Below, piece after piece: positions 1 to 64,000 of a DNA stretch of 64,000 nt (positions within the stretch are counted from its first letter, which is position 1; the number at the start of each line of letters is the position of its first letter). A program made the translations under genes and the position numbers. The stretch is from Flavobacteriales bacterium (GTDB lineage Bacteria > Bacteroidota > Bacteroidia > Flavobacteriales_F > PHOS-HE28). Under the pieces are notes generated by a model. It did no database searches. It worked only from the letters and a program-made list of their open reading frames with translations, and was not told where the DNA came from. The stretch spans positions 179,924 to 243,923 of the forward strand of contig JADJCS010000020.1 of NCBI GenBank assembly GCA_016703105.1, given 5' to 3'.

Positions 1-2570
1 AATGGTTCGATGACAACGGGGGCAACTGGACGAACATGGTTTCGGGCAGCGCTGCGGACAAGGCCCGGATGACCGGTTGGGACATGCCCGATCGCGATGT
101 GGCCGTGATCGACGCCAACGCCCCGAGCACCGCCGGCACGACCTACCAGACGCGTCTAGGGAACATCCTTATGGCGATGGCCGTCCAGCCCGGTACGGGC
201 CAGGTGACGGTGGTGGGCACGGACGCGACCAACGAGATCCGGTTCGAGCCGGTGCTCAACGGCAAGTTCCTCCGCGTGAACCTGTCACGGTTCACCACTG
301 CGGGTGGTGCCAACACAATCACCGACCTCAACCCGCATATCAACTACGCCAATAGCGCACTGCCCATCCCCCAGCGGATCCAAAGCATCGGTGATCCGCG
401 CGCGATCGTATGGAAGGCCGATGGCAGCAAGGCCTACATCGCCGGCATGGGATCGAACAACATCATCGCCATCGACGGTGCGGGAACACGGCTGGGTAGC
501 GGGCCCATTCCTGTGGGAGAAGGACCCACAGGGATCGTGATCGATGGGGTGCGGAACAAACTCTACGTCCTCAACAAGTTCGAAGGCTCGGTGAGCACCG
601 TGGACATGATCACCGACCAGGAAGAGGCCCGGGCGAACTTCTTCGATCCCACGCCCATGGTGATCAAAGCCGGCCGGAAACACTTGTACAACACCCATTT
701 AGGCAGCGGGAACGGACACATCTCATGCGGATCCTGCCACGTGGATGGTCGTTGGGACCGCTTGGGTTGGGATCTCGGGGACCCGAGCGGCGCGATGAAC
801 ACGGTGAGCGGTAAGTCGTTCCACCCCTTGAAAGGTGTGAAGACCACCCAATTCCTCATCGACATCATCAACCGTGGCCGGGGGAACCTGCACTGGCGGG
901 GCGACAAGGAGGGATTCGCCGATTTCGCCGGGGCATTCACGCATCTCCAGGGGCTGTCCGCCCCGAAGCCACTGGATGAGATGCAGGAGTTCGAGGATTT
1001 CCTGGCCGCCACGTGGTATGTGCCCAATCCCTTCCGGGTGTACAAGCCGAACTCGCAATCCTCCACCTCTCGGCTGAACCCCAACCGCGTGCGCGGCACG
1101 GGCACCACGTTCCAGAGCATTCCGCCAGCGGTCAATCTTTTCGTAGCGGTGAACGCCAACTGCGCACATTGCCACAACGCCCAAACCGGCCGCGGGGAAC
1201 TGATGGGCAATGGGAACGTGGCGGGTACCGGGCCCGGAACCCACGTCGATTTCACGTTCAACCGCAATATGTCCTCGGACCTTCGGAGCAGTTATCGAAA
1301 GAACGGCTTCTTCTATAACACGACGGAGTGCAATTCGGGCTTTGGCCTGATGAGCGAGGGCGTGATGGAGACCTGGTTCAACACCGCTGGCCTCGGTACC
1401 GATGGAGCGCAGCACGGCTATTTCGGGGACTACGAACCGGAGATCCTTTCCTGGTCCGGCGGTATCGACCAAGCCAACTGTGCGGCCTGCTTCACATTCC
1501 CCCTGGCGAGTTCTGTGGTGCAGGATGCCGCGCCGGGCGTGGGCCTGCGCCAGACCTTCAATGGCGCTTCCATCGGGAGCGTCACCCAGTTGAACGTGAT
1601 GAAGGATCTGGTGGACACCCGTTCCTCTGAATACGGTATGATCGTGAAGGGCAAGTACGGCGGCGAGATGCGCGGCTTCTATTACATGGGTAGCAACCTG
1701 TACCAGAGCGATATCTCCGGCCAGACCGTGACACACACGCAACTGCTCACCTCGGCCCAAGGCAGCGGTGGTCCGCTGAGTTGGACCCTGGTTCACCCCA
1801 GCACGCGGGTGCGTGCAGGCGTTGATGCTGACAGCGATGCGATCCTTGACCATGATGACCTGCAGGCGAAAGTGAACGTGCGCGCGAACATGGAGGGCGC
1901 CTATGTCGGAACGGCCATGCGCAGCACCCTGCGGGACAATAGCCTGCTACCAGCCACCGATCCCTACGGGCAAGGTGCGCAGGTCGACCCGGATGTGCTT
2001 CAATACCAAGGGTTGGCCGCTCCAGTGGATTGGGCGCTTGTGGAACTGCGGAACAATGCCACACCAACCCTGGTGGAGGCATCCAGAGCGGTGTTGGTGC
2101 AGCGTTCCGGCAATTTGATGATGCCAGCGGGGGAGCAGACCATCACCTTCCCAACCGTTCCTGCGGGTAACTACCATGTCGTCGTGCGCCATCGCAACCA
2201 CTTGGGGGTCATGACGTTCCAGCCTGCCGCCTTGGGCAGTCCTGGTGCCCTCGTCGACTTTACCAAACCAGCCACAGCCACTTGGGGCACCGATGCTCAG
2301 AAGAACGTAGCCGGGGTGATGGTGATGTGGGCGGGAGATGTGTCGGGCAACGGCATCATCAAGTACGCCGGTGGCGGCAACGACCGTGATCCGATCCTGG
2401 TGCGGATCGGTGGAACCGTCCCCACTTCCACGGTGCCTGGCTACCATCCGGAGGATGTGAACCTGGACGGTGTGGTGAAGTATGCGGGCTCCAGCAACGA
2501 CCGCGACCCCATTCTTGTGAACATCGGCGGCAGTGTGCCAACAGCCGTCAAGACCCAGCAAGTGCCCTAG
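1..2570 (+). CDS. Partial (5'-truncated by window edge) secreted protein with YVTN-type beta-propeller repeats and two CxxCH heme motifs (CGSCH, CAHCH; di-heme cytochrome c peroxidase-like). C-terminus has two dockerin-like Ca-binding repeats.
   Basis: Open frame continues upstream of the first Met at 36 with no stop in bases 3-35. Repeats of type 'YIAGMGSNNIIAIDG..GIVIDGVRNKLYVLNK'. Two CxxCH about 145 aa apart. Tandem 'D.(S/N).(N/D)G(I/V)(I/V)KYAG..NDRDPILV.IGG' near the C-terminus. Confidence 0.55.
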   Translation, partial: WFDDNGGNWTNMVSGSAADKARMTGWDMPDRDVAVIDANAPSTAGTTYQTRLGNILMAMAVQPGTGQVTVVGTDATNEIRFEPVLNGKFLRVNLSRFTTAGGANTITDLNPHINYANSALPIPQRIQSIGDPRAIVWKADGSKAYIAGMGSNNIIAIDGAGTRLGSGPIPVGEGPTGIVIDGVRNKLYVLNKFEGSVSTVDMITDQEEARANFFDPTPMVIKAGRKHLYNTHLGSGNGHISCGSCHVDGRWDRLGWDLGDPSGAMNTVSGKSFHPLKGVKTTQFLIDIINRGRGNLHWRGDKEGFADFAGAFTHLQGLSAPKPLDEMQEFEDFLAATWYVPNPFRVYKPNSQSSTSRLNPNRVRGTGTTFQSIPPAVNLFVAVNANCAHCHNAQTGRGELMGNGNVAGTGPGTHVDFTFNRNMSSDLRSSYRKNGFFYNTTECNSGFGLMSEGVMETWFNTAGLGTDGAQHGYFGDYEPEILSWSGGIDQANCAACFTFPLASSVVQDAAPGVGLRQTFNGASIGSVTQLNVMKDLVDTRSSEYGMIVKGKYGGEMRGFYYMGSNLYQSDISGQTVTHTQLLTSAQGSGGPLSWTLVHPSTRVRAGVDADSDAILDHDDLQAKVNVRANMEGAYVGTAMRSTLRDNSLLPATDPYGQGAQVDPDVLQYQGLAAPVDWALVELRNNATPTLVEASRAVLVQRSGNLMMPAGEQTITFPTVPAGNYHVVVRHRNHLGVMTFQPAALGSPGALVDFTKPATATWGTDAQKNVAGVMVMWAGDVSGNGIIKYAGGGNDRDPILVRIGGTVPTSTVPGYHPEDVNLDGVVKYAGSSNDRDPILVNIGGSVPTAVKTQQVP

Positions 2571-2591
2571 CGCAACTGAAGGCGAAACGAA

Positions 2592-2621
2592 CAGCCCTAT
2601 CCATACACCGTGGGTAGGGCT
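2592..2621 (+). terminator. GC-rich hairpin (CAGCCCTA...TAGGGCTG) 22 nt after the stop of the first gene; possible intrinsic terminator, but with no T-tract
   Basis: Inverted repeat read directly from the sequence; no U-run follows. Confidence 0.25.
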
Positions 2622-2775
2622 GCTCGCTATGTTGGCCTCAATGGGTGAAAGGCCTCGTGGCAACTTCCTTTTTCCGCTGTTTGGCCGATCCAGGAAAGGA
2701 TCTAACTTCGCGCCCCCTTCCCAGGGAAGGTCACAATCCCCACGAACCGTGGCATCGACATCGCATACCACCACC

Positions 2776-3204
2776 ATGGCCAACAAGGCCACCGTCGCCA
2801 AGGAATGGCTCCTTGTGGACGCTGAGAACGAGACCCTCGGACGTTTGGCGAGCAAATTGGCCATCCTCGTGCGCGGCAAGCACAAGCCCACCTTCACCGC
2901 CCATGTGGATACCGGTGATCACGTGGTGGTGATCAACGCTGATAAAGTGCGTCTCAGCGGAGCCAAAATGGCCGACAAGATCTACCAGCGTTACAGCCTC
3001 TATCCCGGAGGACAGACCCGCGAGGTGGCCGAGAACCTGCACCGCCGCAAGCCCACCGCCCTGGTGGAACTCGCCGTGCGCGGCATGTTGCCGAAGACCC
3101 GTCTGGGCCGCGCCCAATTCAACAATCTCCATGCGGTGGCCGGTACCGAGCATAAGCACAGTGCCCAGAGCCCCCGCCCCATCGATCTGAACAGCATCAA
3201 GTAA
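2776..3204 (+). CDS. rplM: 50S ribosomal protein L13
   Basis: '[35 protein letters not shown]' is canonical L13. ATG at 2776 lies inside the longer listed ORF; 142 aa. Confidence 0.95.
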
Positions 3205-3208
3205 GCAG

Positions 3209-3595
3209 ATGGACGCTATCACCACCATCGGTCGTCGTAAGACCTCCATCGCACGTGTGATCCTCATGGAGGGTACCGGCGAGATCTCCGTGAACGGCGT
3301 GCCGGGCACCGAGTACTTCCCCATCATCCTGCAGCAGTTCAAATTGAACCAGCCCTTCAAGCTCACCGATACCGTCGGCAAATACGATGTGCAGGCGCGT
3401 GTGGACGGTGGTGGCATCACCGGCCAGGCCGATGCGCTGCGTTTGGGTATCGCTCGCGCGCTCGTCGAGGTGGATGCGGAGAACAAACCGAAGCTCAAGG
3501 CCGAGAACCTCATGACCCGCGACCCCCGTGCCGTGGAGCGCAAGAAGTTCGGCCGCAAGAAAGCGCGCAAGCGTTACCAGTTCAGCAAGCGTTAA
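3209..3595 (+). CDS. rpsI: 30S ribosomal protein S9
   Basis: '[10 protein letters not shown]...[19 protein letters not shown]...[12 protein letters not shown]' is the S9 signature; it sits 4 nt after rplM, the conserved rplM-rpsI pair. Confidence 0.95.
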
Positions 3596-3707
3596 GGTCC
3601 CTGCGCTTGTTCAGGATCCAATCCTGGCGGACTCATCCCTAACAGGGGTGGCTACCCTCAGGATGCCTGTAAAAAGGGGAAAGGAAAGTGAACCAAACAA
3701 GAGGATA

Positions 3708-4502
3708 ATGGCCCGTACCGAATTCAAGCAATTGTTGGACGCTGGCGTCCACTTCGGCCACTTGCGCCGCAAGTGGAACCCGAACATGGCCCCTTACATC
3801 TTCACCGAGAAGAAGGGCATCCACATCATCGACCTGAACAAGACCGTGGTGAAGCTCGATGAGGCCGCTGACGCCCTCAAGAGCATCGCCCGCAGCGGCA
3901 AGAAGGTGCTCTTCGTGGCCACCAAGAAGCAAGCGAAGGATATCGTCACCGAGAAGGTGAAGGCCACCGGCATGCCCTACGTCACCGAGCGTTGGAGCGG
4001 AGGTATGCTCACCAATTTCGGCACCATCCGCCGCGCCATCAAGAAGATGGCCATGATCGACCGGATGAAGACCGACGGCACCTTCGAGAACATGAGCAAG
4101 CGCGAACGCCTCCAAGTGATGCGCCAGCGTGAGAAGATGGAGAAGAACCTGGGGTCCATCGCTGATCTCACCCGTCAGCCTTCCGCCCTCTTCATCGTGG
4201 ATATCGTGAAGGAGCATATCGCGGTCGCCGAGGCCCGCAAGCTCAACATCCCCGTGTTCGCCATGGTGGATACGAACAGCGATCCCAACCTGGTCGATTT
4301 CCCCATCCCCGCCAACGATGATGCCACCAAGAGCATCGAGTTGATCGTGGACGTGGCCATTGCCGCCATCATGGAAGGTCTGGAGGAGCGCAAGAACGAC
4401 AAGGACCGCATGCCGGAAGGCGAAGTGGCCGAAGGCGAAGACGGCGAGGAATCCGACGAGGTGGCCGTTGAAGGTGCGAGCACGGAGGAAGCCGCTAGCT
4501 GA
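3708..4502 (+). CDS. rpsB: 30S ribosomal protein S2
   Basis: 'MARTEFKQLLDAGVHFGH..RKWNPNM' is the S2 N-terminus. Start chosen at the internal ATG (3708) of ORF 3528..4502. Acidic C-terminal tail. Confidence 0.95.
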   Translation: MARTEFKQLLDAGVHFGHLRRKWNPNMAPYIFTEKKGIHIIDLNKTVVKLDEAADALKSIARSGKKVLFVATKKQAKDIVTEKVKATGMPYVTERWSGGMLTNFGTIRRAIKKMAMIDRMKTDGTFENMSKRERLQVMRQREKMEKNLGSIADLTRQPSALFIVDIVKEHIAVAEARKLNIPVFAMVDTNSDPNLVDFPIPANDDATKSIELIVDVAIAAIMEGLEERKNDKDRMPEGEVAEGEDGEESDEVAVEGASTEEAAS

Positions 4503-4538
4503 ACGATCCATACCAACCTACCGCAAGTGAGCACGACC

Positions 4539-5369
4539 ATGGCCATCACCGCCGCCGATGTGAACAAACTGCGCCAGATGACCGGCGCAGGTATGATGGA
4601 TTGCAAGCAAGCCCTCACCGAAGCCAATGGCGACTTCGATGCCGCCATCGATGTGCTTCGCAAGAAGGGCCAGAAAGTGGCCGCCAAGCGTGCCGACCGC
4701 GACGCCAACGAAGGACAGGTGGTCGCCAAGACCACCGCCGATGGTACCCGTGGCGTGTTGATCTGCCTGAACTGCGAGACCGATTTCGTGGCCAAGAACA
4801 GCGACTTCGCTGCAGTGGCCGATCGCATGGCCCAGATCGCCTTGGATAAGGGTGCCGCTAGCATCGACGCCCTGAAGGCTCTGGCCTACGATAGCAATGG
4901 TTTGACCGTGGCCGAGAAGCTGATCGAGCAGACCGGCGTGATCGGCGAGAAGATCGACATCAGCGCCTGCCAAGAGGTGAAAGCCGCCTTCGTCTACGCA
5001 TACAACCACCCGGGTAACAAGGTGGCCAGCATCGTGGGGCTCAACAAAACCGGCTTCTTGGATGCCGCCAAGGACGCAGCCATGCAAGTGGCTGCCATGG
5101 CCCCGGTGGCCGTGGACAAGGAGCGCGTGCCACAAAGCGTGATCGACAAGGAGATCGAGATCGGCAAGGAACTCGCCATCCAGGAAGGCAAGCCCGCTGA
5201 GATGGCCGAGAAGATCGCCCTGGGCCGATTGAACAAGTTCTTCAAGGAGAGCACCCTGCTCGCCCAGGAGTTCATCAAGGACAACAAGCTCACCGTGGAG
5301 CAGTACTTGAAGAGCGTGGACAAGGACCTCACCGTCACTGACTTCAAACGCCACTCGCTCACCATCTGA
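4539..5369 (+). CDS. tsf: Translation elongation factor Ts
   Basis: 'MAITAADVNKLRQMTGAGMMDCKQAL' is the EF-Ts UBA-like N-terminus. ATG at 4539 (the track ORF begins at a GTG at 4527). Conserved rpsB-tsf order. Confidence 0.93.
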   Translation: MAITAADVNKLRQMTGAGMMDCKQALTEANGDFDAAIDVLRKKGQKVAAKRADRDANEGQVVAKTTADGTRGVLICLNCETDFVAKNSDFAAVADRMAQIALDKGAASIDALKALAYDSNGLTVAEKLIEQTGVIGEKIDISACQEVKAAFVYAYNHPGNKVASIVGLNKTGFLDAAKDAAMQVAAMAPVAVDKERVPQSVIDKEIEIGKELAIQEGKPAEMAEKIALGRLNKFFKESTLLAQEFIKDNKLTVEQYLKSVDKDLTVTDFKRHSLTI

Positions 5370-5391
5370 TGGGCGTGCATATCGCATAGAC

Positions 5392-5428
5392 AAGGGAGGC
5401 TTCGGCCTCCCTTCTTTTTTGTTGTTTT
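5392..5428 (+). terminator. Rho-independent terminator after tsf (stem GGGAGGC-ttcg-GCCTCCC, then a T-rich run)
   Basis: Perfect 7-bp GC stem with a tetraloop followed by 'ttcttttttgttgtttt', 22 nt after the tsf stop. Confidence 0.6.
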
Positions 5429-5446
5429 GACCGAACCCAGCATCTG

Positions 5447-6172
5447 ATGACCAACGGCAAGCCTCGCACCTTCAAACGCATCCTGCTCAAGCTTTCCGGC
5501 GAGAGCCTGATGGGCGACCAGGACTATGGGATCGACACCAAACGCTTGGACCAGTATGCCGAGGAGATCGTGGCGGTCGCCCAGAGCGGTGTGGAGGTGG
5601 CCGTGGTGATCGGCGGTGGGAACATATACAGAGGCATGCAAGCCGCAGGCACGGCGATCGATCGTGTACAGGGCGATCACATGGGCATGCTGGCCACCAT
5701 GATCAATAGCCTGGCCATGCAGAGCGCGCTGGAGGCCAAGGGGCACAAGACCCGGTTGCTGAGCGCCATCAAGATGGAACAGATCGCCGAGCCTTTCATC
5801 CGCCGCCGCGCTGTGCGTCACTTGGAGAAAGGCCGGATCGTGATCTTCGGCGCCGGTACCGGCAACCCCTACTTCACTACGGATACGGCCGCCAGCCTGC
5901 GCGCCATCGAGATCGAAGCCGATGTGATCCTGAAAGGCACCCGCGTGGACGGCATTTACACCGCCGATCCCGAAAAAGACAAGACCGCCACCAAGTACGA
6001 TCGCATCAACTTCGAGGAGGTCTACGCCAAGGGTCTGAACGTGATGGACCTCACCGCTTTCACGCTCTGCAAGGAGAACAAGCTGCCCATCATCGTCTTC
6101 GATATGAACAAGCCCGGTAATCTCCGCAAAGTGGTCACCGGTGAGCCGCTGGGTACCCTAGTAGAGTTCTAG
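5447..6172 (+). CDS. pyrH: UMP kinase
   Basis: '[42 protein letters not shown]' are amino-acid kinase family / PyrH motifs. Confidence 0.95.
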
Positions 6173-6252
6173 CGCACTATCCCGTTCTCGCTTATCCGCT
6201 CTTTAGTGGTAGTGCGCCGCTTCGATACCTTCGTGGCCCACAACGAATTGCC

Positions 6253-6813
6253 ATGAGCGACGTCAATACCGAGATCAAGACCGCCGAAGACCTGATGAGC
6301 AAGGCGGTCGACCATTTGGAGCATGAACTGACCAAGGTGCGCGCCGGCGCGGCGAACCCGGGGATGCTCGAAACCGTGCGTGTGGACTACTACGGCTCCA
6401 TGGTACCGCTTTCGCAAGTGGCCTCGGTGAACACCGGTGATGCGCGTACACTCTTTGTAAAGCCCTGGGAGAAGAAGCTGATCGAGGCGATCGAGAAGGC
6501 CATCCTCGGCGCCAACCTCGGTTTCAACCCGAGCAACAATGGCGAGAGCGTGATCATCCACGTGCCCATGCTCACCGAGGAACGCCGCAAAGATCTCGTG
6601 AAGAGCGCGCACAAGGAGGCCGAACACGCGCGTGTGAGCATCCGCAGCATTCGCCAGAAGGCGATGGAGGCGATCAAGGCCGCCAAGAAGACCGGCCTAC
6701 CAGAGGATCATGCGAAAGGCCTGGAAGCGGATGTCGAAAAGCTCACCGCCACTTACAACAAGAAGGTGGAGGAGCATATCGGGCGGAAGGAGAAGGACAT
6801 CATGAAAGTCTGA
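6253..6813 (+). CDS. frr: Ribosome recycling factor
   Basis: 186 aa with 'VRVDYYGSMVPLSQVASV..PMLTEERRKDLVK' typical of RRF. Conserved pyrH-frr order. Confidence 0.95.
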   Translation: MSDVNTEIKTAEDLMSKAVDHLEHELTKVRAGAANPGMLETVRVDYYGSMVPLSQVASVNTGDARTLFVKPWEKKLIEAIEKAILGANLGFNPSNNGESVIIHVPMLTEERRKDLVKSAHKEAEHARVSIRSIRQKAMEAIKAAKKTGLPEDHAKGLEADVEKLTATYNKKVEEHIGRKEKDIMKV

Positions 6814-6821
6814 CGCCCGCG

Positions 6822-7724
6822 TCAAGCCCAGACGGGACTTCCCTCAGAGCAATTCCTGCACATCTCGATACTGCTGCGTGAGCGGAACAAGGTCTGCCTG
6901 AACTCATCGTAGGCCTCGCTCTGCCAGATCTCGCGGAAGGTCTGCGTGCGCAGGTCGCCCAGGACGTAATGCGCGTCCTTGTCGAAGCAGCAGGGCACCA
7001 CGCGCCCATCCCAGGTGACCACGCAACTGTGCCACATCTTCCAGCAGCGGTCGTCCAGGGCGTTCTTCACCTCCCACACGCCATTGGTGTTGCGCCGATA
7101 GCGGGCGTACTTGTCCTGCGTGGGGATCAAAGGATGATCGGCCTTCGGGTCATAGATCTGCGCGGTCTTCAACCAGAGATCATCCACGCCGATGCGCTTG
7201 GCCAGGGCCCGTGCCTGCGGTATCTGGTGCTCGTTCGGGCGCACCACCAGGAATTGGAATACCACATGTGGGGTGCGGCTCTTGAGTTTCCGCTTCCACT
7301 TCACCACGCGCTCGGCGCCCTCGATCACCTTACTCAGGGTGCCCTCGATACGGTACTGTGAATACGTATCCTGGTCGGTGCCGTCGAGGGAGATGATCAG
7401 GCGGGAGAGGCCACTCCGCACGGTGGCTTCGGCCTTCGCTTCGTCGAGAAAATGGGCGTTGGTGCTGGTAGCGGTGTAAATGCCCTTGCCGTGGGCATGC
7501 CGCACCATATCCAGGAACCCCGGATTGATGTACGGCTCGCCCTGGAAGTAGAAGGTGAGCGCCCAGAGGTCCGGTGCCAATTCATCGATCACTCGGCTGA
7601 AGAGGTCCTGTTTCAAATTGCCCGTGGGGCGCGTGAAGCTTCGTAAGCCACTTGGACATTCGGGGCAGCGCAGGTTGCACGCGGTGGTAGGTTCGATACT
7701 GATGCTGACCGGCAGCCCGCGCAT
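6822..7724 (-). CDS. Radical SAM enzyme with C-terminal SPASM/twitch-like Cys-rich domain (possible peptide/protein maturase); the start could also be at 7847
   Basis: Cx3Cx2C motif 'CNLRCPEC' preceded by 'ISIEPTTA'. C-terminal Cys cluster 'CWKMWHSCVV..VVPCCFDKD..EMCRNCSEG'. Confidence 0.8.
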   Translation of the reverse strand: MRGLPVSISIEPTTACNLRCPECPSGLRSFTRPTGNLKQDLFSRVIDELAPDLWALTFYFQGEPYINPGFLDMVRHAHGKGIYTATSTNAHFLDEAKAEATVRSGLSRLIISLDGTDQDTYSQYRIEGTLSKVIEGAERVVKWKRKLKSRTPHVVFQFLVVRPNEHQIPQARALAKRIGVDDLWLKTAQIYDPKADHPLIPTQDKYARYRRNTNGVWEVKNALDDRCWKMWHSCVVTWDGRVVPCCFDKDAHYVLGDLRTQTFREIWQSEAYDEFRQTLFRSRSSIEMCRNCSEGSPVWA

Positions 7725-7902
7725 CCGGGGCACACGTGTACGGCTCGCCTCTCGGAAACTGCTCCAAACGCGCCATGCGTTGCGCGCACGGCGTCGGTCC
7801 AACGTCCGGGCCCATTCCACCCCATCACGCAGCGGTGCGAGCATCACGCCGCAAGGTAGCCCGCCTCATTGCGGCAGTTACATTTCCGTCCGCATCCGTT
7901 CT

Positions 7903-9783
7903 ATGGGCGGAGCGCTCAACTCTGTGCGACGCTTACTCCTGTTGCTTTCCAGCGGCCTCGCGCTTTCCGCATCGCAAGGCCAGGTGCAGGTATCGGGTAT
8001 TGTGCGCGATGCGCGGAGCGGAACACCGATCGCCTTCGCCAATCTGCTTGCCGAGGGCGAACGTGTAGGGGCTTCGTCGGATATCGATGGACGCTTCATC
8101 ATGATGGTGTCTGCGTTCCCAGCCGTTGTCCGCGTGAGTTGTGTCGGCTACGTTCCCGCACGATCGGTCTGGGAGGGTCCAGGTCCCTTCGAGGTCGTCT
8201 TGGCGCCGAGCATGGAACAACTCTCGCCGGTGGACATCAACCCCGAAGAGAACCCGGCGCACAGGATCATCGAAAAGGCGACCGCCAACCGCCGCATGAA
8301 CGACGGCATGGGGCACCATGCTCACCGGTACCGGGCCTACAGCAAAACGATCTTCACCCTTGCGGTGGATAGCGCCCTTTTGAACGACACCGCGCGGATC
8401 GCAGCGCTGCCGGAACAAGACCGTGATGCGGTGCGCTTCGCTGTCCGCCAGCACATTTTGCTCCTGGAAAGCGCCACGCGCTGCACCAGCGATCCGCCCA
8501 GGCGGCGCACCGAGGAGGTGCTCGCCATGCGCGTGAGCGGGTTGGAGGATCCCTCCTTGCTCGCGCTCGCGGCCTCCAGCCGAAGCTGGTCGATCTATGA
8601 TGCGGAGATCGCGCTCAACGAACGCCGCTTTCCCGGCCCGCTCGCACCGGGAAGCACCAAGCGCTACTTCTTTCTGATCGCTGACACGCTGTATGCGGAA
8701 GGGGACACGGTGTTCGTGTTGCGTTTCCAGCCCCGCACCGGCCACCCTTTCGATGGCCTGCAAGGCCAACTCGCCATCCATTCCGCGAGCTATGCGGTGC
8801 AGCATGTGGTGGCTGAACCGGTGGAACAGCGGGCCAGCTTGGGCATGCGCATGCGGCAGCTCCATCAACGCGTGGGTGATACCTGGTTCCCCGTGCAGGT
8901 GGAGAACACGCTCTACCTGGACCTGCTCCAGATGGAGAGCTACAAGCTGATGGGTCTTGCGCGTATGGACATTTCGGACATCGAGACCGATGTGGCGCTC
9001 ACTGCGCGCGAGCTGCGTGGCACCGACCTCGTGGCCGATCACATGGTGACCCGTGCCACCCAGGCCTACTGGGACAGCTTGCGTTCGGTACCCTTGGACA
9101 GCAAGGACCGCTTGACGTACCGCACTATCGACAGCCTTGGCCGGGCTGAAGGACTGGACCGTACGTTGAAAGTGTTGGATGCGCTGGCGCGCGGTGCGAT
9201 CCCCTACGGCCCGGTCGAATTCCCGCTGGACCGGATCGTGCGCTACAATGGGTACGAAGGTTTCCGGTTGGGCTTGGGCATCCGTACCAACGAACGTTTG
9301 AGCCGCAGGCTCCAGATGGGGGGGTATGGTGCCTATGGGACCATGGACGGGGCAACGAAGTACGGCGGGGAGTTGACCGTTCGCCCCTGGCCCTCCCGCG
9401 ATACGGAATTGCGCATGAACTATGCGAACGATGTGGCCGAGACAGGGGGGTGGGCTTTCGCTTCGCCACGGTCGTTCCTTTCCGAGGAGAGCTATCGCCT
9501 GCTGTATGTAACGCGCATGGATGCGGTGGAGCGCTACGCGGCGGAGGCTGGGATCCGGATCTTCCGGGACCTGAAACTCTGGCTTGGCACCGAGCGCGCT
9601 CTGCGCGTGGACAGGACCGGGTACAGCTACGCTGAGGTCCCTGCGGAAAGGGTGGTCCTTCATCGCAGCAGTTACTTGACCGGAGCCGTCACCTTCGGGC
9701 TGCGCTATTCTTTTGGGAGCGGGGTGCGCGGCTACCGGGCCGCTATGTGGTCACAGACCCGGGGGGGCCGGTGGTGCAGCTAA
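7903..9783 (+). CDS. DUF5686-like protein with N-terminal carboxypeptidase-regulatory-like domain, N-terminal ~630 aa. The reading frame breaks at the G7 run 9761-9767 and continues in ORF 9747..10337.
   Basis: Signal peptide 'MGGALNSVRRLLLLLSSGLALSA' then 'VSGIVRDARSGTPIAFANLLAEGERVGASSDIDGRFIM' (CarboxypepD_reg-like). The family is typically ~800 aa. The next ORF is in the -1 frame, has no start or signal of its own, and looks like the beta-rich C-terminal part. Confidence 0.7.
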   Translation: MGGALNSVRRLLLLLSSGLALSASQGQVQVSGIVRDARSGTPIAFANLLAEGERVGASSDIDGRFIMMVSAFPAVVRVSCVGYVPARSVWEGPGPFEVVLAPSMEQLSPVDINPEENPAHRIIEKATANRRMNDGMGHHAHRYRAYSKTIFTLAVDSALLNDTARIAALPEQDRDAVRFAVRQHILLLESATRCTSDPPRRRTEEVLAMRVSGLEDPSLLALAASSRSWSIYDAEIALNERRFPGPLAPGSTKRYFFLIADTLYAEGDTVFVLRFQPRTGHPFDGLQGQLAIHSASYAVQHVVAEPVEQRASLGMRMRQLHQRVGDTWFPVQVENTLYLDLLQMESYKLMGLARMDISDIETDVALTARELRGTDLVADHMVTRATQAYWDSLRSVPLDSKDRLTYRTIDSLGRAEGLDRTLKVLDALARGAIPYGPVEFPLDRIVRYNGYEGFRLGLGIRTNERLSRRLQMGGYGAYGTMDGATKYGGELTVRPWPSRDTELRMNYANDVAETGGWAFASPRSFLSEESYRLLYVTRMDAVERYAAEAGIRIFRDLKLWLGTERALRVDRTGYSYAEVPAERVVLHRSSYLTGAVTFGLRYSFGSGVRGYRAAMWSQTRGGRWCS

Positions 9784-10337
9784 CAGCATGGCGCGCGTTG
9801 AACGGACTTTGGGAAGGGGAGTGGGATAGCTGGCGCGTGGTGGCACAGGCGGAACACACCTTCCGTCACGGTATGAAGGCCCTTACTCTGCGGGTGGTCG
9901 GTGCCATGGCCGATCCCCATGCGCCCGCCCCGTTCCTCTTCAACCTGCGCGGTACGTATGAGCGGGACCTTTCCGTGGCCACGCCGTTCGCGTTCGAGAC
10001 GATGCGTCCCAACGAGTTCGTCGCCGACCGTTCCATCATGGCGCATGTACGGTTCGGTCTCGGGCCGGTGCTTTGGCGCAGCAAGTACTCCCGCCCCTCG
10101 CTCATGCTCGTTGGCAGCGTTGCGATAGGGGATATGGACCACCCCGAGCTGCATGTGGGCTGGGATATCACTACGCCGAAGCAGGGTTTCTACGAAGTTG
10201 CTGCCCAACTGAACAACCTTTTACGCAGCGGTATCGCGGGTCTTGGCCTTTTGGTGGCTTACAGGTTGGGGCCCTACTCTTTCGGCGCGTTCGAGGACGA
10301 TGTAGCCGCCAAGATCTCCCTGTCCTTGAGCCTTTGA
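9747..10337 (+). CDS. C-terminal continuation (196 aa) of the DUF5686-like gene in a shifted frame (apparent frameshift / possible pseudogene)
   Basis: No independent start context. Joining the two frames at the GGGGGGG tract gives one ~811-aa protein of the expected family size. Confidence 0.55.
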   Translation: MVTDPGGPVVQLTAWRALNGLWEGEWDSWRVVAQAEHTFRHGMKALTLRVVGAMADPHAPAPFLFNLRGTYERDLSVATPFAFETMRPNEFVADRSIMAHVRFGLGPVLWRSKYSRPSLMLVGSVAIGDMDHPELHVGWDITTPKQGFYEVAAQLNNLLRSGIAGLGLLVAYRLGPYSFGAFEDDVAAKISLSLSL

Positions 10338-10385
10338 CCTCGCTTCCGGACCTCCGCCGTGGATCTCGTTCCTTTGTACGGATAG

Positions 10386-10407
10386 GCCCCGGCACGGTCC
10401 GGGGCCT
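10386..10407 (+). terminator. GC hairpin (GGCCCCGG-cacggt-CCGGGGCC) between the DUF5686-like gene and the MMPL gene
   Basis: Perfect 8-bp inverted repeat followed by 'tatttgt'. Confidence 0.35.
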
Positions 10408-10421
10408 ATTTGTCCGATAGC

Positions 10422-12857
10422 ATGTGGGCTTGGCTGGCCAGTAGGATCCTCCGCAATCGTGTCGCCGTTCTGGTGGCTGTTGGTTTGCTCACCGTTTGGT
10501 CGGCGTGGGAGGCCACCCATATCGGCATGGAATACAAACATGGCGGCCTGCTCCCCAAGTCGGATAGTGCGTACGTCGAGTACGGCCGTTTCCTCACCAA
10601 TTTCAGCGAGGACGGCAATGTGCTGGTGATCGGCACCCAGGGTCCCCAGCTTTACACGCCGGCCACCTTCACCGCCTGGCGACAGTTGGGCGATGACCTC
10701 AAGGCCATCGACGGCATCGATTCGGTCTTCAGCGAGGCGCATCTGTTCGAACTGGTCCGCGACGACAGCTTGATGCGTTTCCGGGTGGCACCGGTGGTGA
10801 AAGAAATGCCCAAGGACCAGGGGGCCATGGACTCCTTGCTGGTGCGGATCCGGGCATTGCCCTTCTATCGGGGCCTGCTCTACAACGACAGCACCCAGGC
10901 CAGCCTGATGATGGTGTTCGTGAACGCGGCGCGGTTCAACAGCGCGGAACGAGGCGATGTGGTGGACCGCGTGGCCGATCGTGCCAAGCGGTTCGAGGCG
11001 GAACAGGGACTCGCCGTCCATCTCAGCGGACTTCCCTACATCCGCGTGCGCACCACCGGTATGGTGCAGGCGGAGATGCCCGTGTTCATGGTGTTGAGCA
11101 TGAGCGTTTGCGCCCTGCTGCTGTTCCTGTTCTTCCGCAGTTGGCGCGTGATGATGATCTGCATGGCCGTCGTGGCCATCAGTGTGGTGTGGAGCTTCGG
11201 CGCCATGGGCTTCATGGGCTACCACGTCACCATCCTCATGAGCGTGATCGCCCCCCTGGTGATCGTGACCGGCGTGCCCAACTGCGTGTTCCTCATCAAT
11301 GCGTACCACTATGAGTATGTGCGCCACGGCAACAAGGTGAAGGCGTTGCAACGCGTCATCAGCCGCATCGGTGCGGCCGCTTTCCTCACCAACGCCACCA
11401 CTGCGGTCGGGTTCACCACGTTCTGCTTCACCTACAGCCGCACACTCCAGGAATTCGGGTTGATCGCCACCTTCGGCATCATGGTTCTATGGGCCCTCAG
11501 CTTGCTATTGATCCCTGTGATCTTGAGCTATATGCCCGCACCGAACCCGCGCCATTTGAAGCATTTGGAGCGGCGCTGGTTGGACCTTGCCGTGGAATGG
11601 ATCGTGCGCACCGTACGCGATCGTCGCCCCCTGATCTATGCTGTGACCACCCTTGTGTTCGTTGTGTCCCTCTTCGGTATGTTGCGCTTGCGCGATGAGA
11701 GCCGCATTGTGGACGACCTTCCCAAGGACGATCCCGTGCTTACGGACCTGCGCTTCTTCGAAAAGAACTTCAAAGGCGTGATGCCCCTGGAGATCGTGAT
11801 CGACACGAAGAAGAAGAACGGGGTTTTCCGGGATGCCACGCTGAAACGCATCGATGAGCTGAGTGATTCGCTGGCCGCATACCCCGAGTTCTCCCGTGCG
11901 CTCAGCATCGCCGATGCGGTCAAGTTCACGCGCCAGGCGTTCTACAACGGCGATCCGGCGATGTACGGCCTGCTCACTTCCACGGACAAGACCTTCATCG
12001 CTCCGTACGTAGAGAACCTCGGCTCCAAACAAAGCGTGGCCAAGGCCTTCGTGGACAGTAGCCGCTCCACCACCCGCATGACCGTGCAGATGGCGGATGT
12101 GGGCACGCAACGGATGGAGGTCCTGCTCGCAGAACTGCGGGTGCAAGTGGACAGCATCTTCGAGCCGGACAAGTACGATGTCACCATGACCGGCACCAGT
12201 GTGGTCTTCCTCAAAGGCAGCGGGTATTTGGTGAGCAACCTGGTGATCAGCCTGTTCTGGGCCGTGGTGCTCATCATGGGCATGATGGCGCTCCTGTTCA
12301 ACTCGCTGCGTATTCTGGTGGTCGCGCTCATCCCCAACCTTATTCCTCTGGTGGTCACTGCGGGTCTTATGGGCTTCCTGCACATCCCCATCAAGCCCAG
12401 CACCATCCTCGTATTCGGCATCGCCCTGGGCATCGCGGTGGATAATGCCATCCACTTCCTCGCCCGTTACCGTTTGGAATTGCGACTTACCGGGAACGAC
12501 CTGAAGCGTAGCGTGGACCTCGCAACACGCGAAGTGAGCGTGGGCATCATCTACACGAGCGTGGTGCTGCTCGCTGGCTTCAGCATGTTCGCCTTCTCGC
12601 ATTTCGGCGGGATCCAGGCACTCGGGGTACTTACCACCCTTACACTGCTGGTGGCCATGTTCACCAATTTGCTGGTGCTGCCGTCGCTCTTGATCTCGTT
12701 CAACAAGTCGCTCATGACCAAAGCCTTCCAGGAGCCGTTGCTCGACATCCTCGATGAGGAGGAGGACATCGACCTGATGGAACTGAAGTTGGAGCCCAGC
12801 ATACGCACCCCACGGCCGAAGCCCGACCCCCCCACCGCACACGACGACGACGAATGA
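10422..12857 (+). CDS. MMPL/RND-superfamily exporter (HpnN-like), 12-TM with two large periplasmic loops
   Basis: Two repeated halves, each with a hydrophobic 6-TM block (e.g. '[39 protein letters not shown]' and '[38 protein letters not shown]'), the SSD/MMPL architecture. ATG at 10422 (the track ORF starts at TTG 10410). Confidence 0.85.
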
Positions 12858-13723
12858 AAGGCATCATCCTGGCCGGTGGTTCCGGCACGCGGTTGCACCC
12901 ATTGACGCTGGCCGTGAGCAAGCAGCTCATGCCCGTGTATGATAAACCGATGATCTACTACCCGCTGAGCACGCTCATGGCCGCGGGCATACGCGACGTG
13001 CTGATGATCAGCACGCCACACGACCTGCCCAGCTTCCGCAAGCTGCTCGGCGATGGCCAGCGGCTCGGCTGTTCTTTTTCTTATGCGGAACAGCAGGTCC
13101 CCAATGGGCTCGCACAAGCCTTCGTGATCGGCCGCGAGTTCGTGGGCGGGGACAGCGTGGCCTTGATCCTCGGCGACAACATTTTCCACGGCAGCGGGCT
13201 GGGCACCAAGCTCATGGACCACTCCCATGTGGAAGGCGGCCTGGTGTTCGCCTACCGCGTGAGCGATCCCGAGCGGTACGGTGTGGTGGAGTTCGATGAT
13301 CACTTCAACGCGAAGAGCATCGAGGAGAAGCCGACAAAGCCCAAGAGCAATTTCGCCGTGCCGGGGCTGTACTTCTATGACAACAGCGTGCTGGATATCG
13401 CCGCGCAGCTGAAGCCCAGCGCGCGTGGGGAATACGAGATCACGGATGTGAACCGCGAATACCTGCGTCAGGGCCGCTTGAAAGTGAACGTTTTGGACCG
13501 GGGTACCGCCTGGCTCGATACCGGCACCTTCGAAAGTCTGATGCAAGCGGGCCAGTACGTACAGGTGATCGAGGAGCGGCAGGGCCGCCGCATCGGCTGT
13601 ATCGAGGAGGTGGCCTTCCGCCGCGGTTTCATCGATGCGGCACGGTTGAAGGTCATCGCGGAACCGTTGCGCAAGAGCGGCTACGGGGAGTATCTCATCG
13701 CCGTGGCCGAAGGCCGTGCTTGA
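12854..13723 (+). CDS. rfbA: Glucose-1-phosphate thymidylyltransferase
   Basis: '[18 protein letters not shown]...[17 protein letters not shown]' is the canonical RfbA/RmlA N-terminus. The start overlaps the MMPL stop (ATGA). Confidence 0.9.
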
Positions 13724-13726
13724 TCG

Positions 13727-14695
13727 ATGGCCGCGCGTACCACCACATCCGCCGACGTTCTTCGTGTGCGCTTCGAGAAACACGCGGAGGTTTGGATCGC
13801 CGCGCTTCCATCGCTGGCCTTGTACGCGCCTATGGCCTACCTCATGCGCCTTCCGGCGAAGCGGGTCCGGCCCGTGGCGGTGCTGATGGGCTGCGAACTC
13901 TTCGGGGGCGAGGTGGAGAGCGCGCTGGACGAGGCGCTCGGCATCGAGCTGTTCCACAACTTCACGTTGATGCACGATGACATCATGGACCAGGCCCCGC
14001 TGCGGCGTGGGCAGCCCACGGTGCATGCGAAGTGGGATGTGAACACCGCCATCCTCAGTGGCGACGCGATGTTGGTGAAGGCCTATCAGCTCATGGGCCG
14101 CCATCCCAAGGTACTCGCCCTGTTCAGCCAGCACGCGCTCGGCGTTTGTGAGGGCCAACAGTTGGATATGGAGTTCGAAACGCGCCACGATGTGGGCGCG
14201 GACGAATACCTGGAGATGATCCGCTTGAAGACCGCTGTGTTGTTGCGTTGTGCCGTGCAGACAGGCGCGCTTGTGGCGGGTGCCTCGGAAGAACAAGCGG
14301 CTCGGCTCGGCACCTTCGGCGAAGAACTAGGACTCGCCTTCCAGTTGCGTGATGATCTCCTCGATGCCTTCGGTGATCCTAAGAAGGTGGGCAAGCAACA
14401 AGGCGGCGATCTGCGTGCGGGCAAGAAGACCTGGATCTTGATCCGCGCGTTGGAGCTGAGCAGCGCCGCCGGCCGATCCGAGTTGCGCGAAGAACTCGCT
14501 CGTTCCTCCTCAGAACGCGATGTGCCACGCATGCTGGGCGTGCTGCACGAACTCGATCTGCCCGCGCTCGCAGCGGGCGAACTGGATCGTCACCACCAGA
14601 AGGCGATGGCCGCGCTCGAGGCGGTCGTGGCACCGGACGATGGCAAGGAGGCGTTGCGTGCGCTAGCGGCTTCGCTCTTGCAGCGGGCGAGCTAG
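13727..14695 (+). CDS. Polyprenyl (isoprenyl) diphosphate synthase family protein
   Basis: First and second Asp-rich motifs 'LMHDDIMD' and 'FQLRDDLLD'. Confidence 0.85.
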   Translation: MAARTTTSADVLRVRFEKHAEVWIAALPSLALYAPMAYLMRLPAKRVRPVAVLMGCELFGGEVESALDEALGIELFHNFTLMHDDIMDQAPLRRGQPTVHAKWDVNTAILSGDAMLVKAYQLMGRHPKVLALFSQHALGVCEGQQLDMEFETRHDVGADEYLEMIRLKTAVLLRCAVQTGALVAGASEEQAARLGTFGEELGLAFQLRDDLLDAFGDPKKVGKQQGGDLRAGKKTWILIRALELSSAAGRSELREELARSSSERDVPRMLGVLHELDLPALAAGELDRHHQKAMAALEAVVAPDDGKEALRALAASLLQRAS

Positions 14696-15606
14696 GCGCG
14701 TTCGGGAACGAACAGGTTGCGCAAGGCCCCTTCGAGCGTTGTATGTGTGCACTGCGTTCCCTTCGCTTGAAGCCGCCCGTTGCTCACCCGGCTTCCCTCC
14801 AACAGCAGGCCCGCGCGTTCACCAAGGATCAGCCACATCACGAAGGTTGGCACAGCGGGCAGGAAGAAGGGCTTTCCCATCACCTGCGCCAGCGTGCGCA
14901 TGAAGGTCCGTTGGTCCGGCTGTTCGTCGGCCGCCACGTTGTAGGCACCGGCCATATGTTCATCGCTCAACGCTCGCTCATAGACGCGGACCAAGTCGTC
15001 GATGTGTACCCACGGGACCCATTGCTTACCGCTGCCCAATGGGGACGCCAACCCCCATCGGGTAAGCAGTGACAATGGCTTCAGTGCGCCACCCTCGCGC
15101 GCAAGTACGATCGGGGTACGCAACTTCACCACACGCGTTACGGGCCGCCAGGCGTCCACGCCTTCTTCCCATGCGGCGCTGATCCGAGCGATCGTATCGT
15201 TCGCCGGTGGATCCTGCTCGCTGAAGATCCGGTCCGTGGTGATCGCGCCATAGTAGCCGATGCCCGCTGCGCTGATGAAGCTCTTCGGCACATGCCCGGT
15301 GCCCTGAGCGATGCGCAACAACAACCGGGCACTATCCGCACGGCTCGCGATCAACTCCTTCACCCGGGTCATCGACCAACGCCGATCGACGATCGGTGCG
15401 CCGGCGAGATGTACGATGTGATCCACGCCACGCAAGGCGCCTTCGTCCATGGTGTTCGCCGCGACATCCCAAAGGAAGGTCCGCACATCCTTTCGGCCGC
15501 CGAGCTTGCGGCTCAACCAACGCACGTCATGTCCGGTCGCCAATAACCTACCTGTAAGCCGCTGACCAATGAGCCCGCTGCCGCCGGTGATCAGGATCGT
15601 CGCCAT
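14692..15606 (-). CDS. TIGR01777/YfcH-type NAD-dependent epimerase/dehydratase family protein (DUF1731 C-terminus)
   Basis: 'MATILITGGSGLIGQRL' Rossmann GxxGxxG motif. Length ~300 aa with the conserved C-terminal extension. Confidence 0.8.
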   Translation of the reverse strand: MATILITGGSGLIGQRLTGRLLATGHDVRWLSRKLGGRKDVRTFLWDVAANTMDEGALRGVDHIVHLAGAPIVDRRWSMTRVKELIASRADSARLLLRIAQGTGHVPKSFISAAGIGYYGAITTDRIFSEQDPPANDTIARISAAWEEGVDAWRPVTRVVKLRTPIVLAREGGALKPLSLLTRWGLASPLGSGKQWVPWVHIDDLVRVYERALSDEHMAGAYNVAADEQPDQRTFMRTLAQVMGKPFFLPAVPTFVMWLILGERAGLLLEGSRVSNGRLQAKGTQCTHTTLEGALRNLFVPERA

Positions 15607-15731
15607 GCGCAAAGGTCAGTGCCTAAGGATCCGTGGTGGCAGTTCATTAACAGGACATTGACAGACCGGGAGATACCTTGTGGAACGCGAAAGGGCGCCA
15701 GGAGGCGCCCTTTCAATGGGTCAAGGAACGC

Positions 15732-16610
15732 TCAGCGCGCGCGCTCGATCGTCTTCAGATCCTCGTCGATGATGCCTTCCTTCTTCCCAAAGATGGCCGC
15801 CTCATCGCGCAGGTACATCAATTCACCAGTGCTGGCGTTGAAGACACGCTTGAAGCTGTGCTTGTTCTTGTGGTCGCCCGTGAGCAGCACGTCGGCCACG
15901 CCTACGCCGGGTTCGCCTTTGATCGCAGCTGCGTTCAATTGCATCAGGTCCATCACCTGCACCTTGTGCGTATAGTTCGCTTTCACCGTGGCCTCATCAG
16001 GTACGCTTTTGTCCAGTTGCTCCTTGGCGATCCATAGGTCCAGGTCATCGCGCAGCAGTCGCTGGCGGCCCTGGTACATGCGGTCAGCGGTGGCGCGGTC
16101 GATCACCTTGCCGCCGCTCACCTGCTTCAGATAGTCCTGTATGTTCTTCACATAGATGTTCATGAAGCCGGCGGTGCCTTGCGTGGCCATCTGTGCGGGA
16201 TCGATCTGGATGTAGGCGAGGTCCTGTGCGTTCGGCAGGTTCACCACAGCATTGTCCGTCACTTCCAGCACTTCGCCTTTCTTCTGCTTCCAGCCCTGCA
16301 TCAACGTCAGGAAGGTGCCCGTGTATTTCTCCGGGTCATTGCGCAGGGTCTTCACCAGGTAGGTCTTGTCCGCCGCGATGGGCTGCGTGGCCAGGTCGTT
16401 CACCGTGATGAAGTCGAACGACTTGGTGAATTTCCAATGCGCTTTGATGGCGTCCATGATCGCCCGGTTGTAGGGGCTGTCACCGGCGTCGAGCACCACC
16501 AGGGTCGTGGTGGTCTGCGCGTTCTTTACGGCGTTGGCATCGAAGGTGCCGTACTGGGCCATTGCGGCCAAGCTCAGCGGAAGGAGACAGGAGAGGAGGA
16601 GGGAACGCAT
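15732..16610 (-). CDS. Hypothetical secreted protein (signal peptide 'MRSLLLSCLLPLSLAAMAQ')
   Basis: Long ORF with protein-like composition and an N-terminal signal peptide; no recognisable domain. Confidence 0.55.
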   Translation of the reverse strand: MRSLLLSCLLPLSLAAMAQYGTFDANAVKNAQTTTTLVVLDAGDSPYNRAIMDAIKAHWKFTKSFDFITVNDLATQPIAADKTYLVKTLRNDPEKYTGTFLTLMQGWKQKKGEVLEVTDNAVVNLPNAQDLAYIQIDPAQMATQGTAGFMNIYVKNIQDYLKQVSGGKVIDRATADRMYQGRQRLLRDDLDLWIAKEQLDKSVPDEATVKANYTHKVQVMDLMQLNAAAIKGEPGVGVADVLLTGDHKNKHSFKRVFNASTGELMYLRDEAAIFGKKEGIIDEDLKTIERAR

Positions 16611-16707
16611 GTTCGGATACCGGATGTTTTTGGATCTTTAACGGTGGCGGCGCGTCGGCGAAAATAGTGCCAGGTCCGGTCCCACCTTTGCGCAACTTCT
16701 TCACAAC

Positions 16708-17073
16708 ATGGATAGCGGCCTGATGGTGCAAGGTGATGGCGAGGTGCGGCGCTACTTGGACCGCGCTGAGATCTTGCGCGACACCGTAGAGCAGCTCCGG
16801 AAAGACCTCGCCCTGAGCCCTGACGAGTTCGCCAGCCCGGAAGTGGGCGACGGGGCCGTCGAGCAGTTGCGGGCCGGGGTGCTCGGCCATTTGGAAGCAT
16901 GGCAGGTGCGGCTCCCCGCGGCTTTCGCAAGGGCGGTCAACCGGGTGGACCTCACGGAACGCATGGTGGATGAGGCCATGGCCCGGGGCGGCCTGAGCGA
17001 ATTGGCCGGTGTCATGGTGCAACGCTGCCTTTTGAAAGTGTTGTTGCGGAAGCGGTTCGCGGGGAAGGGATAG
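16708..17073 (+). CDS. Small hypothetical protein (121 aa) in the sucA upstream region
   Basis: ORF only. Composition is plausible for a cytosolic protein, but there is no homology evidence. Confidence 0.3.
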   Translation: MDSGLMVQGDGEVRRYLDRAEILRDTVEQLRKDLALSPDEFASPEVGDGAVEQLRAGVLGHLEAWQVRLPAAFARAVNRVDLTERMVDEAMARGGLSELAGVMVQRCLLKVLLRKRFAGKG

Positions 17074-17173
17074 CATGCCCTTCACCGCCACGGCGGTTAG
17101 TCGGTGGCTGTGCATTTCTCCACGCCTCCGGGCCTCCGTGTAAGCTACCCCGCCTTCTACCTTCGCACACCGA

Positions 17174-19945
17174 ATGGACAAGTACTCCTACCTGAGCAAC
17201 GTCGACAGCGCATGGCTTGACGACCTGCACCAGCAATATCAGAAGGACCCCGCTAGCGTCGAGACCGGCTGGGCGCGCTTCTTCGAAGGCTTCGAGTTCG
17301 CCAAGTCGTTGGAGGGGGATGCGCCCTTGAGCGCTTCATCCGCAGCACCCGCACCCGGCAGCAACGAGCGCTTCGAGAAGGAATTCCGCGTGCTGGAGCT
17401 GATCAACGCTTATCGCACGCGCGGGCATCTCTTCACTCGCACCAACCCCGTCCGCGACCGCCGCAAGTACAGCCCAACGCTCGACCTGGTGAACCACGGC
17501 TTGAGCGATGCCGATCTGGACACCGTTTTCTCTGCGGGCAATGAGGTCGGTTTGGGTCCGGTGAAGCTGCGCGAGATCCTGGCTCTGTTGGAGCAGACCT
17601 ATTGCCAAAGCGTGGGTGTGGAGTTCAAGTTCATCCGCGACCCGGAGAAGTTGAAGTGGATGCAGGAGCGCATGGAAGGCTCGCGCAACACGCCGAACTT
17701 TTCACTCGACCAGAAGAAGGAGATCCTGGAGAAACTGAACGAGGCGGTCGTCTTCGAGAAGTTCCTCGGCAAGAAGTTCATCGGTGCCAAGCGCTTCAGC
17801 ATCGAAGGGGCCGAAGCGTTGATCCCAGCGTTGGACACGGTGATCGAGCACGGTGCGGAACTCGGCATCACGGAGTACGTGATCGGCATGGCCCATCGCG
17901 GTCGACTGAACGTACTGGCCAACACCTTGCGCAAGAGCTACGACCAGATCTTCAGCGAATTCGACGGCAAGGATTACGAGGACGCGTTGGTGGAGGGCGA
18001 TGTGAAATACCACATGGGCTACAGCAGCCTCGTGAAGACCAACACCGGCAAGGAAGTACGCCTCACGCTCGCACCCAACCCCAGCCACTTGGAAACGGTG
18101 GGTCCGATCATGCAGGGGATCTCACGGGCGATCATCGAGCATGACGACAACTTCGCCAAAGGCATCACCGCACCGATCCTCATCCACGGCGATGCCGCCG
18201 TGGCAGCGCAGGGTGTTGTTTACGAAGTGGTGCAGATGGCCGGGCTGAAGGCCTACGAGGTCGGCGGCACCATCCACATCGTGGTGAACAACCAGGTCGG
18301 CTTCACCACCAACTACATCGATGCGCGCACCAGCACGTATTGCACCGACGTGGCGAAGACCACGCTTTGTCCGGTGTTCCACGTCAACGGCGATGATGCG
18401 GAAGCGGTGGCCTACACCGTGAAGCTCGCGATGGATTTCCGGCAGAAGTACGGGCAGGATGTATGGGTGGATATCCTCTGCTACCGCAAGCACGGCCACA
18501 ACGAAGGCGATGAACCGAAGTTCACGCAACCCTTGCTGTACAAGGCGATCGCGGCGCACCCCGATCCGCGCGAGATCTACACGCAGAAGCTCATCGACAG
18601 CGGCGTGGAAGGGGCACGCGAGATGGCACAGGAGATGGAACGGTCGTTCACCGAGATGCTGGATGCCCGACTCACGGAAGCCAAGCAACAGCGTGTGGGC
18701 AAGATCACCAACTTCCTCGAGGAACGTTGGAAAGGCTTCGAGCGTGCGGAAGAAGGGGACTTTGCGAAGTCGCCGACCACTGGCGTGAAGATGGAGACGC
18801 TGAAATTGATCGGCGAAAAATTGAGCGCGATCCCCGAGGGGAAGAAGTTCTTCAGCAAACTGGAGAAGATCCTCGGCGACCGCAAACGTATGATGGCCGA
18901 GGAAACGCTGGACTGGAGCATGTGCGAACTGCTCGCGTACGGCTCATTGCTCGTGGAAGGACACCCTGTGCGGTTCACTGGTCAGGACGTGGAACGCGGC
19001 ACCTTCAGCCATCGCCATGCGGTGGTGCGCATGGAGGACAGCGAGGAGGAGTTCATCCACCTCAAGCACATCCAGGAGGGGCAGGCGCTGTTGCAGATCT
19101 ACAACTCACTGCTGAGCGAATACGCGGTGGTGGGCTTCGAGTACGGCTACGCGCTCACCAACCCGCAAACGCTCACCATCTGGGAAGCCCAGTTCGGCGA
19201 TTTCGTCAACGGCGCGCAGATCGTCCTCGATCAATACCTGTGCTGCGCCGAAGAGAAGTGGAATACGCAGAACGGCATTGTGCTCTTGCTTCCGCATGGC
19301 TACGAAGGCCAAGGCGCGGAGCACAGCAGCGCTCGCATGGAACGTTTCCTCCAGAGCTGTGCCGACGGCAACATGGTCGTGGTGAACTGCACCACACCGG
19401 CGAACTTCTTCCACGCGTTGCGCCGACAGCTCGCTTGGAACTTCCGCAAGCCGATGGTGGTCTTCACGCCGAAGAGCTTGTTGCGCCATCCGAAGTGCGT
19501 GAGCAAATTGGATGATCTGTCTAACTGTGGTTTCCAAGAGCTGATCGATGATGCCGGTGCCGATCCGAAGGATGTGAAGACCGTGATCTTCACCCAGGGC
19601 AAGATCCACTACGAGCTTGCGGAACACCGCGAGAAGAACGCCATCACCGATACCGCGCTCGTGCGCATCGAACAACTGCATCCGCTCCCTGCGGACCAGA
19701 TGCGCGCTGTGATCAAGAAGTACGCGAAGGCTGATCGCTACCTCTGGGTGCAGGAGGAGCCACTGAACATGGGCGCATGGAGCTACATGGCTATGCACTT
19801 CAATGATGTGAAGTGGGAGGTGATCGCACGTCCTGCGAGCGGCGCTCCCGCCACGGGCAGCAGCAAGCGTAGCGCGAACCAGCAGATCGCGATCATCGAG
19901 AAGGCGTTCAGCAAGTCAACATCCAACACCAAGGTGAAGGCGTAG
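17174..19945 (+). CDS. sucA: 2-oxoglutarate dehydrogenase E1 component
   Basis: 923 aa. 'RGHLFTRTNPV', 'GMAHRGRLNVLAN' (ThDP-binding) and 'FHVNGDDAEAV' are all characteristic of OGDH E1. Confidence 0.95.
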   Translation: MDKYSYLSNVDSAWLDDLHQQYQKDPASVETGWARFFEGFEFAKSLEGDAPLSASSAAPAPGSNERFEKEFRVLELINAYRTRGHLFTRTNPVRDRRKYSPTLDLVNHGLSDADLDTVFSAGNEVGLGPVKLREILALLEQTYCQSVGVEFKFIRDPEKLKWMQERMEGSRNTPNFSLDQKKEILEKLNEAVVFEKFLGKKFIGAKRFSIEGAEALIPALDTVIEHGAELGITEYVIGMAHRGRLNVLANTLRKSYDQIFSEFDGKDYEDALVEGDVKYHMGYSSLVKTNTGKEVRLTLAPNPSHLETVGPIMQGISRAIIEHDDNFAKGITAPILIHGDAAVAAQGVVYEVVQMAGLKAYEVGGTIHIVVNNQVGFTTNYIDARTSTYCTDVAKTTLCPVFHVNGDDAEAVAYTVKLAMDFRQKYGQDVWVDILCYRKHGHNEGDEPKFTQPLLYKAIAAHPDPREIYTQKLIDSGVEGAREMAQEMERSFTEMLDARLTEAKQQRVGKITNFLEERWKGFERAEEGDFAKSPTTGVKMETLKLIGEKLSAIPEGKKFFSKLEKILGDRKRMMAEETLDWSMCELLAYGSLLVEGHPVRFTGQDVERGTFSHRHAVVRMEDSEEEFIHLKHIQEGQALLQIYNSLLSEYAVVGFEYGYALTNPQTLTIWEAQFGDFVNGAQIVLDQYLCCAEEKWNTQNGIVLLLPHGYEGQGAEHSSARMERFLQSCADGNMVVVNCTTPANFFHALRRQLAWNFRKPMVVFTPKSLLRHPKCVSKLDDLSNCGFQELIDDAGADPKDVKTVIFTQGKIHYELAEHREKNAITDTALVRIEQLHPLPADQMRAVIKKYAKADRYLWVQEEPLNMGAWSYMAMHFNDVKWEVIARPASGAPATGSSKRSANQQIAIIEKAFSKSTSNTKVKA

Positions 19946-19990
19946 CCGCTCTTTCACTCTCGCACCCTTTCACTCTCTCACTCTCCCCCA

Positions 19991-20272
19991 ATGGCACTCA
20001 TCGACATCAAGGTTCCCAGTCCCGGCGAAAGCATCAGCGAAGTGCGCATTGCGCGTTGGCTCGTGAAGGACGGCGATGTGGTGAGCAAGGACCAGGTGCT
20101 CGGTGAGATCGACAGCGACAAGGCCACCTTGGAGTTGAGCGCTGAAGCCGAAGGCAAAGTGCAACTGCTCGCCAAGGAGGACCAGACCGTGAACGTCGGT
20201 GATGTGGTGGTGAGGATCGATACGGCTAACCGCTGCGCACGCTACCCCCGTAGCCAAGGCGATGCTCGATGA
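19991..20272 (+). CDS. sucB: Dihydrolipoyllysine-residue succinyltransferase (E2), N-terminal lipoyl domain fragment. The frame breaks near 20229-20232 and continues in ORF 20262..21131.
   Basis: Lipoyl domain '[35 protein letters not shown]'. The other frame, from ~20214, reads '[37 protein letters not shown]' (linker plus E3-binding domain). Confidence 0.8.
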
Positions 20273-21131
20273 CAAGGGCGTGAGCGCTGATAAAGTGAAG
20301 GGCAGTGGTCCCAACGGACGCATCACGAAGAGCGATGTCGCCGCTTATGTATCCGGTGGTGTGAGCGCCGATGCGATCGCCATGAACGGCTGGGGTGGAA
20401 AGCGCGACCAGAACCGCGTGAAGATGACCACGCTGCGCAAAAAGGTCGCTGAGCGCTTGGTCGCGGTGAAGAACCAGACCGCCATGCTCACCACCTTCAA
20501 CGAGGTGGACATGAGCGCTGTGATGACCCTGCGCGATAAGTACAAGGACAAGTTCAAGGAGCAGCACGGCGTGGGCCTCGGCTTCATGAGCTTCTTCACG
20601 AAGGCGGTTACCGAAGCGCTCCGCCTCTTCCCTCAAGTGAACGCGCACATCGACGGCGAGGAGATGATGATGCACGACTACGCCGACATCGGCATCGCGG
20701 TCAGCTCACCGAAAGGCCTGATGGTGCCCGTGGTGCGCAACGCCGAGAAGCTTTCGCTCGCGGAGATCGAATCGAAGATCAAGGAGCTCGCGGTGAAGGC
20801 CCGGGACGGCAAGCTCAGCATCGACGAGATGACCGGCGGCACCTTCACCATCACCAATGGTGGTGTGTTCGGCAGCATGCTCAGCACGCCGATCCTCAAT
20901 CCGCCGCAGAGCGCCATACTCGGCATGCACAACATCGTGGAGCGGCCCGTTGCTGTGAACGGCCAGGTCGTCATCCGCCCCATCATGTACGTAGCGCTCA
21001 GCTACGATCACCGCATCATCGACGGCAAGGAGAGCGTGAGCTTCCTGATGGCCGTGAAGCAGATGATCGAGGATCCGGACAAGATGGTCTTCGGCGGGAA
21101 GGATCCGGGGGAGGTGTTGTTGGGATTGTAG
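20262..21131 (+). CDS. sucB: E2 succinyltransferase, E3-binding plus catalytic domain (C-terminal 289 aa) of the frameshifted sucB
   Basis: Catalytic motif '[17 protein letters not shown]' (DHRxxDG active site); peripheral-subunit-binding domain at the N-terminus. Confidence 0.85.
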
Positions 21132-21203
21132 CGGCGATAGGGGACAGCCCATCTGTTGCTATCCGAGCGTTCCGTCGAGTTGCTCAAACGCACGGGCGAT
21201 CGA

Positions 21204-22328
21204 TCACCCTGCCACGCTCACGCCGACCAGCTTCCCGATGCCGAAGGTGACCGCCGCAGCGGCAAGGCCGAACAAGACCTGGCGCATACCGGAGAACCAG
21301 ACACCGCGCCCGGTGAATAGCGTGATGGCACTGCCGATGATGAACAATCCGGCCGCGCTCAATCCCAAGCTGATGAGGATGGCCAACATGCCACCCGTGA
21401 AGAAGAAGGGGATCACCGGAAGGATGGCACCCACCGCGAAGAGGAAGAAGGACGTGATGGCCGCTTCCCACGCCGAGCCCTTCAACTCCTCCGCATTGAT
21501 GCCCAGCTCTTCCTTCACCAAGAGCGCGTGCGCCTTGCCTTTGTCCGCGAGCGCCTCGCTGGCCAGTCGCTCGGACTCCGCTTCCGAAATGCCCTTCGCC
21601 ATGAAGATCAGCACGAGCTCCTTGCGCTCTCCTTCAGGGTTCGTTTCCAGTTCGGTCATCTCCAGCGCCATCTGTCGTTCGTAGAGTTCCTGCGAGCTCT
21701 TCACGCTGATCCACTCGCCGAGCGCCATGCTCAGCGCACCAGCGAGCAATCCGGCGAGGCCTGCCAACAACACGCCCTGATCACCGTCGGTCGCACCGGC
21801 AACACCCATCACCAGGCTCATGTTGCTCACCAGCCCGTCGTTGGCGCCGAGCACGGCTGCGCGCAGGGCGTTGCCACCCACGGTCTTGTGCTTGCCTTCT
21901 ATGCGGCCGAGTTCCTCTCCACCCATGCCGCGCTTGTTCGCCATCAGCGACTGCAGGATCAGCACGTGGTTGCGCTCCCCACCGCTCAAGGGGGTTCCGG
22001 TCTTCCGTTTCAACGATACGGTGGCCGACGCAAGGCCCTTCTCCACGTCCATGAGCTGGGCGATCACATGCCCGTAACCCATCCGCTTGCCGATGCGGTC
22101 GAGCATGCGCGCACGCCACGAAGGACCCGGTATTTCCTTCAGCGTCCCGTCCGCCTTCAATTGCGCGAAGGCATGTTCGGCATGACCGCGTTCGATGTCC
22201 GCCATTTCGCGGAAGAGCTTTGCCACTTGCCCGTCCTCCTCGTGGGCGGCGATGCGATCATAGAGGAAGGCCGCGTCCACTTCGGTGCGGAGACTTTCGA
22301 CGCGTAGGCGGAGCGATGGCGTGGACAT
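21204..22328 (-). CDS. MbfA-like iron transporter: N-terminal ferritin-like/erythrin domain fused to a VIT1/CCC1-family membrane domain
   Basis: 'ESLRTEVDAAFLYDRIA..EMADIERGHAEHAF' (ferritin-like), then 'ALRAAVLGANDGLVSNMSLVMGVAGA' and C-terminal TM helices typical of VIT1. Start taken at 'MSTPSLRL' (the track ORF extends to 22388). Confidence 0.8.
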   Translation of the reverse strand: MSTPSLRLRVESLRTEVDAAFLYDRIAAHEEDGQVAKLFREMADIERGHAEHAFAQLKADGTLKEIPGPSWRARMLDRIGKRMGYGHVIAQLMDVEKGLASATVSLKRKTGTPLSGGERNHVLILQSLMANKRGMGGEELGRIEGKHKTVGGNALRAAVLGANDGLVSNMSLVMGVAGATDGDQGVLLAGLAGLLAGALSMALGEWISVKSSQELYERQMALEMTELETNPEGERKELVLIFMAKGISEAESERLASEALADKGKAHALLVKEELGINAEELKGSAWEAAITSFFLFAVGAILPVIPFFFTGGMLAILISLGLSAAGLFIIGSAITLFTGRGVWFSGMRQVLFGLAAAAVTFGIGKLVGVSVAG

Positions 22329-22427
22329 GCGCACAAGGTCGGCAGGAATGTGCGGATCTCTGGCAGCGTGCCCATTCGAATGCGGCACTGACGATCGTCA
22401 CTACTTGACCCGCGTTGTGCACCTACT

Positions 22428-23027
22428 TTGACAAGCTGGTCAAAATTCAAAGGAGTGAAAGTGCCCTTGTTCATCAAGCATGTTCTCCCGTTCGCTGCGA
22501 TGTACGCGGTGATGGTGGCGGCGGCGATCCTTTTGGATCGCGGTCTGCACGCCATGGGGTTGGACCATGTGGGGCGTTATCTGGGCCCTGCGGGAACGGC
22601 GTTCATCGCGCTCTCGTTCGTGTATTCATTGCGCAAGCGGAAGATCATCCACTCCGGGCCACCCAGGACCTACCTCATGGTGCATGAGTATCTCGCTTGG
22701 GCCGGCTCGGTGATGATCCTGGTGCATGCCGGCATCCATTTCAACGCCCGCCTTCCCTGGCTGGCCACCTATATGCTACTGATCAGCGTGGCGAGCGGGC
22801 TTGTGGGCAAATACCTCCTGAAGAGCGCCGGTCATTCTTTGGAAGAACGACGACAGGAATTGATCGCGAGCGGATCTACCACCCCTGAAGTGGACAAGGA
22901 GCTCTTCTTCGATTCGGTGACGGTGAACGCCATGAAGCAATGGCGCGTGGTCCACCTGCCCATCGCGTTCACGCTGGGCTTCCTTACCCTGTTGCACGTG
23001 ATCACCGTCCTCATGTTCGGCAAATGA
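22428..23027 (+). CDS. Small polytopic membrane protein with conserved His residues (cytochrome-b-like/DUF4405-like module). Paralogous to the N-terminal part of 25019..25879. Start uncertain: TTG 22428, GTG 22461 after AGGAG, or ATG 22500.
   Basis: 5 predicted TM helices. Shared motifs with the paralog: 'Y..RKR', 'L..HE.L...G....L.H', 'SG.(V/I)G(K/R)(Y/F)', 'W.V.HLP.A'. The stop overlaps the start of the next cytochrome gene. Confidence 0.6.
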   Translation: MTSWSKFKGVKVPLFIKHVLPFAAMYAVMVAAAILLDRGLHAMGLDHVGRYLGPAGTAFIALSFVYSLRKRKIIHSGPPRTYLMVHEYLAWAGSVMILVHAGIHFNARLPWLATYMLLISVASGLVGKYLLKSAGHSLEERRQELIASGSTTPEVDKELFFDSVTVNAMKQWRVVHLPIAFTLGFLTLLHVITVLMFGK

Positions 23028-24040
23028 AGAAGGTCATCATCCTTGCCTTGATCGCGGCGTTCATCGGGCTGGTGTACCTGTTCCCGCACAGCATGCTCGA
23101 GCCCGGGGAACTGGTGGAAGGACACCAGAAGACCCGCGACAATTGTTTCTCCTGCCATCAGCCCTTCGGAGGTCTGCCCAATGCCAAGTGCATCGTCTGT
23201 CACACGGTTGGCGAGATCGGGAAGGATACACTGCTGAACACGGGACCGACGCTTTTCCATGAGGCGCTCAGCGGTATGGAGTGCGTGGAATGCCATAGCG
23301 AGCACATGGGGCGGAACGCGGACCTGACCATGGGCGGCTTCGAGCACGCACTGGTCCCAGCAGCCATAGTGGAGGACTGCAACCGTTGCCATGCGAAACC
23401 AACGGACGAACTGCACACGCCGCTGCCCAACAAATGCGCGGCCTGCCATGATACGCAGGGCTGGAAACCCGCACGCGAATTCGACCATTCCTTGCTGTCG
23501 GCAGCGAGTAAAAGCGATTGTGCGAGTTGCCACCAGCGCCCCACCGATACGCTACATGAACGCATGAAGGGCAATTGTGCCAGCTGCCACTCGACCACCG
23601 CATGGAAGCCCGCAACCTTCGATCATGCCGCTTTGTCCGCTGCGGAGAAGGACCATTGCGCAACCTGCCACCAACCGCCCAAGGATGCTTTCCACCAAGG
23701 CACCAAGGACAATTGCGCCAGTTGCCATGGCACGAACGCATGGTCGCCTTCCACGTTCGATCACTCGGCGTACTTCCGATTGGATGGCGACCACAACGCG
23801 AAGTGCGCCACCTGTCACCAAGCCAACAACTACGGCAGCTACACCTGCTACGGTTGCCACGAGCATACACCGGGCAATATCATCGGCGAGCACCAGGAAG
23901 AGGGGATCACGAACATCACCGACTGCGTGCGATGCCACCGCAGCGGTGATGAGGATGACATCCGCATGGATGGACGGTCCGGAAGCGAAGGCGGGGAAGG
24001 TGCCCGCAAAGGCCGTGATCGTGAAGGGGAGGACGATTGA
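23024..24040 (+). CDS. Multiheme c-type cytochrome, 12 CxxCH motifs in 338 aa, signal-anchored
   Basis: N-terminal TM/signal 'MKKVIILALIAAFIGLVYLF'. Twelve CxxCH (CFSCH, CIVCH, CVECH, CNRCH, CAACH, CASCH x3, CATCH x2, CYGCH, CVRCH) with repeated '(A/T)WKP.(T/R).FDH' spacing. Confidence 0.85.
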   Translation: MKKVIILALIAAFIGLVYLFPHSMLEPGELVEGHQKTRDNCFSCHQPFGGLPNAKCIVCHTVGEIGKDTLLNTGPTLFHEALSGMECVECHSEHMGRNADLTMGGFEHALVPAAIVEDCNRCHAKPTDELHTPLPNKCAACHDTQGWKPAREFDHSLLSAASKSDCASCHQRPTDTLHERMKGNCASCHSTTAWKPATFDHAALSAAEKDHCATCHQPPKDAFHQGTKDNCASCHGTNAWSPSTFDHSAYFRLDGDHNAKCATCHQANNYGSYTCYGCHEHTPGNIIGEHQEEGITNITDCVRCHRSGDEDDIRMDGRSGSEGGEGARKGRDREGEDD

Positions 24041-24058
24041 ACCGTGCCCCTGACCTGA

Positions 24059-24140
24059 CGGGCTTCCCGACGGCCGTGAAGCAGATGATCGAGGACCCCA
24101 GCAAGATGGTCTTCGGCGACATGGTGCCGGGGGATTGCAT
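24059..24140 (+). other. Non-coding remnant homologous to the 3' end of sucB (~80 nt, about 80-85% identity to 21040-21122), within a spurious ORF
   Basis: Translation '[21 protein letters not shown]' versus the sucB C-terminus '[21 protein letters not shown]'. At nucleotide level 'ggccgtgaagcagatgatcgagga' is identical in both. Confidence 0.55.
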
Positions 24141-24316
24141 TTCAGGTCGTAGGTCTTGGGTGGTTCTCTGCTGCTCGGAGGCATCGGGCAGCCCCTGTGT
24201 CCTTCCGGGGATCACATGTTCAGGGACCGATCCGTCCGGTTCCGTCGAAGGGAAATCCCGTTCGGGGGATATTGTCATGGAACTGCCATGGCTTGCTTCC
24301 TACCTTCGAGGCCGGT

Positions 24317-24703
24317 ATGAAGAACTTCGCGGCTTACCTCCTCATTCTCCATGTGCTGTTGAGCACTTGGGCGCCGGGCGGGCTTGCGGAGGTGGCACGC
24401 CTTCCTTCCCTTCAGAGCCATTACGCGGAGCACTTCCTGGAAAGCGGTGGCACCATGGGGTGGGGTGAGTTCCTGAAACTCCACTTCGCGGACCCGGAAC
24501 ATGAGCGCCAGGATGCGGACAGGCACAGTGCCTTGCCCTTCCATGGTCCTTCCATGGCCATGCACATGTTCCTGCCGCCGGCAGCATCGGCCAGTGCGAT
24601 ACCCGCCGTGGTGACCCCCCACGTCCGTCCTGGGACCCTAGCGGCCGAAGTGGGCCAGTGGCCCGGGCGATCGGTGTTCCATCCGCCCAAGTCGATCGGT
24701 TGA
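24317..24703 (+). CDS. Small His-rich exported/membrane-anchored protein (128 aa), paralog A of a pair ending in '...GQW.GRSVFHPPKSIG'
   Basis: N-terminal hydrophobic helix 'MKNFAAYLLILHVLLSTWA'. Motifs 'LQSHYAEHF', 'HFADPEHE', 'LPFHG' and a C-terminus identical to that of 38911..39300. Confidence 0.55.
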   Translation: MKNFAAYLLILHVLLSTWAPGGLAEVARLPSLQSHYAEHFLESGGTMGWGEFLKLHFADPEHERQDADRHSALPFHGPSMAMHMFLPPAASASAIPAVVTPHVRPGTLAAEVGQWPGRSVFHPPKSIG

Positions 24704-25018
24704 GGCGCGTGGGCAGGAACCCCCTGCCGCGCGGACAAGAGCCACTGCTGCTCGGCGGGTTCTTGAACAGTCGTCAACCGTCAATTCCAGTTCATGCGGA
24801 CCCTTGGGGCCATAGTCTTCAACATCATCTTGCTGCAACGCTGGTCCATGGCGATCATTCCGGTGCACTCGGCGAATATCTGCGATCTGGCGCCATGAGA
24901 GGTCGGACCTTCCCCCATATCCCGGCGTATGATGTTCGTTGTGTGGGCCGCATCGGATGCATGTGCATCGTAGCGTCATATTGGGAACGACTGAACCTAC
25001 CGGCTTGACAGGACATTC

Positions 25019-25879
25019 ATGACGCGCACCACCCACACCCTCTTCATCGGAACCATGTCGGCCATCGTCGTCGTGGTGACCGTGTATCTCTCGTACGTCG
25101 GCTGGTCCTACTACCAATTGCCGCTGGAGGAGCGATTCTATCACCCGCAGCACAACTGGTTCAAGCCGAGCGGCGCCTACGGCCATGGCATCGGTATCCT
25201 CGGCACCTTCCTCATCTTGTTCGGTGTGGTGATCTACATCGCGCGCAAACGCTACAACTTCATGACGAAGCAGCTCCGGCTGAAGTACCTGCTGGAGTTC
25301 CACATTTTCCTCTGCACGCTGGGGCCGATCCTCATCCTCTTCCACACGGCCTTCAAATTCGGCGGACTGGTCTCAGTGGCGTTCTGGAGCATGGTGGCCG
25401 TGGTTGCCAGCGGCGTCATCGGGCGCTTCATCTACATCCAGATACCGCGCACCGTGGAGGGTCGCGAACTCAGCCTGAACGAGGTGAAGGGTATGCGAGC
25501 CAAACTGGTCGAGAACCTGAAGCAGAGCGTTGGCCTCGACGAGCAACTGATCCCGTTGATCGTCGGCACCACGGACGGCGAGGGTGCTGCCGCAAAGCGC
25601 AGATCGTTCATTTCCAGGTACCTCGATGAACGCAAGGCCGTCGGTGTGATCCGGTCATCCTTGAAGGCGAAGAACATGGCGCGTGAGGAGCAGGCATCCA
25701 TCATCCGCATGGTGAAAGAAGAGTTCGCCTTGTCCCACCGGATCGGTCGATTGCTCACCATGCAGAAACTGTTCAAGTACTGGCATGTGGCGCACCTGCC
25801 CTTCGCGTTGATCATGCTCATCGTGCTCATCATACACGTGGCCGTTACGTTGTCCTTCGGATACAAGTGGATCTTCTGA
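25019..25879 (+). CDS. Polytopic membrane protein: cytochrome-b-like module (paralog of 22428..23027) with an inserted ~110-aa cytoplasmic segment and a final TM helix
   Basis: Aligns with 22428..23027 ('ARKRYNF', 'LLEFHIFLCTLGPILILFHT', 'ASGVIGRFI', 'WHVAHLPFAL'). Its stop overlaps the next start (TGATG). Confidence 0.7.
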   Translation: MTRTTHTLFIGTMSAIVVVVTVYLSYVGWSYYQLPLEERFYHPQHNWFKPSGAYGHGIGILGTFLILFGVVIYIARKRYNFMTKQLRLKYLLEFHIFLCTLGPILILFHTAFKFGGLVSVAFWSMVAVVASGVIGRFIYIQIPRTVEGRELSLNEVKGMRAKLVENLKQSVGLDEQLIPLIVGTTDGEGAAAKRRSFISRYLDERKAVGVIRSSLKAKNMAREEQASIIRMVKEEFALSHRIGRLLTMQKLFKYWHVAHLPFALIMLIVLIIHVAVTLSFGYKWIF

Positions 25880-27210
25880 TGGAAGTGCTGATCGAACAAA
25901 TAGCGATCTACGGTTCGGTGCTCCTGCTCTGCGGGCTCACCATCTTCTTCTACATGCGCAGCCTCAAAAAGAAGTCCGCGATCGTGGAGAAGAAAGTGGC
26001 CAAGGCCAAGGAGGAAGGCATGTTCGAGCCGGTATCGCTGCATCCGTACATCGACCTGAACACCTGCATCGGTAGTGCAGCGTGCGTGGCCGACTGTCCG
26101 GAAAAGGACATCCTCGGCATCGTGGACGGCAAGGCCACGGTGATCCTCGCCAGCAACTGCGTGGGCCATGGCGCTTGCTTCCACGCCTGCCCGGTGCAGG
26201 CCATCTCCCTGCGCATCGGCACCGAGACGCGCGGCATCGATCTGCCGCACGTGGATCAGACTTTCGAGACCAACATCAAAGGGATCTACATCGCGGGGGA
26301 GCTCGGCGGCATGGGTTTGATCAGGAATGGTGTGGAACAGGGTAAGCAGGCCATGGCGAATATCGCGAGCGCCAAGAAGCCCAGGGCCGAAGGCGTGCTC
26401 GATGTGGTGATCATCGGCGCCGGACCGGCCGGTATCTCGGCCACGTTGGAAGCGAAAAAGCAAGGCTTGACCAGCGCCACGTTGGAGCAGGATTCGCTCG
26501 GCGGCACCGTGTACACGTTCCCACGCTCCAAGCTCGTGATGACCTCACCGATGGACCTTCCATTGCATGGCAAGGTGAAGTTGTACGACACCACGAAGGA
26601 TGAACTGCTCCAGCTCTGGCGGAAGGTGATCAGTGAGCACAAGATCGAGATCACCGAGAACACGAAAGTGGATGCCATCGTGCCACAGAAGGACGGGACG
26701 TTCAAGCTGTCCACCAACGTGGGCAAGGACTATATCTGCAACAATGTTCTGTTGGCCATCGGCCGCCGCGGAACACCAAGAAAATTGGGCATACCCGGCG
26801 AAGAGTCGACCAAGGTGGCCTACCGGTTATTGGAACCCGAGAACATCGCTGGCAAGAAAGTCGTGGTTGTGGGCGGTGGTGATGCCGGTGTGGAATCCGC
26901 GATGCTGCTGATGAACGACAATGAAGTGCTCTTGGTCAATCGCAACGAGAATTTCGCGGGTATCAAACCCAAGAACCGTGAAGCAGTGACCGCAGCCATC
27001 GATGCCGGGAAAATGAAGGCGGTCTACAAGGCCAACTTGGTATCCATAGCACCGGAATCCGTGTTGTGCAAAGTGGGTGAAGACACGCAGCAACTGCCGA
27101 ACGACCTCGTGTACATTTTCGCTGGTGGTGAACTCCCTACCGGCTTCTTGCAGAAGGCCGGCATTGAGATCACAAAACGGTTCGGACATATCGTGAAGAA
27201 GCACACGTGA
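25879..27210 (+). CDS. Membrane-anchored FeS-flavoprotein: N-terminal TM helix, 2x ferredoxin-like cluster motifs, and a thioredoxin-reductase-like FAD/NAD(P)-binding pyridine nucleotide-disulfide oxidoreductase domain
   Basis: TM 'IAIYGSVLLLCGLTIFFYM'. 'CIGSAACVADCP' and 'CVGHGACFHACP' (non-canonical Cx2(S/H)x2Cx3CP). Two Rossmann motifs 'VVIIGAGPAGISA' and 'VVVVGGGDAGVESA'. Confidence 0.85.
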   Translation: MEVLIEQIAIYGSVLLLCGLTIFFYMRSLKKKSAIVEKKVAKAKEEGMFEPVSLHPYIDLNTCIGSAACVADCPEKDILGIVDGKATVILASNCVGHGACFHACPVQAISLRIGTETRGIDLPHVDQTFETNIKGIYIAGELGGMGLIRNGVEQGKQAMANIASAKKPRAEGVLDVVIIGAGPAGISATLEAKKQGLTSATLEQDSLGGTVYTFPRSKLVMTSPMDLPLHGKVKLYDTTKDELLQLWRKVISEHKIEITENTKVDAIVPQKDGTFKLSTNVGKDYICNNVLLAIGRRGTPRKLGIPGEESTKVAYRLLEPENIAGKKVVVVGGGDAGVESAMLLMNDNEVLLVNRNENFAGIKPKNREAVTAAIDAGKMKAVYKANLVSIAPESVLCKVGEDTQQLPNDLVYIFAGGELPTGFLQKAGIEITKRFGHIVKKHT

Positions 27211-28829
27211 GATCCCTCGCGACATACCTGTTCGTTGTGCTATCGCTGGTGGCGATGACAAGTCGTGCGCAATTGTCGCCGGGGGATCTGACCACCGCGC
27301 ATGCCAACTTGGAGGGCATGAGCAACTGCACGCAGTGCCACGATCTGGGCAACAAGGTGACGAACGCCAAGTGCCTGGAGTGCCATAAGGAGATCAAGTC
27401 GCTCATCACGCAGAAAAAGGGCTACCACGCAAGCAAGGACGTGAAGGCGAAGGATTGCTTCACCTGCCACAGCGAGCACCATGGACGGAAGTTCGAGATG
27501 GTGCGCTTCGATGAGAAGACGTTCGATCACGGGTTGACGGGCTATGCCCTCACCGGCGCGCACAAGCCCGTTGACTGCCGCGAATGCCACCTACCGGACA
27601 ACATCGCGGACAAGGAGTTGAAGAAGCGGGACAAGACCTTCCTCGGCCTGGACCAGAAGTGCCTTTCCTGTCACGACGACTTCCATCAGAGCACGATGGA
27701 CAAGGATTGCCTGAAGTGCCATACCATGACGGCATGGAAGCCGGCCAGCGTGTTCGATCACGACAAGACCGATTTCCCGCTCAAGGGAAAGCACATCCCT
27801 GTGGATTGCAAGGAATGTCACGCCATCACCACCAAGAACGGCAAGCAGTTCCAAGCGTTCGGCGATGTGCCCCACACGGATTGCAAGGCGTGCCACGATG
27901 ATCCGCACAACGCGCACTTCACCAACGCTTGCGCCCAGTGCCACACGGAGAACGCCTTCTCGACCTTCGCAGGGAAGGACCGCTTCGACCACAACACCAC
28001 GCCGTTCAAGTTGAACGGCAAGCACAAGACCACCGATTGCTTTGAATGCCACAAGCGCACCAGCGATCCGCTAACGGTCTTCCAGGACCGGGCCGGGGTG
28101 GCGATGAACCAATGTGCCACGTGCCACAAGGACCAGCACGATGGGAAGTTCGGCACGGACTGCGCGAAGTGCCACCAGGAGAAAGGCTGGGTCGCCGTGA
28201 AGTCGATGGACTTCTTCGATCACAGTGTCACCGACTTCCCATTGCAGGGAAAGCACGTTGACGTGGATTGCAAGAAGTGTCACAAAGGGCGGTACACCGA
28301 TCCGATCGTTTTCGTGGCGTGCAATAGCTGCCATGCTGACTTCCACAAAGGCGAGTTCGCTGAGAACGGTGTGTCGCCGGATTGCGTGGAGTGCCACTTC
28401 CTCACCGATGGGTTCGATGTGAGCATGTATTCCTTGGAGCAGCACGCCACAACGAAATTCCCGCTGGACGGGGCGCATGTGGCCACACCCTGCTCCGAAT
28501 GCCATTTGAACGAGAAATGGAAGAAAGGTGCCGAGAATTCGACCGGAGAGAAGTGGAAATTCCGCGAACTGGCAATGGCCTGCGCTGATTGCCACGACAA
28601 CGTGCACGGTGAAGAGTTCGCACAGTCAGGTATTACGGATTGCAAGCGTTGCCACGTTACCGGCGACTGGTTCCCCAGCTTGTTCGATCATACCAAGACG
28701 GCTTTTCCGCTGGAAGGTGAACACAAGACCGTGGATTGCCGGGAGTGCCACAAGAACCCTGCGGAGGGCAATGAGAAATTGGGGTCGTTCAAGATCGCGA
28801 AGTACCAATGCATAGACTGCCACAAATAG
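27207..28829 (+). CDS. Multiheme c-type cytochrome, 20 CxxCH motifs in 540 aa (GTG start overlapping the upstream stop)
   Basis: Signal peptide 'MRSLATYLFVVLSLVAMTSRAQ'. 20 CxxCH, about one per 27 aa, with a recurring 'FDH...FPL.G.H..V.C..CH' unit. Confidence 0.9.
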   Translation: MRSLATYLFVVLSLVAMTSRAQLSPGDLTTAHANLEGMSNCTQCHDLGNKVTNAKCLECHKEIKSLITQKKGYHASKDVKAKDCFTCHSEHHGRKFEMVRFDEKTFDHGLTGYALTGAHKPVDCRECHLPDNIADKELKKRDKTFLGLDQKCLSCHDDFHQSTMDKDCLKCHTMTAWKPASVFDHDKTDFPLKGKHIPVDCKECHAITTKNGKQFQAFGDVPHTDCKACHDDPHNAHFTNACAQCHTENAFSTFAGKDRFDHNTTPFKLNGKHKTTDCFECHKRTSDPLTVFQDRAGVAMNQCATCHKDQHDGKFGTDCAKCHQEKGWVAVKSMDFFDHSVTDFPLQGKHVDVDCKKCHKGRYTDPIVFVACNSCHADFHKGEFAENGVSPDCVECHFLTDGFDVSMYSLEQHATTKFPLDGAHVATPCSECHLNEKWKKGAENSTGEKWKFRELAMACADCHDNVHGEEFAQSGITDCKRCHVTGDWFPSLFDHTKTAFPLEGEHKTVDCRECHKNPAEGNEKLGSFKIAKYQCIDCHK

Positions 28830-31531
28830 GGGCCCTCCTGCTGGTAGCTGTGCGGTTGAACGCGCAGTCGCCGCACGGCGAAGCCATGAAAATGGATTGC
28901 GCCCAGTGCCATGTACCGGCGGATTGGACGAGCATTTCGGACAGCATTCCGTTCGACCATGATCTGACGCGCTATCCGCTCGTAGGCACTCACGCACAGG
29001 TGGAGTGCAAGGCGTGCCACACAACGCTCGTCTTCGATGAGGCTCCCGACCAGTGCAGTGCCTGCCACACCGATATGCACGGCATGACCGTTGGCGATGA
29101 TTGTGCACGCTGCCACACACCCCGGAATTGGTTGGTTGATGCGATCCCTGAACTGCATGAGGAGAACGGGTTCCCCTTGATCGGTGCGCATGGCAATTTG
29201 AGCTGTGTGGACTGCCACACCTCGGAGACCGCGTTACGCTTTGACCGAATTGGCAATGACTGCATAAGTTGCCATGCGGATGATCTCCGGGCCACCCGGC
29301 ATCCGGACCACATCATGGCCGGATTTTCGGACGATTGCATCCAGTGCCATGATCCGTTGGGCTCTGGTTGGAACACGGAGATCGTCGATCACGACTTCTT
29401 CCCTCTCATTTTAGGGCACGCCATTTCCGACTGCGACCAGTGCCACACGGGAGGTTCTTTCTCCACCTCCTCGTCGGAGTGCGTCAGTTGCCACCAGAAC
29501 GACTTCTCAGGCACCGCCAACCCGGACCATACGGTTGCGGGATTCTCAACGGACTGCGCCACATGCCATACTATAAGCCCAGGGTGGACACCCGTGACCT
29601 ATGATCACAGTGGCTATCCATTGATCGGTGCGCACGCGTTGGTGCATGATTGTGACCAATGCCACAACGGCAATTACAACAACACGCCGAACACCTGCGA
29701 GGGCTGCCACCTGGCGGACTACAACGGCAGTGTCAACCCCAACCACACCGCTGCTGGCTTTTCCACGGATTGCGCGCAATGCCATGACGAGACGGCGTGG
29801 TCGCCGTCCGGTTATGATCACAACGGCTACCCACTGGTCGGGGCGCATACCACCGCAAGTTGCGATCAATGCCACAACGGCAATTACAACAACACGCCGA
29901 ACACCTGCGAGGGCTGCCACCTGGCGGACTACAATGGCAGTGCCAACCCCAACCACGCCGCTGCTGGCTTTTCCATGGATTGCGCGCAATGCCATGACGA
30001 GACGGCGTGGTCGCCGTCCGGCTATGATCACAACGGCTACCCGTTGGTCGGGGCGCATACCACCGCAAGTTGCGATCAATGCCACAACGGCAATTACAAC
30101 AACACGCCGAACACCTGCGAGGGCTGCCACCTGGCGGACTACAATGGCACCACCGCCCCGAACCACACTTCCGCACAGTTCACCACGGACTGCACGCAAT
30201 GCCACGACGAAGCGGCGTGGTCGCCGTCCTCATACGATCATGCGACCACGGGTTTCCCACTTACCGGCGGCCATGTCGGCGTTGACTGCGCGCAATGCCA
30301 CTCCAACGGTTACCAGGGTACACCGATCAACTGTGATGCCTGCCACATGCCGGACTACAATGGCACCACCAACCCGAACCATGCGGCGGCCCAGTTCCCT
30401 ACGGATTGCACGATCTGTCACGATGAGACCGCCTGGGGGAACTCGACCTTTGATCATGGCACGACCAGCTTCCCGTTGACCGGGGGCCACTCCGGCGTTG
30501 CCTGTACGCAATGCCATTCCAATGGGTACCAGGGTACACCGACCAACTGTGATGCCTGCCACATGCCGGACTACAATGGCACCACCGACCCGAACCATGC
30601 GGCGGCCCAGTTCCCCTCGGATTGCACGCAATGCCACGATGAGACAGCTTGGATCCCATCGAGCTATGACCACAACGGTTACCCACTGATGGGGTCGCAC
30701 GCCACGGTCAGCTGCGACCAATGTCACAATGGCAACTACAACAATACACCGAGCACATGCGACGGATGTCACATGCCGGACTATAACGGGACGACCAACC
30801 CGGACCATGCCGCAGCTCAGTTCCCTGTGGATTGTGCACTATGCCACGATGAGACGGCCTGGAACAATTCGACCTTCGATCATAGTACGACCGATTTTCC
30901 CCTGACAGGTGGCCATGCGGGCGTCAACTGCATCGCCTGCCATTCCAATGGCTATCAGAGTATACCGACCAACTGCGATGCCTGCCATATGCCGGATTAC
31001 AATGGCACCACCAACCCGGACCATGCCGCTGCCCAATTCCCCACCGACTGTGCGCAATGCCACAATGAAACTTCCTGGACCCCTTCTACGTTCGATCATA
31101 GCGCGACGGGCTTTGCGCTGACCGGAGGGCATGCGGGCGCGAGTTGTCTCCAGTGCCATTCCAACGGCTATCAAGGCACGCCGACGGATTGTGATGCGTG
31201 CCACATGGCGGATTTCAACGCCACCACCAACCCGGACCACCAGGCAGCCCAGTTCCCCACGGATTGCGCCCAGTGCCACAGTATATCGGCATGGTCGCCT
31301 TCCACGTTCGATCACGACGGGATGTACTTCCCGATCTATAGTGGAACGCACAACGGGGAGTGGAACACGTGCGTTGAATGCCACACCGACCCGAACGACT
31401 ATAGTGTGTTCAGTTGCATCGATTGCCATGAGCACGACGACCAAGCCCAGGTCGACAATGATCATAGCGGGGAGAACGGGTATTCGTACAACAGTGCCGC
31501 CTGCTTCAATTGCCATCCCAATGGGAATTGA
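28808..31531 (+). CDS. Giant multiheme c-type cytochrome, 37 CxxCH motifs in 907 aa; polymer of ~70-aa triheme (cytochrome-c7-like) modules
   Basis: Signal peptide 'MHRLPQIGALLLVAVRLNA'. 37 CxxCH counted. Repeated unit 'GYPLVGAH...CDQCHNGNYNNTP.TCEGCH.ADYNG..NPNH.AAGFS.DCAQCHDETAWSPS.YDHN'. Confidence 0.9.
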   Translation: MHRLPQIGALLLVAVRLNAQSPHGEAMKMDCAQCHVPADWTSISDSIPFDHDLTRYPLVGTHAQVECKACHTTLVFDEAPDQCSACHTDMHGMTVGDDCARCHTPRNWLVDAIPELHEENGFPLIGAHGNLSCVDCHTSETALRFDRIGNDCISCHADDLRATRHPDHIMAGFSDDCIQCHDPLGSGWNTEIVDHDFFPLILGHAISDCDQCHTGGSFSTSSSECVSCHQNDFSGTANPDHTVAGFSTDCATCHTISPGWTPVTYDHSGYPLIGAHALVHDCDQCHNGNYNNTPNTCEGCHLADYNGSVNPNHTAAGFSTDCAQCHDETAWSPSGYDHNGYPLVGAHTTASCDQCHNGNYNNTPNTCEGCHLADYNGSANPNHAAAGFSMDCAQCHDETAWSPSGYDHNGYPLVGAHTTASCDQCHNGNYNNTPNTCEGCHLADYNGTTAPNHTSAQFTTDCTQCHDEAAWSPSSYDHATTGFPLTGGHVGVDCAQCHSNGYQGTPINCDACHMPDYNGTTNPNHAAAQFPTDCTICHDETAWGNSTFDHGTTSFPLTGGHSGVACTQCHSNGYQGTPTNCDACHMPDYNGTTDPNHAAAQFPSDCTQCHDETAWIPSSYDHNGYPLMGSHATVSCDQCHNGNYNNTPSTCDGCHMPDYNGTTNPDHAAAQFPVDCALCHDETAWNNSTFDHSTTDFPLTGGHAGVNCIACHSNGYQSIPTNCDACHMPDYNGTTNPDHAAAQFPTDCAQCHNETSWTPSTFDHSATGFALTGGHAGASCLQCHSNGYQGTPTDCDACHMADFNATTNPDHQAAQFPTDCAQCHSISAWSPSTFDHDGMYFPIYSGTHNGEWNTCVECHTDPNDYSVFSCIDCHEHDDQAQVDNDHSGENGYSYNSAACFNCHPNGN
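29657..30150 (+). repeat. In-frame tandem DNA repeat, period 210 nt, ~2.4 copies at ~97-98% identity, inside the 37-heme cytochrome gene
   Basis: 'caatgccacaacggcaattacaacaacacgccgaacacctgcgagggctgccacctggcggactacaa' recurs at ~29657, ~29867 and ~30077. Confidence 0.85.
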
Positions 31532-31559
31532 ACGTACGACGCGGATCCGCAGCAAGGCC

Positions 31560-33029
31560 ATGGGACCATGGTTGCGAGGGATCTGTGTAGCGTTCCTTTC
31601 GGCCGTCGGGATGGTCCCGATCAATGTCCTGGCGCAATCGCCGCACGGCGAGGCGATGAAGATCGATTGTGCCGCATGCCACGTACCTGACGGTTGGAGC
31701 GCCATGCGGGACTCGCTGACGTTCGATCACGGGCAGACCCATTTTCCATTGATAGGCGTCCATGACCAGGTGGACTGCAGGTCCTGCCACGCTTCATTGG
31801 TCTTCAGTGAGGCCCCGCCGGACGATTGCATTTCGTGCCACACGGATGTACACAGTATGTCCGTGGGTGACGATTGTGCCCGGTGCCATACGCCGGTGAG
31901 CTGGCTGGTCGACGACATACCTGAGCTGCACGAGCAGAACGGGTTCGCTTTGGTCGGGGTGCATAGCAATTTGAGCTGTGTGGATTGTCACATTTCGGAC
32001 AACGGCAACACATTCATCAGGCTTGGCAATGATTGCATCAATTGCCACCAAGCGGATTACCTCGCCACCAAGAGCCCTGATCATATGTTGGCGGGATTCT
32101 CCGCGAACTGCGTGGAGTGCCATGATCCACTTGGCTTCGGCTGGGCGACCGATCTCGTTGACCACGATTTCTTTCCGCTCACTCTGGGGCACGACATCGG
32201 TGATTGCGCGCGCTGCCATACCACCGGCGATCTCTCGGCCGTATCGCCCGAATGCGTGAGCTGCCATCAGCAGGACTACAACAGCACAACGAACCCGAAC
32301 CACGCGGCTTCCGGATTCTCCACCGATTGCGCCTCCTGCCATACGACCGATCCGGGGTGGACACCAGCGACGTTCGATCACGATGCACAGTTCTTCCCCA
32401 TCTACAGCGGATCGCACAACGGCCAATGGAGCGCGTGCACGGACTGCCACACGAACCCCAATGACTTCTCGGTGTTCACATGCACCGGATGCCACGTGAA
32501 CCCCCAGACCGACGGCGACCACAATGGCATGCCCGGTTATGTCTATGAGAGCAATGCCTGCCTGGCCTGCCACCCGAACGGGGATGCCTTCGGCTTTGAC
32601 CACAACACCACCGATTTCCCCCTCCAAGGGGGTCACGTCGGCGTTAACTGCACCGAGTGCCACGCGAATGGCTATGCGGGCACGCCCACCAACTGCGACG
32701 CGTGCCACATGGACGATTACAACGGCACCACCAACCCGAACCATAGCGGCGCCCAGTTCCCCACGGATTGCGCGCAATGCCACAATGAAACCGCGTGGAC
32801 CCCGGCCAACTTCGATCACGACAACCAGTACTTCCCGATCTATAGCGGGAACCACAACGGCGAATGGAACACCTGTTCTAGTTGCCACACCAACAGCAAC
32901 GACTACAGTGTCTTCAGCTGCATTATCTGCCACGACGACGAGGCACAATTAGCCGACGATCACAGCGGTGAGAACGGATACGCGTTCAACAGCAATGCAT
33001 GCTTCTCATGCCATCCCAGCGGGAACTAG
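31560..33029 (+). CDS. Multiheme c-type cytochrome, 19 CxxCH motifs in 489 aa; paralog of the 37-heme protein with shared N- and C-terminal modules
   Basis: Start at the in-frame ATG just after the upstream stop. Signal peptide 'MGPWLRGICVAFLSAVGMVPINVLAQSPHGEAMKIDCAACH' parallels '..AQSPHGEAMKMDCAQCH' of the upstream gene. The C-terminal '..YSVFSCIICHDDEAQLADDHSGENGYAFNSNACFSCHPSGN' is also shared. Confidence 0.85.
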   Translation: MGPWLRGICVAFLSAVGMVPINVLAQSPHGEAMKIDCAACHVPDGWSAMRDSLTFDHGQTHFPLIGVHDQVDCRSCHASLVFSEAPPDDCISCHTDVHSMSVGDDCARCHTPVSWLVDDIPELHEQNGFALVGVHSNLSCVDCHISDNGNTFIRLGNDCINCHQADYLATKSPDHMLAGFSANCVECHDPLGFGWATDLVDHDFFPLTLGHDIGDCARCHTTGDLSAVSPECVSCHQQDYNSTTNPNHAASGFSTDCASCHTTDPGWTPATFDHDAQFFPIYSGSHNGQWSACTDCHTNPNDFSVFTCTGCHVNPQTDGDHNGMPGYVYESNACLACHPNGDAFGFDHNTTDFPLQGGHVGVNCTECHANGYAGTPTNCDACHMDDYNGTTNPNHSGAQFPTDCAQCHNETAWTPANFDHDNQYFPIYSGNHNGEWNTCSSCHTNSNDYSVFSCIICHDDEAQLADDHSGENGYAFNSNACFSCHPSGN

Positions 33030-33031
33030 CG

Positions 33032-34630
33032 ATGGCTATGCGAACCCTCACGCTTTGGTCCCTTCTCCTGGTCGTATCCGGTTGCTTCGGGCAGGACGCG
33101 CTGCAGGGTGAGGTCACCTTCATCACGGCGAACAACGTGTATGTCAACTTCGGAACTACGGCCGCCATCGCGATCGGGGATACCCTTCACGTGGTGAAGG
33201 GTACAGAGGTCAGTCCCTGCTTGGTGGTGACCACCAAGTCCACCACCTCATGCCTCTGTACCGTCGTTGCGGGGTGCAAGGTCCAGAAGAACGACAAGGT
33301 CGTGCTTAGGACCCCGCATCCCGTTGTGCCGCCTTCGGGTCGGTCGACCGGGAAGGCGGAGAAAGGTCCCGCCGCCGAGAAGGTCCGTGACAATGGCGAA
33401 CGTTATCGAGGCCGGCTTTCGGCGACGAGCTATAGTACGATCCCATCGGCGAGGGAGAACGATCACCGGGTGATGTACCGCCTTTCGGCCAATGCGGACC
33501 GTATCGGCGGCTCCAAGTTCTCCGCCGAGACCTACTTGAACTACCGGCAGTTGTTCCCGGCGGGGGAGAGCAAGTATCCGCAGCGCACGGAGTTTTTCAA
33601 CGTGTATAGCTTGGCGGTGAACTATGCCCCGGACTCCACTTTCTCGATCACGCTCGGGAGGAGGGTCAATAACAGCGCATCCTCCTTGGGGGCCATTGAT
33701 GGATTGCAGGTGGAGAAGCACTTCGGCGGTTTCTTCACGGGCGTGATCGCCGGGTCCCGGCCTGATATCATCGATTACGGCTTGAACGTCGGCCTGCTTG
33801 AATACGGGGGCTACCTGGGATATGCCCGGAGCGCGGAGAAGTTGGATACGCGAACGACATTGGGGCTTTTGCAGCAGACCAATGCGGGACCGGTCGATAG
33901 GAGGTACGCCTACTTTCAGCATAGCTCCACGTTCTGGAACGACCTCAACATCTTCGGTTCCTTTGAGCTCGATCTCTACGGTTTGGTGGATGGTGCACCT
34001 ACCACCAAGGCCCGACTGACCAACTTCTATCTCTCTTCCCGCTATCGGTTCGGAAAGCGGGTCGATCTGTTCGCTTCCTATGATGCCCGGAGGCGTATCG
34101 TTTACTACGAAACCTATCGGAGCGATATTGAGATGCTGCTGGACGATGATGACGCGATGCAGGGTGCCCGCTTGCGGTTGAACGTGCGTCCGATCAAGGA
34201 TATCAGTTTGAGCGCGAGCTACAGCAAGCGGTTCGAAAGTGATGGAGGGAACAGGTCGGACAATATCAACGGCTACATCACCTTTTCCAAGGTCCCTGCC
34301 ATTGGTGGGCGCTGGTCTGTGCAGGTGAACCGGAACACATCGAGCTATGTGAGGAGCGATGTACTATCCGTGCGGCATTCGCGGATGCTCGTCAAGAAGC
34401 GGATGAACGCGAGCGTATATTTCCGTATGGCGAACTACAGGTACTCCACCCTCCTTGATGTGGAGGGGGTTCCCATGGAACGGCACCAGAAGTTCTATGG
34501 CGTCGATCTCTCCTACAACATCCTGCCCAAGTTGGTGTTCAGTGTGTTGGGCGAACTCTCGACCATGGGCGATGAACAGAACTACAGAGTGAACGTGAGC
34601 ATCACAAAACGTTTCGACAGTAAGAGATAG
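33032..34630 (+). CDS. Predicted outer-membrane beta-barrel protein (candidate porin partner of the cytochromes)
   Basis: Signal peptide 'MAMRTLTLWSLLLVVSGCFG'. ~530 aa with many alternating-hydrophobicity stretches ('YSLAVNYAPDSTFSITLG', 'VDLSYNILPKLVFSVLGEL', 'YRVNVSITKRF'). Starts 3 nt after the cytochrome stop. Confidence 0.55.
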   Translation: MAMRTLTLWSLLLVVSGCFGQDALQGEVTFITANNVYVNFGTTAAIAIGDTLHVVKGTEVSPCLVVTTKSTTSCLCTVVAGCKVQKNDKVVLRTPHPVVPPSGRSTGKAEKGPAAEKVRDNGERYRGRLSATSYSTIPSARENDHRVMYRLSANADRIGGSKFSAETYLNYRQLFPAGESKYPQRTEFFNVYSLAVNYAPDSTFSITLGRRVNNSASSLGAIDGLQVEKHFGGFFTGVIAGSRPDIIDYGLNVGLLEYGGYLGYARSAEKLDTRTTLGLLQQTNAGPVDRRYAYFQHSSTFWNDLNIFGSFELDLYGLVDGAPTTKARLTNFYLSSRYRFGKRVDLFASYDARRRIVYYETYRSDIEMLLDDDDAMQGARLRLNVRPIKDISLSASYSKRFESDGGNRSDNINGYITFSKVPAIGGRWSVQVNRNTSSYVRSDVLSVRHSRMLVKKRMNASVYFRMANYRYSTLLDVEGVPMERHQKFYGVDLSYNILPKLVFSVLGELSTMGDEQNYRVNVSITKRFDSKR

Positions 34631-34631
34631 G

Positions 34632-35414
34632 ATGATGAACAAGAAGATCGGATACATGTACGCATCGATCATCTGTGGGGTCATGGTGACCGCATGCGAT
34701 GACGGTCCCAAGACCATTGCCTCGGAAAAGTCCAATGAGGGCACTACCGGGGTCTTCTCCGGAAATGCGGAGGATGCGTCCCAAGGGGCCGCTATGACCG
34801 GCGCAGGGGTGGGGGCGGACGTGCACTCGATCACCGCGCTCGAAGTGCTTCCAACGACGAAGTACGTATACGTGCGTGCGAAGGAGGGCGATGAGGAGTT
34901 CTGGATCGCGTCCACCAAACAGGAGGTCGTGGTGGGCAGAACCTACTTCTACCGTGGCGGACTTCTGAAGACCGATTTTCAGAGCAAGGAGTACAACAGA
35001 ACGTTCGAGAAACTGTATTTGATCTCGCAGCTCGTTCCTTCCGACCATGGCAGCCAAGGTTCGGGTATGCCACCATCCACGCCGTTCACTCCTACCCAGC
35101 AGGAGCCGGCATCGCCGATCATCAGCGAAGGATCCGTGAAGATCTCCGAACTATTGGCGGACCCGAAGAAGTTCGCCGGAAGGTCCGTTCAGGTCAGTGG
35201 CACCTGCACCAAGGTGAACCCGAACATCATGGGTCGTAATTGGGTCCATTTGAACGATGGCACCAACAAGGACCAAGACCTTGTCGTTACCACGGACGTG
35301 CTGATCCCGGAGGGCCATGCCGTAACCATGGTGGGCACCGTGGCGCTGGACAAGGACTTTGGCGCGGGGTATCAGTACGGTATCCTCTTGGAAGGCGGTA
35401 CGCTGGTGAAGTAG
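34632..35414 (+). CDS. Lipoprotein (lipobox 'VTAC'), possibly with an OB-fold-like C-terminal domain; last gene of the cytochrome operon
   Basis: 'MMNKKIGYMYASIICGVMVTACDDG' is a signal peptide with a lipobox Cys. Starts 2 nt after the beta-barrel stop. Confidence 0.55.
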   Translation: MMNKKIGYMYASIICGVMVTACDDGPKTIASEKSNEGTTGVFSGNAEDASQGAAMTGAGVGADVHSITALEVLPTTKYVYVRAKEGDEEFWIASTKQEVVVGRTYFYRGGLLKTDFQSKEYNRTFEKLYLISQLVPSDHGSQGSGMPPSTPFTPTQQEPASPIISEGSVKISELLADPKKFAGRSVQVSGTCTKVNPNIMGRNWVHLNDGTNKDQDLVVTTDVLIPEGHAVTMVGTVALDKDFGAGYQYGILLEGGTLVK

Positions 35415-35434
35415 GCGCTGGTACCGGGCATCGA

Positions 35435-38400
35435 CTAGGAGAACAAGCGGAACGCCCGCTTCCGCACAAAGGCGATCAGACCAATGATCACCAGCACCAT
35501 GACCCCGATGTACACCCATTGCGGTACCGGCACTGGATCGCCGGCGGCATAGGAGTGGAGACCTGAGAGGTAGTAGTTCACCCCGTAGTAGGTCATGATC
35601 ACGGTGGCTAACCCGAAGAGCGAGGCCACATTGTAGGCGTACAGGCCCTGCAGCTTCGGGATGAGCCGCATGTGCAGGATGAACGCATAGACCAGGATGG
35701 TGACCAAGGCCCAGGTCTCCTTCGCATCCCAACCCCAGTAGCGTCCCCAGGATTCGTTGGCCCACACCCCACCGAGGTAGGTGCCGATGCTGATCATGAA
35801 CAAGCCCCCGATCAAGGTCATCTCACTGAGGTAGGACATTTCCTTCACGACCTTGTGGATGCGTTTCTCGTTGTGTTTCGAGAGGAAGATCATCAGGATG
35901 AGGTTGATCAAGCCGATCACCGCGCCCAGCATGAGGAAGCCGTAGCTCCCCGCCTCCAATGAGACGTGGATGGTCAACCAGTAGGAACGCAACACCGGGA
36001 CCAACGGGGTGATCTCCGGGTCCAGGTAGCTCAACATGGCCACGAGCAGTACCGTTGCCGCAAGGATCATGGTCGCTGCGGATCCACCAAAGGATCTCCT
36101 GGTGAACAGGATACCCGCCAGCACCGTGGTCCAGGCGATGTAGATCATCGACTCATAGCCATTGCTCCACGGTGCACGTTCGGAGACGTACCAACGCAGG
36201 CCAAGACCGATCGTGTGCAGGAAGAACCCGAACAGCAGGAGCACGAGCAGCACTTTCTGGACCTTCCGCAGGTCAACGGCGGGTTTGAAGACCGAAAAGA
36301 ACATCAGGAAAAGGAAGGCCACACCCAGGGAGGTGTAGAACAAGGCCAACCGGTTGAAGACGTTCAGTTCGTTCAGCAAGATCTCCGCTCCGATCCGCGC
36401 AGTGCTGGGGACCACGGCCGCACCTTGCTCCTTTTGGTAAGCACTGAGTTCGTTCAGCAGCTTATCAGGAAGTGCATAGTTGCCGGTGGACATGGCCTCC
36501 CGCAACGCATGGACGTATGTGGAGAAGAACCGGTCCGCAACGGGGTCGTTACCATGTTCGTGACCGTCCGATCGCGCACCGACCCAGGTATTGTTGGGGT
36601 CACCCGGCACCGGTATGATCTTGAGCATTCCGCCCCCCAGCACCATGTTCATGATGTTCAAGCGTTCATCCACTTTCATCAGGTCCTTCTCGTAGACCCC
36701 GCGATCGATGGGTTGCATCGCGTTGACCCTGCTGACCTCATCGCGAAGCACGTAGTCGCCGTTCGAATCGAAGAAGTCCTCGTACGCGGCCAGTGGGCCC
36801 GGGACCCCCAACTGCTCGTGTATCTTCTGGTGTTCACCCAGCTTGATCATCGGGACCGCGATCCAGTCCTTGCTACTTGCCAACATCCCCAGGACCACCT
36901 GGTCGGCGGACAGGTCGTTGATGCGCTCCTTGCGGTACACCTTGCGCATCACCTCGCGCGTCAGTGTGTGCATCGGTTTCATTCGCCCTCGATGGTCCTG
37001 GACCACGATCCTGCTGAAACGTTCGGCATGCGCGGCGTCCACGATGTTCAGGTTGTTACGCTGATCGATCACCTTTTGCGCCTGGGCCAGCGTGGGTGCC
37101 GAGAGCAGGGCCAGCACCAACACCGGCACCGTGGTCGTCCTCCTCATCATTTCGATGTTCTCCGAAAGCTTGTGGAACCGGCTCTTCTTGCTCAAGAGGG
37201 ACATGATCATGCCGATGGTCAGCAGGATGTAGCCGATGTAAGAGATCCAGGTCCCCCAGAAGTCGTGGTTCACGCTCAGATATGTCCCAAGCTCATCCTG
37301 GTCGAAGGAGGACTGGAAGAAACGATAGCCATCGTGGTCCAGAACGTTGTTCATGAAGATGCGGTGGTCCTCCTTCACGTCCGCTCGCTCATCTATCAAC
37401 TGTACCTCACTGGCATAGGAGGTGGCGCTGTTGGTGCCAGGGTAGCGCTCCATGATGAAGTCATAGAGCTTCAGGGAGAAGGGGAGGGGAATGTCCTTGG
37501 CCCCATAGGATATGGCCACGTCCATGTCATCCGCATGCGCGACCGCGGGTCTGCCGGCCATGCCCTTCTGCCCATAGACCATCAGTTCCTGCGCGGTGCC
37601 ATTCACCTTCACCACCATCCGAAGTGCGGTCAGGCTTTCGTTCTTCACCTTGGGACCTTCGGATCCGAGTTTGACGACGGCTTGTTCCTTGAAGTCTCCG
37701 AAGACAAATCCATTGGTCCCGTCGTTGTACATGGAGCGAAGCCGCAACGGATGATAGGCTTCCCGTGGATACAATGTGTCCGTGGTCCGCGTGGCCATCA
37801 CGGTCTGTACCAATGCCCTATCCGACTTGATAAGAAGGGAATCGTTCCGGTAGGCGATGTTCACGGCCTCCGGGAGGAGCGCTTCTGTGAAGTTGAAGAG
37901 CACGTTGTGGTACCGCCTGGTCTCTCCGGCGCTGACATAGTATTCCTCCCGACCGCCCATGCCCGCGAACACCACCTTGATGGTCGGCTTGCCGTTCGGA
38001 GCCTCCTCCAATAGCTGCTTGGGATTCGGTATGAACTCTTGGACCTCCGCCTCGATCAGATCATCGCCGATGAGATATGAACCCCTCCAATCGTTGTTCC
38101 CCAAAGTCGAAAAAAGCACGGGTTCATCGAAATGATAGACCTGCTCGCCCTGCCTCACTTGAAAAAGCAAATAGGTCTCCGCCGAAAGGAAACTGTTCGA
38201 CGATCCGTTCTCCCGGATATGCATGATGCCCTCGTAGCCGAAGTACCGTGTAACGCCCGCGCCGATCAGGATCACGATCATGGCCAGGTGGAACGTGAGC
38301 AAGGCCCACTTCCGCTGCCGCACCATCTTGAACCGCACCACGTTCACCATGATGGTGATGGCGAAAAGGACGAGCAGGAGCGAGAACCACGAGGACTTAT

Positions 38401-38596
38401 AGATGACGTGCTGTGCCGAACTGGTGCCGAAGTCGTTCTCCAAGAAGGTGCCTACGCCGATCGAGGCGGCGAACAATAGGATGTACAGCCCCGCAGCGCG
38501 GGTGGTGAACATTGGCGCGAGAACCTTCTGCACACCGGTTCGGAGGGTGATGAGCATCTTCTTCGTTCGGGATGAGGTTGCCATGGATCGTGTCAT
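35435..38596 (-). CDS. ccsBA: System II cytochrome c biogenesis protein, fused CcsB(ResB)-CcsA (CcsBA) heme exporter/lyase
   Basis: 1053 aa. N-terminal ResB-like TMs plus a large periplasmic domain. C-terminal CcsA with the Trp-rich WWD motif 'WGRYWGWDAKETWALVT' and conserved His. This fused form is typical of Bacteroidota. Confidence 0.9.
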   Translation of the reverse strand: MTRSMATSSRTKKMLITLRTGVQKVLAPMFTTRAAGLYILLFAASIGVGTFLENDFGTSSAQHVIYKSSWFSLLLVLFAITIMVNVVRFKMVRQRKWALLTFHLAMIVILIGAGVTRYFGYEGIMHIRENGSSNSFLSAETYLLFQVRQGEQVYHFDEPVLFSTLGNNDWRGSYLIGDDLIEAEVQEFIPNPKQLLEEAPNGKPTIKVVFAGMGGREEYYVSAGETRRYHNVLFNFTEALLPEAVNIAYRNDSLLIKSDRALVQTVMATRTTDTLYPREAYHPLRLRSMYNDGTNGFVFGDFKEQAVVKLGSEGPKVKNESLTALRMVVKVNGTAQELMVYGQKGMAGRPAVAHADDMDVAISYGAKDIPLPFSLKLYDFIMERYPGTNSATSYASEVQLIDERADVKEDHRIFMNNVLDHDGYRFFQSSFDQDELGTYLSVNHDFWGTWISYIGYILLTIGMIMSLLSKKSRFHKLSENIEMMRRTTTVPVLVLALLSAPTLAQAQKVIDQRNNLNIVDAAHAERFSRIVVQDHRGRMKPMHTLTREVMRKVYRKERINDLSADQVVLGMLASSKDWIAVPMIKLGEHQKIHEQLGVPGPLAAYEDFFDSNGDYVLRDEVSRVNAMQPIDRGVYEKDLMKVDERLNIMNMVLGGGMLKIIPVPGDPNNTWVGARSDGHEHGNDPVADRFFSTYVHALREAMSTGNYALPDKLLNELSAYQKEQGAAVVPSTARIGAEILLNELNVFNRLALFYTSLGVAFLFLMFFSVFKPAVDLRKVQKVLLVLLLFGFFLHTIGLGLRWYVSERAPWSNGYESMIYIAWTTVLAGILFTRRSFGGSAATMILAATVLLVAMLSYLDPEITPLVPVLRSYWLTIHVSLEAGSYGFLMLGAVIGLINLILMIFLSKHNEKRIHKVVKEMSYLSEMTLIGGLFMISIGTYLGGVWANESWGRYWGWDAKETWALVTILVYAFILHMRLIPKLQGLYAYNVASLFGLATVIMTYYGVNYYLSGLHSYAAGDPVPVPQWVYIGVMVLVIIGLIAFVRKRAFRLFS

Positions 38597-38910
38597 AGGG
38601 GTGTTCGGCTCGACCGTCGATGGGCTTGTACTTCTTTGGAACAGTTCGTTGCGTCGTTGCTACTGCGGATCATGCCTGATCGGGAACCGCCCATCTGGAT
38701 GCGAAGTTGCGCTGGTTCCATCGTTGGACCATGACGACCTTGCGGACCACCCTCGCCGAATATGCTTCGCACCACATGCATGCTGGGAGGTAAGGATGGA
38801 ACCAATGATGAAGTAGCCATGGGAACGACCGAAGTGAATTGAACGGAACACGACCGTCGCGCTTACGTCAGAGGCGACAAGTCATCACGGTGCGGCGGCA
38901 CCGCGATCGA

Positions 38911-39300
38911 TCATCCGATCGACTTCGGCGGGTGGAATACGCTGCGCGATGCCCACTGGCCCACGCAGTCATCCTTCACGGAAGCAGGACCCACGCGTAG
39001 CAAACCCCCAAGCATAGGACCGGGCAACGCAAGGGAATGACCGGTGAATAGCGGAGAATGTCCGCTCGCGCCATGGAACGGCAGCTTCGCATGTTGGGCG
39101 GGTTCGCTCGCTTCGTGCCCGGGGTCGCAGTAGTGCAGAAGAACGAACTCGACCACGGTCAACTTCCCGTCAGCACGCTGTTGATGTTCCGTGTAATGCT
39201 CCTGAAGCGCAGGCGCCCTGAAGACCTCTATCAGCCCGGCCGATGCAAAGGCCATCAGAAAGACGTGGGCCGCGAATAGCGAGGCGGTGAGACTGCGCAC
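38911..39300 (-). CDS. Small His-rich protein, paralog A' of 24317..24703 (GTG start inferred by alignment with the paralog)
   Basis: '..LQEHYTEHQ..', 'HYCDPGHE', 'LPFHG', and a C-terminal 'GQWASRSVFHPPKSIG' identical to the paralog. Lengths match (129 vs 128 aa). Confidence 0.5.
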   Translation of the reverse strand: MRSLTASLFAAHVFLMAFASAGLIEVFRAPALQEHYTEHQQRADGKLTVVEFVLLHYCDPGHEASEPAQHAKLPFHGASGHSPLFTGHSLALPGPMLGGLLRVGPASVKDDCVGQWASRSVFHPPKSIG

Positions 39301-39512
39301 ATGCGAATCTAGACAAGTGCAGGAGGGTGGCGCACAAAGGCTCGACGAAAGGATGGTCAGCTTCGACGGACCGATCCCGGGTCGTGACCGTGGCTGGCGC
39401 AATGATCTCGATGCCTTTTCTCTTGTGGAACGAGCGCCTTCACGTTCTGGCGCGCCGACCGCCATTCATTGTGGCTGGCTTTGGGTACGTAGGAACTTGC
39501 GCTATGCAAGGA

Positions 39513-41342
39513 CTAACGCGAAACGATCAACCGCCTGGTGAGCGTGCCACTCTCGGAGACCACTGCCACCAGGTATGTGCCGATGGGCAAATGACTCACA
39601 TCGATCACCGCACCATTGGCCGTGGCTGTGATAGGTGCGCCGATCTGTTGGCCCCGATCGTTGAGCAGGCGGATGCCATTCTGCCCCTTGCTTCGGAAGA
39701 CCACGTTCACAAGGTCCTGGGCGGGGACCGGGTAGACGAGCAGTTCCTCCCGCGCCCGGCCGATGTGAACACTTACCACATCGCTCACGGTGGAGTGGCC
39801 GTCGTGGTCGGTCTGTTGAAGGCGGTAGTAGTTAAGACCGGCTCGGGGCTGCGGGTCCAGCGCGCTGTATTCGAGCATAGTGAGGCTCGTGCCAGCGCCG
39901 GGTACCGTGGTTACATCGATCCAGTCGCTGCCTTCGGTGCTGCGCTGCACGGTATAATGGTCGTTGTTCTGCTCTGAGGCGGTGGCCCAGGTGAGATGAA
40001 CGGTCCGATCTTCCCGCACGTCGGCCTCGAAATTCAAGAGTTCAACTGGCAATGAGGTCTGAACCAGGTTGATGGTGCCCAAGGTGAACCGGCGGTCGTT
40101 CACCAGCGCGTTCACACCGGCGAAACGGTAGAGGTTGCCACCGACCGAGCTCGCCGCGATCGCCACGGGCGCATCATCGGCGAAGACACCATTGTTGTTC
40201 AGGTCCACCAGCAGTCGCAGATCGCTCGCCGTCACAGGGCCCTGACCCGTGAGGTCGAAGGTGATGTTCACGTTGCCCACATCCACGGCGCCCCCGGCGG
40301 CGTTCACCTCGTTCACGCGCCATACCCGGTGCCAGCGGCCTTGCAGGCCGACAGGAAAGTCGGTGCTCCCGATGGCGTGCAGCGCGGCATTGTCATGGCC
40401 CCAAAGGAGGAACTCGTTGTTCCCGAGACCGGTCGCATTGTTGATCTGCACCACCCCTCCGCGTGCATCGGTATGTTGGTTGGTGAGGCCGGTGCGACCG
40501 ATCCCCGCCATTTCGTGATCATAGTCACCGTTCGCGGGATCATCCTGCACATAGATGTTGTTGGCGCTCAACGGTAGGGCATACTTGGCACTGAGGTAGT
40601 TGTTGACTATGATGCGCTGGGTGGAGTTCACCGGGCTGTCGTAGATGATCACTTCGGCCAGATCGCCGTCCATGTTCCAGCCGCTGGTTCCCTGCACATT
40701 GCCGAGATAGAGGGGGTTCGCGTTGTTGGCGGGGAGCTGCAGCAGGCTCGCATCGGAATAGATAGTAGTGCCTGCTTTGTATGCGGTGCGTGAAGGGAAG
40801 AGGAAGAAGATCACCGTGTTGGTGTACTCCAGCAAGCTGAAGGACGAGCTCGTGGTACCGACCGGCGCAGCGGGCGAGGAGAGCAGGTTGAGGATATCGA
40901 AGATGGGCATGAGCATGGCCCCATCGTTCGGGCTCCAGAGGGCATAGTTCGGCTGCGTGCTGGTTCCCTTGGCCAGCCAGGCGTTGTTGCTCTTCGCGGT
41001 GTTCTCCGCGCTCACGAAGAAGATGTCCCACTGGTTCATATCGAGCGAGCCCGCGTCGGGTATGCGCATCTCATCGTCCACCCCGTCGAAGGAGATCATG
41101 GGATGGCCGTTCAGCGCCGAACCCACCCATGTGGATCGCGTGGCCACCGAGGGGCTCGCGGCGTTGTTGCCGTTCCCGCTGCGGTCGGTCCAGTTGGTCA
41201 CCGCTGTGCCGGCCACGGTCGCGCTGTTATCGGCGCTCAGCCAGAGCACGTTGTTGGCGCTGGTGCCCACCCCGCCCGGACCCGTTTGGGCCAGGGCTCC
41301 GGGCCCTATGCAGAGCGCGGCGATGAGCGGTAGGTAGCGCAT
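39513..41342 (-). CDS. T9SS type-A C-terminal sorting domain protein with a LamG/concanavalin-like lectin domain
   Basis: Signal peptide 'MRYLPLIAALCIGPGALAQ'. C-terminal 'LLVYPVPAQDLVNVVF..HLPIGTYLVAVVSESG' is a Por_Secre_tail pattern. Confidence 0.75.
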   Translation of the reverse strand: MRYLPLIAALCIGPGALAQTGPGGVGTSANNVLWLSADNSATVAGTAVTNWTDRSGNGNNAASPSVATRSTWVGSALNGHPMISFDGVDDEMRIPDAGSLDMNQWDIFFVSAENTAKSNNAWLAKGTSTQPNYALWSPNDGAMLMPIFDILNLLSSPAAPVGTTSSSFSLLEYTNTVIFFLFPSRTAYKAGTTIYSDASLLQLPANNANPLYLGNVQGTSGWNMDGDLAEVIIYDSPVNSTQRIIVNNYLSAKYALPLSANNIYVQDDPANGDYDHEMAGIGRTGLTNQHTDARGGVVQINNATGLGNNEFLLWGHDNAALHAIGSTDFPVGLQGRWHRVWRVNEVNAAGGAVDVGNVNITFDLTGQGPVTASDLRLLVDLNNNGVFADDAPVAIAASSVGGNLYRFAGVNALVNDRRFTLGTINLVQTSLPVELLNFEADVREDRTVHLTWATASEQNNDHYTVQRSTEGSDWIDVTTVPGAGTSLTMLEYSALDPQPRAGLNYYRLQQTDHDGHSTVSDVVSVHIGRAREELLVYPVPAQDLVNVVFRSKGQNGIRLLNDRGQQIGAPITATANGAVIDVSHLPIGTYLVAVVSESGTLTRRLIVSR

Positions 41343-41533
41343 AGGTCCAAGGAGTAGACGCTTCAACGCAGGGGGCGGCCCCGGGGTTCCGAAAGGGGAA
41401 GGTGCCTGGAGCGCGGAAGGATCGCAGCCGGTGCTACGCCCGGAGCCCGGTAAGCAAGGGATCGACTCTGCGGAGATATAGGACCGGGGAGGTGGTATTG
41501 GGGTTCTAATTCCGCACGAGGGCGGCAACAACC

Positions 41534-43081
41534 TTAGTCGACCACCAACCGCTTGCTGCGCGCTTCCTGTTCTGAGCGCATCGTGAGGGTGTATAGGCCA
41601 GCGGGCAAATGGCCTACGTTCAACCAATGGGCGGTCCCGTTCATTCGTTCGTGTGCCACCGCTCGTCCGAACGCGTCAGTGATCGTGATCGTGGCCTTGC
41701 ACATTTCCTTGTCGCTGGAAACGCGAATGAGATCATTTCCCGGGTTGGGCGAGATGGTGAGGACGGGCGTGCTCATTTCCTGCGCGCCAGTGGCGATATC
41801 ACCGAGTTTGACGATCCAACCTTCGAAGCCACCGTGGCTGTTGGTGATCTCACCATCGCTCGATCGGGCGAAGGACGCGACCACGCAGCCACCGTCGGCG
41901 GTTTGTTGGATCCCTCCACCTACATCATAGTCGCTTCCCCCCAAGGGTTTCTGCCATTCGAGCCAACCGATGCTATCAAGCTTCATCACCCAAGTGTCGT
42001 AATTGCCATGGTTCCCTGAGACATCGCCGTCGTTCGAGGTCGTATGGCCCGATAGAATGTAACCTCCATCGTTGGTGAGCTGGATGCCATGCGCGGAATC
42101 GTCACCGCTACCACCGATGGCGCGTTGCCACGAGAGCGCACCCGTGCTGTCAAGCTTCACCACCCATACATCGCGGCCACCGTGGTTGCCTGTGACATCC
42201 CCATCCGCAGAGGAGGTCACCCCGGCCACGATGTAGCCGCCGTCAGCGGTCTGGAGGATCGAACCCGCACCGTCCACGTCGCTGCCACCGAGGGTTCGTT
42301 GCCAGAGAAGTGTACCAACGTCATCGAACTTTACGATCCAGAAGTCGTTCTCGCCTTGATTGCCGGTGACGTCACCATTGATGGAGTACGTAAGACCTGC
42401 AGCGACATAACCTCCATCGCTGGTGAACGCGATGGAGCTCGCGGTATCATAGCTTGTTCCGCCAAAGGTCTTCTGCCAGAGCACCGTTCCAGCTGAGTCG
42501 AGCTTCACGATCCAGAAGTCACGGTCCCCGTGGTTCCCGGTAACGTCGCCGTCGTTGGAAGAGGTCTGCCCTGCAATGATGTACCCGTTGTCGCTTGTTC
42601 TCAAAATGGTTTGGGCGTAGTCGCCGTCGCTGCCGCCGAGGGCTTTCTGCCAGAGGAGCGTTCCCGAAGCATCGAGCTTCACTACCCACATGTCATCGCC
42701 TCCATGATATCCCGTGACGTCCCCATTGTTCGAAGTCGTGTAACCCGCCGCGACGTAGCCTCCGTCGCTGGTCTGTTCTATCGAGTACGCTCTATCGTCC
42801 AACGATCCCCCAAGGGGCTTTTGCCAGATCAGCGCACCGGTCGCGTCCAACTTCACCACCCATAGATCATCGCCACCATGGTTGCCAGAGACGTCGCCGT
42901 TGTTCGAATGCGTGGATCCGGCGGCTATGTACCCTCCGTCAATGGTTTGTTCAACATCGGCTGTGTAGTCCGATCCACTACCCCCCAAGGCTCTCTCCCA
43001 TTCGATCCCGGGTGCCCACTGCGCGAAGGCGGACCCGAAAAGCAACAGGCCGATCAGAGCGAGCAGCGCGCGGTTTTCCAT
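41534..43081 (-). CDS. T9SS type-A sorting domain protein built from ~9 tandem ~40-aa repeats ('W.K.LGGS..D.A.SI.QT.DGGY..AG.T.SNDGDVTGNHGG.D.WVVKLD..G.L')
   Basis: Signal peptide 'MENRALLALIGLLLFGSAFAQ'. The repeats are read directly. C-terminal 'LTISPNPGNDLIRV...GLYTLTM' is the Por_Secre_tail. Confidence 0.75.
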   Translation of the reverse strand: MENRALLALIGLLLFGSAFAQWAPGIEWERALGGSGSDYTADVEQTIDGGYIAAGSTHSNNGDVSGNHGGDDLWVVKLDATGALIWQKPLGGSLDDRAYSIEQTSDGGYVAAGYTTSNNGDVTGYHGGDDMWVVKLDASGTLLWQKALGGSDGDYAQTILRTSDNGYIIAGQTSSNDGDVTGNHGDRDFWIVKLDSAGTVLWQKTFGGTSYDTASSIAFTSDGGYVAAGLTYSINGDVTGNQGENDFWIVKFDDVGTLLWQRTLGGSDVDGAGSILQTADGGYIVAGVTSSADGDVTGNHGGRDVWVVKLDSTGALSWQRAIGGSGDDSAHGIQLTNDGGYILSGHTTSNDGDVSGNHGNYDTWVMKLDSIGWLEWQKPLGGSDYDVGGGIQQTADGGCVVASFARSSDGEITNSHGGFEGWIVKLGDIATGAQEMSTPVLTISPNPGNDLIRVSSDKEMCKATITITDAFGRAVAHERMNGTAHWLNVGHLPAGLYTLTMRSEQEARSKRLVVD

Positions 43082-43146
43082 GTACGCATGACGAGCGATG
43101 AAGGTAAGGGAAGCCTTATCCTGAGCCGGAACAGTTGCGGGACGGA

Positions 43147-43545
43147 TCATTTCAATGTGATCGGCACATTGATCTTCATCGGCACCGGCCGTCCATCCAT
43201 CGTGGCCGGTTCGAAACGCAGCAGCTCGCGCGTCATCTCGATGGCGGCCGTGTCCACATCGGCGCGCACGCCCTTGAGGATCGTTGGATCCGTCGTGTGG
43301 CCCAACGTATCCACCGTGAACTGCACGAGGATCTTGCCCTGCACCCCTTCCTTCCGCGCGGCCTTCGGAAATTTGTACGTGTAGGCTACATCGCGCAGCA
43401 AGCCTTCTTCGCCGGAGGGGTAGTAGGCGGCCTGATTGATGTGCATCACGTTGTCCGGGGTGTACACGGTATCCACTCGGCCGCTTTGCGCGAACGTTGC
43501 TGCGCTCACGAACATTCCAAGCGCTACTCCAAAGACCTTGTGCAT
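43147..43545 (-). CDS. Secreted TonB C-terminal-domain-like protein
   Basis: Signal peptide 'MHKVFGVALGMFVSAATFAQ'. 'GKILVQFTVDTLGHTTDPTILKGV..LDTAAIEMTRELLRFEPATMDGRPVPMKINVPI' follows the TonB_C fold pattern. Confidence 0.55.
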   Translation of the reverse strand: MHKVFGVALGMFVSAATFAQSGRVDTVYTPDNVMHINQAAYYPSGEEGLLRDVAYTYKFPKAARKEGVQGKILVQFTVDTLGHTTDPTILKGVRADVDTAAIEMTRELLRFEPATMDGRPVPMKINVPITLK

Positions 43546-43597
43546 GCGACTAAGCGATGGCGGCACCTCGAAAGTAGGATGCGGTGGCCGACCCGGA

Positions 43598-44137
43598 TCA
43601 TTTCGTTGCGTCGAACCGCACCCGGAACACCAACACCTCCTCGCCTCGGTGCGTGCCCCGTTTCTCGAAGGTCATTCCGTTGCGCTTCGCCACCGCCTGG
43701 CTGTTGGCGTTCTCCGGATCGATGAGCGAGATGACCGAGGACGCCAGTTGATGCTCCCGTGCGAATTCCTTGCAGGCGATCGCCGCCTCTGTCGCATAGC
43801 CACGGCCCCAGGCCGAGGGCAACAAGTGGTAACCGATCTCGAGCTCGGGCAGGTCGTCAACTTCCTGCACCAGCAAGCCTACAAAGCCGATGGGTCCTCC
43901 CGTGGCGCGATCGCTGATCACGTTCAGGCAGGAGCCGTCGCGGGCGATGCGGTCCAACGAGCGCTGGATGAAGAAGGCGCAGTCCGCCTCACTGCCCGCG
44001 GTGAAGGGCATGAAGCGGATCGCTTCCGCATCGTTGATGTACTCCATCCACCAACCGCGGTCGTCCATGGTCGGCCTGCGGAAGAGCAGGCGATCGGTGG
44101 CGAGGCCTTCGAGCGAGGGGATGGGGAGGCGGAGCAT
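43598..44137 (-). CDS. GNAT family N-acetyltransferase (RimJ/RimL-like)
   Basis: 'IGFVGLL..EIGYHLLPSAWGRGYATEA' is the acetyl-CoA binding motif arrangement. Confidence 0.85.
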   Translation of the reverse strand: MLRLPIPSLEGLATDRLLFRRPTMDDRGWWMEYINDAEAIRFMPFTAGSEADCAFFIQRSLDRIARDGSCLNVISDRATGGPIGFVGLLVQEVDDLPELEIGYHLLPSAWGRGYATEAAIACKEFAREHQLASSVISLIDPENANSQAVAKRNGMTFEKRGTHRGEEVLVFRVRFDATK

Positions 44138-44506
44138 GCGGCAAATGTGGGATGGGAATGGTCACACAGCGCATCGCGTGGGATCCCGTCTTCCCGGCGT
44201 CGGCCCGATCGACGCGGCTTCTACTTTTAGTTTATGGTCCCGTGTTCTGCTGAAAGAGTGAGGCGTGCGTGGCAAGTGAGAGGGCAGGCCGTCCTCTTGT
44301 GCCCAACCGCAAGGCCAAGAAATGAACCCCAAGCCCAGAACGCACGCTCAAGCCAAGGGTCTGTTGCCTGAAGGCCTATGGGCTCCGCCCACCTTTTTAC
44401 CCGTGTTCGCGCGCAGCCCCGACGTGTCCGGGTGCGAAGCGATCTTTCATCTGTTGAGTAGGCGCTACCTGCGCGCGCTCCCGCGCCTCCTTCGACGGCG
44501 TTCGTG

Positions 44507-44833
44507 CTACTTCACGAACACGATCTCCGCATCCGGAGCCTCGTGCTTCACGGCCTCGATGCCTTTGTCGCGCGCGGCGGTGCTGGTATACACTTCGCTG
44601 GTGCCCACCACTTCGCCGTTGTAGGCCTGCAGGGTGAAGCTGTGGCCGGCATCGCTGCGTTTGCGCTCGTAGTTCATTGCATCGGGTGCGAGCTTCTGCA
44701 CCACCTCAATGCCCTCTTCCGCATCGGCGCGCGTGGAATAGCCTTCGCTCGCCAGAATGATCTTGCCGTTGCCGGCTTTCAGGCGGAAGCGGTGGTCCTT
44801 CGCCTTGTCCAGGAATATCTCGAATGTGCCCAT
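44507..44833 (-). CDS. YegP/DUF1508 family protein (tandem DUF1508 repeats)
   Basis: Two ~50-aa repeats 'F.L.A.NG..I..SE.Y....A..GIE.V'. Confidence 0.75.
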   Translation of the reverse strand: MGTFEIFLDKAKDHRFRLKAGNGKIILASEGYSTRADAEEGIEVVQKLAPDAMNYERKRSDAGHSFTLQAYNGEVVGTSEVYTSTAARDKGIEAVKHEAPDAEIVFVK

Positions 44834-44902
44834 GCGTTGATCAGTGGATCACCGAACATACGGCAAAGACGACCATGCCCAGCCCATGCCCGCCCGGCTG
44901 GG

Positions 44903-45247
44903 TCACAAGCGTAAGAGTTTCCAAAGCACGAATACCAGCACCGCGGTGTTCAGCGCCATGGTCACCACTGACTTCAGGAAGGGGAAGATCATGGCGCAAT
45001 GCACCAGCATGCTGAGGCTTGTGGCCGCGCAGAGCCAGAGGATCAGCGGCCGGCCTTCATCCACGGCCGCTTGTGCGAAGAGGTGAACAACGCCGCACGT
45101 GAGCAGGATATGGCCGTCCATCAGCAGGCGCAGCAGTTCGCGATCGTATCCTGTTTTGTGCTTGGCGAGCACGAAGCCATCATGCAGCAGGCCATTGGCC
45201 ACGGCCCAAAGACCGTTGAGCAGGATGGGTATGCGCAGTCCGCTCAT
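44903..45247 (-). CDS. Small hypothetical membrane protein (~114 aa, 3-4 TM)
   Basis: Hydrophobic ORF. Start set at the internal Met so that it does not overlap the + strand gene at 45341. Confidence 0.4.
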   Translation of the reverse strand: MSGLRIPILLNGLWAVANGLLHDGFVLAKHKTGYDRELLRLLMDGHILLTCGVVHLFAQAAVDEGRPLILWLCAATSLSMLVHCAMIFPFLKSVVTMALNTAVLVFVLWKLLRL

Positions 45248-45340
45248 ATCCACGAAAGTAACCGTCGCTGCGGTGTAATATCTTCCAACGTTCTCCGCTC
45301 GTGGTCCGGTGTTTGCGCACCTTGTGCCCACCCACCATCG

Positions 45341-45688
45341 ATGTTGGAACGAAAACTCCTGCTCCTCGCCATCACGGCGGCCTTCTCGCTCGCCCTTCCG
45401 GCCCAAAGCCCGCAAGATCTTGCGCGCATGGGATGGGAACCCTTGTCGGACAGCCTCTATTTGGTCTGGAACCTGAGCACGGACCAGATCAAGCGCATCG
45501 CCATGATCGAGGACGACTACGAAGTGGAACGCACCGCTCTGGTCTCGGATCCCAAGCTATCCGAAGCGGTGCGCGATACCCGGTTGCGCGCACTGGCCAA
45601 TGCGCGCCGGAAAGAGATCAAGGGTGTGTTGAAGGCGGAACAGTACGAGGATTGGCAGAAGCGGACCCGGGTTGGGGGGCAACACTGA
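45341..45688 (+). CDS. Small secreted protein (115 aa), signal peptide 'MLERKLLLLAITAAFSLALPAQ'
   Basis: ORF with a clear signal peptide and a charged helical remainder. Confidence 0.5.
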   Translation: MLERKLLLLAITAAFSLALPAQSPQDLARMGWEPLSDSLYLVWNLSTDQIKRIAMIEDDYEVERTALVSDPKLSEAVRDTRLRALANARRKEIKGVLKAEQYEDWQKRTRVGGQH

Positions 45689-45718
45689 TCCCATCCTTCG
45701 CCTCCACACTCTTCCGGA

Positions 45719-47494
45719 TCACAACCCGAAAGGAAGCGCGCGTATCCAAAGCTCGGTTCGGACCCCGGTGACGGAATCGTTCCGAAGCAATTCCACCACT
45801 ACCAGGTAGTCGCCCCACGCATCGGGGCGTGGTATGGTGAGCCCTTGCACAATGCTCCGATGCGGTGCGATGTCCTGCTCCATGGCGGTGGGGAAGGGAT
45901 CCGCGAGAACGATGGCGCGATGCGCGGAGTGGACCGTACACCGCAACCGCAATGGATGCTGGTCCGCCGCTAGACAACCGAACGTGGTCGCTCCGTGGTT
46001 GGTGATCCGGATCGGGACCACCGTGCTTTGCGCGGGGGTGAAGAACAAGTCTCCGCCGAGCGGTTCCAGCGTGAGCGCGCTGTTCGGGTCGAGCGCATCG
46101 TGCGCTGAGGTCGTCACTAGCTCGTAGCCCGTGTGAGGCAGTGCGAAGTAGCGTTCGTTCAGGTAGCGGCCGTCGAACCATTCGGGATCCCAGCTCGGAC
46201 CGATGAAACTCCCCTGGCCACCGGCCTGCGCGCGATACGGGGCGATCGCATCGTCGCAGAAGAAGGTGACGGTACTATCGGGGCCGTGGAGCGCGGAGAT
46301 CAGCGCGGTTTCCATGGGAACGGGCCAATGCGAAAGCACATAGCCCCAGGGCAGAACGCGTGAAGTGCCGATGGCCTTTCGAACGCCACGATCGCGAAGC
46401 GCGGAGGTGAGCCGTTCCGCGTACCGCACCTTATCCGTTGCCAGGTGGTGGGAACGCACTACATGCCAGGCGCCGAGGGCCATGACCGAGCAGGCCGCAG
46501 CAAGCACCCAGCGTGGAGCGCGCGTGTACAACGCGTGCGCGGCGCTCGTGAACGCCGCGCACCAGCAGAAGGCGATCACCGGATAGAAGTTCTCGAACAT
46601 GATGGCGGAGCCAACGGCGCGATCCGCGATCAGGATCAGCGCCAGCGAGGCGCTACTGAACAGCAGGGTCCATGCCAGCGACCAGTAACGACGTGCCCAT
46701 ACGAGGCCCGCGCACGCAAGCGCCATCAGGAGTAGGAACGCCTTGAAGTCCGCAAAGGCATCGAGCAGGTGAAGCGTGCTCGGTAGCTCCCAAAGCGCGG
46801 GCAGCTGAACCACCACATCGTGGTATGTGGGCATGCGCGCCTGCTCGTAGTCGGTGCTCTGGATCAAGGTGAGGCGCGCTGCGGACAGCAGCACCAGGAG
46901 CGCGGAGAGCACGAGGTAACGCACGTTCCGCCACGACCGCGTGTCGATACCCACGTACACGATCAGGAACGCGATCGGGATCAATAGCACCTGATGGTAC
47001 AATGAAGCCCACACCGCGGTGAGCAATGCTGCGGATCCCCAGACCCATGCACGGGTCGCCGTACGCACGGTCCTTCGGAAAAGGACCTCAAGGAGCACGC
47101 AGAACGCGATGCCCTGGTTCACTTCGCTCACGCCGTAATAGAAGGTGATGCCCATCCCCGCCACGAGCGTGAGAGGCAGGGTCATCGCACCGCGCGTATC
47201 GCGCAACGGCCAGCCGATCAACGCGAACACACCCACCGGCACCAGTGCCAAACAGAGCGAATAGGAGAGGAGCACCAGGTCCAACGAGGCCCCTCCGCGG
47301 ATCAACGCAAGGGGCAGGAACTGTGGAAGCCACGATCCGATGCGGTGGTGGAAGCTCACCACCTCCCCGGTATCGATCAGCAGGAACGAATAGAAGGCGC
47401 TATCGAAACAGGCGGTGCGTTCCAGGTGGAAATGCCAGGCGAGAACGAACAGGAAACCCAAGGCGATGGCCCCGGCCCAACGCACCGCGCGCAT
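45719..47494 (-). CDS. Large polytopic membrane protein, hypothetical (many TM helices in the N-terminal 400 aa, soluble C-terminal domain)
   Basis: Long ORF; multiple hydrophobic helices; no recognised motif. Confidence 0.55.
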   Translation of the reverse strand: MRAVRWAGAIALGFLFVLAWHFHLERTACFDSAFYSFLLIDTGEVVSFHHRIGSWLPQFLPLALIRGGASLDLVLLSYSLCLALVPVGVFALIGWPLRDTRGAMTLPLTLVAGMGITFYYGVSEVNQGIAFCVLLEVLFRRTVRTATRAWVWGSAALLTAVWASLYHQVLLIPIAFLIVYVGIDTRSWRNVRYLVLSALLVLLSAARLTLIQSTDYEQARMPTYHDVVVQLPALWELPSTLHLLDAFADFKAFLLLMALACAGLVWARRYWSLAWTLLFSSASLALILIADRAVGSAIMFENFYPVIAFCWCAAFTSAAHALYTRAPRWVLAAACSVMALGAWHVVRSHHLATDKVRYAERLTSALRDRGVRKAIGTSRVLPWGYVLSHWPVPMETALISALHGPDSTVTFFCDDAIAPYRAQAGGQGSFIGPSWDPEWFDGRYLNERYFALPHTGYELVTTSAHDALDPNSALTLEPLGGDLFFTPAQSTVVPIRITNHGATTFGCLAADQHPLRLRCTVHSAHRAIVLADPFPTAMEQDIAPHRSIVQGLTIPRPDAWGDYLVVVELLRNDSVTGVRTELWIRALPFGL

Positions 47495-47650
47495 CGATGG
47501 AGGAGCTCCGTTCACGTTCGGTCCCACGGATACAATGTAGCATCCGGGGCTGAAGGCCATTTCATCGGACGGGGATCACGGCAGGCAGGTTCCGTGATCC
47601 CTCCTTCCTGTCCGGAGCACTTTTTTCCATCCGTATCCGTTCATCCCGTG

Positions 47651-48151
47651 ATGCGCACCCTTGGTCTATTAATGGCATGCTCGCTCGCGGCACTGAACGT
47701 GTTCGCTCAACCCGGAGGGGTCGTTCGCACCCATGCCGACAGCCTTCCTCCGTTGAACAAGGGTGTGCTGACCTTCGTGCGCTCGCAGGTGAACAAGCGC
47801 GTGGGCCGCGGCGAATGTTGGGACCTGGCCGCTGCCGCCTTGGACGTGGTGAAGGCGCGATGGGATGGAGCGTATTTTTTCGGTAGACCCGTGGATCCAC
47901 GCACAGAAGTGATCCTGCCGGGCGACATCGTTCAGTTCGAGGGCGTGGAAGTGCTCTACGAGGAGGAAGGGATCACCACGCGCCAACGCATGCCGCACCA
48001 TACAGCGGTCATCTACGAAGCGCATGGTGAAGGGCGCTACACGCTGGCACACCAGAACTTCGGACCGGCCGGCCGCAAGGTGGGTTTGTCCGAATGGTCC
48101 ACCGCACATGTGGTAAAAGGCAAGTACACCTTCTTCCGGCCCGCTCCGTGA
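47651..48151 (+). CDS. Secreted hypothetical protein (166 aa), signal peptide 'MRTLGLLMACSLAALNVFAQ'
   Basis: ORF plus a signal peptide. 'GRGECWDLAAAAL' hints at a CHAP/NlpC-like Cys, but this is uncertain. Confidence 0.5.
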   Translation: MRTLGLLMACSLAALNVFAQPGGVVRTHADSLPPLNKGVLTFVRSQVNKRVGRGECWDLAAAALDVVKARWDGAYFFGRPVDPRTEVILPGDIVQFEGVEVLYEEEGITTRQRMPHHTAVIYEAHGEGRYTLAHQNFGPAGRKVGLSEWSTAHVVKGKYTFFRPAP

Positions 48152-48265
48152 TCGTGCCGCATCCTGGGCGGTCCGATAGGAGGCCTGGATCATCGTGACC
48201 GCATCGCACGATGCGGTCACGACATCCGCTCAAGTCCACGGCCTATTCACCGGGGCTGTTCCCGC

Positions 48266-48691
48266 TCAAGCCGCCTTCTTGCCCATGCCGAGCACCAGTC
48301 CGGCCACGGCGCCCAGCACCGCGCTCATGCACACGTTCACCAGCACGTCCACCACAATAATGGTCGTGTTGGCGTACATGTTCGACATGGCCAAGAAGTA
48401 CATGTCCATCGAGAAAGTGATCAGACCTCCGAGGATCGCGCCCGGCACCGCGCCGCCCATCGCAGTGTTCACGCCCATGCGCCACAACGACCAGCCGACA
48501 ATGGTGCCCCAACCCAGGTTGGCGAGCAGCATGGCCACCATGTTCATGTCCGCCTCTTCCCTCCACATCCCTTCAATGGGGTTCATGTTCGACTCGTAGT
48601 ACCCCATCAGCAACATCCCGAACACCACCCAGCCCAGCAGAAAGCTGGCTACACCTGCCGCAAGCGACGCGAGTATCACTTTCGTGTTCAT
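48266..48691 (-). CDS. Small membrane protein, hypothetical (4 TM, Gly/Met-rich)
   Basis: Hydrophobic ORF 'MNTKVILASLAAGVASFLLGWVVFGMLL..'. Confidence 0.5.
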   Translation of the reverse strand: MNTKVILASLAAGVASFLLGWVVFGMLLMGYYESNMNPIEGMWREEADMNMVAMLLANLGWGTIVGWSLWRMGVNTAMGGAVPGAILGGLITFSMDMYFLAMSNMYANTTIIVVDVLVNVCMSAVLGAVAGLVLGMGKKAA

Positions 48692-48885
48692 GATCGTTCA
48701 GTTTTGGTGGAACGTGGTTCGAAACTAACCGGGAGGCCGTTCGCGCCGGGCTGAGCCGTTCGTGTTCGTGAACCAGCCATGGTTCATTTCTTCCATCGAC
48801 CGCGATCCCCCGCTGGTCGAGGATCAGGGATCCGACCGCGCCGGGCGCCGTAGTTTGGCCGTCCGTACCTCGCGCGCAGCGACGC

Positions 48886-50073
48886 ATGATCCTCAAGTAC
48901 CCATATCCATATCGAGCTTGGCTCAGCATCGCCAACGATCCGGACAATACGCTGCTGAAGGATTGGCGTGAACTGGACCAATTGATCTGGAAGGAACTGG
49001 CACTTCCGCTGGCCAACAGTCTCTTCGTGCGGTCGTATAATCGCAACCTGCCGGGCCAGGTGAATTTGGTGGACCACCCCGAGATCGCCGCACAACCGCA
49101 CGATACCATCCATACCTGGGGCGACTACATGCACGCCGGGGCCCGGGGCTTCGAGCGCGCCGATGCCTTGGATGCTATCCAGTTGTTGCGTTCCCACCGG
49201 ATCCAGCCACGGGTATGGATCGATCATGCCCAATTCCTCGGGAATCTATTGCACCATCATTCGCTCGGCGCTACGCCTGAGCTGAAGGATATGTCCGGCC
49301 ACAAATACCCCGTGCTGCAATACACCCTGGACCTGATCGAGGGCCTCGGTATCAAATACATCTGGGATGGTGATGTGGTGGAACTCCTCGGGCAGGACAG
49401 ACCCTTGAGGCCCTATCCCTATTTCCGCGAAGTGTCCACATCCGAATGGAAGGCCGCCGGCAAGTATGCTTTGCACATGGTGGCGCGGAAAAGCGCCCCG
49501 GCCCGCTTGGGTGAGATCAAGGTGCCAAGCAATGAGCAGTATTTTCCCCACCGCTTTCCCGACGGTCGCATCTTGTATTGCTTCCGTCGCTACGGCACTT
49601 GGAAGGAGGCCGACATTTATGGGATCCATCGTTTGATCGCACCGGAGAACATCAGCCGTCTTTTGGCGCTCCATGCGTCATGTATCGTGTACACGCACCT
49701 GGGTAAGCGCCCTGCCGACAAGGTCCACCTGGACCATCACATCCCGGAGAACACACGCAAGGCGTTCGAGGGGCTGGCCCGCAGATACAAGGAGCGCGAA
49801 CTGATGATCTCTCCGGTCTCCGCCATGCTCGACTATTTCGTGCTGCGCGATCATGTGCGCATCAAGTCCCACAGGATCGAGTTCCGGGCGGACGGTATAC
49901 GCTTTGATCGGGTGGAGCCTGTGGACCTGGCCGGCAAGAAGTTCAGTTTCACCACCCACGGGCTCGATCCGGCCCGGGCCTCCATCACTGCGGATGGCAT
50001 GGAGGTCGCTCATCACCTGATACGGGAGAGCGCCCACGTCTTCTCGATCGAATTCCCCCCGATCACGTCATGA
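48886..50073 (+). CDS. Hypothetical protein (395 aa), translationally coupled to the downstream formyltransferase
   Basis: ORF; its stop overlaps the next start (ATGA). No recognisable motif. Confidence 0.55.
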   Translation: MILKYPYPYRAWLSIANDPDNTLLKDWRELDQLIWKELALPLANSLFVRSYNRNLPGQVNLVDHPEIAAQPHDTIHTWGDYMHAGARGFERADALDAIQLLRSHRIQPRVWIDHAQFLGNLLHHHSLGATPELKDMSGHKYPVLQYTLDLIEGLGIKYIWDGDVVELLGQDRPLRPYPYFREVSTSEWKAAGKYALHMVARKSAPARLGEIKVPSNEQYFPHRFPDGRILYCFRRYGTWKEADIYGIHRLIAPENISRLLALHASCIVYTHLGKRPADKVHLDHHIPENTRKAFEGLARRYKERELMISPVSAMLDYFVLRDHVRIKSHRIEFRADGIRFDRVEPVDLAGKKFSFTTHGLDPARASITADGMEVAHHLIRESAHVFSIEFPPITS

Positions 50074-50864
50074 GCATCATCCTGTTGACCAATGTATCGG
50101 ACGAGGCGCACGCGCTGGCGCATCGGATGCGTTCGGTCGGACCGGGGCTGAGCAGAGTGATCGCCACGGAACCGGAGCCGCACACGGCCGGAGCGATCGG
50201 GCGGTTCGCGCGCGGTACCATCGATTGGCTGCGCATGAAGAAGGTCCGCTTGGACCCGAAGGTGCGGGTAGCCCTCGACACAGAAGCCCGGTTGCGGAGA
50301 AAGGCCTGGGGTGAGTTGCACGCTTCGCACTTGATGACAGGCGTGCGCCATCCATTGGCCGGTGTGGAATACACCCACGTAAGCGATATGAATTCCAAGG
50401 AGGTGGTGGACCTGTTGGAGCGCGAACGGCCGGAGCTCTTGTTGGTGTATGGGACCAAGATCCTGAGGGAGCCCGTGCTGCGCACCGCACGGCGCGGCGT
50501 GTTGAACGCGCATTGTTCCATACTGCCGGAGTACCGTGGTGTTCGTTCCGAATTCTGGCAGTGCCACGACGAGGCCTATGACCATGTGGGCATCACTATC
50601 CACTTGGTGGACATTGGTGTGGATACCGGCATGTTGCTTTTCCAACACCGCACGGAGATAGGCTCGGGCCCCGATCCCTTCAACCTGCGCACCCGCAATA
50701 CCCTCGCGGTGATCGAGCACTATCCGGCCGTCGCGAAAGCCTTCCTGGCGGGTGAAATACTGCCCGTGCCGCAGCCGCAGGGCCTCACTCGCACGTTCCG
50801 GGGTACGGATATCACGCTCGAACGAAAGGTGGCCCTCTATGGTCGCCTTGCCGCCAGGATGTGA
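50070..50864 (+). CDS. Formyltransferase-family protein (Fmt/PurN-like N-terminal catalytic domain)
   Basis: 'GVLNAHCSILPEYRGVRS' matches the formyltransferase 'N.H.SLLP..RG' catalytic motif. Confidence 0.7.
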   Translation: MSIILLTNVSDEAHALAHRMRSVGPGLSRVIATEPEPHTAGAIGRFARGTIDWLRMKKVRLDPKVRVALDTEARLRRKAWGELHASHLMTGVRHPLAGVEYTHVSDMNSKEVVDLLERERPELLLVYGTKILREPVLRTARRGVLNAHCSILPEYRGVRSEFWQCHDEAYDHVGITIHLVDIGVDTGMLLFQHRTEIGSGPDPFNLRTRNTLAVIEHYPAVAKAFLAGEILPVPQPQGLTRTFRGTDITLERKVALYGRLAARM

Positions 50865-50902
50865 TCGTGGCGTGATAGATTTGATCGAACATTTCCCTCC
50901 TC

Positions 50903-52294
50903 ATGCGGAATATCTCGCTCTTTCTCCTCTCTAGTGTGGCCCTGACCCCGGTCGTGCGGGCCCAACAGCAGATCATCAATGGTGGCTTCGAGGATTGGTC
51001 GTTCCGCACCGCGTTCGAGCAGTTGGACGATTGGAGCACGGGTAACTTCACCCTGCCCGGTGTGGAGACCACTACCAAAGTGCCCGGGCACACGGGTGCT
51101 TTCGCCGCGCGGCTGGAAACGCAGACCGATGGGGTCAACACCGTGTTCGGGTTCATCCTCCACGGCGAGTTCGTGAACGATATCCCGACCGGAGGCGTTC
51201 TGTTCACCACCGCGATCGATGCGGTGGAAGGATGGTACCGGTACGACGTGCAACCCGGAGATTCGGCCGTGGTCGCGGTGGGCATTTGGAGCACAGGCGT
51301 GTTCGCGGTGTTCGATGTGCATACCATCGGTGGTTCGCAATCCACATGGACCCCGTTCAGTTTTCCGGTGAACCAGGGTGTGCCCATCGCCCCGGATAGT
51401 GTGGTGGTGGCGGTGGTGAGTTCGAACCCCTACACACCGGGTTCCACTATGGCGGGATCGTGGATTGAGGTGGATGGCCTCACGTTGACATCCACCATCA
51501 CGCCCGTTCCCGATGTGCTGCCGAACAGCGACCTTGAACAATGGACCCTCGTACAGACCGAGGAGGCCGATGATTGGTACTCGCTCAACCCGTTCCTCTT
51601 CGCGTATGGAGCCACCAATGTGACCAAGGACAACCAGCCGAACAGCGGTGCCTATGCGGTACGTATCGAGACCCTTGGGGTCGCGGGAGACACCCTGCCC
51701 GGGTTGCTCACGAACGGACCGATCAATATGCAAGGCGGCAGTAGCGGTGTGCCGTACACGGATATGCCGGTCGCGCTGCACGGTGCCCTGCGGTATGCGC
51801 CCGCTGGCGCGGATTCCGCGGTCCTGTTCGCCATTTTCACTAATGCCGGTGTTGTTGTAGGGAGCGCGTTCACGTATTTCACCGCGGCCACGCCCAACTG
51901 GACCCCCTTCACCGTCCCGGTCTTCATCGGCTCAGCGCCCGATAGCCTGACCATCACGATCTACACGGGGAACCATCCGGGTTCGCAACTCTGGCTGGAC
52001 GATCTGGAGTTCGAGTTCCTCCCCACCGCGATCACCGAGCGGAATATGGAAGCGCCGCGCATCTTTCCCAACCCGGTCACCGAGGCATCCGTCGTTGCGC
52101 TGCACGGTGCGCTTCTCACGCGACAGGAGTGGAGCATCGTGGACGGCCGCGGCCGGCCGGTGCAGGTGGGGTCCTACGGGAGCGCTTCGCAGGAACTGTT
52201 GCATGTTGGGGCCGATGCTTTACCATCGGGTGCGTACTGGTTGCGTTTGGAGTTGAACGGAACGCCCAGGATGCTGCCTTTCTTGAAGCGATGA
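50903..52294 (+). CDS. Secreted T9SS type-A sorting domain protein
   Basis: Signal peptide 'MRNISLFLLSSVALTPVVRAQ'. C-terminal 'RIFPNPVTEASVV...LPSGAYWLRLELNG' tail. Confidence 0.75.
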   Translation: MRNISLFLLSSVALTPVVRAQQQIINGGFEDWSFRTAFEQLDDWSTGNFTLPGVETTTKVPGHTGAFAARLETQTDGVNTVFGFILHGEFVNDIPTGGVLFTTAIDAVEGWYRYDVQPGDSAVVAVGIWSTGVFAVFDVHTIGGSQSTWTPFSFPVNQGVPIAPDSVVVAVVSSNPYTPGSTMAGSWIEVDGLTLTSTITPVPDVLPNSDLEQWTLVQTEEADDWYSLNPFLFAYGATNVTKDNQPNSGAYAVRIETLGVAGDTLPGLLTNGPINMQGGSSGVPYTDMPVALHGALRYAPAGADSAVLFAIFTNAGVVVGSAFTYFTAATPNWTPFTVPVFIGSAPDSLTITIYTGNHPGSQLWLDDLEFEFLPTAITERNMEAPRIFPNPVTEASVVALHGALLTRQEWSIVDGRGRPVQVGSYGSASQELLHVGADALPSGAYWLRLELNGTPRMLPFLKR

Positions 52295-52596
52295 ACGTCG
52301 CGTTCGGCGCGCTGTTGATGCGTGCGGAGGTGTGATCAACGGGGAACAATGTGCGCTGGATCGGCGCACACGCTCCTGTTAACAAGTGTGAACCGTACTG
52401 CGGAAGCTCCTTTGGGGTGCGGCCTAGGTTTGCGCGGCACCTTGCCGGAACATGTGCGGTGCGCATCGTGCGAAGGTCCTGACCGGCCCCTTTTCGCCGG
52501 GACACAGGCCCCACGAGCGGATCGCATAGGCAAGCCCTAGGCCGGTCGAACGACCGATCCTTTGTTCCGGACGGGTAGCTCCTTACCGGTTGGTAC

Positions 52597-55038
52597 ATGG
52601 CTGAACACGGACCCTCTTCGAACGCGGCACGCTCCCTGCGCACCGCCCTGACCCGAACCCTTCGCCCGCTCCTGATCGCGGCTTCCGTTCTGCTGCTTGC
52701 GCAGCAGGAGGCCCGTGCCACCCATGCCATGGGTGGTGAGTTGAGCTACGACTGCATCGGCCCCAACCTCTACAAGGTCTCGCTGAATTTCTACCGCGAT
52801 TGCAATGGTGTCGCCGCACCCACCAACTGCAACAACGGGCTCGAGTTCAATGTTCGCAGCCCGCAGTGCGGCGCCAATTTCAACCAGTGCTTCGCCTTCG
52901 AAAGCGTGCAGGTGATCACGCCGATCTGCGCGAGCGAGACGGATCGATGCCTCAACCCGGGCGGTACCTACGGCGTGGAGAAGTACACCTACTCCAAGAT
53001 CGTCAACCTCGCTGCTTGGGCGGGTTGCGGCACCGATTGGACCTTCAGTTGGTCCCTGTGCTGTCGCAACAACGCGATCACATCGCTCACCAATCCGGGT
53101 AATCAGAACCTCTACCTGGACGCGACCATGAACAATACGTTGGGCGTATGCAACAGTTCGCCCGACTTCCTTACCAACCCGACGCCCTTCTACTGCCTCG
53201 GCCAATCGGTGAGCTACAATCCCGGCGCGTTCGATGTGGATGGTGATTCGCTCGTTTTCCAACTCATCGCCGCGCGCGGTGCCAATGGCAACAACCTCAC
53301 CTATGCCGCGAACTACAGTGCGGCTCAGCCGGTGCGGAACTCAGGGGGTATCAACGCGGTGCAGTTGAACGCGCAGACCGGCACCATGACCGTGGTGCCC
53401 AGTGTGCTCCAGGTGGCCGTGGTGACCTACCGCGTGCGCGAATACCGCAATGGTGTGCAGATCGGTACGGTGACGCGGGATATACAGGTGGTGGTGCGCG
53501 CATGTGCGGGCAATACCGCTCCCACCGCCTCCGGCGTGAACGGCACCACGAACTACAGTACGAGCGTCTGCGCCGGAACACCCATCACCTTCACCGTCAA
53601 CTCCAGTGATCCGAACGTTGGACAGAACGTGACGATGTCCTGGAACAGCGGGATACCGACCGCGAGTTTCACCATCGCCGGTTCGCCGTTCCCCACAGGT
53701 ACCTTCAACTGGACGCCCACGGTCGGCGACATCGGTAACAATGTGTTCACCGTGAACGTGGTGGACGATGCGTGCCCACTGATCGGCACCAACGATTTCG
53801 GGTTCTCCGTGACCGTTACCCCACCCTTCACCGCAGCGGCCGCCGGACCTGATCAAAGTGTTTGCGGCGCGAGCGCGACACTTGCCGCGCAACTTCCCTT
53901 CAACCAGGTGCAGGGTACCTGGTCCGTGGTATCCGGCAGCGGGGTCTTCGCCAATGCGAACGATCCCAACACCACGGTGAGCGGTTTGGCACAAGGCGCC
54001 AACGTGTTCCAATGGAGCGTGAACTATCTCACGTGCGGCATCGCCACCGACCAGGTGACGGTCACCTCCTTCAACGCTGGCCAGGCGGCTTCGAACGCCG
54101 GTGCGGACCAATCGCTCTGCCTGCCTGCCAACAGCACCAACCTTGCCGCCAACACCGCCGTGGCACCTGCGGTGGGAACATGGATCCTGGTGGGCGGTAC
54201 AGGCAACATCACCGCGCCGAACAGTCCCACCAGCACTGTAACGGGATTGAGCATCGGGGCGAACACTTTCCGCTGGACCATCAACAACGGTCCTTGCGGT
54301 GCGCCCACGCAGGACGAAGTGACGGTATTCGTCTTCGACAACGCGCAGGCCGCCGCCAATGCCGGCCCGGACCAACAGCTCTGCACGCCCACCACGAGCA
54401 CCACGCTCGCGGGCAACGCGCCCACCTTCCCCGCGACCGGCGTATGGACGGTGCAACAGGGCACGGGTGTGTTCGCCAATGCGAACAGTCCCAGCTCGGG
54501 GGTGAGCGGTCTCAGCATCGGCGTGAACCGGTTCCGCTGGACCATCAACAACGGTCCTTGCGCGCCGCCCACCACCAACGATGATGTGATCATCACGGTG
54601 TTCAACGCCGCGAGCCCGAACGCCAACGCAGGTCCCGATCTGCAACTGTGCGCGCCGCCCAACAGCATCACCATCACCGGGAACACACCGCTCGCCCCGG
54701 CCACGGGTGTATGGACCCTGGTGAGCGGGCAGGGCAGCATCACCAGCCCCAATAACCCGAGCACCTTGCTCACCAACCTCGGCCTCGGGGTGAACGTGTT
54801 CCAATGGACGGTGAACAACGGCCCCTGCGCGAACGGGGTCACCACCGACCAGATGAGCGTCACGGTGTTCAGCAATGCCTCGCCCGCCGCGAACGCGGGC
54901 GCGGACCAGGACATCTGCTCGAACAATAACAGCACCTTCCTCACCGGCAACACGCCCATTTCCCCGCGCTCGGCACCTGGACGTTGGAGAGCGGCAGCGG
55001 CACCATCGTATCGATCAACGATCCCGGCACACAGGTGA
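52597..55038 (+). CDS. SprB-like giant repeat adhesin, N-terminal part (813 aa). The frame breaks at the C4 run ~54962-54965 and continues in ORF 54984..62363.
   Basis: Signal peptide, then ~92-aa repeats 'AGPDQ.LC.P..ST.L.G......TG.W..V.G.G........P...V..L..G.N.F.W.V.NGPC'. The last ~25 aa go out of the repeat pattern, while the +1 frame restores it. Confidence 0.75.
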   Translation: MAEHGPSSNAARSLRTALTRTLRPLLIAASVLLLAQQEARATHAMGGELSYDCIGPNLYKVSLNFYRDCNGVAAPTNCNNGLEFNVRSPQCGANFNQCFAFESVQVITPICASETDRCLNPGGTYGVEKYTYSKIVNLAAWAGCGTDWTFSWSLCCRNNAITSLTNPGNQNLYLDATMNNTLGVCNSSPDFLTNPTPFYCLGQSVSYNPGAFDVDGDSLVFQLIAARGANGNNLTYAANYSAAQPVRNSGGINAVQLNAQTGTMTVVPSVLQVAVVTYRVREYRNGVQIGTVTRDIQVVVRACAGNTAPTASGVNGTTNYSTSVCAGTPITFTVNSSDPNVGQNVTMSWNSGIPTASFTIAGSPFPTGTFNWTPTVGDIGNNVFTVNVVDDACPLIGTNDFGFSVTVTPPFTAAAAGPDQSVCGASATLAAQLPFNQVQGTWSVVSGSGVFANANDPNTTVSGLAQGANVFQWSVNYLTCGIATDQVTVTSFNAGQAASNAGADQSLCLPANSTNLAANTAVAPAVGTWILVGGTGNITAPNSPTSTVTGLSIGANTFRWTINNGPCGAPTQDEVTVFVFDNAQAAANAGPDQQLCTPTTSTTLAGNAPTFPATGVWTVQQGTGVFANANSPSSGVSGLSIGVNRFRWTINNGPCAPPTTNDDVIITVFNAASPNANAGPDLQLCAPPNSITITGNTPLAPATGVWTLVSGQGSITSPNNPSTLLTNLGLGVNVFQWTVNNGPCANGVTTDQMSVTVFSNASPAANAGADQDICSNNNSTFLTGNTPISPRSAPGRWRAAAAPSYRSTIPAHR

Positions 55039-58000
55039 CCGGCCTCGGCATCGGCAACAACGTGTTCCGCTGGACTGTGAACAACGGTCCTTGCGCCGTG
55101 GGCATCACCTTCGATCTGGTCACCATCCATGTGTATGATGAGAACCAGGCGCCCGCCAACGCCGGACCCGACCAGAGCATCTGTTCCAACACGCCCTCTA
55201 CTTCGCTCGCGGGCAATGCGCCCACGGTGCCCGCCACCGGCACCTGGTCGTTGATCAGCGGGCAGGGCAATATCGTATCCCCCAACAACCCGAACAGCCT
55301 GGTGACGGGATTGGGAGTGGGGGCGAACGTGTTCGAATGGACGGTGGACAATGGCCCCTGCCAGAACCCGATCTCCACGGATCAAGTCACGATCTCTGTG
55401 TACGACGTGGCCAATCCCGTTGCGAACGCGGGTGCGGATCAATCGCTCTGCGGAAGTACCTCCACGACACTCTCCGGCAGCACCGTGATCGCACCGGCCA
55501 TCGGAACCTGGACCCTGGTGAGCGGCAACGGCACGGTAGCCTCACCGAACGCACCCAACACGCAGATCACCGGTATGACCGTGGGTGCGAACGTGTTCCG
55601 TTGGACCGTGGACAACGGCCCGTGCGGGGCACCGACGCAGGATGATGTCACCGTTCTTGTGTTCGATCCGAACCAGCCTGCGGCCAATGCGGGTGTTGAT
55701 CAACAACTCTGTACGCCGACCACGAGCACCTCGGTGACCGGTAGTTCGGTGACATTCCCCGGTACAGGTGTGTGGACGGTGGTTAGTGGTACAGCCACCA
55801 TCACCACACCCAATAGCAGTACCACCACCGTTACCGGTCTGGGTGTGGGTGCGATCGTATTGCAGTGGACCGTGAACAACGGTCCATGTGGGGCGCCGAC
55901 CAATGATCAGGTCACGATCACGCTCTTCGACAGCAATACACCCATTGCGGATGCGGGGCCCGATCAAGAGATCTGCATCCCGACCTTCCCTTCGGAGGTT
56001 ACCCTCTCTGGAAGTCCGGTGATCGCACCCGCTGTGGGCACCTGGACCTTGGTGAGCGGCGCCGGGAACATTGTCGACCCGAACAGCCCGTTCACCTTGG
56101 TGACCGGATTGGCAGTGGGGGTGAACGTGTTCCGTTGGACAGTTGACAATGGTGCTTGCGCCAATTCGCTCACCACCGATGAGGTGTCCATCTTCGTGTT
56201 CGATGCGGCCAACCCAGTGGCCAATGCGGGTCCGGACCAGAGCCTTTGCACCCCGATCAGCACCACGGTGCTCAGTGGTTCCTCGCTGATCGTGCCGGCC
56301 ACCGGAACATGGACGTTGGTGAGCGGCACCGGCGTGATCGTGTCACCCAACGACCCGAACAGCCAAGTGACCGGTCTCACCGTGGGCTCCAATGTGTTCG
56401 CGTGGACCGTGAGCAATGGTCCCTGCGCGAACCCGATCACCACGGACCAGGTCACCATCAACATCTTCAATGGCAGTGCGCAACCGGCCGAGGCAGGACC
56501 GGACCAGACCGTATGCAGTACCACCACCACGGTGACCATGGCGGGCAATGCGCCGACCGGCCTGGCCACCGGAAGCTGGAGCGTGATCACCGGCACGGCC
56601 AATTTCACCGATGCCACCAGCGCCAGCACCACCGTAACGGGCTTGAGCGTGGGCACAAACACCCTGCAATGGACGATCGATAACGGCGCGTGCGGATTGA
56701 GCTCCGACCTCATGATCGTTACGGTGTTCGACTCCAACCAGGCCAACGCCGCTGCCGGACCGGATCAGCAGATCTGCATCCCCGATGTGCCCAACCAAGT
56801 GGCCATGGCCGGCAATGCGATCACCTTCCCAGCGGTGGGCACATGGACCTTGGTGAGCGGCGCGGGCACGATCCTCGACCCCAATGATCCCAACACCGTG
56901 ATCACCGGACTGGCGGTGGGCACCAACGTGTTCCAATGGACCATCCTCAACGGTCCCTGCGCGAACGGGAACACGAACGATCAAGTGACGGTCACGGTCT
57001 TCGACGCCGGTATCGCCGCCGCGAATGCCGGGCCCGACCAGGATCTTTGCACGCCGACCACAACCACCGTGATGGCAGGTAGCACGGTAGCCTTCCCAGC
57101 GGTGGGCACATGGACCGTGGTGCAGGGTGCCGGGGTGGTGATCGTTTCGCCGAACAGCCCCACTACACAAGTGACCGGGCTGCAAGTAGGGGAGACCATA
57201 CTCCGTTGGGCGGTGGACAATGGTGTGTGCGCCGCGCCTTCGGCGGATACGGTGAGCGTCTTCCTCTTCGATGCCAACAACCCGAACGCCAACGCCGGTG
57301 CGGACCAAGAGCTTTGCATCCTTACGACCGCCAGTGTACTGAGCGGTAGCGACATCACCTTCCCGGCGACCGGCACATGGACCGTGATCGCGGGCTCCGG
57401 CGTTTTCTCAGATCCCAATGCGGCCTTCACCAACCTCTCCGGCTATAGCATAGGTGTGAACCTCTATACATGGACGGTAGACAACGGCCCTTGCGCGAAT
57501 GGCATCACCACCGACACCGTGCAGGTAACGGTGTACGACAATACGAACCTGGTGAGCAACGCTGGGCCCGATCAGGAGTACTGCACTCCCGATGATGCCG
57601 CCACATTGGACGGTAGCGAACTGAGTCTCCCGGCCACGGGCTTGTGGACCTTGGTCAATGGTACCGCGATCATCACCGATCCTAACGATCCGAACACCAC
57701 GGTGACCGACCTGGGCATCGGCATCAACACCTTCAACTGGCAGGTGGACAACGGGCCGTGCGTCAATGGCATCACCAACGACCAAGTGAGTATCCTGGTG
57801 TTCGATGCCACCAACCCTGCCGCCGATGCCGGACCCGATCAGGAGCTCTGCACGCCGAACACGAGCACGGTGATGGCGGGCAGCAACTTGATCACGCCCG
57901 CCACCGGTACCTGGACCCTGATCAGCGGACAGGGCACCATCGCCGACGCGAACAGCCCGACCACCGCGATCTCGAACCTGGCCATCGGTGAGAACGTGTT

Positions 58001-61000
58001 CGAATGGACCGTGAGCAATGGCCCATGCGCCAACCCGCTCACCACCGATCAAGTGAGCATCTTCGTGTTCGACGAGAACAACCCGGTGGCCAACGCCGGT
58101 CCCGACCAGGAGATCTGCACTCCGATAGTGAACGCCACCCTGGCCGGCAGTGCGATCACTTTCCCGGCACAAGGCACTTGGACGCTGGTGAGCGGACAAG
58201 GAACGATCGCCGACCCGAACGATCCCGCTACCACGGTGAGCGACCTGGCCGTGGGCGAGAACATCTTTGAGTGGACGGTGAGCAATGGGCCATGCGCCAA
58301 TGGCCTCACCACCGACCAGGTGAGCATCTTCCTCTTCGATGGCACCAACGCGAACGCCGATGCGGGACCGGATCAGGAACTATGCACACCGAACCTGAGC
58401 ACCACGCTCGCGGGCAACGCACCGATCTTCCCTGCTGCCGGATCATGGTCACTGGTGAGCGGTCAAGGCGATATCACCGATCCCACCGATCCCAACTCCG
58501 GTGTGACCAACCTCGCTGTGGGCGAGAACGTGTTCGCCTGGACCGTGGACAACGGCCCCTGCACCAACGGCATCACCACCGATCAGGTGAGCATCTTCGT
58601 GTTCGACGAGTTCAACCCGAACGCGGACGCTGGTCCGGATCAGGAGTTGTGCGCGCCGGACAACAGCACCACGCTCGCGGGAAGCGCGCTCACCTTCCCG
58701 GCCTCCGGGCTCTGGACCGTCGTAAGTGGTACGGTCACCATCCTCGATCCCACCGATCCCAACTCCGCGGTCACCGATCTGGTGGTGGGTGAGGTGATCC
58801 TCGAGTGGACGGTGAGCAATGGCCCATGCGCCAATGGTATCACCACGGACCAGGTCTCCATCCAGGTGTACGATCCGAACAACAACGTGGCGAGCGCCGG
58901 TCCCGATCAGGATCTCTGCACACCGACCACCAGCGCGGTGCTCACGGCGAGCACCACCACCTTCCCATCGGTGGGTACGTGGACGGTGATCAATGGTGGC
59001 GGCACGTTCGTGGACGACAACGATCCAGCCACTACCGTGAACGGATTGCTCGTGGGCGAGAACATCCTGGTGTGGACCGTGGACAACGGCCCTTGCGTGA
59101 ACGGCATCACCAGCGATACGCTGAGCATCTTCCTCTATGACGAGAACAACCCGGTGGCCAACGCGGGACCCGATCAGGAACTGTGCGAGCCCAACACGAG
59201 CACCACTTTCGCGGGAAGCGCTTTGACCTTCCCCGCCACGGGCACCTGGACCTTGGTGACCGGCACCGGCGACATCGCCGATCCGAGCGATCCGAACAGC
59301 GCGGTCTCGAACCTGACCGTGGGCGAGAACGTGTTCCTCTGGACGGTGAGCAACGGACCGTGCAACAACCCGATCACCACCGATCTGGTGAGCATCTTCC
59401 TCTTCGACGATGGTAACCCCGATGCCAACGCCGGTCCCGATCAAGACATCTGCACACCGATCACCAGTGCTACCATGAGCGGCAGCGCGGTGACCTTCCC
59501 CGCAGTGGGCACTTGGGTGCTCGTGAACGGCCAGGGGATCATCACCGATCCGAACAGCCCCACCACCACGATCACGGGCCTGGGCATCGGCCTGAACGAG
59601 TTCAGCTGGACGGTGGACAACGGTCCCTGCGCGAACGGTATCACTACGGACAATGTGGTGATCCAACTCTTCGACGAGAACGCACCGCCCGCCAACGCCG
59701 GCCCTGACCAGGAGCTCTGCGCTCCGGACAATACCGTCCTCATGGTGGGCAACCCACCGGTGGGTGTGGCGCAAGGCACCTGGACGGTGATCCTGGGGGC
59801 CGGCAACATCGTCGACCCGAACGATCCCCTTACGGAGATCAACGGCATCCCCATCGGCGAGAACCAGTTCGTGTGGACCATGGACAACAGCGTGTGCGGC
59901 ATCAGCCGCGATACGATGAGCGTGTTCGTGTTCGATCCGAGCAACCCGCAGGCCGATGCCGGCCCGGACCAGGAGCTCTGTGTGCCGACGGACAGCACGT
60001 ACATGGCCGGTAACACGCCCATCTTCCCAGCTTCCGGTACATGGACCGTGATCACGGGAACGGGTGTGTTCCCCGATCCCACGGATCCGGGCGCCTTGGT
60101 GAACAACCTGAGCATTGGGGTGAACACCTTCCGCTGGACCACCAGCAACGGGCCCTGCGCGAACTCGATCACCTTCGATGACATCAACGTGATCCTCTTC
60201 GATGACAGCACCTCCGCCGCCGATGCCGGTCCCGACCAGGAAGTGTGCCTGCCGCTCACCAGCACCGTGATGGCCGCGGCCGTGCCGCAGTTGCCCGCCA
60301 CCGGTTCCTGGAGTTTGTTGAGCGGCACGGGCGATATCGTCGATCCCGCCAACCCGGCTTCCGTGATCAACAACCTCGACGTGGGGATCAACGTGTTCGT
60401 GTGGACCCTCGACAACGGGCCCTGCCCGCCGAACGGGATCATGACGGATACGATGAGCATCTACGTCTATGATCCCGCCGCCCCGACGGCCAACGCCGGC
60501 CCGGACCAGTTCCAGTGTACGCCCGATCTGGATGCCATGATGTTCGGCAACATCCCCGCCGATCCCGGTGTGGGCACCTGGACGCTGGCGAGCGGCACGG
60601 GCACCATCACCCAGCCGAACAATCCCTTCACGCTGATCACGGACATGGCGGTGGGCGAGAACATCTTCGTGTGGACCATCTACAATGGTCAGTGCGGCTT
60701 CGGTCCGCCGAGCACGGACACCATGAGCGTGTTCGTCTACGACGAGAACCAGCCGCCCGCGCAGACCGGTAACGATCTGGAGCTCTGCACGCCGACCACC
60801 AGTGCTGTGCTCACCGCCAACGATCCGATCTTCCCGGCCACCGGACAGTGGATCGTGGTGCAGGGCGGCGGTTCGCTGGCCGATCCCGCCGATCCCAACA
60901 CCGCCGTGTTCAACCTCACCGTGGGTGACAACGTGTTCGTGTGGACCATCGACAACGGGCCGTGCCCGAACGCGATCACCAACGATACGATGACCGTCGT

Positions 61001-62363
61001 GCTGTTCGACGAGAACTCTCCGGCGGCCGATGCGGGTCCCGATCAGGAGATCTGCGTACCCACCTTCCCCAACACGGTGACCATGAACGCCAGCGTGCCC
61101 ATCTACCCGAGCACCGGTTCCTGGACCTTGGTGAGCGGCACCGGCACCATCACCGATCCGGGCAGTGCGACCACCACCATCACCGATCTGCAAGTGGGTG
61201 TGAGCGTGTTCGAGTGGACCGTCAGCAACGGGCCGTGCAACCCCGGCCAGACCAGCGACCAGGTGTCCATCTCCGTGTTCGATGCGGCGCAAGGCAACGC
61301 CAATGCCGGACCGGACCAGCAATTGTGTACGCCGTTGAACAGCGCTTCGCTCGCGGGCAACGCGCTGATCCTCCCGGCCACCGGCCTGTGGACCGTGGTA
61401 AGTGGTAGTGGCACCCTGGTCTCACCCACCGACCCGACCACGAGCATCAATGGGCTCACCGTCGGTGTCACCACCCTGGTGTGGACGATCAGCAATGGTC
61501 CGTGCGCCAATGCGCTCACCACCGATACGCTCGTCATCAGCGTGTTCGATGGCTCCGCTCCCGATGCCCTGGCCGGCGACGACCAGAGCTTCTGTTCACC
61601 CGCACCCAACGCCACCATGTTCGCCAGCTCCCCTGTTCTTCCCGCCATCGGCACCTGGGCCTTGCTCAGCGGTACCGGTGCGATCGCCAACCCCAACGAT
61701 CCGTTCACCGCCATCAGCGGCCTGGGCCTGGGCGAAAGCGTGTTCGAATGGACCATCTCCAACGGTGTGTGCGGCAGCACTACCGATCAGGTGAGCTTCT
61801 TCGTGTACAACAGCGAACTGCCCCCGGCCGATGCGGGTGAGGATCAGCAGTACTGCCAGCATGAGTTCACCAGTGCGGACCTCGATGCGGAGCCTGTGGT
61901 GGACCTGCTCGCCACCGGTGTGTGGTCCTTGATCGGTGGCTCCGGCACCATCTTCGACCCCACCGATCCGAGCGCCACCGTGGAAGGGCTCAGCCTCGGC
62001 GACAACTTCTTCCTCTGGACGGTGAACAACGGAGTGTGCGGCACCACTGTGGACAGCGTGCTGGTGAACCTGGAGGACTGCCTCAGCATCATCGTCCCCG
62101 ACGCCTTCAGCCCGAACGGGGATGGCGTGAACGATACGTACGTGATCCACAATCTGGAGAGCTACCCGGACAACAGCCTCATCGTGTTCAACCGCTGGGG
62201 CGCGAAAGTGCTGGACCGCAACCCGTACACCAACGACTGGAACGGCACCAGCGAGAACAGCATGAACTGGGGTGAGGAACTGCCCGAAGGCACCTACTAC
62301 TATGTGCTCGATCTGGGCACCGACGCGGATCCCCTCACCGGTTACATCTACATCCGCCGCTAA
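54984..62363 (+). CDS. SprB-like giant repeat adhesin, main part (2459 aa) ending in a gliding-motility-associated / T9SS type-B C-terminal domain
   Basis: ~27 more copies of the 92-aa two-Cys repeat. C-terminus 'PDAFSPNGDGVNDTYVIHNLESYPDNSLIVFNRWGAKV...GTYYYVLDLG' is the CHU_C/type-B sorting domain. Immediately followed by PorP/SprF. Confidence 0.85.
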   Translation: MESGSGTIVSINDPGTQVTGLGIGNNVFRWTVNNGPCAVGITFDLVTIHVYDENQAPANAGPDQSICSNTPSTSLAGNAPTVPATGTWSLISGQGNIVSPNNPNSLVTGLGVGANVFEWTVDNGPCQNPISTDQVTISVYDVANPVANAGADQSLCGSTSTTLSGSTVIAPAIGTWTLVSGNGTVASPNAPNTQITGMTVGANVFRWTVDNGPCGAPTQDDVTVLVFDPNQPAANAGVDQQLCTPTTSTSVTGSSVTFPGTGVWTVVSGTATITTPNSSTTTVTGLGVGAIVLQWTVNNGPCGAPTNDQVTITLFDSNTPIADAGPDQEICIPTFPSEVTLSGSPVIAPAVGTWTLVSGAGNIVDPNSPFTLVTGLAVGVNVFRWTVDNGACANSLTTDEVSIFVFDAANPVANAGPDQSLCTPISTTVLSGSSLIVPATGTWTLVSGTGVIVSPNDPNSQVTGLTVGSNVFAWTVSNGPCANPITTDQVTINIFNGSAQPAEAGPDQTVCSTTTTVTMAGNAPTGLATGSWSVITGTANFTDATSASTTVTGLSVGTNTLQWTIDNGACGLSSDLMIVTVFDSNQANAAAGPDQQICIPDVPNQVAMAGNAITFPAVGTWTLVSGAGTILDPNDPNTVITGLAVGTNVFQWTILNGPCANGNTNDQVTVTVFDAGIAAANAGPDQDLCTPTTTTVMAGSTVAFPAVGTWTVVQGAGVVIVSPNSPTTQVTGLQVGETILRWAVDNGVCAAPSADTVSVFLFDANNPNANAGADQELCILTTASVLSGSDITFPATGTWTVIAGSGVFSDPNAAFTNLSGYSIGVNLYTWTVDNGPCANGITTDTVQVTVYDNTNLVSNAGPDQEYCTPDDAATLDGSELSLPATGLWTLVNGTAIITDPNDPNTTVTDLGIGINTFNWQVDNGPCVNGITNDQVSILVFDATNPAADAGPDQELCTPNTSTVMAGSNLITPATGTWTLISGQGTIADANSPTTAISNLAIGENVFEWTVSNGPCANPLTTDQVSIFVFDENNPVANAGPDQEICTPIVNATLAGSAITFPAQGTWTLVSGQGTIADPNDPATTVSDLAVGENIFEWTVSNGPCANGLTTDQVSIFLFDGTNANADAGPDQELCTPNLSTTLAGNAPIFPAAGSWSLVSGQGDITDPTDPNSGVTNLAVGENVFAWTVDNGPCTNGITTDQVSIFVFDEFNPNADAGPDQELCAPDNSTTLAGSALTFPASGLWTVVSGTVTILDPTDPNSAVTDLVVGEVILEWTVSNGPCANGITTDQVSIQVYDPNNNVASAGPDQDLCTPTTSAVLTASTTTFPSVGTWTVINGGGTFVDDNDPATTVNGLLVGENILVWTVDNGPCVNGITSDTLSIFLYDENNPVANAGPDQELCEPNTSTTFAGSALTFPATGTWTLVTGTGDIADPSDPNSAVSNLTVGENVFLWTVSNGPCNNPITTDLVSIFLFDDGNPDANAGPDQDICTPITSATMSGSAVTFPAVGTWVLVNGQGIITDPNSPTTTITGLGIGLNEFSWTVDNGPCANGITTDNVVIQLFDENAPPANAGPDQELCAPDNTVLMVGNPPVGVAQGTWTVILGAGNIVDPNDPLTEINGIPIGENQFVWTMDNSVCGISRDTMSVFVFDPSNPQADAGPDQELCVPTDSTYMAGNTPIFPASGTWTVITGTGVFPDPTDPGALVNNLSIGVNTFRWTTSNGPCANSITFDDINVILFDDSTSAADAGPDQEVCLPLTSTVMAAAVPQLPATGSWSLLSGTGDIVDPANPASVINNLDVGINVFVWTLDNGPCPPNGIMTDTMSIYVYDPAAPTANAGPDQFQCTPDLDAMMFGNIPADPGVGTWTLASGTGTITQPNNPFTLITDMAVGENIFVWTIYNGQCGFGPPSTDTMSVFVYDENQPPAQTGNDLELCTPTTSAVLTANDPIFPATGQWIVVQGGGSLADPADPNTAVFNLTVGDNVFVWTIDNGPCPNAITNDTMTVVLFDENSPAADAGPDQEICVPTFPNTVTMNASVPIYPSTGSWTLVSGTGTITDPGSATTTITDLQVGVSVFEWTVSNGPCNPGQTSDQVSISVFDAAQGNANAGPDQQLCTPLNSASLAGNALILPATGLWTVVSGSGTLVSPTDPTTSINGLTVGVTTLVWTISNGPCANALTTDTLVISVFDGSAPDALAGDDQSFCSPAPNATMFASSPVLPAIGTWALLSGTGAIANPNDPFTAISGLGLGESVFEWTISNGVCGSTTDQVSFFVYNSELPPADAGEDQQYCQHEFTSADLDAEPVVDLLATGVWSLIGGSGTIFDPTDPSATVEGLSLGDNFFLWTVNNGVCGTTVDSVLVNLEDCLSIIVPDAFSPNGDGVNDTYVIHNLESYPDNSLIVFNRWGAKVLDRNPYTNDWNGTSENSMNWGEELPEGTYYYVLDLGTDADPLTGYIYIRR

Positions 62364-62406
62364 ACCAACGATCCGTACGGGCCGATGAGGATCGGCCCCA
62401 ACAACG

Positions 62407-63354
62407 ATGAAGATGACAAAGGCAAAACGATGGATGGGCAGTGCGCTGGGGATGCTCCTCGGCACTACGCTCCTCGCGCAGCAGGACCCGCAGTTCACCC
62501 AGTACATGTTCAACCTGCTGGCGATCAATCCCGCCTATGCGGGCAGCGCCGAGCGCGTGAGCATCAAAGCCCTTACCCGCCACCAATGGGTGGGCTTCGC
62601 AGGTGCTCCCACCACGCAAACGCTCGCCATCCATTCGCCGCTGATGCGCGAAACCCTCGGCATCGGGGGCACCATCATGCGCGATGAGCACGGGCCCGTG
62701 ACGCAATACGGTTTCATGCTGGACCTCGCCTACCGTATCCATTTCGGCGGCGAGCGCAAGCTGGCCTTCGGCCTCAAGGGCGGAATGAACTTGGTGCAGG
62801 GCCGGTTCGGCGAACTGAGCCCACTGCAACAGGGCGACCAGGTGTTCCAGCAGAACGTGAACACCAAGCTCGATCCCCAGTTCGGCTTCGGGCTGATGTA
62901 CTACGGCGATCGTTTCTACATCGGCTTGAGCACGCCCAAATTGCTCCGCACCGAGTTCTTCGAGGACGCTCCCCTGGACACCACCGGCAGCGCCTGGCAG
63001 CAGGGCCAGCGGCCCCACTACTTCCTCAGCGGTGGCTACGTGTTCAACATGGGCATGTACCACAAGTTCAAACCCACCTTCCTGGTGAAGGCCGTGCAGG
63101 GCGCGCCCATCAGCTTCGACCTCAGTGCCAACTTCTTCTTCTTCGAGAAGTTCTGGCTGGGCGCCATGTACCGCCACCAGGACGCCGTGGGCGCCCTGGC
63201 CCAGTACTACTTCACCGATGGTATTTCGGTGGGCTACTCCTACGACTATCCGATCTCCGTGCTGCGCAACTACAGCGGTGGTTCGCACGAGGTGATGCTC
63301 GGGTTCGACTTCGGCCGCAAGCTCAAGGGTATCCGTTCACCGCGTTACTTCTGA
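62407..63354 (+). CDS. sprF: Type IX secretion system membrane protein PorP/SprF family
   Basis: 'AQQDPQFTQYMFNLLAINPAYAGS' N-terminal signature and the length (315 aa) match PorP/SprF. Sits directly downstream of a type-B CTD adhesin, as in sprB-sprF. Confidence 0.88.
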   Translation: MKMTKAKRWMGSALGMLLGTTLLAQQDPQFTQYMFNLLAINPAYAGSAERVSIKALTRHQWVGFAGAPTTQTLAIHSPLMRETLGIGGTIMRDEHGPVTQYGFMLDLAYRIHFGGERKLAFGLKGGMNLVQGRFGELSPLQQGDQVFQQNVNTKLDPQFGFGLMYYGDRFYIGLSTPKLLRTEFFEDAPLDTTGSAWQQGQRPHYFLSGGYVFNMGMYHKFKPTFLVKAVQGAPISFDLSANFFFFEKFWLGAMYRHQDAVGALAQYYFTDGISVGYSYDYPISVLRNYSGGSHEVMLGFDFGRKLKGIRSPRYF

Positions 63355-63357
63355 TCC

Positions 63358-64000
63358 ATGACGCAGTTCACGCGACCAATGAAGTACACCACCACACGCA
63401 CCCTGGGTATGGCCTTCCTGGCCCTCGCCCCGATCGCCGTCACCGCCCAAGGGCTGAAGGACCGCGTAGCCAACAAGTACGCCGAGCAGTTCGACTACCC
63501 CCGCGTGGCCGCCATGTACCAGAGCCAGGTGGACAAGGGCACCGCCGATGCCGCCGATCTGCGCCGCCTCGCACTCGCCTACAAGCGCATGGGCCAGATG
63601 GAGAACGCCGAGCGCACCTACAAGCAGCTCACCGACTCCAGCGCTGCCGCGCCGGACATGTGGGAATACGCCGAGGTGCTCCGCGCCAACGGCAAATACA
63701 CCGAGGCCAACGCGTGGTACGCCAAGTACGCCGCGCAGAACCCGGACGACCAGCGGGCCCAGGCCTATGTGCGCAACCCGGACCTGTTCGATCGCCTCAA
63801 CCGGGACAGCGCCAGCGCCACGGTGCGCGCGGTCCCCATCAATTCTCCGCAGGCGGACCTCGGTCTGGCCATCATGAACGAGTTGCTCATTTTCTCCAGC
63901 GCACGCGGCGAAGGCGTGGGCGGCAAGGCCGATTACTCCTGGGATGGCCAACCCTTCCTCAACATGCACAGCGCGCTGTTGAAAGGGGAGACCGCCACCG
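63358..64000 (+). CDS. Partial (3'-truncated by window end) TPR plus TolB-like beta-propeller protein, PorE/OmpA-family-like
   Basis: Frame open to the window end. Signal peptide 'MKYTTTRTLGMAFLALAPIAVTAQ', TPR-like 'YAEVLRANGKYTEANAWYAKYAAQNPDD', then a PD40-like 'SPQADLGLAIMNELLIFSSARGEG'. Confidence 0.5.
   Translation, partial: MTQFTRPMKYTTTRTLGMAFLALAPIAVTAQGLKDRVANKYAEQFDYPRVAAMYQSQVDKGTADAADLRRLALAYKRMGQMENAERTYKQLTDSSAAAPDMWEYAEVLRANGKYTEANAWYAKYAAQNPDDQRAQAYVRNPDLFDRLNRDSASATVRAVPINSPQADLGLAIMNELLIFSSARGEGVGGKADYSWDGQPFLNMHSALLKGETAT

Follow-up and report, generated by a model that had tools for sequence, protein, structure and literature searches.

The closest described counterpart of the locus analysed here appears, by analogy, to be PCC3, a predicted porin-cytochrome cluster of iron-oxidising Proteobacteria, rather than Mtr or Pio. 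PCC3 was predicted in neutrophilic Fe(II) oxidisers (He et al. 2017, PMC5566968), with examples in Sideroxydans lithotrophicus ES-1 (Slit_1446-1449) and Leptothrix cholodnii SP-6, and its inner-membrane protein (IMP) was proposed to be a quinone-active cytochrome b. Judged from this published description rather than from a sequence-level comparison, the two clusters share an IMP, a periplasmic multiheme cytochrome (MHC), a large variable MHC and a porin in the same order. The IMPs are alike in size (~300 aa), in having five transmembrane (TM) helices, and in carrying SGXXG on TM4 and HX13H on TM3 and TM5. The periplasmic MHC of PCC3 has 21, 24 or 27 hemes in ~66-aa triheme repeats, at ~26-27 aa per heme, against 20 or 23 hemes and 27 aa per heme in the corresponding cytochromes here; the second MHC is repeat-rich with a highly variable heme number in both, and 22 strands have been predicted for the porin of L. 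cholodnii, like the barrel described below. PCC3 has been described from Alpha-, Beta- and Gammaproteobacteria only, whereas the present cluster occurs in Bacteroidota, Calditrichota and Zixibacteria. It also includes an obligatory flavoprotein and, in Bacteroidota, a lipoprotein and a dedicated CcsBA, none of which has been described for PCC3, and the TM3 tryptophan of PCC3 is a leucine in the present clade. Finally, electron flow in PCC3 was hypothesised to be inward and quinone-directed, whereas in the present cluster it would run outward from NAD(P)H.

The initial annotation of this DNA had likened the locus to the Mtr and Pio complexes. The functional logic of that analogy stands, since in MtrCAB, MtoAB and PioAB, as here, a periplasmic multiheme wire with bis-His hemes meets an outer-membrane (OM) beta-barrel, but membership does not. 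There is no decaheme MtrA/DmsE member at the locus (TIGR03508, 27-61 bits against a cut-off of 192) and no MtrC/OmcA lipoprotein cytochrome (17.9 bits against 209), nor is the entry module a quinol oxidase of the NapC/CymA type.

Locus layout and modular multiheme wires

The window, the whole 64-kb stretch of DNA that was analysed, comes from a Flavobacteriales MAG, and two neighbouring ORFs carry T9SS C-terminal sorting domains, in keeping with the T9SS-bearing, Bacteroidota-like genome initially suspected. The genes discussed here are the following:

A, 21204..22388, minus strand: VIT1 protein with an N-terminal rubrerythrin-like (erythrin) domain, divergent from B-C
B, 22428..23027, plus strand: 199 aa, short paralogue of F, putative di-heme b membrane protein
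C, 23024..24040, plus strand: 12-heme c-type cytochrome with an N-terminal signal/anchor helix
Small His-rich ORF, 24317..24703, plus strand: upstream of the F operon, peripheral and non-core
F, 25019..25879, plus strand: 286 aa, inner-membrane protein with 5 TM helices, putative di-heme cytochrome b
G, 25879..27210, plus strand: membrane-anchored cytoplasmic FeS-flavoprotein
H, 27207..28829, plus strand: secreted 20-heme cytochrome, the conserved first wire
I, 28808..31531, plus strand: secreted 37-heme cytochrome, expanded copy of the variable second wire
J, 31560..33029, plus strand: secreted 19-heme cytochrome, basal version of the variable wire
K, 33032..34630, plus strand: predicted OM beta-barrel of ~22 strands (AlphaFold2)
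L, 34632..35414, plus strand: lipoprotein with two small beta-rich domains
M, 35435..38596, minus strand: fused CcsBA (System II cytochrome c synthase), convergent with the operon
Small His-rich ORF, 38911..39255, minus strand: paralogue of 24317..24703, upstream of ccsBA

The genes are as tightly coupled as first described. Stops and starts overlap at B/C (ATGA), F/G (1 nt, at the ATG of G) and G/H (GTGA), H and I overlap by 22 nt, and gaps of 2 nt and 1 nt separate J from K and K from L. The start of C was corrected to 23024. The start listed for J among the ORFs (31131) was rejected in favour of the ATG at 31560, where the signal peptide begins, which leaves a gap of 28 nt between I and J. 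C and F are separated by 315 bp of non-coding DNA and by an additional small ORF, and B-C and F-L are therefore separate units.

A regular-expression search of the translations recovered the four secreted c-type cytochromes originally reported, with 12 (C), 20 (H), 37 (I) and 19 (J) CxxCH motifs. Together they hold in frame 88 of the 95 CxxCH found by six-frame translation of the whole window, and all their Cys lie within these motifs, bar one in the signal peptide of J. His residues number about two per heme (27 in C, 43 in H, 78 in I) and no CxxCK occurs in any of the four proteins, which, with the 88 in-frame motifs, identifies the hemes as bis-His electron-transfer hemes. Spacing is 24-28 aa per heme (27 in H, 24.5 in I), which resembles that of published wire-like MHCs.

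Cytochrome I is built of 70-72-aa triheme modules with a 15/25/30-32 spacing pattern, mirrored in the DNA by tandem repeats of 210 bp (91% identity, 29650..30229) and 216 bp (30124..31279); it matches Pfam Cytochrome_C7 (3e-42), and J is 51% identical to it. In relatives, this variable position holds 16, 19, 22 and up to 73 hemes, with 61 of 65 counts equal to 1 mod 3: the wires grow by modular three-heme expansion. Thus the 37 hemes once called exceptional fall inside the range at orthologous positions, and Bacteroidota proteins with >100 hemes are already in the literature. Orthologues of H always have 20 or 23 hemes (55 loci), and H is 37% identical to a 20-heme protein of Calditrichia. Its N-terminal ~250 aa resemble the IMP-adjacent c3 cytochrome of the Proteobacterial plasmid triads described below, and C, which matches Pfam Cytochrom_CIII/c3/C7, resembles both this part of H and the heptaheme c3 of the triads (E 1e-14 to 1e-19). 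In profile searches, named cytochrome families gave only sub-threshold matches to the four proteins. The tandem ~70-aa triheme units of I and J recall the c7-type triheme domains of the dodecaheme GSU1996 family of Geobacter, although the match to the TIGR04257 nanowire_3heme domain (E 1.6e-5, 25 bits) is below its cut-off of 40. Unlike that family, the arrays here are much longer (16-73 hemes, 3n+1 in 61/65), have conserved non-repeat ends, and share their cassette with genes for a barrel and an inner-membrane entry module.

Membrane components of the locus

Each cytochrome unit is headed, as had been noted, by a polytopic, His-containing membrane protein. B and F are paralogues (BLASTP, 27% identity, E 1e-5). 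They have in common four invariant His (HX13H on two helices) and an SGxxG motif, a combination proposed as a di-heme-b signature for the inner-membrane proteins of PCC3 and PCC4 (PMC5566968), and both may bind heme b. In F the invariant residues are H95/H109, W255-x3-H259/H273 and S131-G132-x-x-G135; a conserved cytoplasmic helical insert of ~105 aa separates TM4 from TM5, and the AF2 model is all-helical (pLDDT 72). The match of F to DUF4405 is sub-threshold (E 0.041) and relatives of F do reach it. Clustered at 50% identity, the family falls into 3603 clusters, and its members touch DUF4405, Ferric_reduct and Ni_hydr_CYTB. A motif for a quinone site was not identified. B is homologous to the IMPs of the plasmid triads and has no flavoprotein gene of its own.

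The domains of G agree with the membrane-anchored FeS/FAD oxidoreductase of NAD(P)H type initially proposed: an N-terminal TM helix is followed by a Fer4 dicluster (Fer4_10) and Pyr_redox_3/2 (Pfam). Among solved structures YpdA/Bdr comes closest (5e-23), followed by TrxR-type ferredoxin-NADP reductases (1e-12 to 3e-15). Conserved motifs include CIGSxACxxxCP and CVGHGACFHACP; the flavin part has no conserved redox Cys, the N-terminal anchor is positive-inside, and G carries no export signal. By its sequence G is FNR-like, joining a two-cluster ferredoxin domain to a TrxR-type FAD/NAD(P)H module. F and G are syntenic in ~47 loci, G is also encoded in the Calditrichia and Zixibacteria loci, and the two proteins may be in contact.

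The membrane modules had been suggested as possible quinol-interacting units, which is not supported here. F is synteny-locked across three phyla to an NAD(P)H/FAD/FeS protein, which favours NAD(P)H over quinol as the electron source, and the plasmid triads of Sphingomonads, Alteromonas, Variovorax and Legionella point the same way. In these triads an FNR-type NAD(P)H-FAD-2Fe2S protein (FAD_binding_6, NAD_binding_1 and 2Fe-2S domains) is encoded immediately upstream of an IMP and a heptaheme c3. F and B are homologues of the triad IMP (25% identity, E 1e-6 to 1e-12), and C and the N-terminal part of H are homologues of the triad cytochrome, whereas the flavoprotein belongs to another superfamily than G. 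It thus seems to be a non-orthologous replacement with the same function, lending independent support to NAD(P)H entry. The triads, with 7 hemes only, lack a barrel and long wires, and they differ from the cassette in context, too, which is metal resistance (MerR-type regulator, multicopper oxidase, CopB, RND efflux) or [NiFe] hydrogenase.

The proposed G-F relay also resembles the eukaryotic and bacterial NOX/FRE/STEAP ferric reductases and MsrQ-Fre, in which electrons pass from cytoplasmic NAD(P)H through flavin to two stacked b-hemes, held by paired His of two helices, and on to an acceptor across the membrane. However, F has no match to Ferric_reduct PF01794, for which one distant member of its family reaches a sub-threshold E of 0.0015, and it has five rather than six TM helices; G is a separate polypeptide of TrxR type with a ferredoxin domain, not a fused FNR-type domain; and the acceptor here would be a multiheme cytochrome.

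The AlphaFold2 model of K (mean pLDDT 83) is consistent with the ~530-aa OM beta-barrel called initially: residues ~135-540 of the ORF form a predicted barrel of ~22 strands, preceded by a small N-terminal beta domain with conserved Cys residues and by a disordered linker. A cytochrome may be seated in K. The lipoprotein noted after the barrel is substantiated by the lipobox of L, which occurs with a conserved C-x-x-G-P-K-V-I in 71 of 79 homologues. L has no sequence relative in the PDB; its Emticicia orthologue passes Pfam GW (SH3-like) at E 1.4e-6.

Cassette conservation and direction of electron flow

The order F-G-MHC-MHC-K-L, initially thought to match no characterised system, recurs in ~47 Bacteroidota loci, and its sequence of IMP, two MHCs and porin is that of predicted PCC3. 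No neighbours beyond these genes are conserved across the ~47 loci, and in Bacteroidota L invariably follows K. K-type barrels were found in 275 species. The cassette itself extends to hundreds of Bacteroidota species, most of them aerobic, and one compact seven-gene version is plasmid-borne (Emticicia pEMTOL02). Calditrichota (Calditrichia) and Zixibacteria have the same five core proteins in shuffled order, with 37-41% identity for G (E 1e-101 to 1e-121) and E 3e-16 to 2e-31 for the barrel. The core F-G-cytochromes-K is an autonomous and mobile cassette, to which L and CcsBA were added in Bacteroidota.

The anatomy of a porin-cytochrome conduit put forward initially is present: wires, an OM barrel, a lipoprotein, heme-b-type modules, an FeS-flavoprotein and CcsBA. 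On balance we lean, by a little, towards a PCC3-type conduit that carries electrons from cytoplasmic NAD(P)H, via G and F, to or through the OM. G would oxidise NAD(P)H on the cytoplasmic face, through FAD and then two FeS clusters, and F would pass the electrons over the inner membrane via two stacked b-hemes, ligated by H95/H259 on the cytoplasmic and H109/H273 on the periplasmic side. H would accept them, and the triheme-repeat wires I and J would lead them on to K and L. There they might reduce an acceptor at the cell surface or outside it, for which Fe(III)/Mn(IV) minerals, metal ions, humics and partner cells are candidates. CcsBA would mature all 88 hemes, and B-C may be a second, smaller entry module tied to the iron exporter. 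With a potential of about -320 mV, NAD(P)H can donate electrons but is no plausible sink for those at the Fe(II) level, which on thermodynamic reasoning argues for outward flow; relative to PCC3, the obligatory cytoplasmic flavoprotein is the new element that hints at such export. Against a conduit, the 22-strand K is narrower in strand count than the larger MtrB barrel (26 strands), and I and J have neither a lipobox nor a T9SS C-terminal domain, which offers no evident route for heme past the barrel. The cultured hosts Arenibacter, Aequorivita, Maribacter, Ulvibacter and Emticicia have been described as aerobic heterotrophs, and a respiratory EET role is therefore not obvious.

The lack of lipobox and T9SS signal in I and J would suit an unlikely but credible alternative, in which K serves solely to admit substrates and the wires form a reductase or electron buffer within the periplasm, fed by NAD(P)H. 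Soluble oxidants or metals entering via K (Fe(III) chelates for iron uptake, Cu(II), Cr(VI), Mn(III), oxidised organics) would be reduced there, or charge stored during oxic/anoxic swings; a capacitor role has been proposed in the literature for giant MHCs, an iron-exporter gene adjoins B-C, and the barrel-less Proteobacterial triads lie in copper-resistance islands behind MerR-type or periplasmic heavy-metal sensors. Yet the barrel and lipoprotein are as strictly kept as the cytochromes, the barrel is retained in other phyla, and wires of 20 plus 16-73 hemes far exceed the length that a periplasmic substrate needs. Very improbable is a conventional periplasmic enzyme (nitrite, hydroxylamine, tetrathionate or sulfite reductase) with the cytochromes as subunits. 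The weak matches to NrfH, HmcA and DmsE-type models are sub-threshold, and the close homology to a characterised respiratory enzyme raised at the outset was not found, catalytic octaheme and pentaheme enzymes included: all named-family scores are far under cut-offs, each heme has two His, CxxCK and a lone five-coordinate heme signature are absent, and none of ~47 cassette loci encodes a catalytic subunit. We regard this reading as effectively refuted.

The remaining alternatives concern direction and entry. Electron uptake from Fe(II), Mn(II), minerals, cathodes or partner cells, through F to the quinone pool or through G to NAD(P)+, seems quite unlikely, even though architecture and gene order are those of PCC3, proposed for Fe(II) oxidation, and multiheme conduits are reversible in principle. 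The Alteromonas triad adjoins an uptake [NiFe] hydrogenase, which might allow for inward flow. Reduction of NAD(P)+ by Fe(II)-level electrons is strongly uphill, inward flow opposes the membrane potential, and a quinone-directed path gives no function to the NAD(P)H-type flavoprotein with which F is obligatorily paired; the heterotrophy described for cultured hosts, and 2-oxoglutarate dehydrogenase E1/E2 in the window, which fits heterotrophic TCA metabolism, also weigh against uptake. We hold decidedly unlikely an outward conduit in which F and B are cytochrome b quinol dehydrogenases and G is an accessory or regulatory redox protein. To our knowledge, the characterised EET entry modules (CymA, ImcH, CbcL) are all quinol oxidases. 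He et al. suggested a quinone-active cytochrome b for such IMPs, B has no flavoprotein gene, and F could still possess a quinone site, a point against the favoured reading. Against quinol entry stand the missing quinone-site motif, the persistence of F-G coupling across three phyla despite gene shuffling, the analogous NAD(P)H-FAD-FeS partner of distant F homologues, and the large conserved cytoplasmic insert of F, which suits partner docking.

Flanking genes

The divergent iron transporter was initially called MbfA-like, and the domain architecture of A fits (Pfam VIT1, 2.8e-65; Rubrerythrin, 8e-5), although it scores only 16 bits against the NCBIfam MbfA equivalog (cut-off 450). B-C adjoins A also in three relatives (L005, L006, L008). 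M, convergent after the operon, is confirmed as a CcsBA by its ResB and CcsA parts (Pfam ResB, Cytochrom_C_asm), with 174.8 bits against the 187.6 cut-off of TIGR03144; nearly every Bacteroidota locus has CcsBA next to the cassette, and the plasmid version in Emticicia begins with this gene. The window also encodes 2-oxoglutarate dehydrogenase E1/E2. The small His-rich ORF at 24317..24703 has no match in Pfam or NCBIfam, and homologues near the cassette are confined to close relatives (L004, L006, L008, L010, L011, L018). Its product and that of 38911..39255 have a common C-terminus, ...GQWxxRSVFHPPKSIG.

Four multiheme cytochromes and their setting

We show that the locus encodes four plus-strand cytochromes carrying 12, 20, 37 and 19 CxxCH motifs, and these regular-expression counts on the translations are identical to those of the initial annotation. 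Together they account for 88 of the 95 CxxCH motifs in a six-frame translation of the 64-kb window, all in frame, and every cysteine of the four proteins lies inside a motif, with the sole exception of one in a signal peptide. Such a concentration is not due to chance. The other parts of the conduit anatomy described from the sequence, namely an outer-membrane (OM) barrel, a lipoprotein, an FeS-flavoprotein and a CcsBA synthase, were also recovered.

Genes of the locus and the letters used for them
22428..23027, plus strand: B, shorter paralogue of F
23024..24040, plus strand: C, cytochrome with 12 CxxCH (start corrected)
24317..24703, plus strand: small His-rich ORF upstream of the F operon
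25019..25879, plus strand: F, inner-membrane protein of 286 aa with 5 hydrophobic helices
25879..27210, plus strand: G, FeS-flavoprotein with an N-terminal TM helix, a lysine-rich segment, a two-cluster ferredoxin domain and a Pyr_redox_3/2 part
27207..28829, plus strand: H, cytochrome with 20 CxxCH
28808..31531, plus strand: I, cytochrome with 37 CxxCH
31560..33029, plus strand: J, cytochrome with 19 CxxCH (start corrected)
33032..34630, plus strand: K, small N-terminal beta domain with conserved cysteines, disordered linker and predicted ~22-strand barrel
34632..35414, plus strand: L, lipoprotein whose N-terminus carries a conserved C-x-x-G-P-K-V-I, followed by two beta-rich domains of small size
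38911..39255, minus strand: small His-rich ORF upstream of ccsBA, on the opposite strand

The tight translational coupling noticed at the outset stands, in the form of ATGA and GTGA overlaps and gaps of 1-2 nt, although the genes fall into two units, B-C and F-L, which lie about 1 kb apart and are separated by a small ORF and a 315-bp non-coding stretch.

A motif search of the translations of C, H, I and J found no CxxCK, CxxxCH or CxxxxCH. These proteins contain about two histidines per heme (27/12 in C, 43/20 in H, 78/37 in I and 39/19 in J), which argues that their hemes are of the bis-His electron-transfer type and not catalytic. At 24.5-28 aa per heme, their ratio is as low as that of published "wire-like" multiheme cytochromes (22 to 39, median 26). 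The cytochrome I consists of 70-72-aa units, each with three CxxCH motifs and three additional histidines (NPxH, Y/F-DH, G-x-H), and its DNA contains 210-bp repeats at 91% identity and 216-bp repeats at 71%.

In each of 55 related loci, the first cytochrome to follow G carries either 20 or 23 hemes, with 23 in most Flavobacteriaceae, while the next one carries 16, 19, 22, 25, 28, 31, 34, 37, 40, 43, 46, 52, 64 or 73, a number equal to 1 modulo 3 in 61 of 65 cases (hereafter the 3n+1 rule). I and J both represent this variable wire, in two copies that are 51% identical and have conserved ends, and therefore the 37 hemes initially regarded as exceptional are mid-range for a family that spans 16 to 73. 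The strict arithmetic of three-heme modules suggests a natural means of tuning wire length. In a Chitinophagales assembly (GCA_041392475.1; locus L002, 1..9957), a cytochrome of more than 1788 aa lies upstream of a K homologue and extends past the end of the locus, and about eight small multiheme ORFs come after it; this array is either an extreme expansion of the variable wire or a fragmented assembly.

The left-edge gene A, described as MbfA-like, does have an N-terminal erythrin-like domain joined to a VIT1 transporter, an MbfA-type architecture, but it scores only 16 bits against the MbfA equivalog NF045676 (cut-off 450). M, a 1053-aa protein in which ResB (PF05140, 1.8e-17) and CcsA (PF01578, 9.6e-39) domains are fused, is by its domain content a CcsBA, the System II cytochrome c synthase, with 174.8 bits against TIGR03144 (cut-off 187.6). 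The two small His-rich ORFs are paralogues that share the C-terminus ...GQWxxRSVFHPPKSIG; neither has a Pfam or NCBIfam match, and similar ORFs occur near the cassette at only six other loci (L004, L006, L008, L010, L011 and L018). Directly beyond the locus, 39513..41627 and 41534..43150 (both minus strand) encode two large secreted proteins with T9SS sorting domains (Por_Secre_tail), which lack heme motifs and show no obvious connection with the cassette. A 2-oxoglutarate dehydrogenase is encoded next door, and an ORF of 2459 aa (54984..62363, plus strand) lies close to the right end of the window. No regulatory RNA turned up in an Rfam scan of 20000..40000, and sigma-70 promoter and terminator scans gave hits at chance level, the sigma-70 model being inappropriate for Bacteroidota. 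The window matches a Flavobacteriales MAG from activated sludge.

The inner-membrane protein and its flavoprotein partner

Among the residues of F that are invariant in an alignment of 28 sequences are H95, H109, H259, H273, W255 and S131-G132-x-x-G135. They form the motifs H95-x13-H109, W255-x3-H259-x13-H273 and SGVIG, so that two TM helices each bear an HX13H pair and the intervening helix bears SGxxG. The tryptophan of TM3 is replaced by leucine in the clade of the window organism and is present in most of 150 F-family representatives. By positive-inside reasoning, H95 and H259 would lie near the cytoplasm and H109 and H273 near the periplasm. Paired histidines near both membrane faces on two helices are the classic two-heme transmembrane arrangement.

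No family above threshold was found for B, F, K or L in Pfam and NCBIfam searches of all ORFs, profile searches aligned K, F and L to no PDB sequence, and fold searches with a moderate-confidence model of F were uninformative. In Pfam, F matches only DUF4405 (PF14358), of the two-heme cytochrome clan, at a sub-threshold E of 0.041 (14.8 bits, gathering cut-off 26.7; B, E 1.4, also sub-threshold). Its relatives match DUF4405, Ferric_reduct or Ni_hydr_CYTB weakly; one (P0387) reaches 26.2 bits against PF14358, and several from Calditrichota have a precomputed PF14358 match. We rejected the assignment of F and B to the ferric reductase/NOX domain because neither matches PF01794 at E<=10, and the single distant family member that does so (E 0.0015) is below the cut-off. 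That domain has six TM helices and two bis-His heme sites, whereas F has five helices with an analogous histidine geometry. The few organisms named in two sets of cluster members as bearing distant relatives of F belong to Acidobacteriota, KSB1, Calditrichota and Schekmanbacteria. A further relative (P0335) that resembles an F-G fusion probably reflects a chimeric or frameshifted gene call and was left out of the evidence.

The flavin part of G matches Pyr_redox_3 (5.8e-38). Its nearest solved structures are YpdA/Bdr (5e-23) and the thioredoxin-reductase-type ferredoxin-NADP+ reductases (6gar, 5ygq, 3ab1 and 3lzw; 1e-12 to 3e-15). No cysteine of the flavin part is conserved among 55 orthologues and that part contains no CxxC, so G is not a disulfide reductase. 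A bacillithiol-disulfide reductase of the YpdA/Bdr type was rejected on the same grounds, since the active-site cysteine is not conserved and the TIGR04018 score is 156.5 bits against a cut-off of 339.9. The sequence of G instead fits a thioredoxin-reductase-type ferredoxin-NAD(P)+ reductase fold with a fused ferredoxin domain, whose enzymatic activity is putative. The ferredoxin motifs CIGSxACxxxCP and CVGHGACFHACP (residues ~67-108, numbered on the ORF from 25867) are conserved in the 55 orthologues, with the second cysteine replaced by a conserved serine in motif 1 and by a conserved histidine in motif 2. Orthologues from Calditrichia and Zixibacteria keep a canonical CxxCxxCxxxCP in motif 1 and also have the histidine in motif 2. 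These substitutions suggest a 3Fe-4S or a His-ligated 4Fe-4S cluster. Since G has no export signal, its cofactor domains must be cytoplasmic.

The initial annotation had suggested that the membrane proteins could interact with quinol, an entry route that our results do not support. We found F locked to the NAD(P)H-type flavoprotein G across phyla, and the retention of G with F despite gene shuffling indicates that the two work together. Independent support comes from a second pairing in Proteobacteria, which is plasmid-borne in Sphingomonads, Alteromonas, Variovorax and others.

Examples of the Proteobacterial plasmid triad
L086, 4998..8355: triad on a Sphingobium plasmid
L085, 5974..9457: triad on an Alteromonas plasmid
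L087 and L088: further triads

These triads encode, in order, a ~640-aa flavoprotein (an N-terminal region of ~280 aa, FAD_binding_6, NAD_binding_1 and 2Fe-2S) that is non-homologous to G, a membrane protein homologous to F and B (E 1e-6 to 1e-12), and a heptaheme c3 homologous to C and to the N-terminal part of H. Two unrelated NAD(P)H-flavin-FeS modules pair with the F-type protein, as would be expected of a membrane protein fed by cytoplasmic NAD(P)H. The triads lie in copper-resistance islands (MerR-type regulator, multicopper oxidase, CopB, RND efflux, DUF1622), where they sit behind MerR-type or periplasmic metal sensors, or beside [NiFe] hydrogenase. The triad is a candidate for a so far uncharacterised periplasmic metal reductase driven by NAD(P)H, and the copper-island context is consistent with reduction of oxidants in the periplasm or outside the cell. 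The Alteromonas triad adjoins an uptake hydrogenase, so electron flow may be reversible.

Relation to PCC3 and a proposed electron path

Although the gene order had seemed unlike that of any characterised system, a matching order exists in PCC3, a porin-cytochrome cluster that is predicted in Proteobacterial iron oxidisers and functionally unverified (He et al. 2017, PMC5566968). PCC3 consists of an inner-membrane protein, a periplasmic multiheme cytochrome (MHC), a large variable MHC and a porin (Slit_1446-1449 in ES-1; PMC5566968). Its inner-membrane protein is of ~300 aa, with 5 TM helices, SGXXG on TM4 and WX3HX13H on TM3 and TM5 (PMC5566968); F has the same five helices, SGXXG and HX13H, and most of the 150 F-family representatives carry the exact PCC3 motif set. 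The periplasmic MHC of PCC3 has 21, 24 or 27 hemes in 66-aa triheme repeats at 26-27 aa per heme, and H, with 20 hemes at 27 aa per heme, corresponds to it. The second, larger and variable MHC is defined as lying outside the cell (PMC5566968). Its counterpart here is the variable, repeat-rich wire, to which lipobox and T9SS signals assign no location in the cell: none of the four cytochromes has a lipobox, and I and J have no T9SS C-terminal domain. The OM barrel gene is likewise shared, and 22 strands were predicted for the L. cholodnii PCC3 porin. A putative homology of the two closely parallel systems is supported by motifs and architecture, as known from published descriptions, and we regard the system as a likely variant of this uncharacterised kind. 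It differs from PCC3 in its phyla, obligatory flavoprotein, lipoprotein and CcsBA, 3n+1 rule and plasmid carriage; no PCC3-bearing proteobacterium was among the few organisms named in the two clusters of distant F relatives.

The likeness to MtrCAB and PioAB drawn in the initial annotation does not extend to membership. Against the MtrA/DmsE decaheme model TIGR03508, C, H, I and J score 26.6-60.6 bits (cut-off 192.2), and the OmcA/MtrC surface decaheme lipoprotein is rejected by a TIGR03507 score of 17.9 bits (cut-off 209.3) and by the lack of a cytochrome lipobox. The structural model of K (mean pLDDT 83) supports the ~530-aa protein as a real OM barrel, not specifically an MtrB-like one, since its ~22 strands do not correspond to the 26-28 of MtrB/PioB. 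Catalytic multiheme enzymes (NrfA, HAO, octaheme tetrathionate/nitrite reductases) are rejected by the lack of CxxCK, the presence of about two histidines per heme and the absence of a Pfam or NCBIfam family match. The cytochromes match generic c3/c7 models, and named families (Mtr, Ext, Hmc, Nrf, Omc) only below threshold. The system is therefore not Mtr/Mto/Pio, a Geobacter Ext/Omb cluster or a catalytic multiheme enzyme.

In the path we propose, electrons would pass from NAD(P)H through FAD to the FeS clusters within G, and from there, by a putative G-F contact, to two presumed b-hemes of F. They would continue through H to the I/J wires and, via K and L, with a cytochrome possibly inside the barrel, to a putative external acceptor. 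Established bioenergetics would favour outward flow, both through the low potential at which NAD(P)H donates electrons and through the membrane potential. Since the flavoprotein is obligatory, the proposed electron source and direction differ from those of PCC3. We tentatively put forward, as a possibility that may well prove wrong, that G-F is an unrecognised transmembrane electron exporter, a split, FeS-containing functional analogue of NADPH oxidase/ferric reductase that bypasses the quinone pool, and that with 3n+1-heme wires of adjustable length and the barrel-lipoprotein pair it gives a plasmid-transferable capacity for extracellular electron transfer to hundreds of supposedly strictly aerobic Bacteroidota, as well as to Calditrichota and Zixibacteria.

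Shewanella, Geobacter and a small number of iron oxidisers have supplied almost all that is known of extracellular electron transfer. Bacteroidota, which rank among the most abundant organisms degrading particles, flocs and sediments, are regarded as ordinary heterotrophs that respire oxygen or ferment. If the proposal is true, redox balance, iron/manganese cycling and survival under oxygen swings would be modelled differently for carriers of the cassette, and the PCC3 of iron oxidisers would also be linked to cytoplasmic nucleotides or FeS proteins, not to quinones. A concrete mechanistic clue to how the inner-membrane protein of the PCC3 class is fed comes from the NAD(P)H-FeS flavoprotein, which is obligatory here.

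Distribution and mobility of the cassette

A gene-order survey of related genomes, suggested in the initial annotation, recovered a conserved cassette. Relatives of K occur in at least 275 species (one genome scanned per species) and, among the matches listed, nearly all are Bacteroidota, including Flavobacteriales, Cytophagales, Chitinophagales and Saprospiraceae. All 561 K homologues are annotated as hypothetical. The order F-G-cytochromes-K-L, with CcsBA alongside, is kept at every locus with sufficient flank, and only close relatives of the window organism have the A/B/C module. When the neighbours of 47 cassettes were clustered, no flanking gene proved to be conserved, and no family recurred in more than 8 of the 47 loci. 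An ECF sigma/FecR-like/TonB-dependent receptor trio lies upstream at only 5-6 related loci (L032, L035, L039 and related Flavobacteriaceae), where it is a possible surface-signalling regulator, not conserved more widely, so the neighbours offer no hint of how the cassette is regulated. Apart from a remark that the same wastewater MAG collection contains "undescribed" many-heme cytochromes of Bacteroidota, our search of the published literature found no description of the Bacteroidota cassette.

One Calditrichia and one Zixibacteria contig carry the genes in the order inner-membrane protein, 20-heme MHC, 16-heme MHC, barrel and G, with similarity to F (32% identity), G (37-41%, E 1e-101 to 1e-121), H (37%), the J-type wire (36%) and the barrel (E 3e-16 to 2e-31). 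This recurrence indicates a core of F, G, H, a J-type wire and K, to which L and a dedicated CcsBA are Bacteroidota additions.

Cultured carriers of K include Arenibacter, Maribacter, Aequorivita, Ulvibacter, Lutibacter, Luteirhabdus and Thermobacterium, among them the strains Arenibacter echinorum DSM 23522 and Aequorivita antarctica SW49. In cultured Emticicia oligotrophica DSM 17448, the cassette lies on the 100-kb plasmid pEMTOL02.

Cassette of Emticicia
L084 (NC_018749.1), 10899..23483, all on one strand: ccsBA-F-G-MHC23-MHC40-K-L, with 23-heme and 40-heme cytochromes

The L orthologue of Emticicia passes the Pfam GW (SH3-like) model. If the proposal is true, culturable carriers (Arenibacter, Aequorivita, Maribacter, Lutibacter, Ulvibacter and Emticicia) would be the first tractable hosts for the PCC3 class. 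An ECF sigma factor, a further OM barrel and a Rieske/DUF5777/YceI/cytochrome c cluster are encoded immediately upstream of the plasmid cassette.

A 2.8-kb contig (JBFFKS010000245.1) encoding a K homologue with 47% identity is binned in a Xianfuyuplasma sp. MAG. Xianfuyuplasma is a wall-less lineage without an outer membrane, and this contig is most likely a mis-binned Bacteroidota contig.

Follow-up and report, generated by a model that had tools for sequence, protein, structure and literature searches.

The Tmc and Hmc complexes of sulfate reducers have a three-layer design, with a multiheme cytochrome c in the periplasm, a cytochrome b in the membrane and an FeS protein in the cytoplasm. 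NrfH and CymA (NapC/NirT family), inner-membrane entry points to periplasmic multiheme cytochromes, carry four c-type hemes (CxxCH sites) and are anchored by one transmembrane (TM) helix. NOX, STEAP and MsrQ proteins have two histidines on TM3 and two on TM5 for an inner and an outer heme, spaced 13/12 in NOX. A cytosolic NADH oxidoreductase supplies MsrQ with electrons, which MsrQ hands to a periplasmic enzyme (PMC12525009), an arrangement that provides a two-component precedent. In DUF4405 proteins, four central histidines were shown by experiment to hold heme b (Huang et al. 2024, PMC11334425), and a role in moving electrons through the membrane to extracytosolic acceptors has been proposed for them (PMC11334425). 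CbcBA and CbcL of Geobacter, in which a membrane b-type cytochrome is combined with an anchored multiheme c-type cytochrome that supplies periplasmic cytochromes for extracellular electron transfer, are taken as inner-membrane quinol-cytochrome c oxidoreductases (PMC13591261).

Here we analyse a locus of a Flavobacteriales bacterium in a 64,000-nucleotide stretch of contig JADJCS010000020.1 (the window), where two related membrane proteins, modules A and B, precede genes of very large multiheme cytochromes. No published description of this A/B system was found in the literature.

Results

Both reading frames are present on the + strand of the window. Module A had been placed at 22428..23027 (199 aa) in a preliminary description; the reading frame is real, but its start is most likely GTG 22455 rather than TTG 22428, because the resulting 190 aa match almost all homologues, which open MK.P.... 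Module A (22455..23027, +) is a five-helix membrane protein and a putative diheme b-type cytochrome of a class with a short loop between TM4 and TM5. Module B (25019..25879, +; 286 aa) belongs to the long-loop class. The two are true paralogues, related beyond chance, as had been claimed from shared motifs: BLASTP aligns them with E = 1e-5 (27% over 124 aa; the C-terminal helix separately with E = 2e-4), and hhalign of the A-family against the B-family alignment gives a probability of 96.4% and E = 1.1e-9. The motifs Y..RKR, SG.(V/I)G(K/R)(Y/F) and W.V.HLP.A are common to A and B and invariant in both families, whereas a further proposed motif, L..HE.L...G....L.H, is shared only in part, with H-E in A and E-F-H-I in B.

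Four histidines are invariant across the A and B families: His77 and His91 on TM3 and His167 and His181 on TM5 in A, and His95/His109 and His259/His273 on the same helices in B. Of 108 diverse representatives, often less than 25% identical, 107 retain all four, and the H-x13-H spacing on predicted TM3 and TM5 occurs in all 108, one of them having Tyr as the first His. Five helices are predicted in each protein. In AF2 models of moderate confidence (pLDDT 69 and 75), the histidines lie inside long helices spanning residues 70–95 and 154–188 of A and 88–114 and 222–285 of B. The conserved TM histidines noted in the preliminary description follow the classic bis-His two-heme pattern, which extends to orthologues and distant relatives. 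That description would have been in difficulty had the two proteins lacked profile similarity or had their histidines been variable or predicted outside the membrane; the similarity is significant, and the histidines are conserved and predicted to be intramembrane.

From the RKR loop, the hydropathy and the positive-inside rule, we infer that the TM2-TM3 and TM4-TM5 loops are cytoplasmic. The latter comprises about 110 aa, predicted helical, in B compared to about 40 aa in A, and the second and third histidines are separated by 150 residues in B and by 76 in A. What had been described as an inserted, charged segment of about 110 aa is present as a cytoplasmic stretch of this length, but it replaces the A loop of about 40 aa rather than being added to it. 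Periplasmic loop 1 of B is His-rich, and B also has an 18-aa insertion in a periplasmic loop.

Neither A nor B reaches the threshold of any Pfam or NCBIfam model. With DUF4405 (PF14358), B scores 14.8 bits (E = 0.041) against a gathering threshold of 26.7 and A has no match. This is nevertheless the most frequent weak Pfam match of the A/B family, found in 35 of 108 relatives at E ≤ 0.01 (best E = 1.5e-6) and in 22 of 41 close relatives at E ≤ 0.1. Ni_hydr_CYTB (PF01292; threshold 30.1 bits) matches neither A nor B. It matches 17 of the 108 relatives at E ≤ 0.01; the relatives P0250 and P0253 score 23.6 and 20 bits, both below threshold, and precomputed PF01292 annotations exist for several relatives of the Marinimicrobia clade. 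Ferric_reduct (PF01794) likewise matches neither protein; weak matches occur in 14 of the 108 relatives (best E = 2.8e-5), and one relative has a precomputed PF01794 annotation. The ferric-reductase pattern of His pairs about 13 residues apart on TM3 and TM5 is seen in the predicted topology of the A/B family. An hhalign comparison with E. coli MsrQ was not significant (E = 0.17), Foldseek searches of the PDB with the A and B models gave no significant match, and the family profile found none among PDB sequences. No CxxCH motif occurs in A or B. The recurrent sub-threshold matches to DUF4405, cytochrome b561 and ferric reductase models make it most likely that A and B belong to the two-heme cytochrome b superfamily as a branch that has gone unannotated, and they bear out, at this sub-threshold level among relatives, the DUF4405/cytochrome b561 lead of the preliminary description.

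The stop codon of A overlaps (ATGA) the start of a 12-heme c-type cytochrome (23024..24040, +) with a hydrophobic N-terminal anchor, for which we take ATG 23024 as the start; an alternative start at 22940 is an artefact of the ORF caller. A CxxCH-rich reading frame encoding a 10-12-heme cytochrome follows A directly in 65 of 65 loci and is the sole conserved neighbour of A in them. Across 80 A-type (short-loop) loci, no cytoplasmic protein partner was found, and F, the flavoprotein that accompanies B, is absent from all 80. The pair of A and its cytochrome also occurs without ccs genes nearby. In the window, two copies of a 73-nt direct repeat, one at the 3' end of sucB (21040..21112, +) and one just 3' of the 12-heme gene (24062..24134, +), flank a block composed of VIT1, A and the 12-heme gene.

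The FeS-flavoprotein F (25879..27210, +) starts at ATG 25879, as in its orthologues, with a 1-nt overlap (TGATG) with the B stop codon. F in turn overlaps (GTGA) the gene of a 20-heme cytochrome with a signal peptide (27207..28829, +), which overlaps by 22 nt that of a 37-heme cytochrome with repeated c7-like units (28808..31531, +). A 19-heme cytochrome (31560..33029, +; 489 aa from the ATG preceding its signal peptide), a conserved 532-aa secreted protein (33032..34630, +) and a conserved 260-aa protein with a lipoprotein-like signal, …VTAC-DD (34632..35414, +), follow. The operon is adjoined by a ResB-CcsA fusion of System II cytochrome c biogenesis on the opposite strand (35435..38596, −), which also lies beside the operon in a Cyclobacteriaceae relative. 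The translational coupling reported earlier is present at the A-cytochrome, B-F, F-20-heme and 20-heme-37-heme junctions, and the heme numbers of 12, 20, 37 and 19 are exact by CxxCH count.

Each module heads a cytochrome sub-operon, as had been proposed, and for B the arrangement is conserved. F directly follows B in 78 of 79 genome loci, mostly at a distance of 0–3 nt, the B-F pair has a cyt20-like multiheme cytochrome behind it in 67 of 67 cases, and 45 of 48 B loci encode the 532-aa protein. In distant clades of the FCB group (here the Gram-negative Bacteroidota, Marinimicrobia, Calditrichota and Krumholzibacteriota), relatives with 31–42% identity retain the F/B pair, in divergent, F-then-B and B-then-F orders. 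All long-loop loci with enough flanking sequence have F except P0360, a B-type relative with a multiheme cytochrome directly after it and no F within about 1 kb. The 532-aa protein is a candidate outer-membrane beta-barrel: OMP_b-brl matches occur in 3 of 27 orthologues, all weak (E ≥ 0.014), and it has no match in the PDB. Three multiheme cytochromes and this secreted protein would be candidate parts of a porin-cytochrome (Pcc/Mtr-type) conduit, in which a beta-barrel of the outer membrane is encoded beside periplasmic and extracellular multiheme cytochromes, but the barrel assignment is weak. The hosts include aerobic heterotrophic flavobacteria such as Maribacter, Yeosuana and Aureitalea.

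F consists of an N-terminal TM helix followed by a Lys-rich stretch, a ferredoxin-like domain, and an FAD and NAD(P)H domain that matches Pyr_redox_3 with 131.3 bits (cut-off 30) and Pyr_redox_2 with 99 bits. The two Rossmann motifs of TrxR-type proteins, for FAD and NAD(P)H, are recognizable, GAGPAG and VVGGGD being conserved. The closest solved structures are 7a7b (YpdA, E = 5e-23) and TrxR-type ferredoxin-NADP reductases. Against the YpdA equivalog TIGR04018, F scores 156.5 bits of the required 339.9, and YpdA-like thiol-disulfide chemistry is unlikely, because F has no conserved Cys outside its FeS motifs. The ferredoxin-like fold (Fer4_10, 41.7 bits; cut-off 25.5) has six conserved Cys together with Ser66 and His97 instead of the eight Cys (two CxxCxxCxxxCP motifs) of a 2x[4Fe-4S] ferredoxin, and its clusters may be of the 3Fe kind or 4Fe with His or Ser as a ligand. 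The unusual motifs pointed out before, CIGSAAC..CP and CVGHGAC..CP, are present and conserved: 80 of the 82 orthologues have the Ser, and all 82 have the His; in the distant clades, His is kept in all F orthologues and the Ser position is Cys.

Discussion

We lean towards a reading, which we consider somewhat more probable than its alternatives taken together, in which A and B are diheme b-type wires to multiheme cytochromes, with B and F acting as a split NOX-like (or Tmc/Hmc-like) export system. The four invariant histidines of A or B would each time hold two b-type hemes, one on the cytoplasmic side between the first His of TM3 and the first of TM5, and one on the periplasmic side between the second ones. 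Through each protein, electrons would cross the inner membrane and reach the multiheme c-type cytochrome that is translated right after it. B, the membrane-anchored F and the cytochromes would form a three-part unit, with F likely docking at the enlarged TM4-TM5 loop of B. Electrons would run from NAD(P)H to FAD, through two Fe-S clusters (one with the conserved His in place of its second Cys) to the inner and then the outer heme b, and on to the 20-heme cytochrome, from there to those with 37 and 19 hemes, and finally to a putative outer-membrane component. Such a route need not go via the quinone pool. A and its anchored 10-12-heme partner, with neither F nor the long loop, may be an autonomous bc-type pair that receives electrons from quinol or a soluble reductase.

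Like DUF4405 proteins, A and B are small polytopic membrane proteins in which four central histidines are the most conserved residues. They differ from DUF4405 in scoring below the Pfam threshold, in having five rather than six predicted helices, and in being partnered by multiheme c-type cytochromes and an FeS-flavoprotein instead of proteins flavinylated by ApbE. With NOX, STEAP and MsrQ they share the paired histidines of TM3 and of TM5 and, as proposed for B, a cytoplasmic NAD(P)H flavoprotein as donor and an acceptor outside the membrane. The invariant RKR also recalls the basic motif at the cytoplasmic face of MsrQ (R77/R78). However, significant sequence or profile similarity to these proteins could not be demonstrated, and the His spacing is 13/13 and not the 13/12 of NOX. 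Moreover, the putative donor of B has two FeS clusters and a TrxR-type rather than FNR-type flavoprotein, and its putative acceptor is a multiheme cytochrome chain, not O2, Fe(III) or MsrP. The B unit resembles Tmc/Hmc in its three layers, but the cytoplasmic subunit of those complexes is HdrD-like (CCG domains) and lacks both a flavin domain and one for NAD(P)H, their cytochrome b is of NarI type, and their physiological flow is inward, to DsrC. The likeness to NrfH and CymA is confined to the proposed role; homology can be rejected, because A and B have five TM helices and no CxxCH. The closest architectural analogue of A and its 12-heme partner is CbcBA/CbcL. There, the b subunits CbcB and CbcL are HydC/FdnI-like, whereas the A/B family has only weak PF01292 matches, and the FeS-flavoprotein on the cytoplasmic side of the B unit is not found in Cbc in such form. 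By this analogy a quinol donor for A is plausible and a reasonable guess.

The preliminary description saw in both modules putative entry points from the quinone pool. They could indeed be menaquinol dehydrogenases that feed periplasmic multiheme cytochromes, in role like CymA/NrfH and in architecture like CbcBA/CbcL, with F as an accessory or an alternative input. The association of a membrane diheme b with an anchored multiheme c, an architecture shared with CbcBA and CbcL (PMC13591261), the 80 A loci with no cytoplasmic protein partner and the lack of an adjacent F in P0360 are in keeping with this, as are the weak matches of relatives to Ni_hydr_CYTB, the family of the quinone-reactive FdnI/HydC-type subunits. 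A or B may possess a quinone site, which would count against export through B and F. To our knowledge, there is no sequence motif diagnostic of a quinone site in this fold. As it was stated, the quinone-pool claim is not supported, and no quinone-site motif was identified. For B, the linkage to F is near-obligate (78 of 79 loci) and independent of gene order, with three orders in distant clades, and the long loop tracks F with the single exception of P0360, no short-loop locus having it; both features point to a cytoplasmic protein as the donor of B, an arrangement closer to NOX, to MsrQ with its reductase or to Tmc/Hmc than to a quinol dehydrogenase of the NrfH/CymA kind. Two hemes that span the membrane towards a periplasmic acceptor also require a donor on the cytoplasmic side. 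As an account of both modules, we regard quinol oxidation as rather unlikely.

Another possibility is inward flow, in which extracellular donors such as Fe(II), reduced humics, a cathode or a partner cell would deliver electrons through the multiheme cytochromes and the b hemes to F and NAD(P)+. The same wiring is reversible in principle, and in Tmc and Hmc of sulfate reducers periplasmic electrons do reach a cytoplasmic FeS protein through cytochrome b. On the other hand, reduction of NAD(P)+ (about −320 mV) is uphill from typical multiheme cytochromes, electrons moving inward oppose the membrane potential, and aerobic heterotrophs are among the hosts, all of which makes this direction improbable. 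It is more improbable still that A and B are heme handling or maturation factors for the 88 CxxCH sites, akin to CcsBA with its TM histidines and carrying no redox current: the ResB-CcsA fusion beside the operon here and in the Cyclobacteriaceae relative and the use of TM histidines for heme transport in System II speak for it, but H-x13-H on two helices and the DUF4405, b561 and ferric-reductase matches fit stable bis-His hemes, neither protein has a WWD-type motif, heme delivery leaves no role for the tight tie to an NAD(P)H flavoprotein, and the A-cytochrome pair occurs away from ccs genes.

Returning to export through B and F, its physiological sense is conjectural, because energy would be dissipated, not conserved, if NAD(P)H were oxidized by this route. 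We propose tentatively, as a possibility that we hold with less than even confidence, that the F-B-cytochrome unit is a so far undescribed module of the FCB group, by which electrons enter extracellular electron transfer at the inner membrane independently of quinones. It would be built like a split NOX and oxidize cytoplasmic NAD(P)H, the electrons passing by way of FAD, an FeS pair with a His ligand and the two b hemes directly into multiheme cytochrome chains. If so, the F-B unit would give fermentative or micro-oxic heterotrophs an electron sink that does not conserve energy. The association of A and B with giant cytochromes, and the pairing of B with F, suggests an undescribed route of electron export from the cell.

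Gene organization of the locus

The gene order around the two membrane proteins begins with sucA and sucB (+), followed by a ferritin-like/VIT1 gene on the reverse strand, the 190-aa membrane protein A (22455..23027, +) and a 12-heme cytochrome (23024..24040, +). Between this pair and the 286-aa paralogue B (25019..25879, +) is a stretch of about 1 kb with no confident gene. B is followed by the FeS-flavoprotein F (25879..27210, +), three cytochromes whose CxxCH sites number 20, 37 and 19 (27207..28829, 28808..31531 and 31560..33029, all +), a 532-aa secreted protein (33032..34630, +), a 260-aa lipoprotein-like protein (34632..35414, +) and a 1,052-aa ResB-CcsA fusion of System II cytochrome c maturation (35435..38596, -). 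The window, part of a metagenome-assembled genome of Flavobacteriales (Bacteroidota), has a GC content of ~0.60. The CxxCH counts of 12, 20, 37 and 19 were exact on recount, and the translational coupling proposed in the preliminary description is borne out by junctions that consist of ATGA, TGATG and GTGA overlaps and one overlap of 22 nt. The start of A, previously placed at 22428, was corrected to the GTG at 22455, which yields a 190-aa protein matching almost all homologues; an ATG at 22940 was rejected as the start of the 12-heme gene. A promoter and terminator scan of 21100-25100, whose coverage does not extend to Bacteroidota promoters, gave counts no higher than shuffled controls. Pfam, PDB and profile searches with the 532-aa and 260-aa proteins gave no notable match.

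The spacer that separates the A module from the B module (24240-24813) is 70–73% identical at the nucleotide level in two close relatives (loci L016 and L017), and a possible 128-aa ORF within it (24317-24703, +) has a signal-peptide-like N-terminus and no family match. The 3' end of sucB recurs as a 73-nt direct repeat (~85% identical), with copies at 21040-21112 and 24062-24134 flanking the block of the VIT1-ferritin gene (-), A and the 12-heme cytochrome. Both copies are also present in close relatives with the arrangement of the window (L005, L006, L016 and L017). Other close relatives (L091, L092, L095 and L096) have the A pair downstream of the B operon, which points to recombination-mediated rearrangement; a further locus, L007, has no A pair within 8.6 kb upstream of B and has the VIT1 gene downstream of the operon. 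The ResB-CcsA fusion directly adjoins the operon in the window and is located just upstream of the cluster in the Cyclobacteriaceae relative L001, so that the cluster apparently moves together with heme-attachment machinery of its own. Downstream of the cluster are two proteins that carry C-terminal sorting domains of type IX secretion (39513-43150, -) and, further on, a 2,459-aa ORF (54984-62363, +).

Paralogy and histidine pattern of A and B

The proposed paralogy of A and B is confirmed by BLASTP (E = 1e-5 over 124 residues, and 2e-4 for the last helix) and by comparison of the two family alignments with hhalign (probability 96.4%, E = 1.1e-9). In the joint alignment, 20 columns are invariant in both families, including Y..RK, SG..G, W...H.P and four histidines (His77, His91, His167 and His181 of A, corresponding to His95, His109, His259 and His273 of B), while an "HE" motif reported as common to both proteins is not literally shared. 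Among 108 diverse representatives of the family, many of them less than 25% identical to one another, all four histidines are present in 107 and the H-x13-H spacing is exact on both helices in all 108.

AlphaFold2 models of A (pLDDT 75) and B (pLDDT 69) contain five long helices, with the histidine pairs within helices 3 and 5, as the preliminary description had anticipated in placing conserved histidines in the membrane. Hydropathy and a basic RKR loop predict that the TM2-TM3 and TM4-TM5 loops are cytoplasmic, in which case TM3 and TM5 would be parallel and one histidine pair would be near each membrane face. The segment described as an insertion of ~110 aa in B does correspond to a predicted cytoplasmic loop of ~110 residues, but it replaces a loop of ~40 residues in A. 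By the length of this TM4-TM5 loop, 33 of the 108 representatives are of the short, A type and 61 of the long, B type. The first periplasmic loop of B is longer as well, by an insertion of 18 residues. This B-specific loop (residues 31–56, EERFYHPxHxWFKPSGxxGH) includes three more invariant histidines, H42, H45 and H56, and A has its own additional invariant histidines, H32 and H95, at periplasmic helix ends; these residues could serve in cytochrome docking or in binding an additional ligand or metal.

Family size and relationship to known cytochromes

B has a 100% identical database match named only "hypothetical protein [Flavobacteriales bacterium]", and all named homologues are likewise "hypothetical" save two JGI entries that are labelled differently, one as "cytochrome b561". 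The family is large, with at least 6,987 clusters at 90% identity for B and at least 1,920 for A (E ≤ 0.001), and at least 3,640 clusters at 50% identity, comprising thousands of sequences, for a joint A and B profile. Neither A nor B matched Pfam or NCBIfam above threshold. A remote kinship with DUF4405 (PF14358) and cytochrome b561, families named in the preliminary description, is nevertheless weakly but consistently suggested by recurrent matches among relatives: DUF4405 was matched by 35 of the 108 representatives (best E = 1.5e-6) and, at E ≤ 0.1, by 22 of 41 close relatives, the prokaryotic cytochrome b561 family (PF01292) by 17 and the ferric-reductase transmembrane domain (PF01794) by 14 of the 108, and no further family recurs among these matches. 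Some relatives from a Marinimicrobia clade carry precomputed PF01292 or PF01794 labels. A Foldseek search of the PDB with the models of A and B found nothing, the family profile matched no PDB sequence, and a single-sequence hhalign comparison with E. coli MsrQ was not significant. Homology to NrfH/CymA is ruled out by the absence of CxxCH motifs.

Four histidines on two helices are the hallmark of transmembrane cytochromes with two hemes, among them cytochrome b, NOX/STEAP/MsrQ and DUF4405. DUF4405 is among the two-heme cytochromes with this arrangement, and DUF4405-like cytochromes have been reported in flavinylation and ferrosome settings (PMC11334425). On these sequence patterns we class the A/B family as a putative branch of the two-heme cytochrome b superfamily that has so far gone unannotated; in the FCB group it appears to serve multiheme cytochrome systems as their inner-membrane module.

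Conserved genomic context

A is regularly paired with a cytochrome: a CxxCH-rich gene abuts it in all 65 metagenomic loci whose downstream sequence is long enough, usually encoding a ~300-aa protein with 10 hemes and a hydrophobic N-terminal anchor, and the pair is the sole conserved unit in 20 long loci. For B, a scan with one genome per species yielded 256 matching stretches, and the counts refer to the best 80 of these. All 80 are from Bacteroidota (Flavobacteriales, Cyclobacteriaceae, Chryseolinea, Saprospiraceae and Chitinophagales), and isolates among them are Yeosuana aromativorans, Y. marina, Maribacter arenosus and Aureitalea sp.; a single MAG carries the label Alteromonas, probably through a binning error. 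Among the same best 80, F directly follows B in 78 of the 79 loci with enough sequence, usually with a gap of 0–3 nt, a cytochrome similar to the 20-heme protein comes next in 67 of 67, and the 532-aa protein is within 10 kb in 45 of 48. F was found in none of 80 A-type loci; its presence thus follows the long-loop class, and the short-loop class lacks it.

The pairing of F and B persists in relatives that are 31–42% identical, in three different orders: the genes are divergent in locus L087, F precedes B and a cytochrome in L170 and L173, and in L171 B and F are followed by two large cytochromes and then by 276- and 550-aa proteins. The distant clade comprises Marinimicrobia, Calditrichaeota, Krumholzibacteriota and "FCB group" bacteria. 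One B-type relative, P0360, has a cytochrome directly after it and no F nearby.

The 37-heme cytochrome (28808-31531) contains near-identical tandem protein repeats of ~75–80 aa (…DCAQCHDETAWSPSGYDHNGYPLVGAHTTASCDQCHNGNYNNTPNTCEGCHLADYNGS…), and the aligned length of its orthologues ranges from ~400 to >1,000 aa, which indicates that the repeats expanded and contracted. The N-termini of the 12-heme (23024-23120) and 20-heme (27207-27330) cytochromes both consist of a hydrophobic segment, PG(D/E)L…H and two CxxCH motifs, and the PG(D/E)L…H motif recurs in 79 of 83 N-termini of the 20-heme type. The b- and c-type partners may have been duplicated together, or the motif may be a plain c7-type feature.

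The flavoprotein F

F starts with a TM helix and a Lys-rich stretch, by the positive-inside rule predicted to be cytoplasmic, followed by a ferredoxin-like domain (Fer4_10, above threshold) and a Pyr_redox_3 domain (131 bits) with conserved FAD (GAGPAG) and NAD(P)H (VVGGGD) motifs. Among solved structures, F is closest to YpdA/Bdr (E = 5e-23) and to TrxR-type ferredoxin-NADP+ reductases. Flavoproteins of this group transfer electrons from NAD(P)H to FeS ferredoxins or in reverse. In F, ferredoxin and flavoprotein form one fused protein, tethered to the membrane beside B. The unusual cluster motifs noted earlier are present and conserved among 82 orthologues, with Ser in 80 at the second position of motif 1 (residues 63–74, C-x2-S-x2-C-x3-CP) and His in all 82 at that of motif 2 (residues 94–105, C-x-G-H-x2-C-x3-CP). 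Orthologues of 35–43% identity from Marinimicrobia-type clades have Cys in place of the Ser and keep the His. The Ser is specific to the Bacteroidota clade, and the motif pattern suggests a His-ligated (or 3Fe) cluster as a hallmark of the F family.

A role of F as a YpdA-type disulfide reductase was rejected: its score of 156 bits is below the equivalog cut-off of 340, and it has no conserved redox Cys. Only six Cys are conserved in its cytoplasmic part, all of them in the FeS motifs, which together with the score makes disulfide-reductase chemistry unlikely. Cys18, in the TM anchor, is largely conserved.

A possible electron route and its alternatives

The path that these results best support for the B operon would take electrons from NAD(P)H through FAD and two FeS clusters of F to an inner and then an outer heme b of B. 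They would next pass to the 20-heme cytochrome, then to those with 37 and 19 hemes, and finally to a putative component of the outer membrane. F would dock on the enlarged cytoplasmic loop of B. The sequence analysis shows the paralogy, the histidine pattern, the gene linkage and the cofactor motifs; heme binding, topology, docking, direction of flow, donor and outer-membrane step are inferred. B and F would resemble an NADPH oxidase split into subunits, or MsrQ with its cytosolic NADH oxidoreductase (PMC12525009), and together with the cytochromes the Tmc/Hmc architecture.

The preliminary description had proposed both A and B as quinone-pool entry points. For A alone a role as quinol dehydrogenase is plausible, as A with its anchored cytochrome has an architecture like Geobacter CbcBA/CbcL (PMC13591261); A could receive its electrons from quinol, at a site on the cytoplasmic side, or from a soluble reductase. 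Extended to both proteins this reading is rather unlikely, as it leaves unexplained the order-independent linkage of B and F and the correlation of loop length with F. Electron flow inward to NAD(P)+ through the same components is improbable on thermodynamic grounds; outward flow is favored, since NAD(P)H is the low-potential end and electrons leaving the cell would move with the membrane potential. Least probable of all is that A and B aid heme handling or cytochrome maturation, which is at odds with their diheme pattern, with a flavoprotein partner and with A-type loci that have no ccs genes. The proposed path from NAD(P)H to the cytochromes, without energy conservation, would constitute an electron sink.

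Significance

Earlier work refers in general terms to putative novel porin-cytochrome clusters of Bacteroidetes (PMC6344600). The literature we searched contains no description of the A/B family, its obligate pairing with multiheme cytochromes or the F-B unit, and one may exist elsewhere; we class the B type as a new three-component arrangement. To our knowledge, all well-studied Gram-negative routes from metabolism to periplasmic multiheme cytochromes (CymA, ImcH, CbcL and CbcBA) begin at the quinone pool.

The A/B family appears to supply the inner-membrane step of such systems across the FCB superphylum, and its occurrence in cultured marine flavobacteria makes it experimentally testable. 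Even on a conservative reading, a new diheme cytochrome b family provides an annotation marker of multiheme-cytochrome operons. If B and F truly link NAD(P)H directly to extracellular electron transfer, they would represent a bacterial multi-subunit analogue of NADPH oxidase and a compact module for engineered electron export, and the scoring of metagenomes for this process would change for Bacteroidota, Marinimicrobia and their relatives.

Follow-up and report, generated by a model that had tools for sequence, protein, structure and literature searches.

Two described systems come closest to the locus reported here. In E. coli K-12, prophage e14 occupies icd, and, as presented in PMC13626634 (citing Hill et al. 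1989), a replacement 3' end keeps the gene functional, the original C-terminal icd fragment persists as the pseudogene icdC at the far end of e14, and recombination between icd and icdC can delete the insert and give a chimeric tail. For the T6SS effector-immunity modules of Vibrio cholerae and for Rhs loci, PMC5361080 (which cites de Vries & Wackernagel 2002, Prudhomme et al. 2002 and Jackson et al. 2009) describes recombination with a homologous upstream anchor and an illegitimate other end, by which the displaced resident 3' end moves downstream and is kept in an array as an orphan fragment. PMC5361080, the references in it and PMC3240628 record such one-sided recombination, with the displaced 3' fragments that result, in natural transformation and at T6SS and Rhs loci.

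The locus downstream of sucB, the E2 gene, in a Flavobacteriales bacterium resembles both. As in icd/icdC (e14, phage 21), the 3' end of a TCA-cycle gene appears to have been hit, the gene is reconstituted and the old end lies on the far side, and as in the C-terminal displacement at T6SS and Rhs loci there is one homologous and one non-homologous boundary, with an orphan 3' fragment that is retained and decaying. Unlike e14, the event at the sucB tail appears ancient and is common to several genera; unlike the polymorphic toxin loci, with their recurrent adaptive displacement and orphan arrays, it left a single orphan of a housekeeping gene, and no sign of selection on this sucB fragment was seen. 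The locus is also similar to variable regions flanked by core genes, as the content downstream of sucB differs among relatives and sucAB is mosaic, a likeness that is drawn from about 10 loci. The window, meaning the whole stretch of 64,000 nucleotides that was analysed, contains the following features.

17174-19945: sucA, upstream of sucB.
19991-21131: sucB, with its stop at 21129-21131 (Pfam 2-oxoacid_dh, E 2.7e-86).
21040-21131, plus strand: functional sucB 3' end, comprising the last 30 codons and the stop; left repeat copy (family D12), with the tail allele termed alpha below.
21050-21073, plus strand: 24-nt core shared by the two repeat copies; second copy at 24072-24095.
21204-22328, minus strand: mbfA-like gene of the erythrin/VIT1 iron exporter family, called at 374 aa in relatives.
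22428-23027, plus strand: conserved ORF of 175-199 aa, termed the small membrane ORF, with no Pfam or NCBIfam hit.
23024-24040, plus strand: 12-heme c-type cytochrome, 338 aa (Pfam Cytochrom_CIII, c3_2, C7).
24041-24061, plus strand: spacer of 21 nt, ending at the putative illegitimate joint 24061/24062.
24062-24152, plus strand: psi-sucB-3', the apparent relic of a sucB tail of the type termed beta below (the remnant); strong at 24062-24134, weak from there to the pseudo-stop TAG at 24150-24152.
24153-24316, plus strand: intergenic DNA that would originally have lain 3' of the displaced sucB stop, with a conserved motif at about 24272-24316.
24317-24703, plus strand: secreted-looking protein of 128 aa, first gene of the multiheme cytochrome cluster; homologues P0121-P0131.
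25019-25879, 25867-27210, 27207-33029 and through to ResB/CcsA at 35435-38596: rest of the cytochrome cluster, from Pfam hits and the ORF list.

A sequence-only reading of this DNA had noted that about 80 nt at 24059-24140 repeat the sucB 3' end, and formal alignment bears this out. The stretches 21040-21112 and 24062-24134 align without gaps over 73 nt with 62/73 identities (84.9%), at a spacing of 3,022 nt, and when the remnant region was compared with the whole window by blastn this match had an E value of 1.5e-18, the runner-up one of 0.1. The 24-nt core that had been singled out, GGCCGTGAAGCAGATGATCGAGGA, is indeed present exactly twice in the window and was matched 0 times in 100 shuffles with up to 3 mismatches tolerated, and the in-frame translation offered for the copy is correct and does parallel the E2 C-terminus. 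In nearly all sucB relatives the core is invariant, and an identical run of 24 nt is unremarkable at 85% identity over 73 nt, with an estimated probability of about 0.17. When one 1-nt gap is allowed, weak similarity runs on to the pseudo-stop (GTAG, 24149-24152), and we put the length of the presumed sucB relic at about 92 nt, of which 73 nt (24062-24134) form the strong part. Homology to sucB ends abruptly at 24061/24062, where the upstream side is the 3' flank of the 12-heme gene. Direct repeats of the sucB 3' end are thereby observed on both sides of the mbfA/cytochrome block. A third copy of the sucB tail was sought at 52.3-52.6 kb, the far end of a region of about 31.5 kb that is absent from L001, and none was found there; the idea of a 31-kb island was dropped, L001 being too distant, at about 55% identity in neighbouring proteins. 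Scans of genomes and metagenomes with the catalytic domain of SucB, in which the matches listed had at most 81% identity, served for L001 synteny only.

The gene content of the block agrees with the sequence-only reading in two of its genes. The mbfA-like product matches Pfam VIT1 (E 2.8e-65) and Rubrerythrin (E 8e-5), in keeping with the MbfA gene that had been named; its ORF is open as far as 22388, and the protein has 94% amino acid identity to that of L174 and 91% to that of L181. The translation of the 12-heme cytochrome gene, likewise named before, holds twelve CXXCH motifs when counted, and the gene, which overlaps the preceding ORF at an ATGA, probably has its true start at 23024; a gene of 336-338 aa is called at this locus in relatives. 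For the ORF in between, which is 87% identical in amino acids to its counterparts in both L174 and L181, the description as cytochrome-b-like is not supported by Pfam or NCBIfam, which give no hit. The hits of these two libraries to the block ORFs are confined to VIT1/Rubrerythrin and multiheme cytochrome families, with one ORF left without a hit. Between the 12-heme gene and the 128-aa ORF lie 276 nt of intergenic DNA that contain the remnant. The motif at about 24272-24316 stands ahead of the gene that leads the cytochrome cluster; L181 and L178 share it, and its counterpart in L174 lies upstream of the 286-aa gene. The 128-aa ORF is followed in order by a 286-aa membrane protein, an Fe-S/FAD oxidoreductase, several large multiheme cytochromes and the ResB/CcsA cytochrome-maturation fusion.

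A Pfam search of 21-52.6 kb of the window found no integrase or transposase family, as the sequence-only reading had stated, and no tRNA lies between 21 and 52.6 kb. Integrases and transposases are also lacking within +/-10 kb of the L171, L174 and L181 loci, and between the repeats no recombinase is present in the window block or in its counterparts in L174 and L181. A compositional difference of the block, which had been proposed as a check, is absent: its GC content is 0.608 vs 0.606 for the window, and its GC3 values of 0.73-0.81 resemble those of neighbouring genes, 0.71-0.86.

An exact-protein look-up with the 286-aa protein led to conspecific MAGs and to contigs from wastewater, in which the gene order is the same. 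Seven conspecific MAGs from NCBI (L161-L167; GCA_0167..., GCA_963853175), with 97-99.5% nucleotide identity, represent activated-sludge Flavobacteriales, their SucB proteins being named as from Flavobacteriales bacteria, and both repeat copies are at the same positions in 7/7 of them. A protein search with the catalytic part of SucB returned relatives graded from 99% down to 88% identity. In the SucA tree these are arranged as ((window,(L171,L172)),L173,L176),(L174,L175) with L001 as outgroup, and L181 groups with L174 and L175. For most pairs of lineages, identity between neighbouring backbone proteins is only 50-65%, and the compared lineages are judged to be roughly genus-level relatives.

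The states observed after sucB vary from lineage to lineage. In L171 (SucB 96%), sucB is followed by 537 nt, then by genes for 128, 499, 285 and 443 aa and by cytochromes, and the block is missing. In L172 (SucB 95%), 18 nt separate sucB from an unrelated 167-aa gene, after which come the 284-aa and 443-aa genes and cytochromes, with neither block nor remnant. L173 and L176 (SucB 93-94%) have other genes after sucB and neither block nor remnant, and L175 (SucB 91%) has YidC there. L174 (SucB 93%) has sucB, mbfA, a 190-aa ORF, the 12-heme gene, 429 nt and then the 286-aa gene onward; the 128-aa gene is absent and a remnant is not detectable, local alignments in the intergenic region being no better than those of shuffles. 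In L181 the order is sucB, mbfA, 190-aa ORF and 12-heme gene, followed by the 128-aa, 589-aa and 284-aa genes onward. Taken by lineage, sucB is followed by the mbfA/cytochrome block, the 167-aa gene, YidC, an AAA_21/DUF3696 gene, or DUF4197 or a giant adhesin. The cluster led by the 128-aa gene also occurs elsewhere than at sucB, after a WG_beta_rep gene in L178 and L179 and after a NuoG-like gene in L182, and in none of these three is a remnant present upstream of the 128-aa gene; L179 and L173 belong to the same assembly.

Whether sucB runs straight into the region at 24.2 kb in related genomes had been put forward as a comparison, and the outcome is partial: L171 and L172 join sucB to that region without the block, but neither is an exact empty site, and a genome with sucB directly followed by a 160-nt spacer and the 128-aa gene, without remnant, was not among the loci examined. 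The sequence-only reading had further been staked on block-less relatives retaining a remnant. Here the lineages disagree, as L171 is block-less with a remnant, L172 lacks both and L174 shows the opposite combination to L171.

The junction, consisting of the 12-heme stop, a spacer of about 21 nt and the start of the sucB-tail copy, is shared by the window, the seven conspecific MAGs, L171 and L181. In the 537-nt gap of L171, 18 nt from the end of the 12-heme ORF, stop codon included (GAAGGGGAGGACGATTGA), are followed by a spacer of about 20 nt and then by the sucB-tail remnant through the old stop, …GATCGAGGACCCCAGCAAGATGGTCTTCGGCAACAAGGAGCCGGGG-AGGTGCTGTTGGGGTTGTAG, after which GTCT(T/C)GG is common to the window and L171. 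In addition, L171 has a 40-nt relic that matches window positions 22886-22926 in the membrane ORF (score 22, shuffle maximum 16). As L171 keeps both the end of the 12-heme gene and a relic of the membrane ORF, the block was once present there and was later deleted. L181 retains the block together with stop and spacer, and of the remnant it has the first ~13 nt (GCTTCCGAACGAG), the rest having been replaced. In P0122, a sister species seen as protein only, whose 128-aa part is 86% identical, the remnant is translated in frame as the start of a spurious N-terminal extension. The pattern of decay observed among these copies differs by lineage: the window reads ...GDMVPGD, L171 reads ...GNKEPG and has a 1-nt deletion, P0122 reads KRMIEDPKKMYFA, and L181 retains only the ~13 nt mentioned. 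All this indicates that the junction goes back to a single event and was then inherited or recombined onward, eroding differently in at least four lineages. The event is also old, and neither recent nor strain-specific, as the junction spans lineages with backbone proteins 50-65% identical.

Two alleles of the sucB tail are found in the group, designated alpha (GGKDPGE) and beta (GNKEPGE/Q), the latter with the pattern DP[S/N]KMVFG[G/N]KEPG[E/Q]VLLGL. The functional tail in the window is alpha and the remnants are beta, an allele that occurs in block-less relatives. The remnant is 90% identical (66/73) to the sucB tail of L172 and 89% to those of L176 and L173, and its identity to its own sucB (85%) and to that of L174 (82%) is below that to the tails of these block-less relatives; the tail of the L171 remnant is almost the same as the L176 tail, L176 and L173 having the GNKEPG allele. 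In the last 92 nt of sucB, the window differs from the clade-II lineages L174, L175 and L181 at 1-2 positions, compared with about 11-12 expected from the preceding 658 nt. This deficit has a binomial P of 3e-5 to 7e-4 and is not seen in other pairs, and clade-informative sites along sucA-sucB are of clade-I type up to the tail. Taken at face value, the clade-I sucAB body would have obtained an alpha tail near the start of the duplicated segment, and the old beta tail would have been displaced. That the alpha tail begins approximately where the duplication begins is as predicted by a crossover inside the homology of ~92 nt.

Several observations limit how far these affinities can be followed. 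In the conspecific L167, at least 31 nt of beta sequence interrupt an otherwise identical alpha tail, from which it follows that tail alleles move by short-patch conversion, and as such exchange happens within one species, tail-allele affinities are weak markers of the original event. The intergenic region between sucB and mbfA is 35-67% identical between the window and L174/L181, compared with 98-99% in the tail, and the tail identity to L174/L181 may stem from a separate, later conversion. Sliding-window identity along sucAB shows that the closest relative of the window switches repeatedly, and L174 is itself a mosaic, its mbfA being window-like and its membrane ORF and cytochrome L181-like. 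Because the locus is heavily mosaic, neither informative sites nor sliding-window identity settle which side was incoming.

With chances that we place slightly above even, the remnant is the fossil of a sucB tail that preceded recombination, and a block of ~3.0 kb came in from a related Flavobacteriales; the direction of the event, with the block incoming, and its mechanism are what we infer. In this scenario the ancestor would have had sucB, then ~160 nt, then the multiheme-cytochrome cluster led by the 128-aa gene, and the donor would have been a related Flavobacteriales genome in which mbfA, the small membrane ORF and the 12-heme cytochrome natively follow sucB. A donor segment of ~3.0 kb would have recombined into the last ~92 nt of the resident sucB, supplying its own sucB tail, which left sucB intact, and moving the resident tail downstream by 3,022 nt. 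On one side the exchange would have used the sucB-tail homology, and the other side (24061/24062) would be an illegitimate joint. The simplest route would be a Campbell-type single crossover with a circularised 3,022-bp fragment, or the equivalent homology-facilitated illegitimate recombination. Such a circularised fragment would run from -92 in the sucB tail through the stop and the 72-nt intergenic region, then across mbfA, the membrane ORF and the 12-heme gene into 21 nt of flank, and no dedicated integrase would be required. The joint would later have been inherited or spread by homologous recombination among lineages, with lineage-specific erosion. The part of the sequence-only reading that saw an insertion footprint at the sucB 3' end stands as far as a displaced copy, an intact sucB tail and a joint at the far end of the block are concerned. 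Its further claim, that 21132-24058 is the inserted segment, remains the best reading but meets a serious rival in the mirror direction, for which L174, L178/L179 and L182 speak.

According to that rival, which we hold to be unlikely but worth weighing closely, sucB-mbfA-ORF-12-heme was the resident order and the cytochrome-cluster DNA arrived together with a piece of donor sucB. A linear donor fragment would have started 92 nt before the donor sucB stop, making the remnant donor DNA; its left end would have been joined illegitimately 21 nt past the 12-heme stop and its right end by homology in shared cluster genes. This requires a single illegitimate end-join and makes a circular intermediate unnecessary. 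L174, with sucB, the block and the 286-aa gene and with neither remnant nor 128-aa gene, fits such a resident, as does the mobility of the 128-aa-led cluster among loci (L178/L179, L182), and the promoter-like conserved motif precedes the 286-aa gene in L174 and the 128-aa gene elsewhere. Against this direction, however, the sucAB body of the window and of L171 is of clade I, yet is followed by an alpha (clade-II-like) tail from about the start of the duplication, and L174 is explained equally well as a deletion derivative of an L181-like locus. For the block-incoming reading, the remnant-free order sucB-block-286-aa of L174 is a possible donor-type arrangement, although here too L174 may alternatively be such a deletion derivative. 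L181, of clade II, also has the junction, which weakens L174 as a pristine donor type. Whichever the direction, a single homologous exchange is needed along with a single illegitimate joint at 24061/24062. On our best reading, ordinary homologous and illegitimate recombination among related Flavobacteriales suffices, and no mobile element or att site is indicated.

Integration of a site-specific element, whose attP would mimic the sucB 3' end, whose attL and attR would be the two copies and whose integrase would have been lost or would act in trans, is quite improbable. The arrangement has the appearance expected of one, with direct repeats of a gene 3' end bordering the insert, a reconstituted gene, an exact 24-nt core between diverged arms that could be a crossover site, and a region downstream of sucB that varies among relatives like an insertion hot spot. 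However, the core is the stretch of sucB that is best conserved across all relatives, where a chance run is plausible, and the tail that came in would be an ordinary allele from the sucB of related genomes and no specialised mimic. Unlike e14, a prophage with integrase, excisionase and a defined att core, the insert here measures 3 kb, carries ordinary metabolic genes of host-like composition and has no recombinase, and in L174 the block adjoins sucB without a second copy of the putative att site. As integrases, recombinases and transposases are absent from the block, from 21-52.6 kb and from all homologous loci, the block is not classed as an integrative element.

A broader proposal, which we regard as improbable, is that the last ~90 nt of sucB are a recurrent docking site for the exchange of accessory cassettes in activated-sludge Flavobacteriales. 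The persistence of alpha and beta tails across genera and within one species would fit a docking site, as would the short-patch exchange of tails, the downstream DNA that differs in almost every lineage, and the fossil, as the scar of one such exchange. If true, with a trans-acting recombinase or a cis-acting hot spot, a TCA-cycle gene would hold an integrase-less cassette-exchange site. As it stands, the remnant is a new example of a known, ordinary genome scar and no new system or mechanism. The scar is nevertheless datable, and would record how a metal-homeostasis/electron-transfer block (mbfA and the 12-heme gene) became linked to a multiheme cluster beside sucAB, at a locus of uncultured activated-sludge Flavobacteriales whose shuffling among genera appears to be the work of homologous and illegitimate recombination, with no part played by a mobile element. 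It could be of use in tracing the spread of multiheme-cytochrome capacity, and possibly of extracellular electron transfer, in Bacteroidota, and the false N-terminal extension that the fossil gives to the neighbouring gene in P0122 is a caution to annotators.

Compared codon by codon with the functional tail, the remnant shows 7 non-synonymous and 2 synonymous changes and is therefore free of E2-type constraint, and 24062-24152 is regarded as a non-functional fossil, a decaying pseudogene fragment. That the remnant has instead been exapted as a selected non-coding element, for instance a terminator or 3' UTR of the 12-heme operon or a 5' regulatory part of the cluster, is very improbable. In favour of exaptation, a stretch of 31 nt is identical in the window and L171 remnants within a region otherwise ~76% identical, which makes it somewhat more conserved than neutral decay predicts and leaves weak constraint on the remnant possible. 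A weak terminator-like hairpin is predicted at 24110-24133, and the L171 remnant has a fold z-score of -2.3 with a predicted structure that differs from that of the window. Against it, the window remnant has a fold z-score of -0.7 and the hairpin alone one of 0.0, Rfam at E <= 1 gave nothing relevant for the remnant, and in a terminator/promoter scan of the remnant region the terminator count was no higher than in shuffles. As the element is nearly gone in L181 and absent from L174, L172, L178 and L182, all of which keep the same flanking operons, it is dispensable.

Chance similarity or an assembly artefact, such as a chimeric join in a nanopore MAG, is barely conceivable: at least one suspicious lesion in the same assembly, a 95-nt deletion in the sucB linker at 20226/20227, might raise the thought, but the E value is that of 1.5e-18 given above, the junction occurs in two genera-level lineages from different samples, and the presence of both copies in seven independent assemblies excludes an assembly artefact. 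The frameshift in the linker that goes with this lesion is unrelated to the tail. The SucB tail in the window is identical to those of conspecific MAGs and relatives whose SucB is intact at 411 aa.

Compared with the loci of roughly genus-level relatives L171–L176, sucA and sucB of the window (17174–21131) form a mosaic; for example, window 18560–19155 shows 90–93% identity to L173 versus 70–83% to all others. Between lineages that share only 50–65% identity in the adjacent genes, SucA identity is 84–92%. These sequence comparisons indicate that homologous recombination between lineages is frequent at the sucAB locus. The last 92 nt of sucB (window 21040–21131) are 98–99% identical to those of the clade-II genomes L174, L175, and L181, the 658 nt preceding this tail differ by 12–13% between the window and the same three genomes, and the intergenic region following sucB is only 35–67% identical. 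A comparable deficit of differences in the tail was absent from other genome pairs. The near-identical tails suggest that the window and clade II may have shared an allele recently and that this sharing would be limited to the tail. Of the two allelic forms of the tail, alpha and beta, the functional tail of the window is alpha, and a beta-type patch of at least 31 nt was detected in one conspecific strain, L167 (GCA_016707365.1), with otherwise identical flanks. This patch is a case of within-species short-patch recombination inside the sucB tail. Features of sucB and of the DNA downstream of it are as follows.

L167 6022–6113, corresponding to window 21074–21104: beta patch, reading DPNK..GNKEPGE, a pattern as in L176
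Window 20226–20228: site in the sucB linker, which separates the lipoyl and E3-binding domains, at which 95 nt are missing
Window 24317–38596: large multiheme-cytochrome locus of this Flavobacteriales MAG
Window 28808–31531: gene for the 907-aa cytochrome, with internal tandem repeats of a period of about 210–216 nt
Window 52597 to beyond 62000: giant, repeat-rich surface-protein gene with a PKD-like domain
L001 (distant outgroup) 11220 onward: giant PKD-like surface-protein gene

The DNA following sucB differs among the genomes. In L176/L177 (11597–13065), a gene for an AAA_21/AAA_15/DUF3696 ATPase and a small ORF lie immediately after sucB; the pairing looks like a defence system and is a further sign of a variable cassette site downstream of sucB. 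The giant surface-protein gene is located immediately 3' of sucB in L001 and 31.5 kb further downstream in the window.

Besides cytochromes of 540, 907, and 632 aa, the multiheme-cytochrome cluster encodes a 128-aa secreted protein, a 286-aa membrane protein, an Fe-S/FAD oxidoreductase, and a ResB/CcsA fusion. As it occurs in three different contexts among relatives, namely beside sucB, after a WG_beta_rep gene (L178/L179), and after a NuoG-like gene (L182), the cluster appears to be a transferable module. In several lineages, a conserved motif, TTGTCATGGAACTGCCATGG…ACCTTCGAGGCCGG(T/A)ATG, precedes the first gene of the cluster, independently of which gene leads. This motif may be a promoter, operator, or 5' leader of the cluster. 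It was located at the following positions.

Window 24272–24316
L181, about 6385–6425
L178, about 9950–10000
L174, about 14385–14440

The repeat copies of the 907-aa cytochrome are 73–92% identical and each contains heme-binding motifs. Gene calls over this region vary between conspecific MAGs, suggesting repeat-number or assembly variation.

P0122, a homologue of the 128-aa protein from a sister species, comes from a Logan contig of 1,930 nt, on which gene calling joined the decayed copy of the sucB tail, KRMIEDPKKMYFA, to the 128-aa ORF. The resulting 196-aa 'protein' is an annotation artefact caused by this remnant.

The 95 nt missing from sucB of the window are present in the conspecific MAGs L162–L167, in which SucB is intact (411 aa). 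Their absence from the window places the lipoyl domain (19991–20272) out of frame with the catalytic part (20262–21131), and reflects either an error in the assembly of long-read MAGs or a genuine inactivating deletion. In another conspecific locus, L161, a lesion of another kind is found at this position of the linker.
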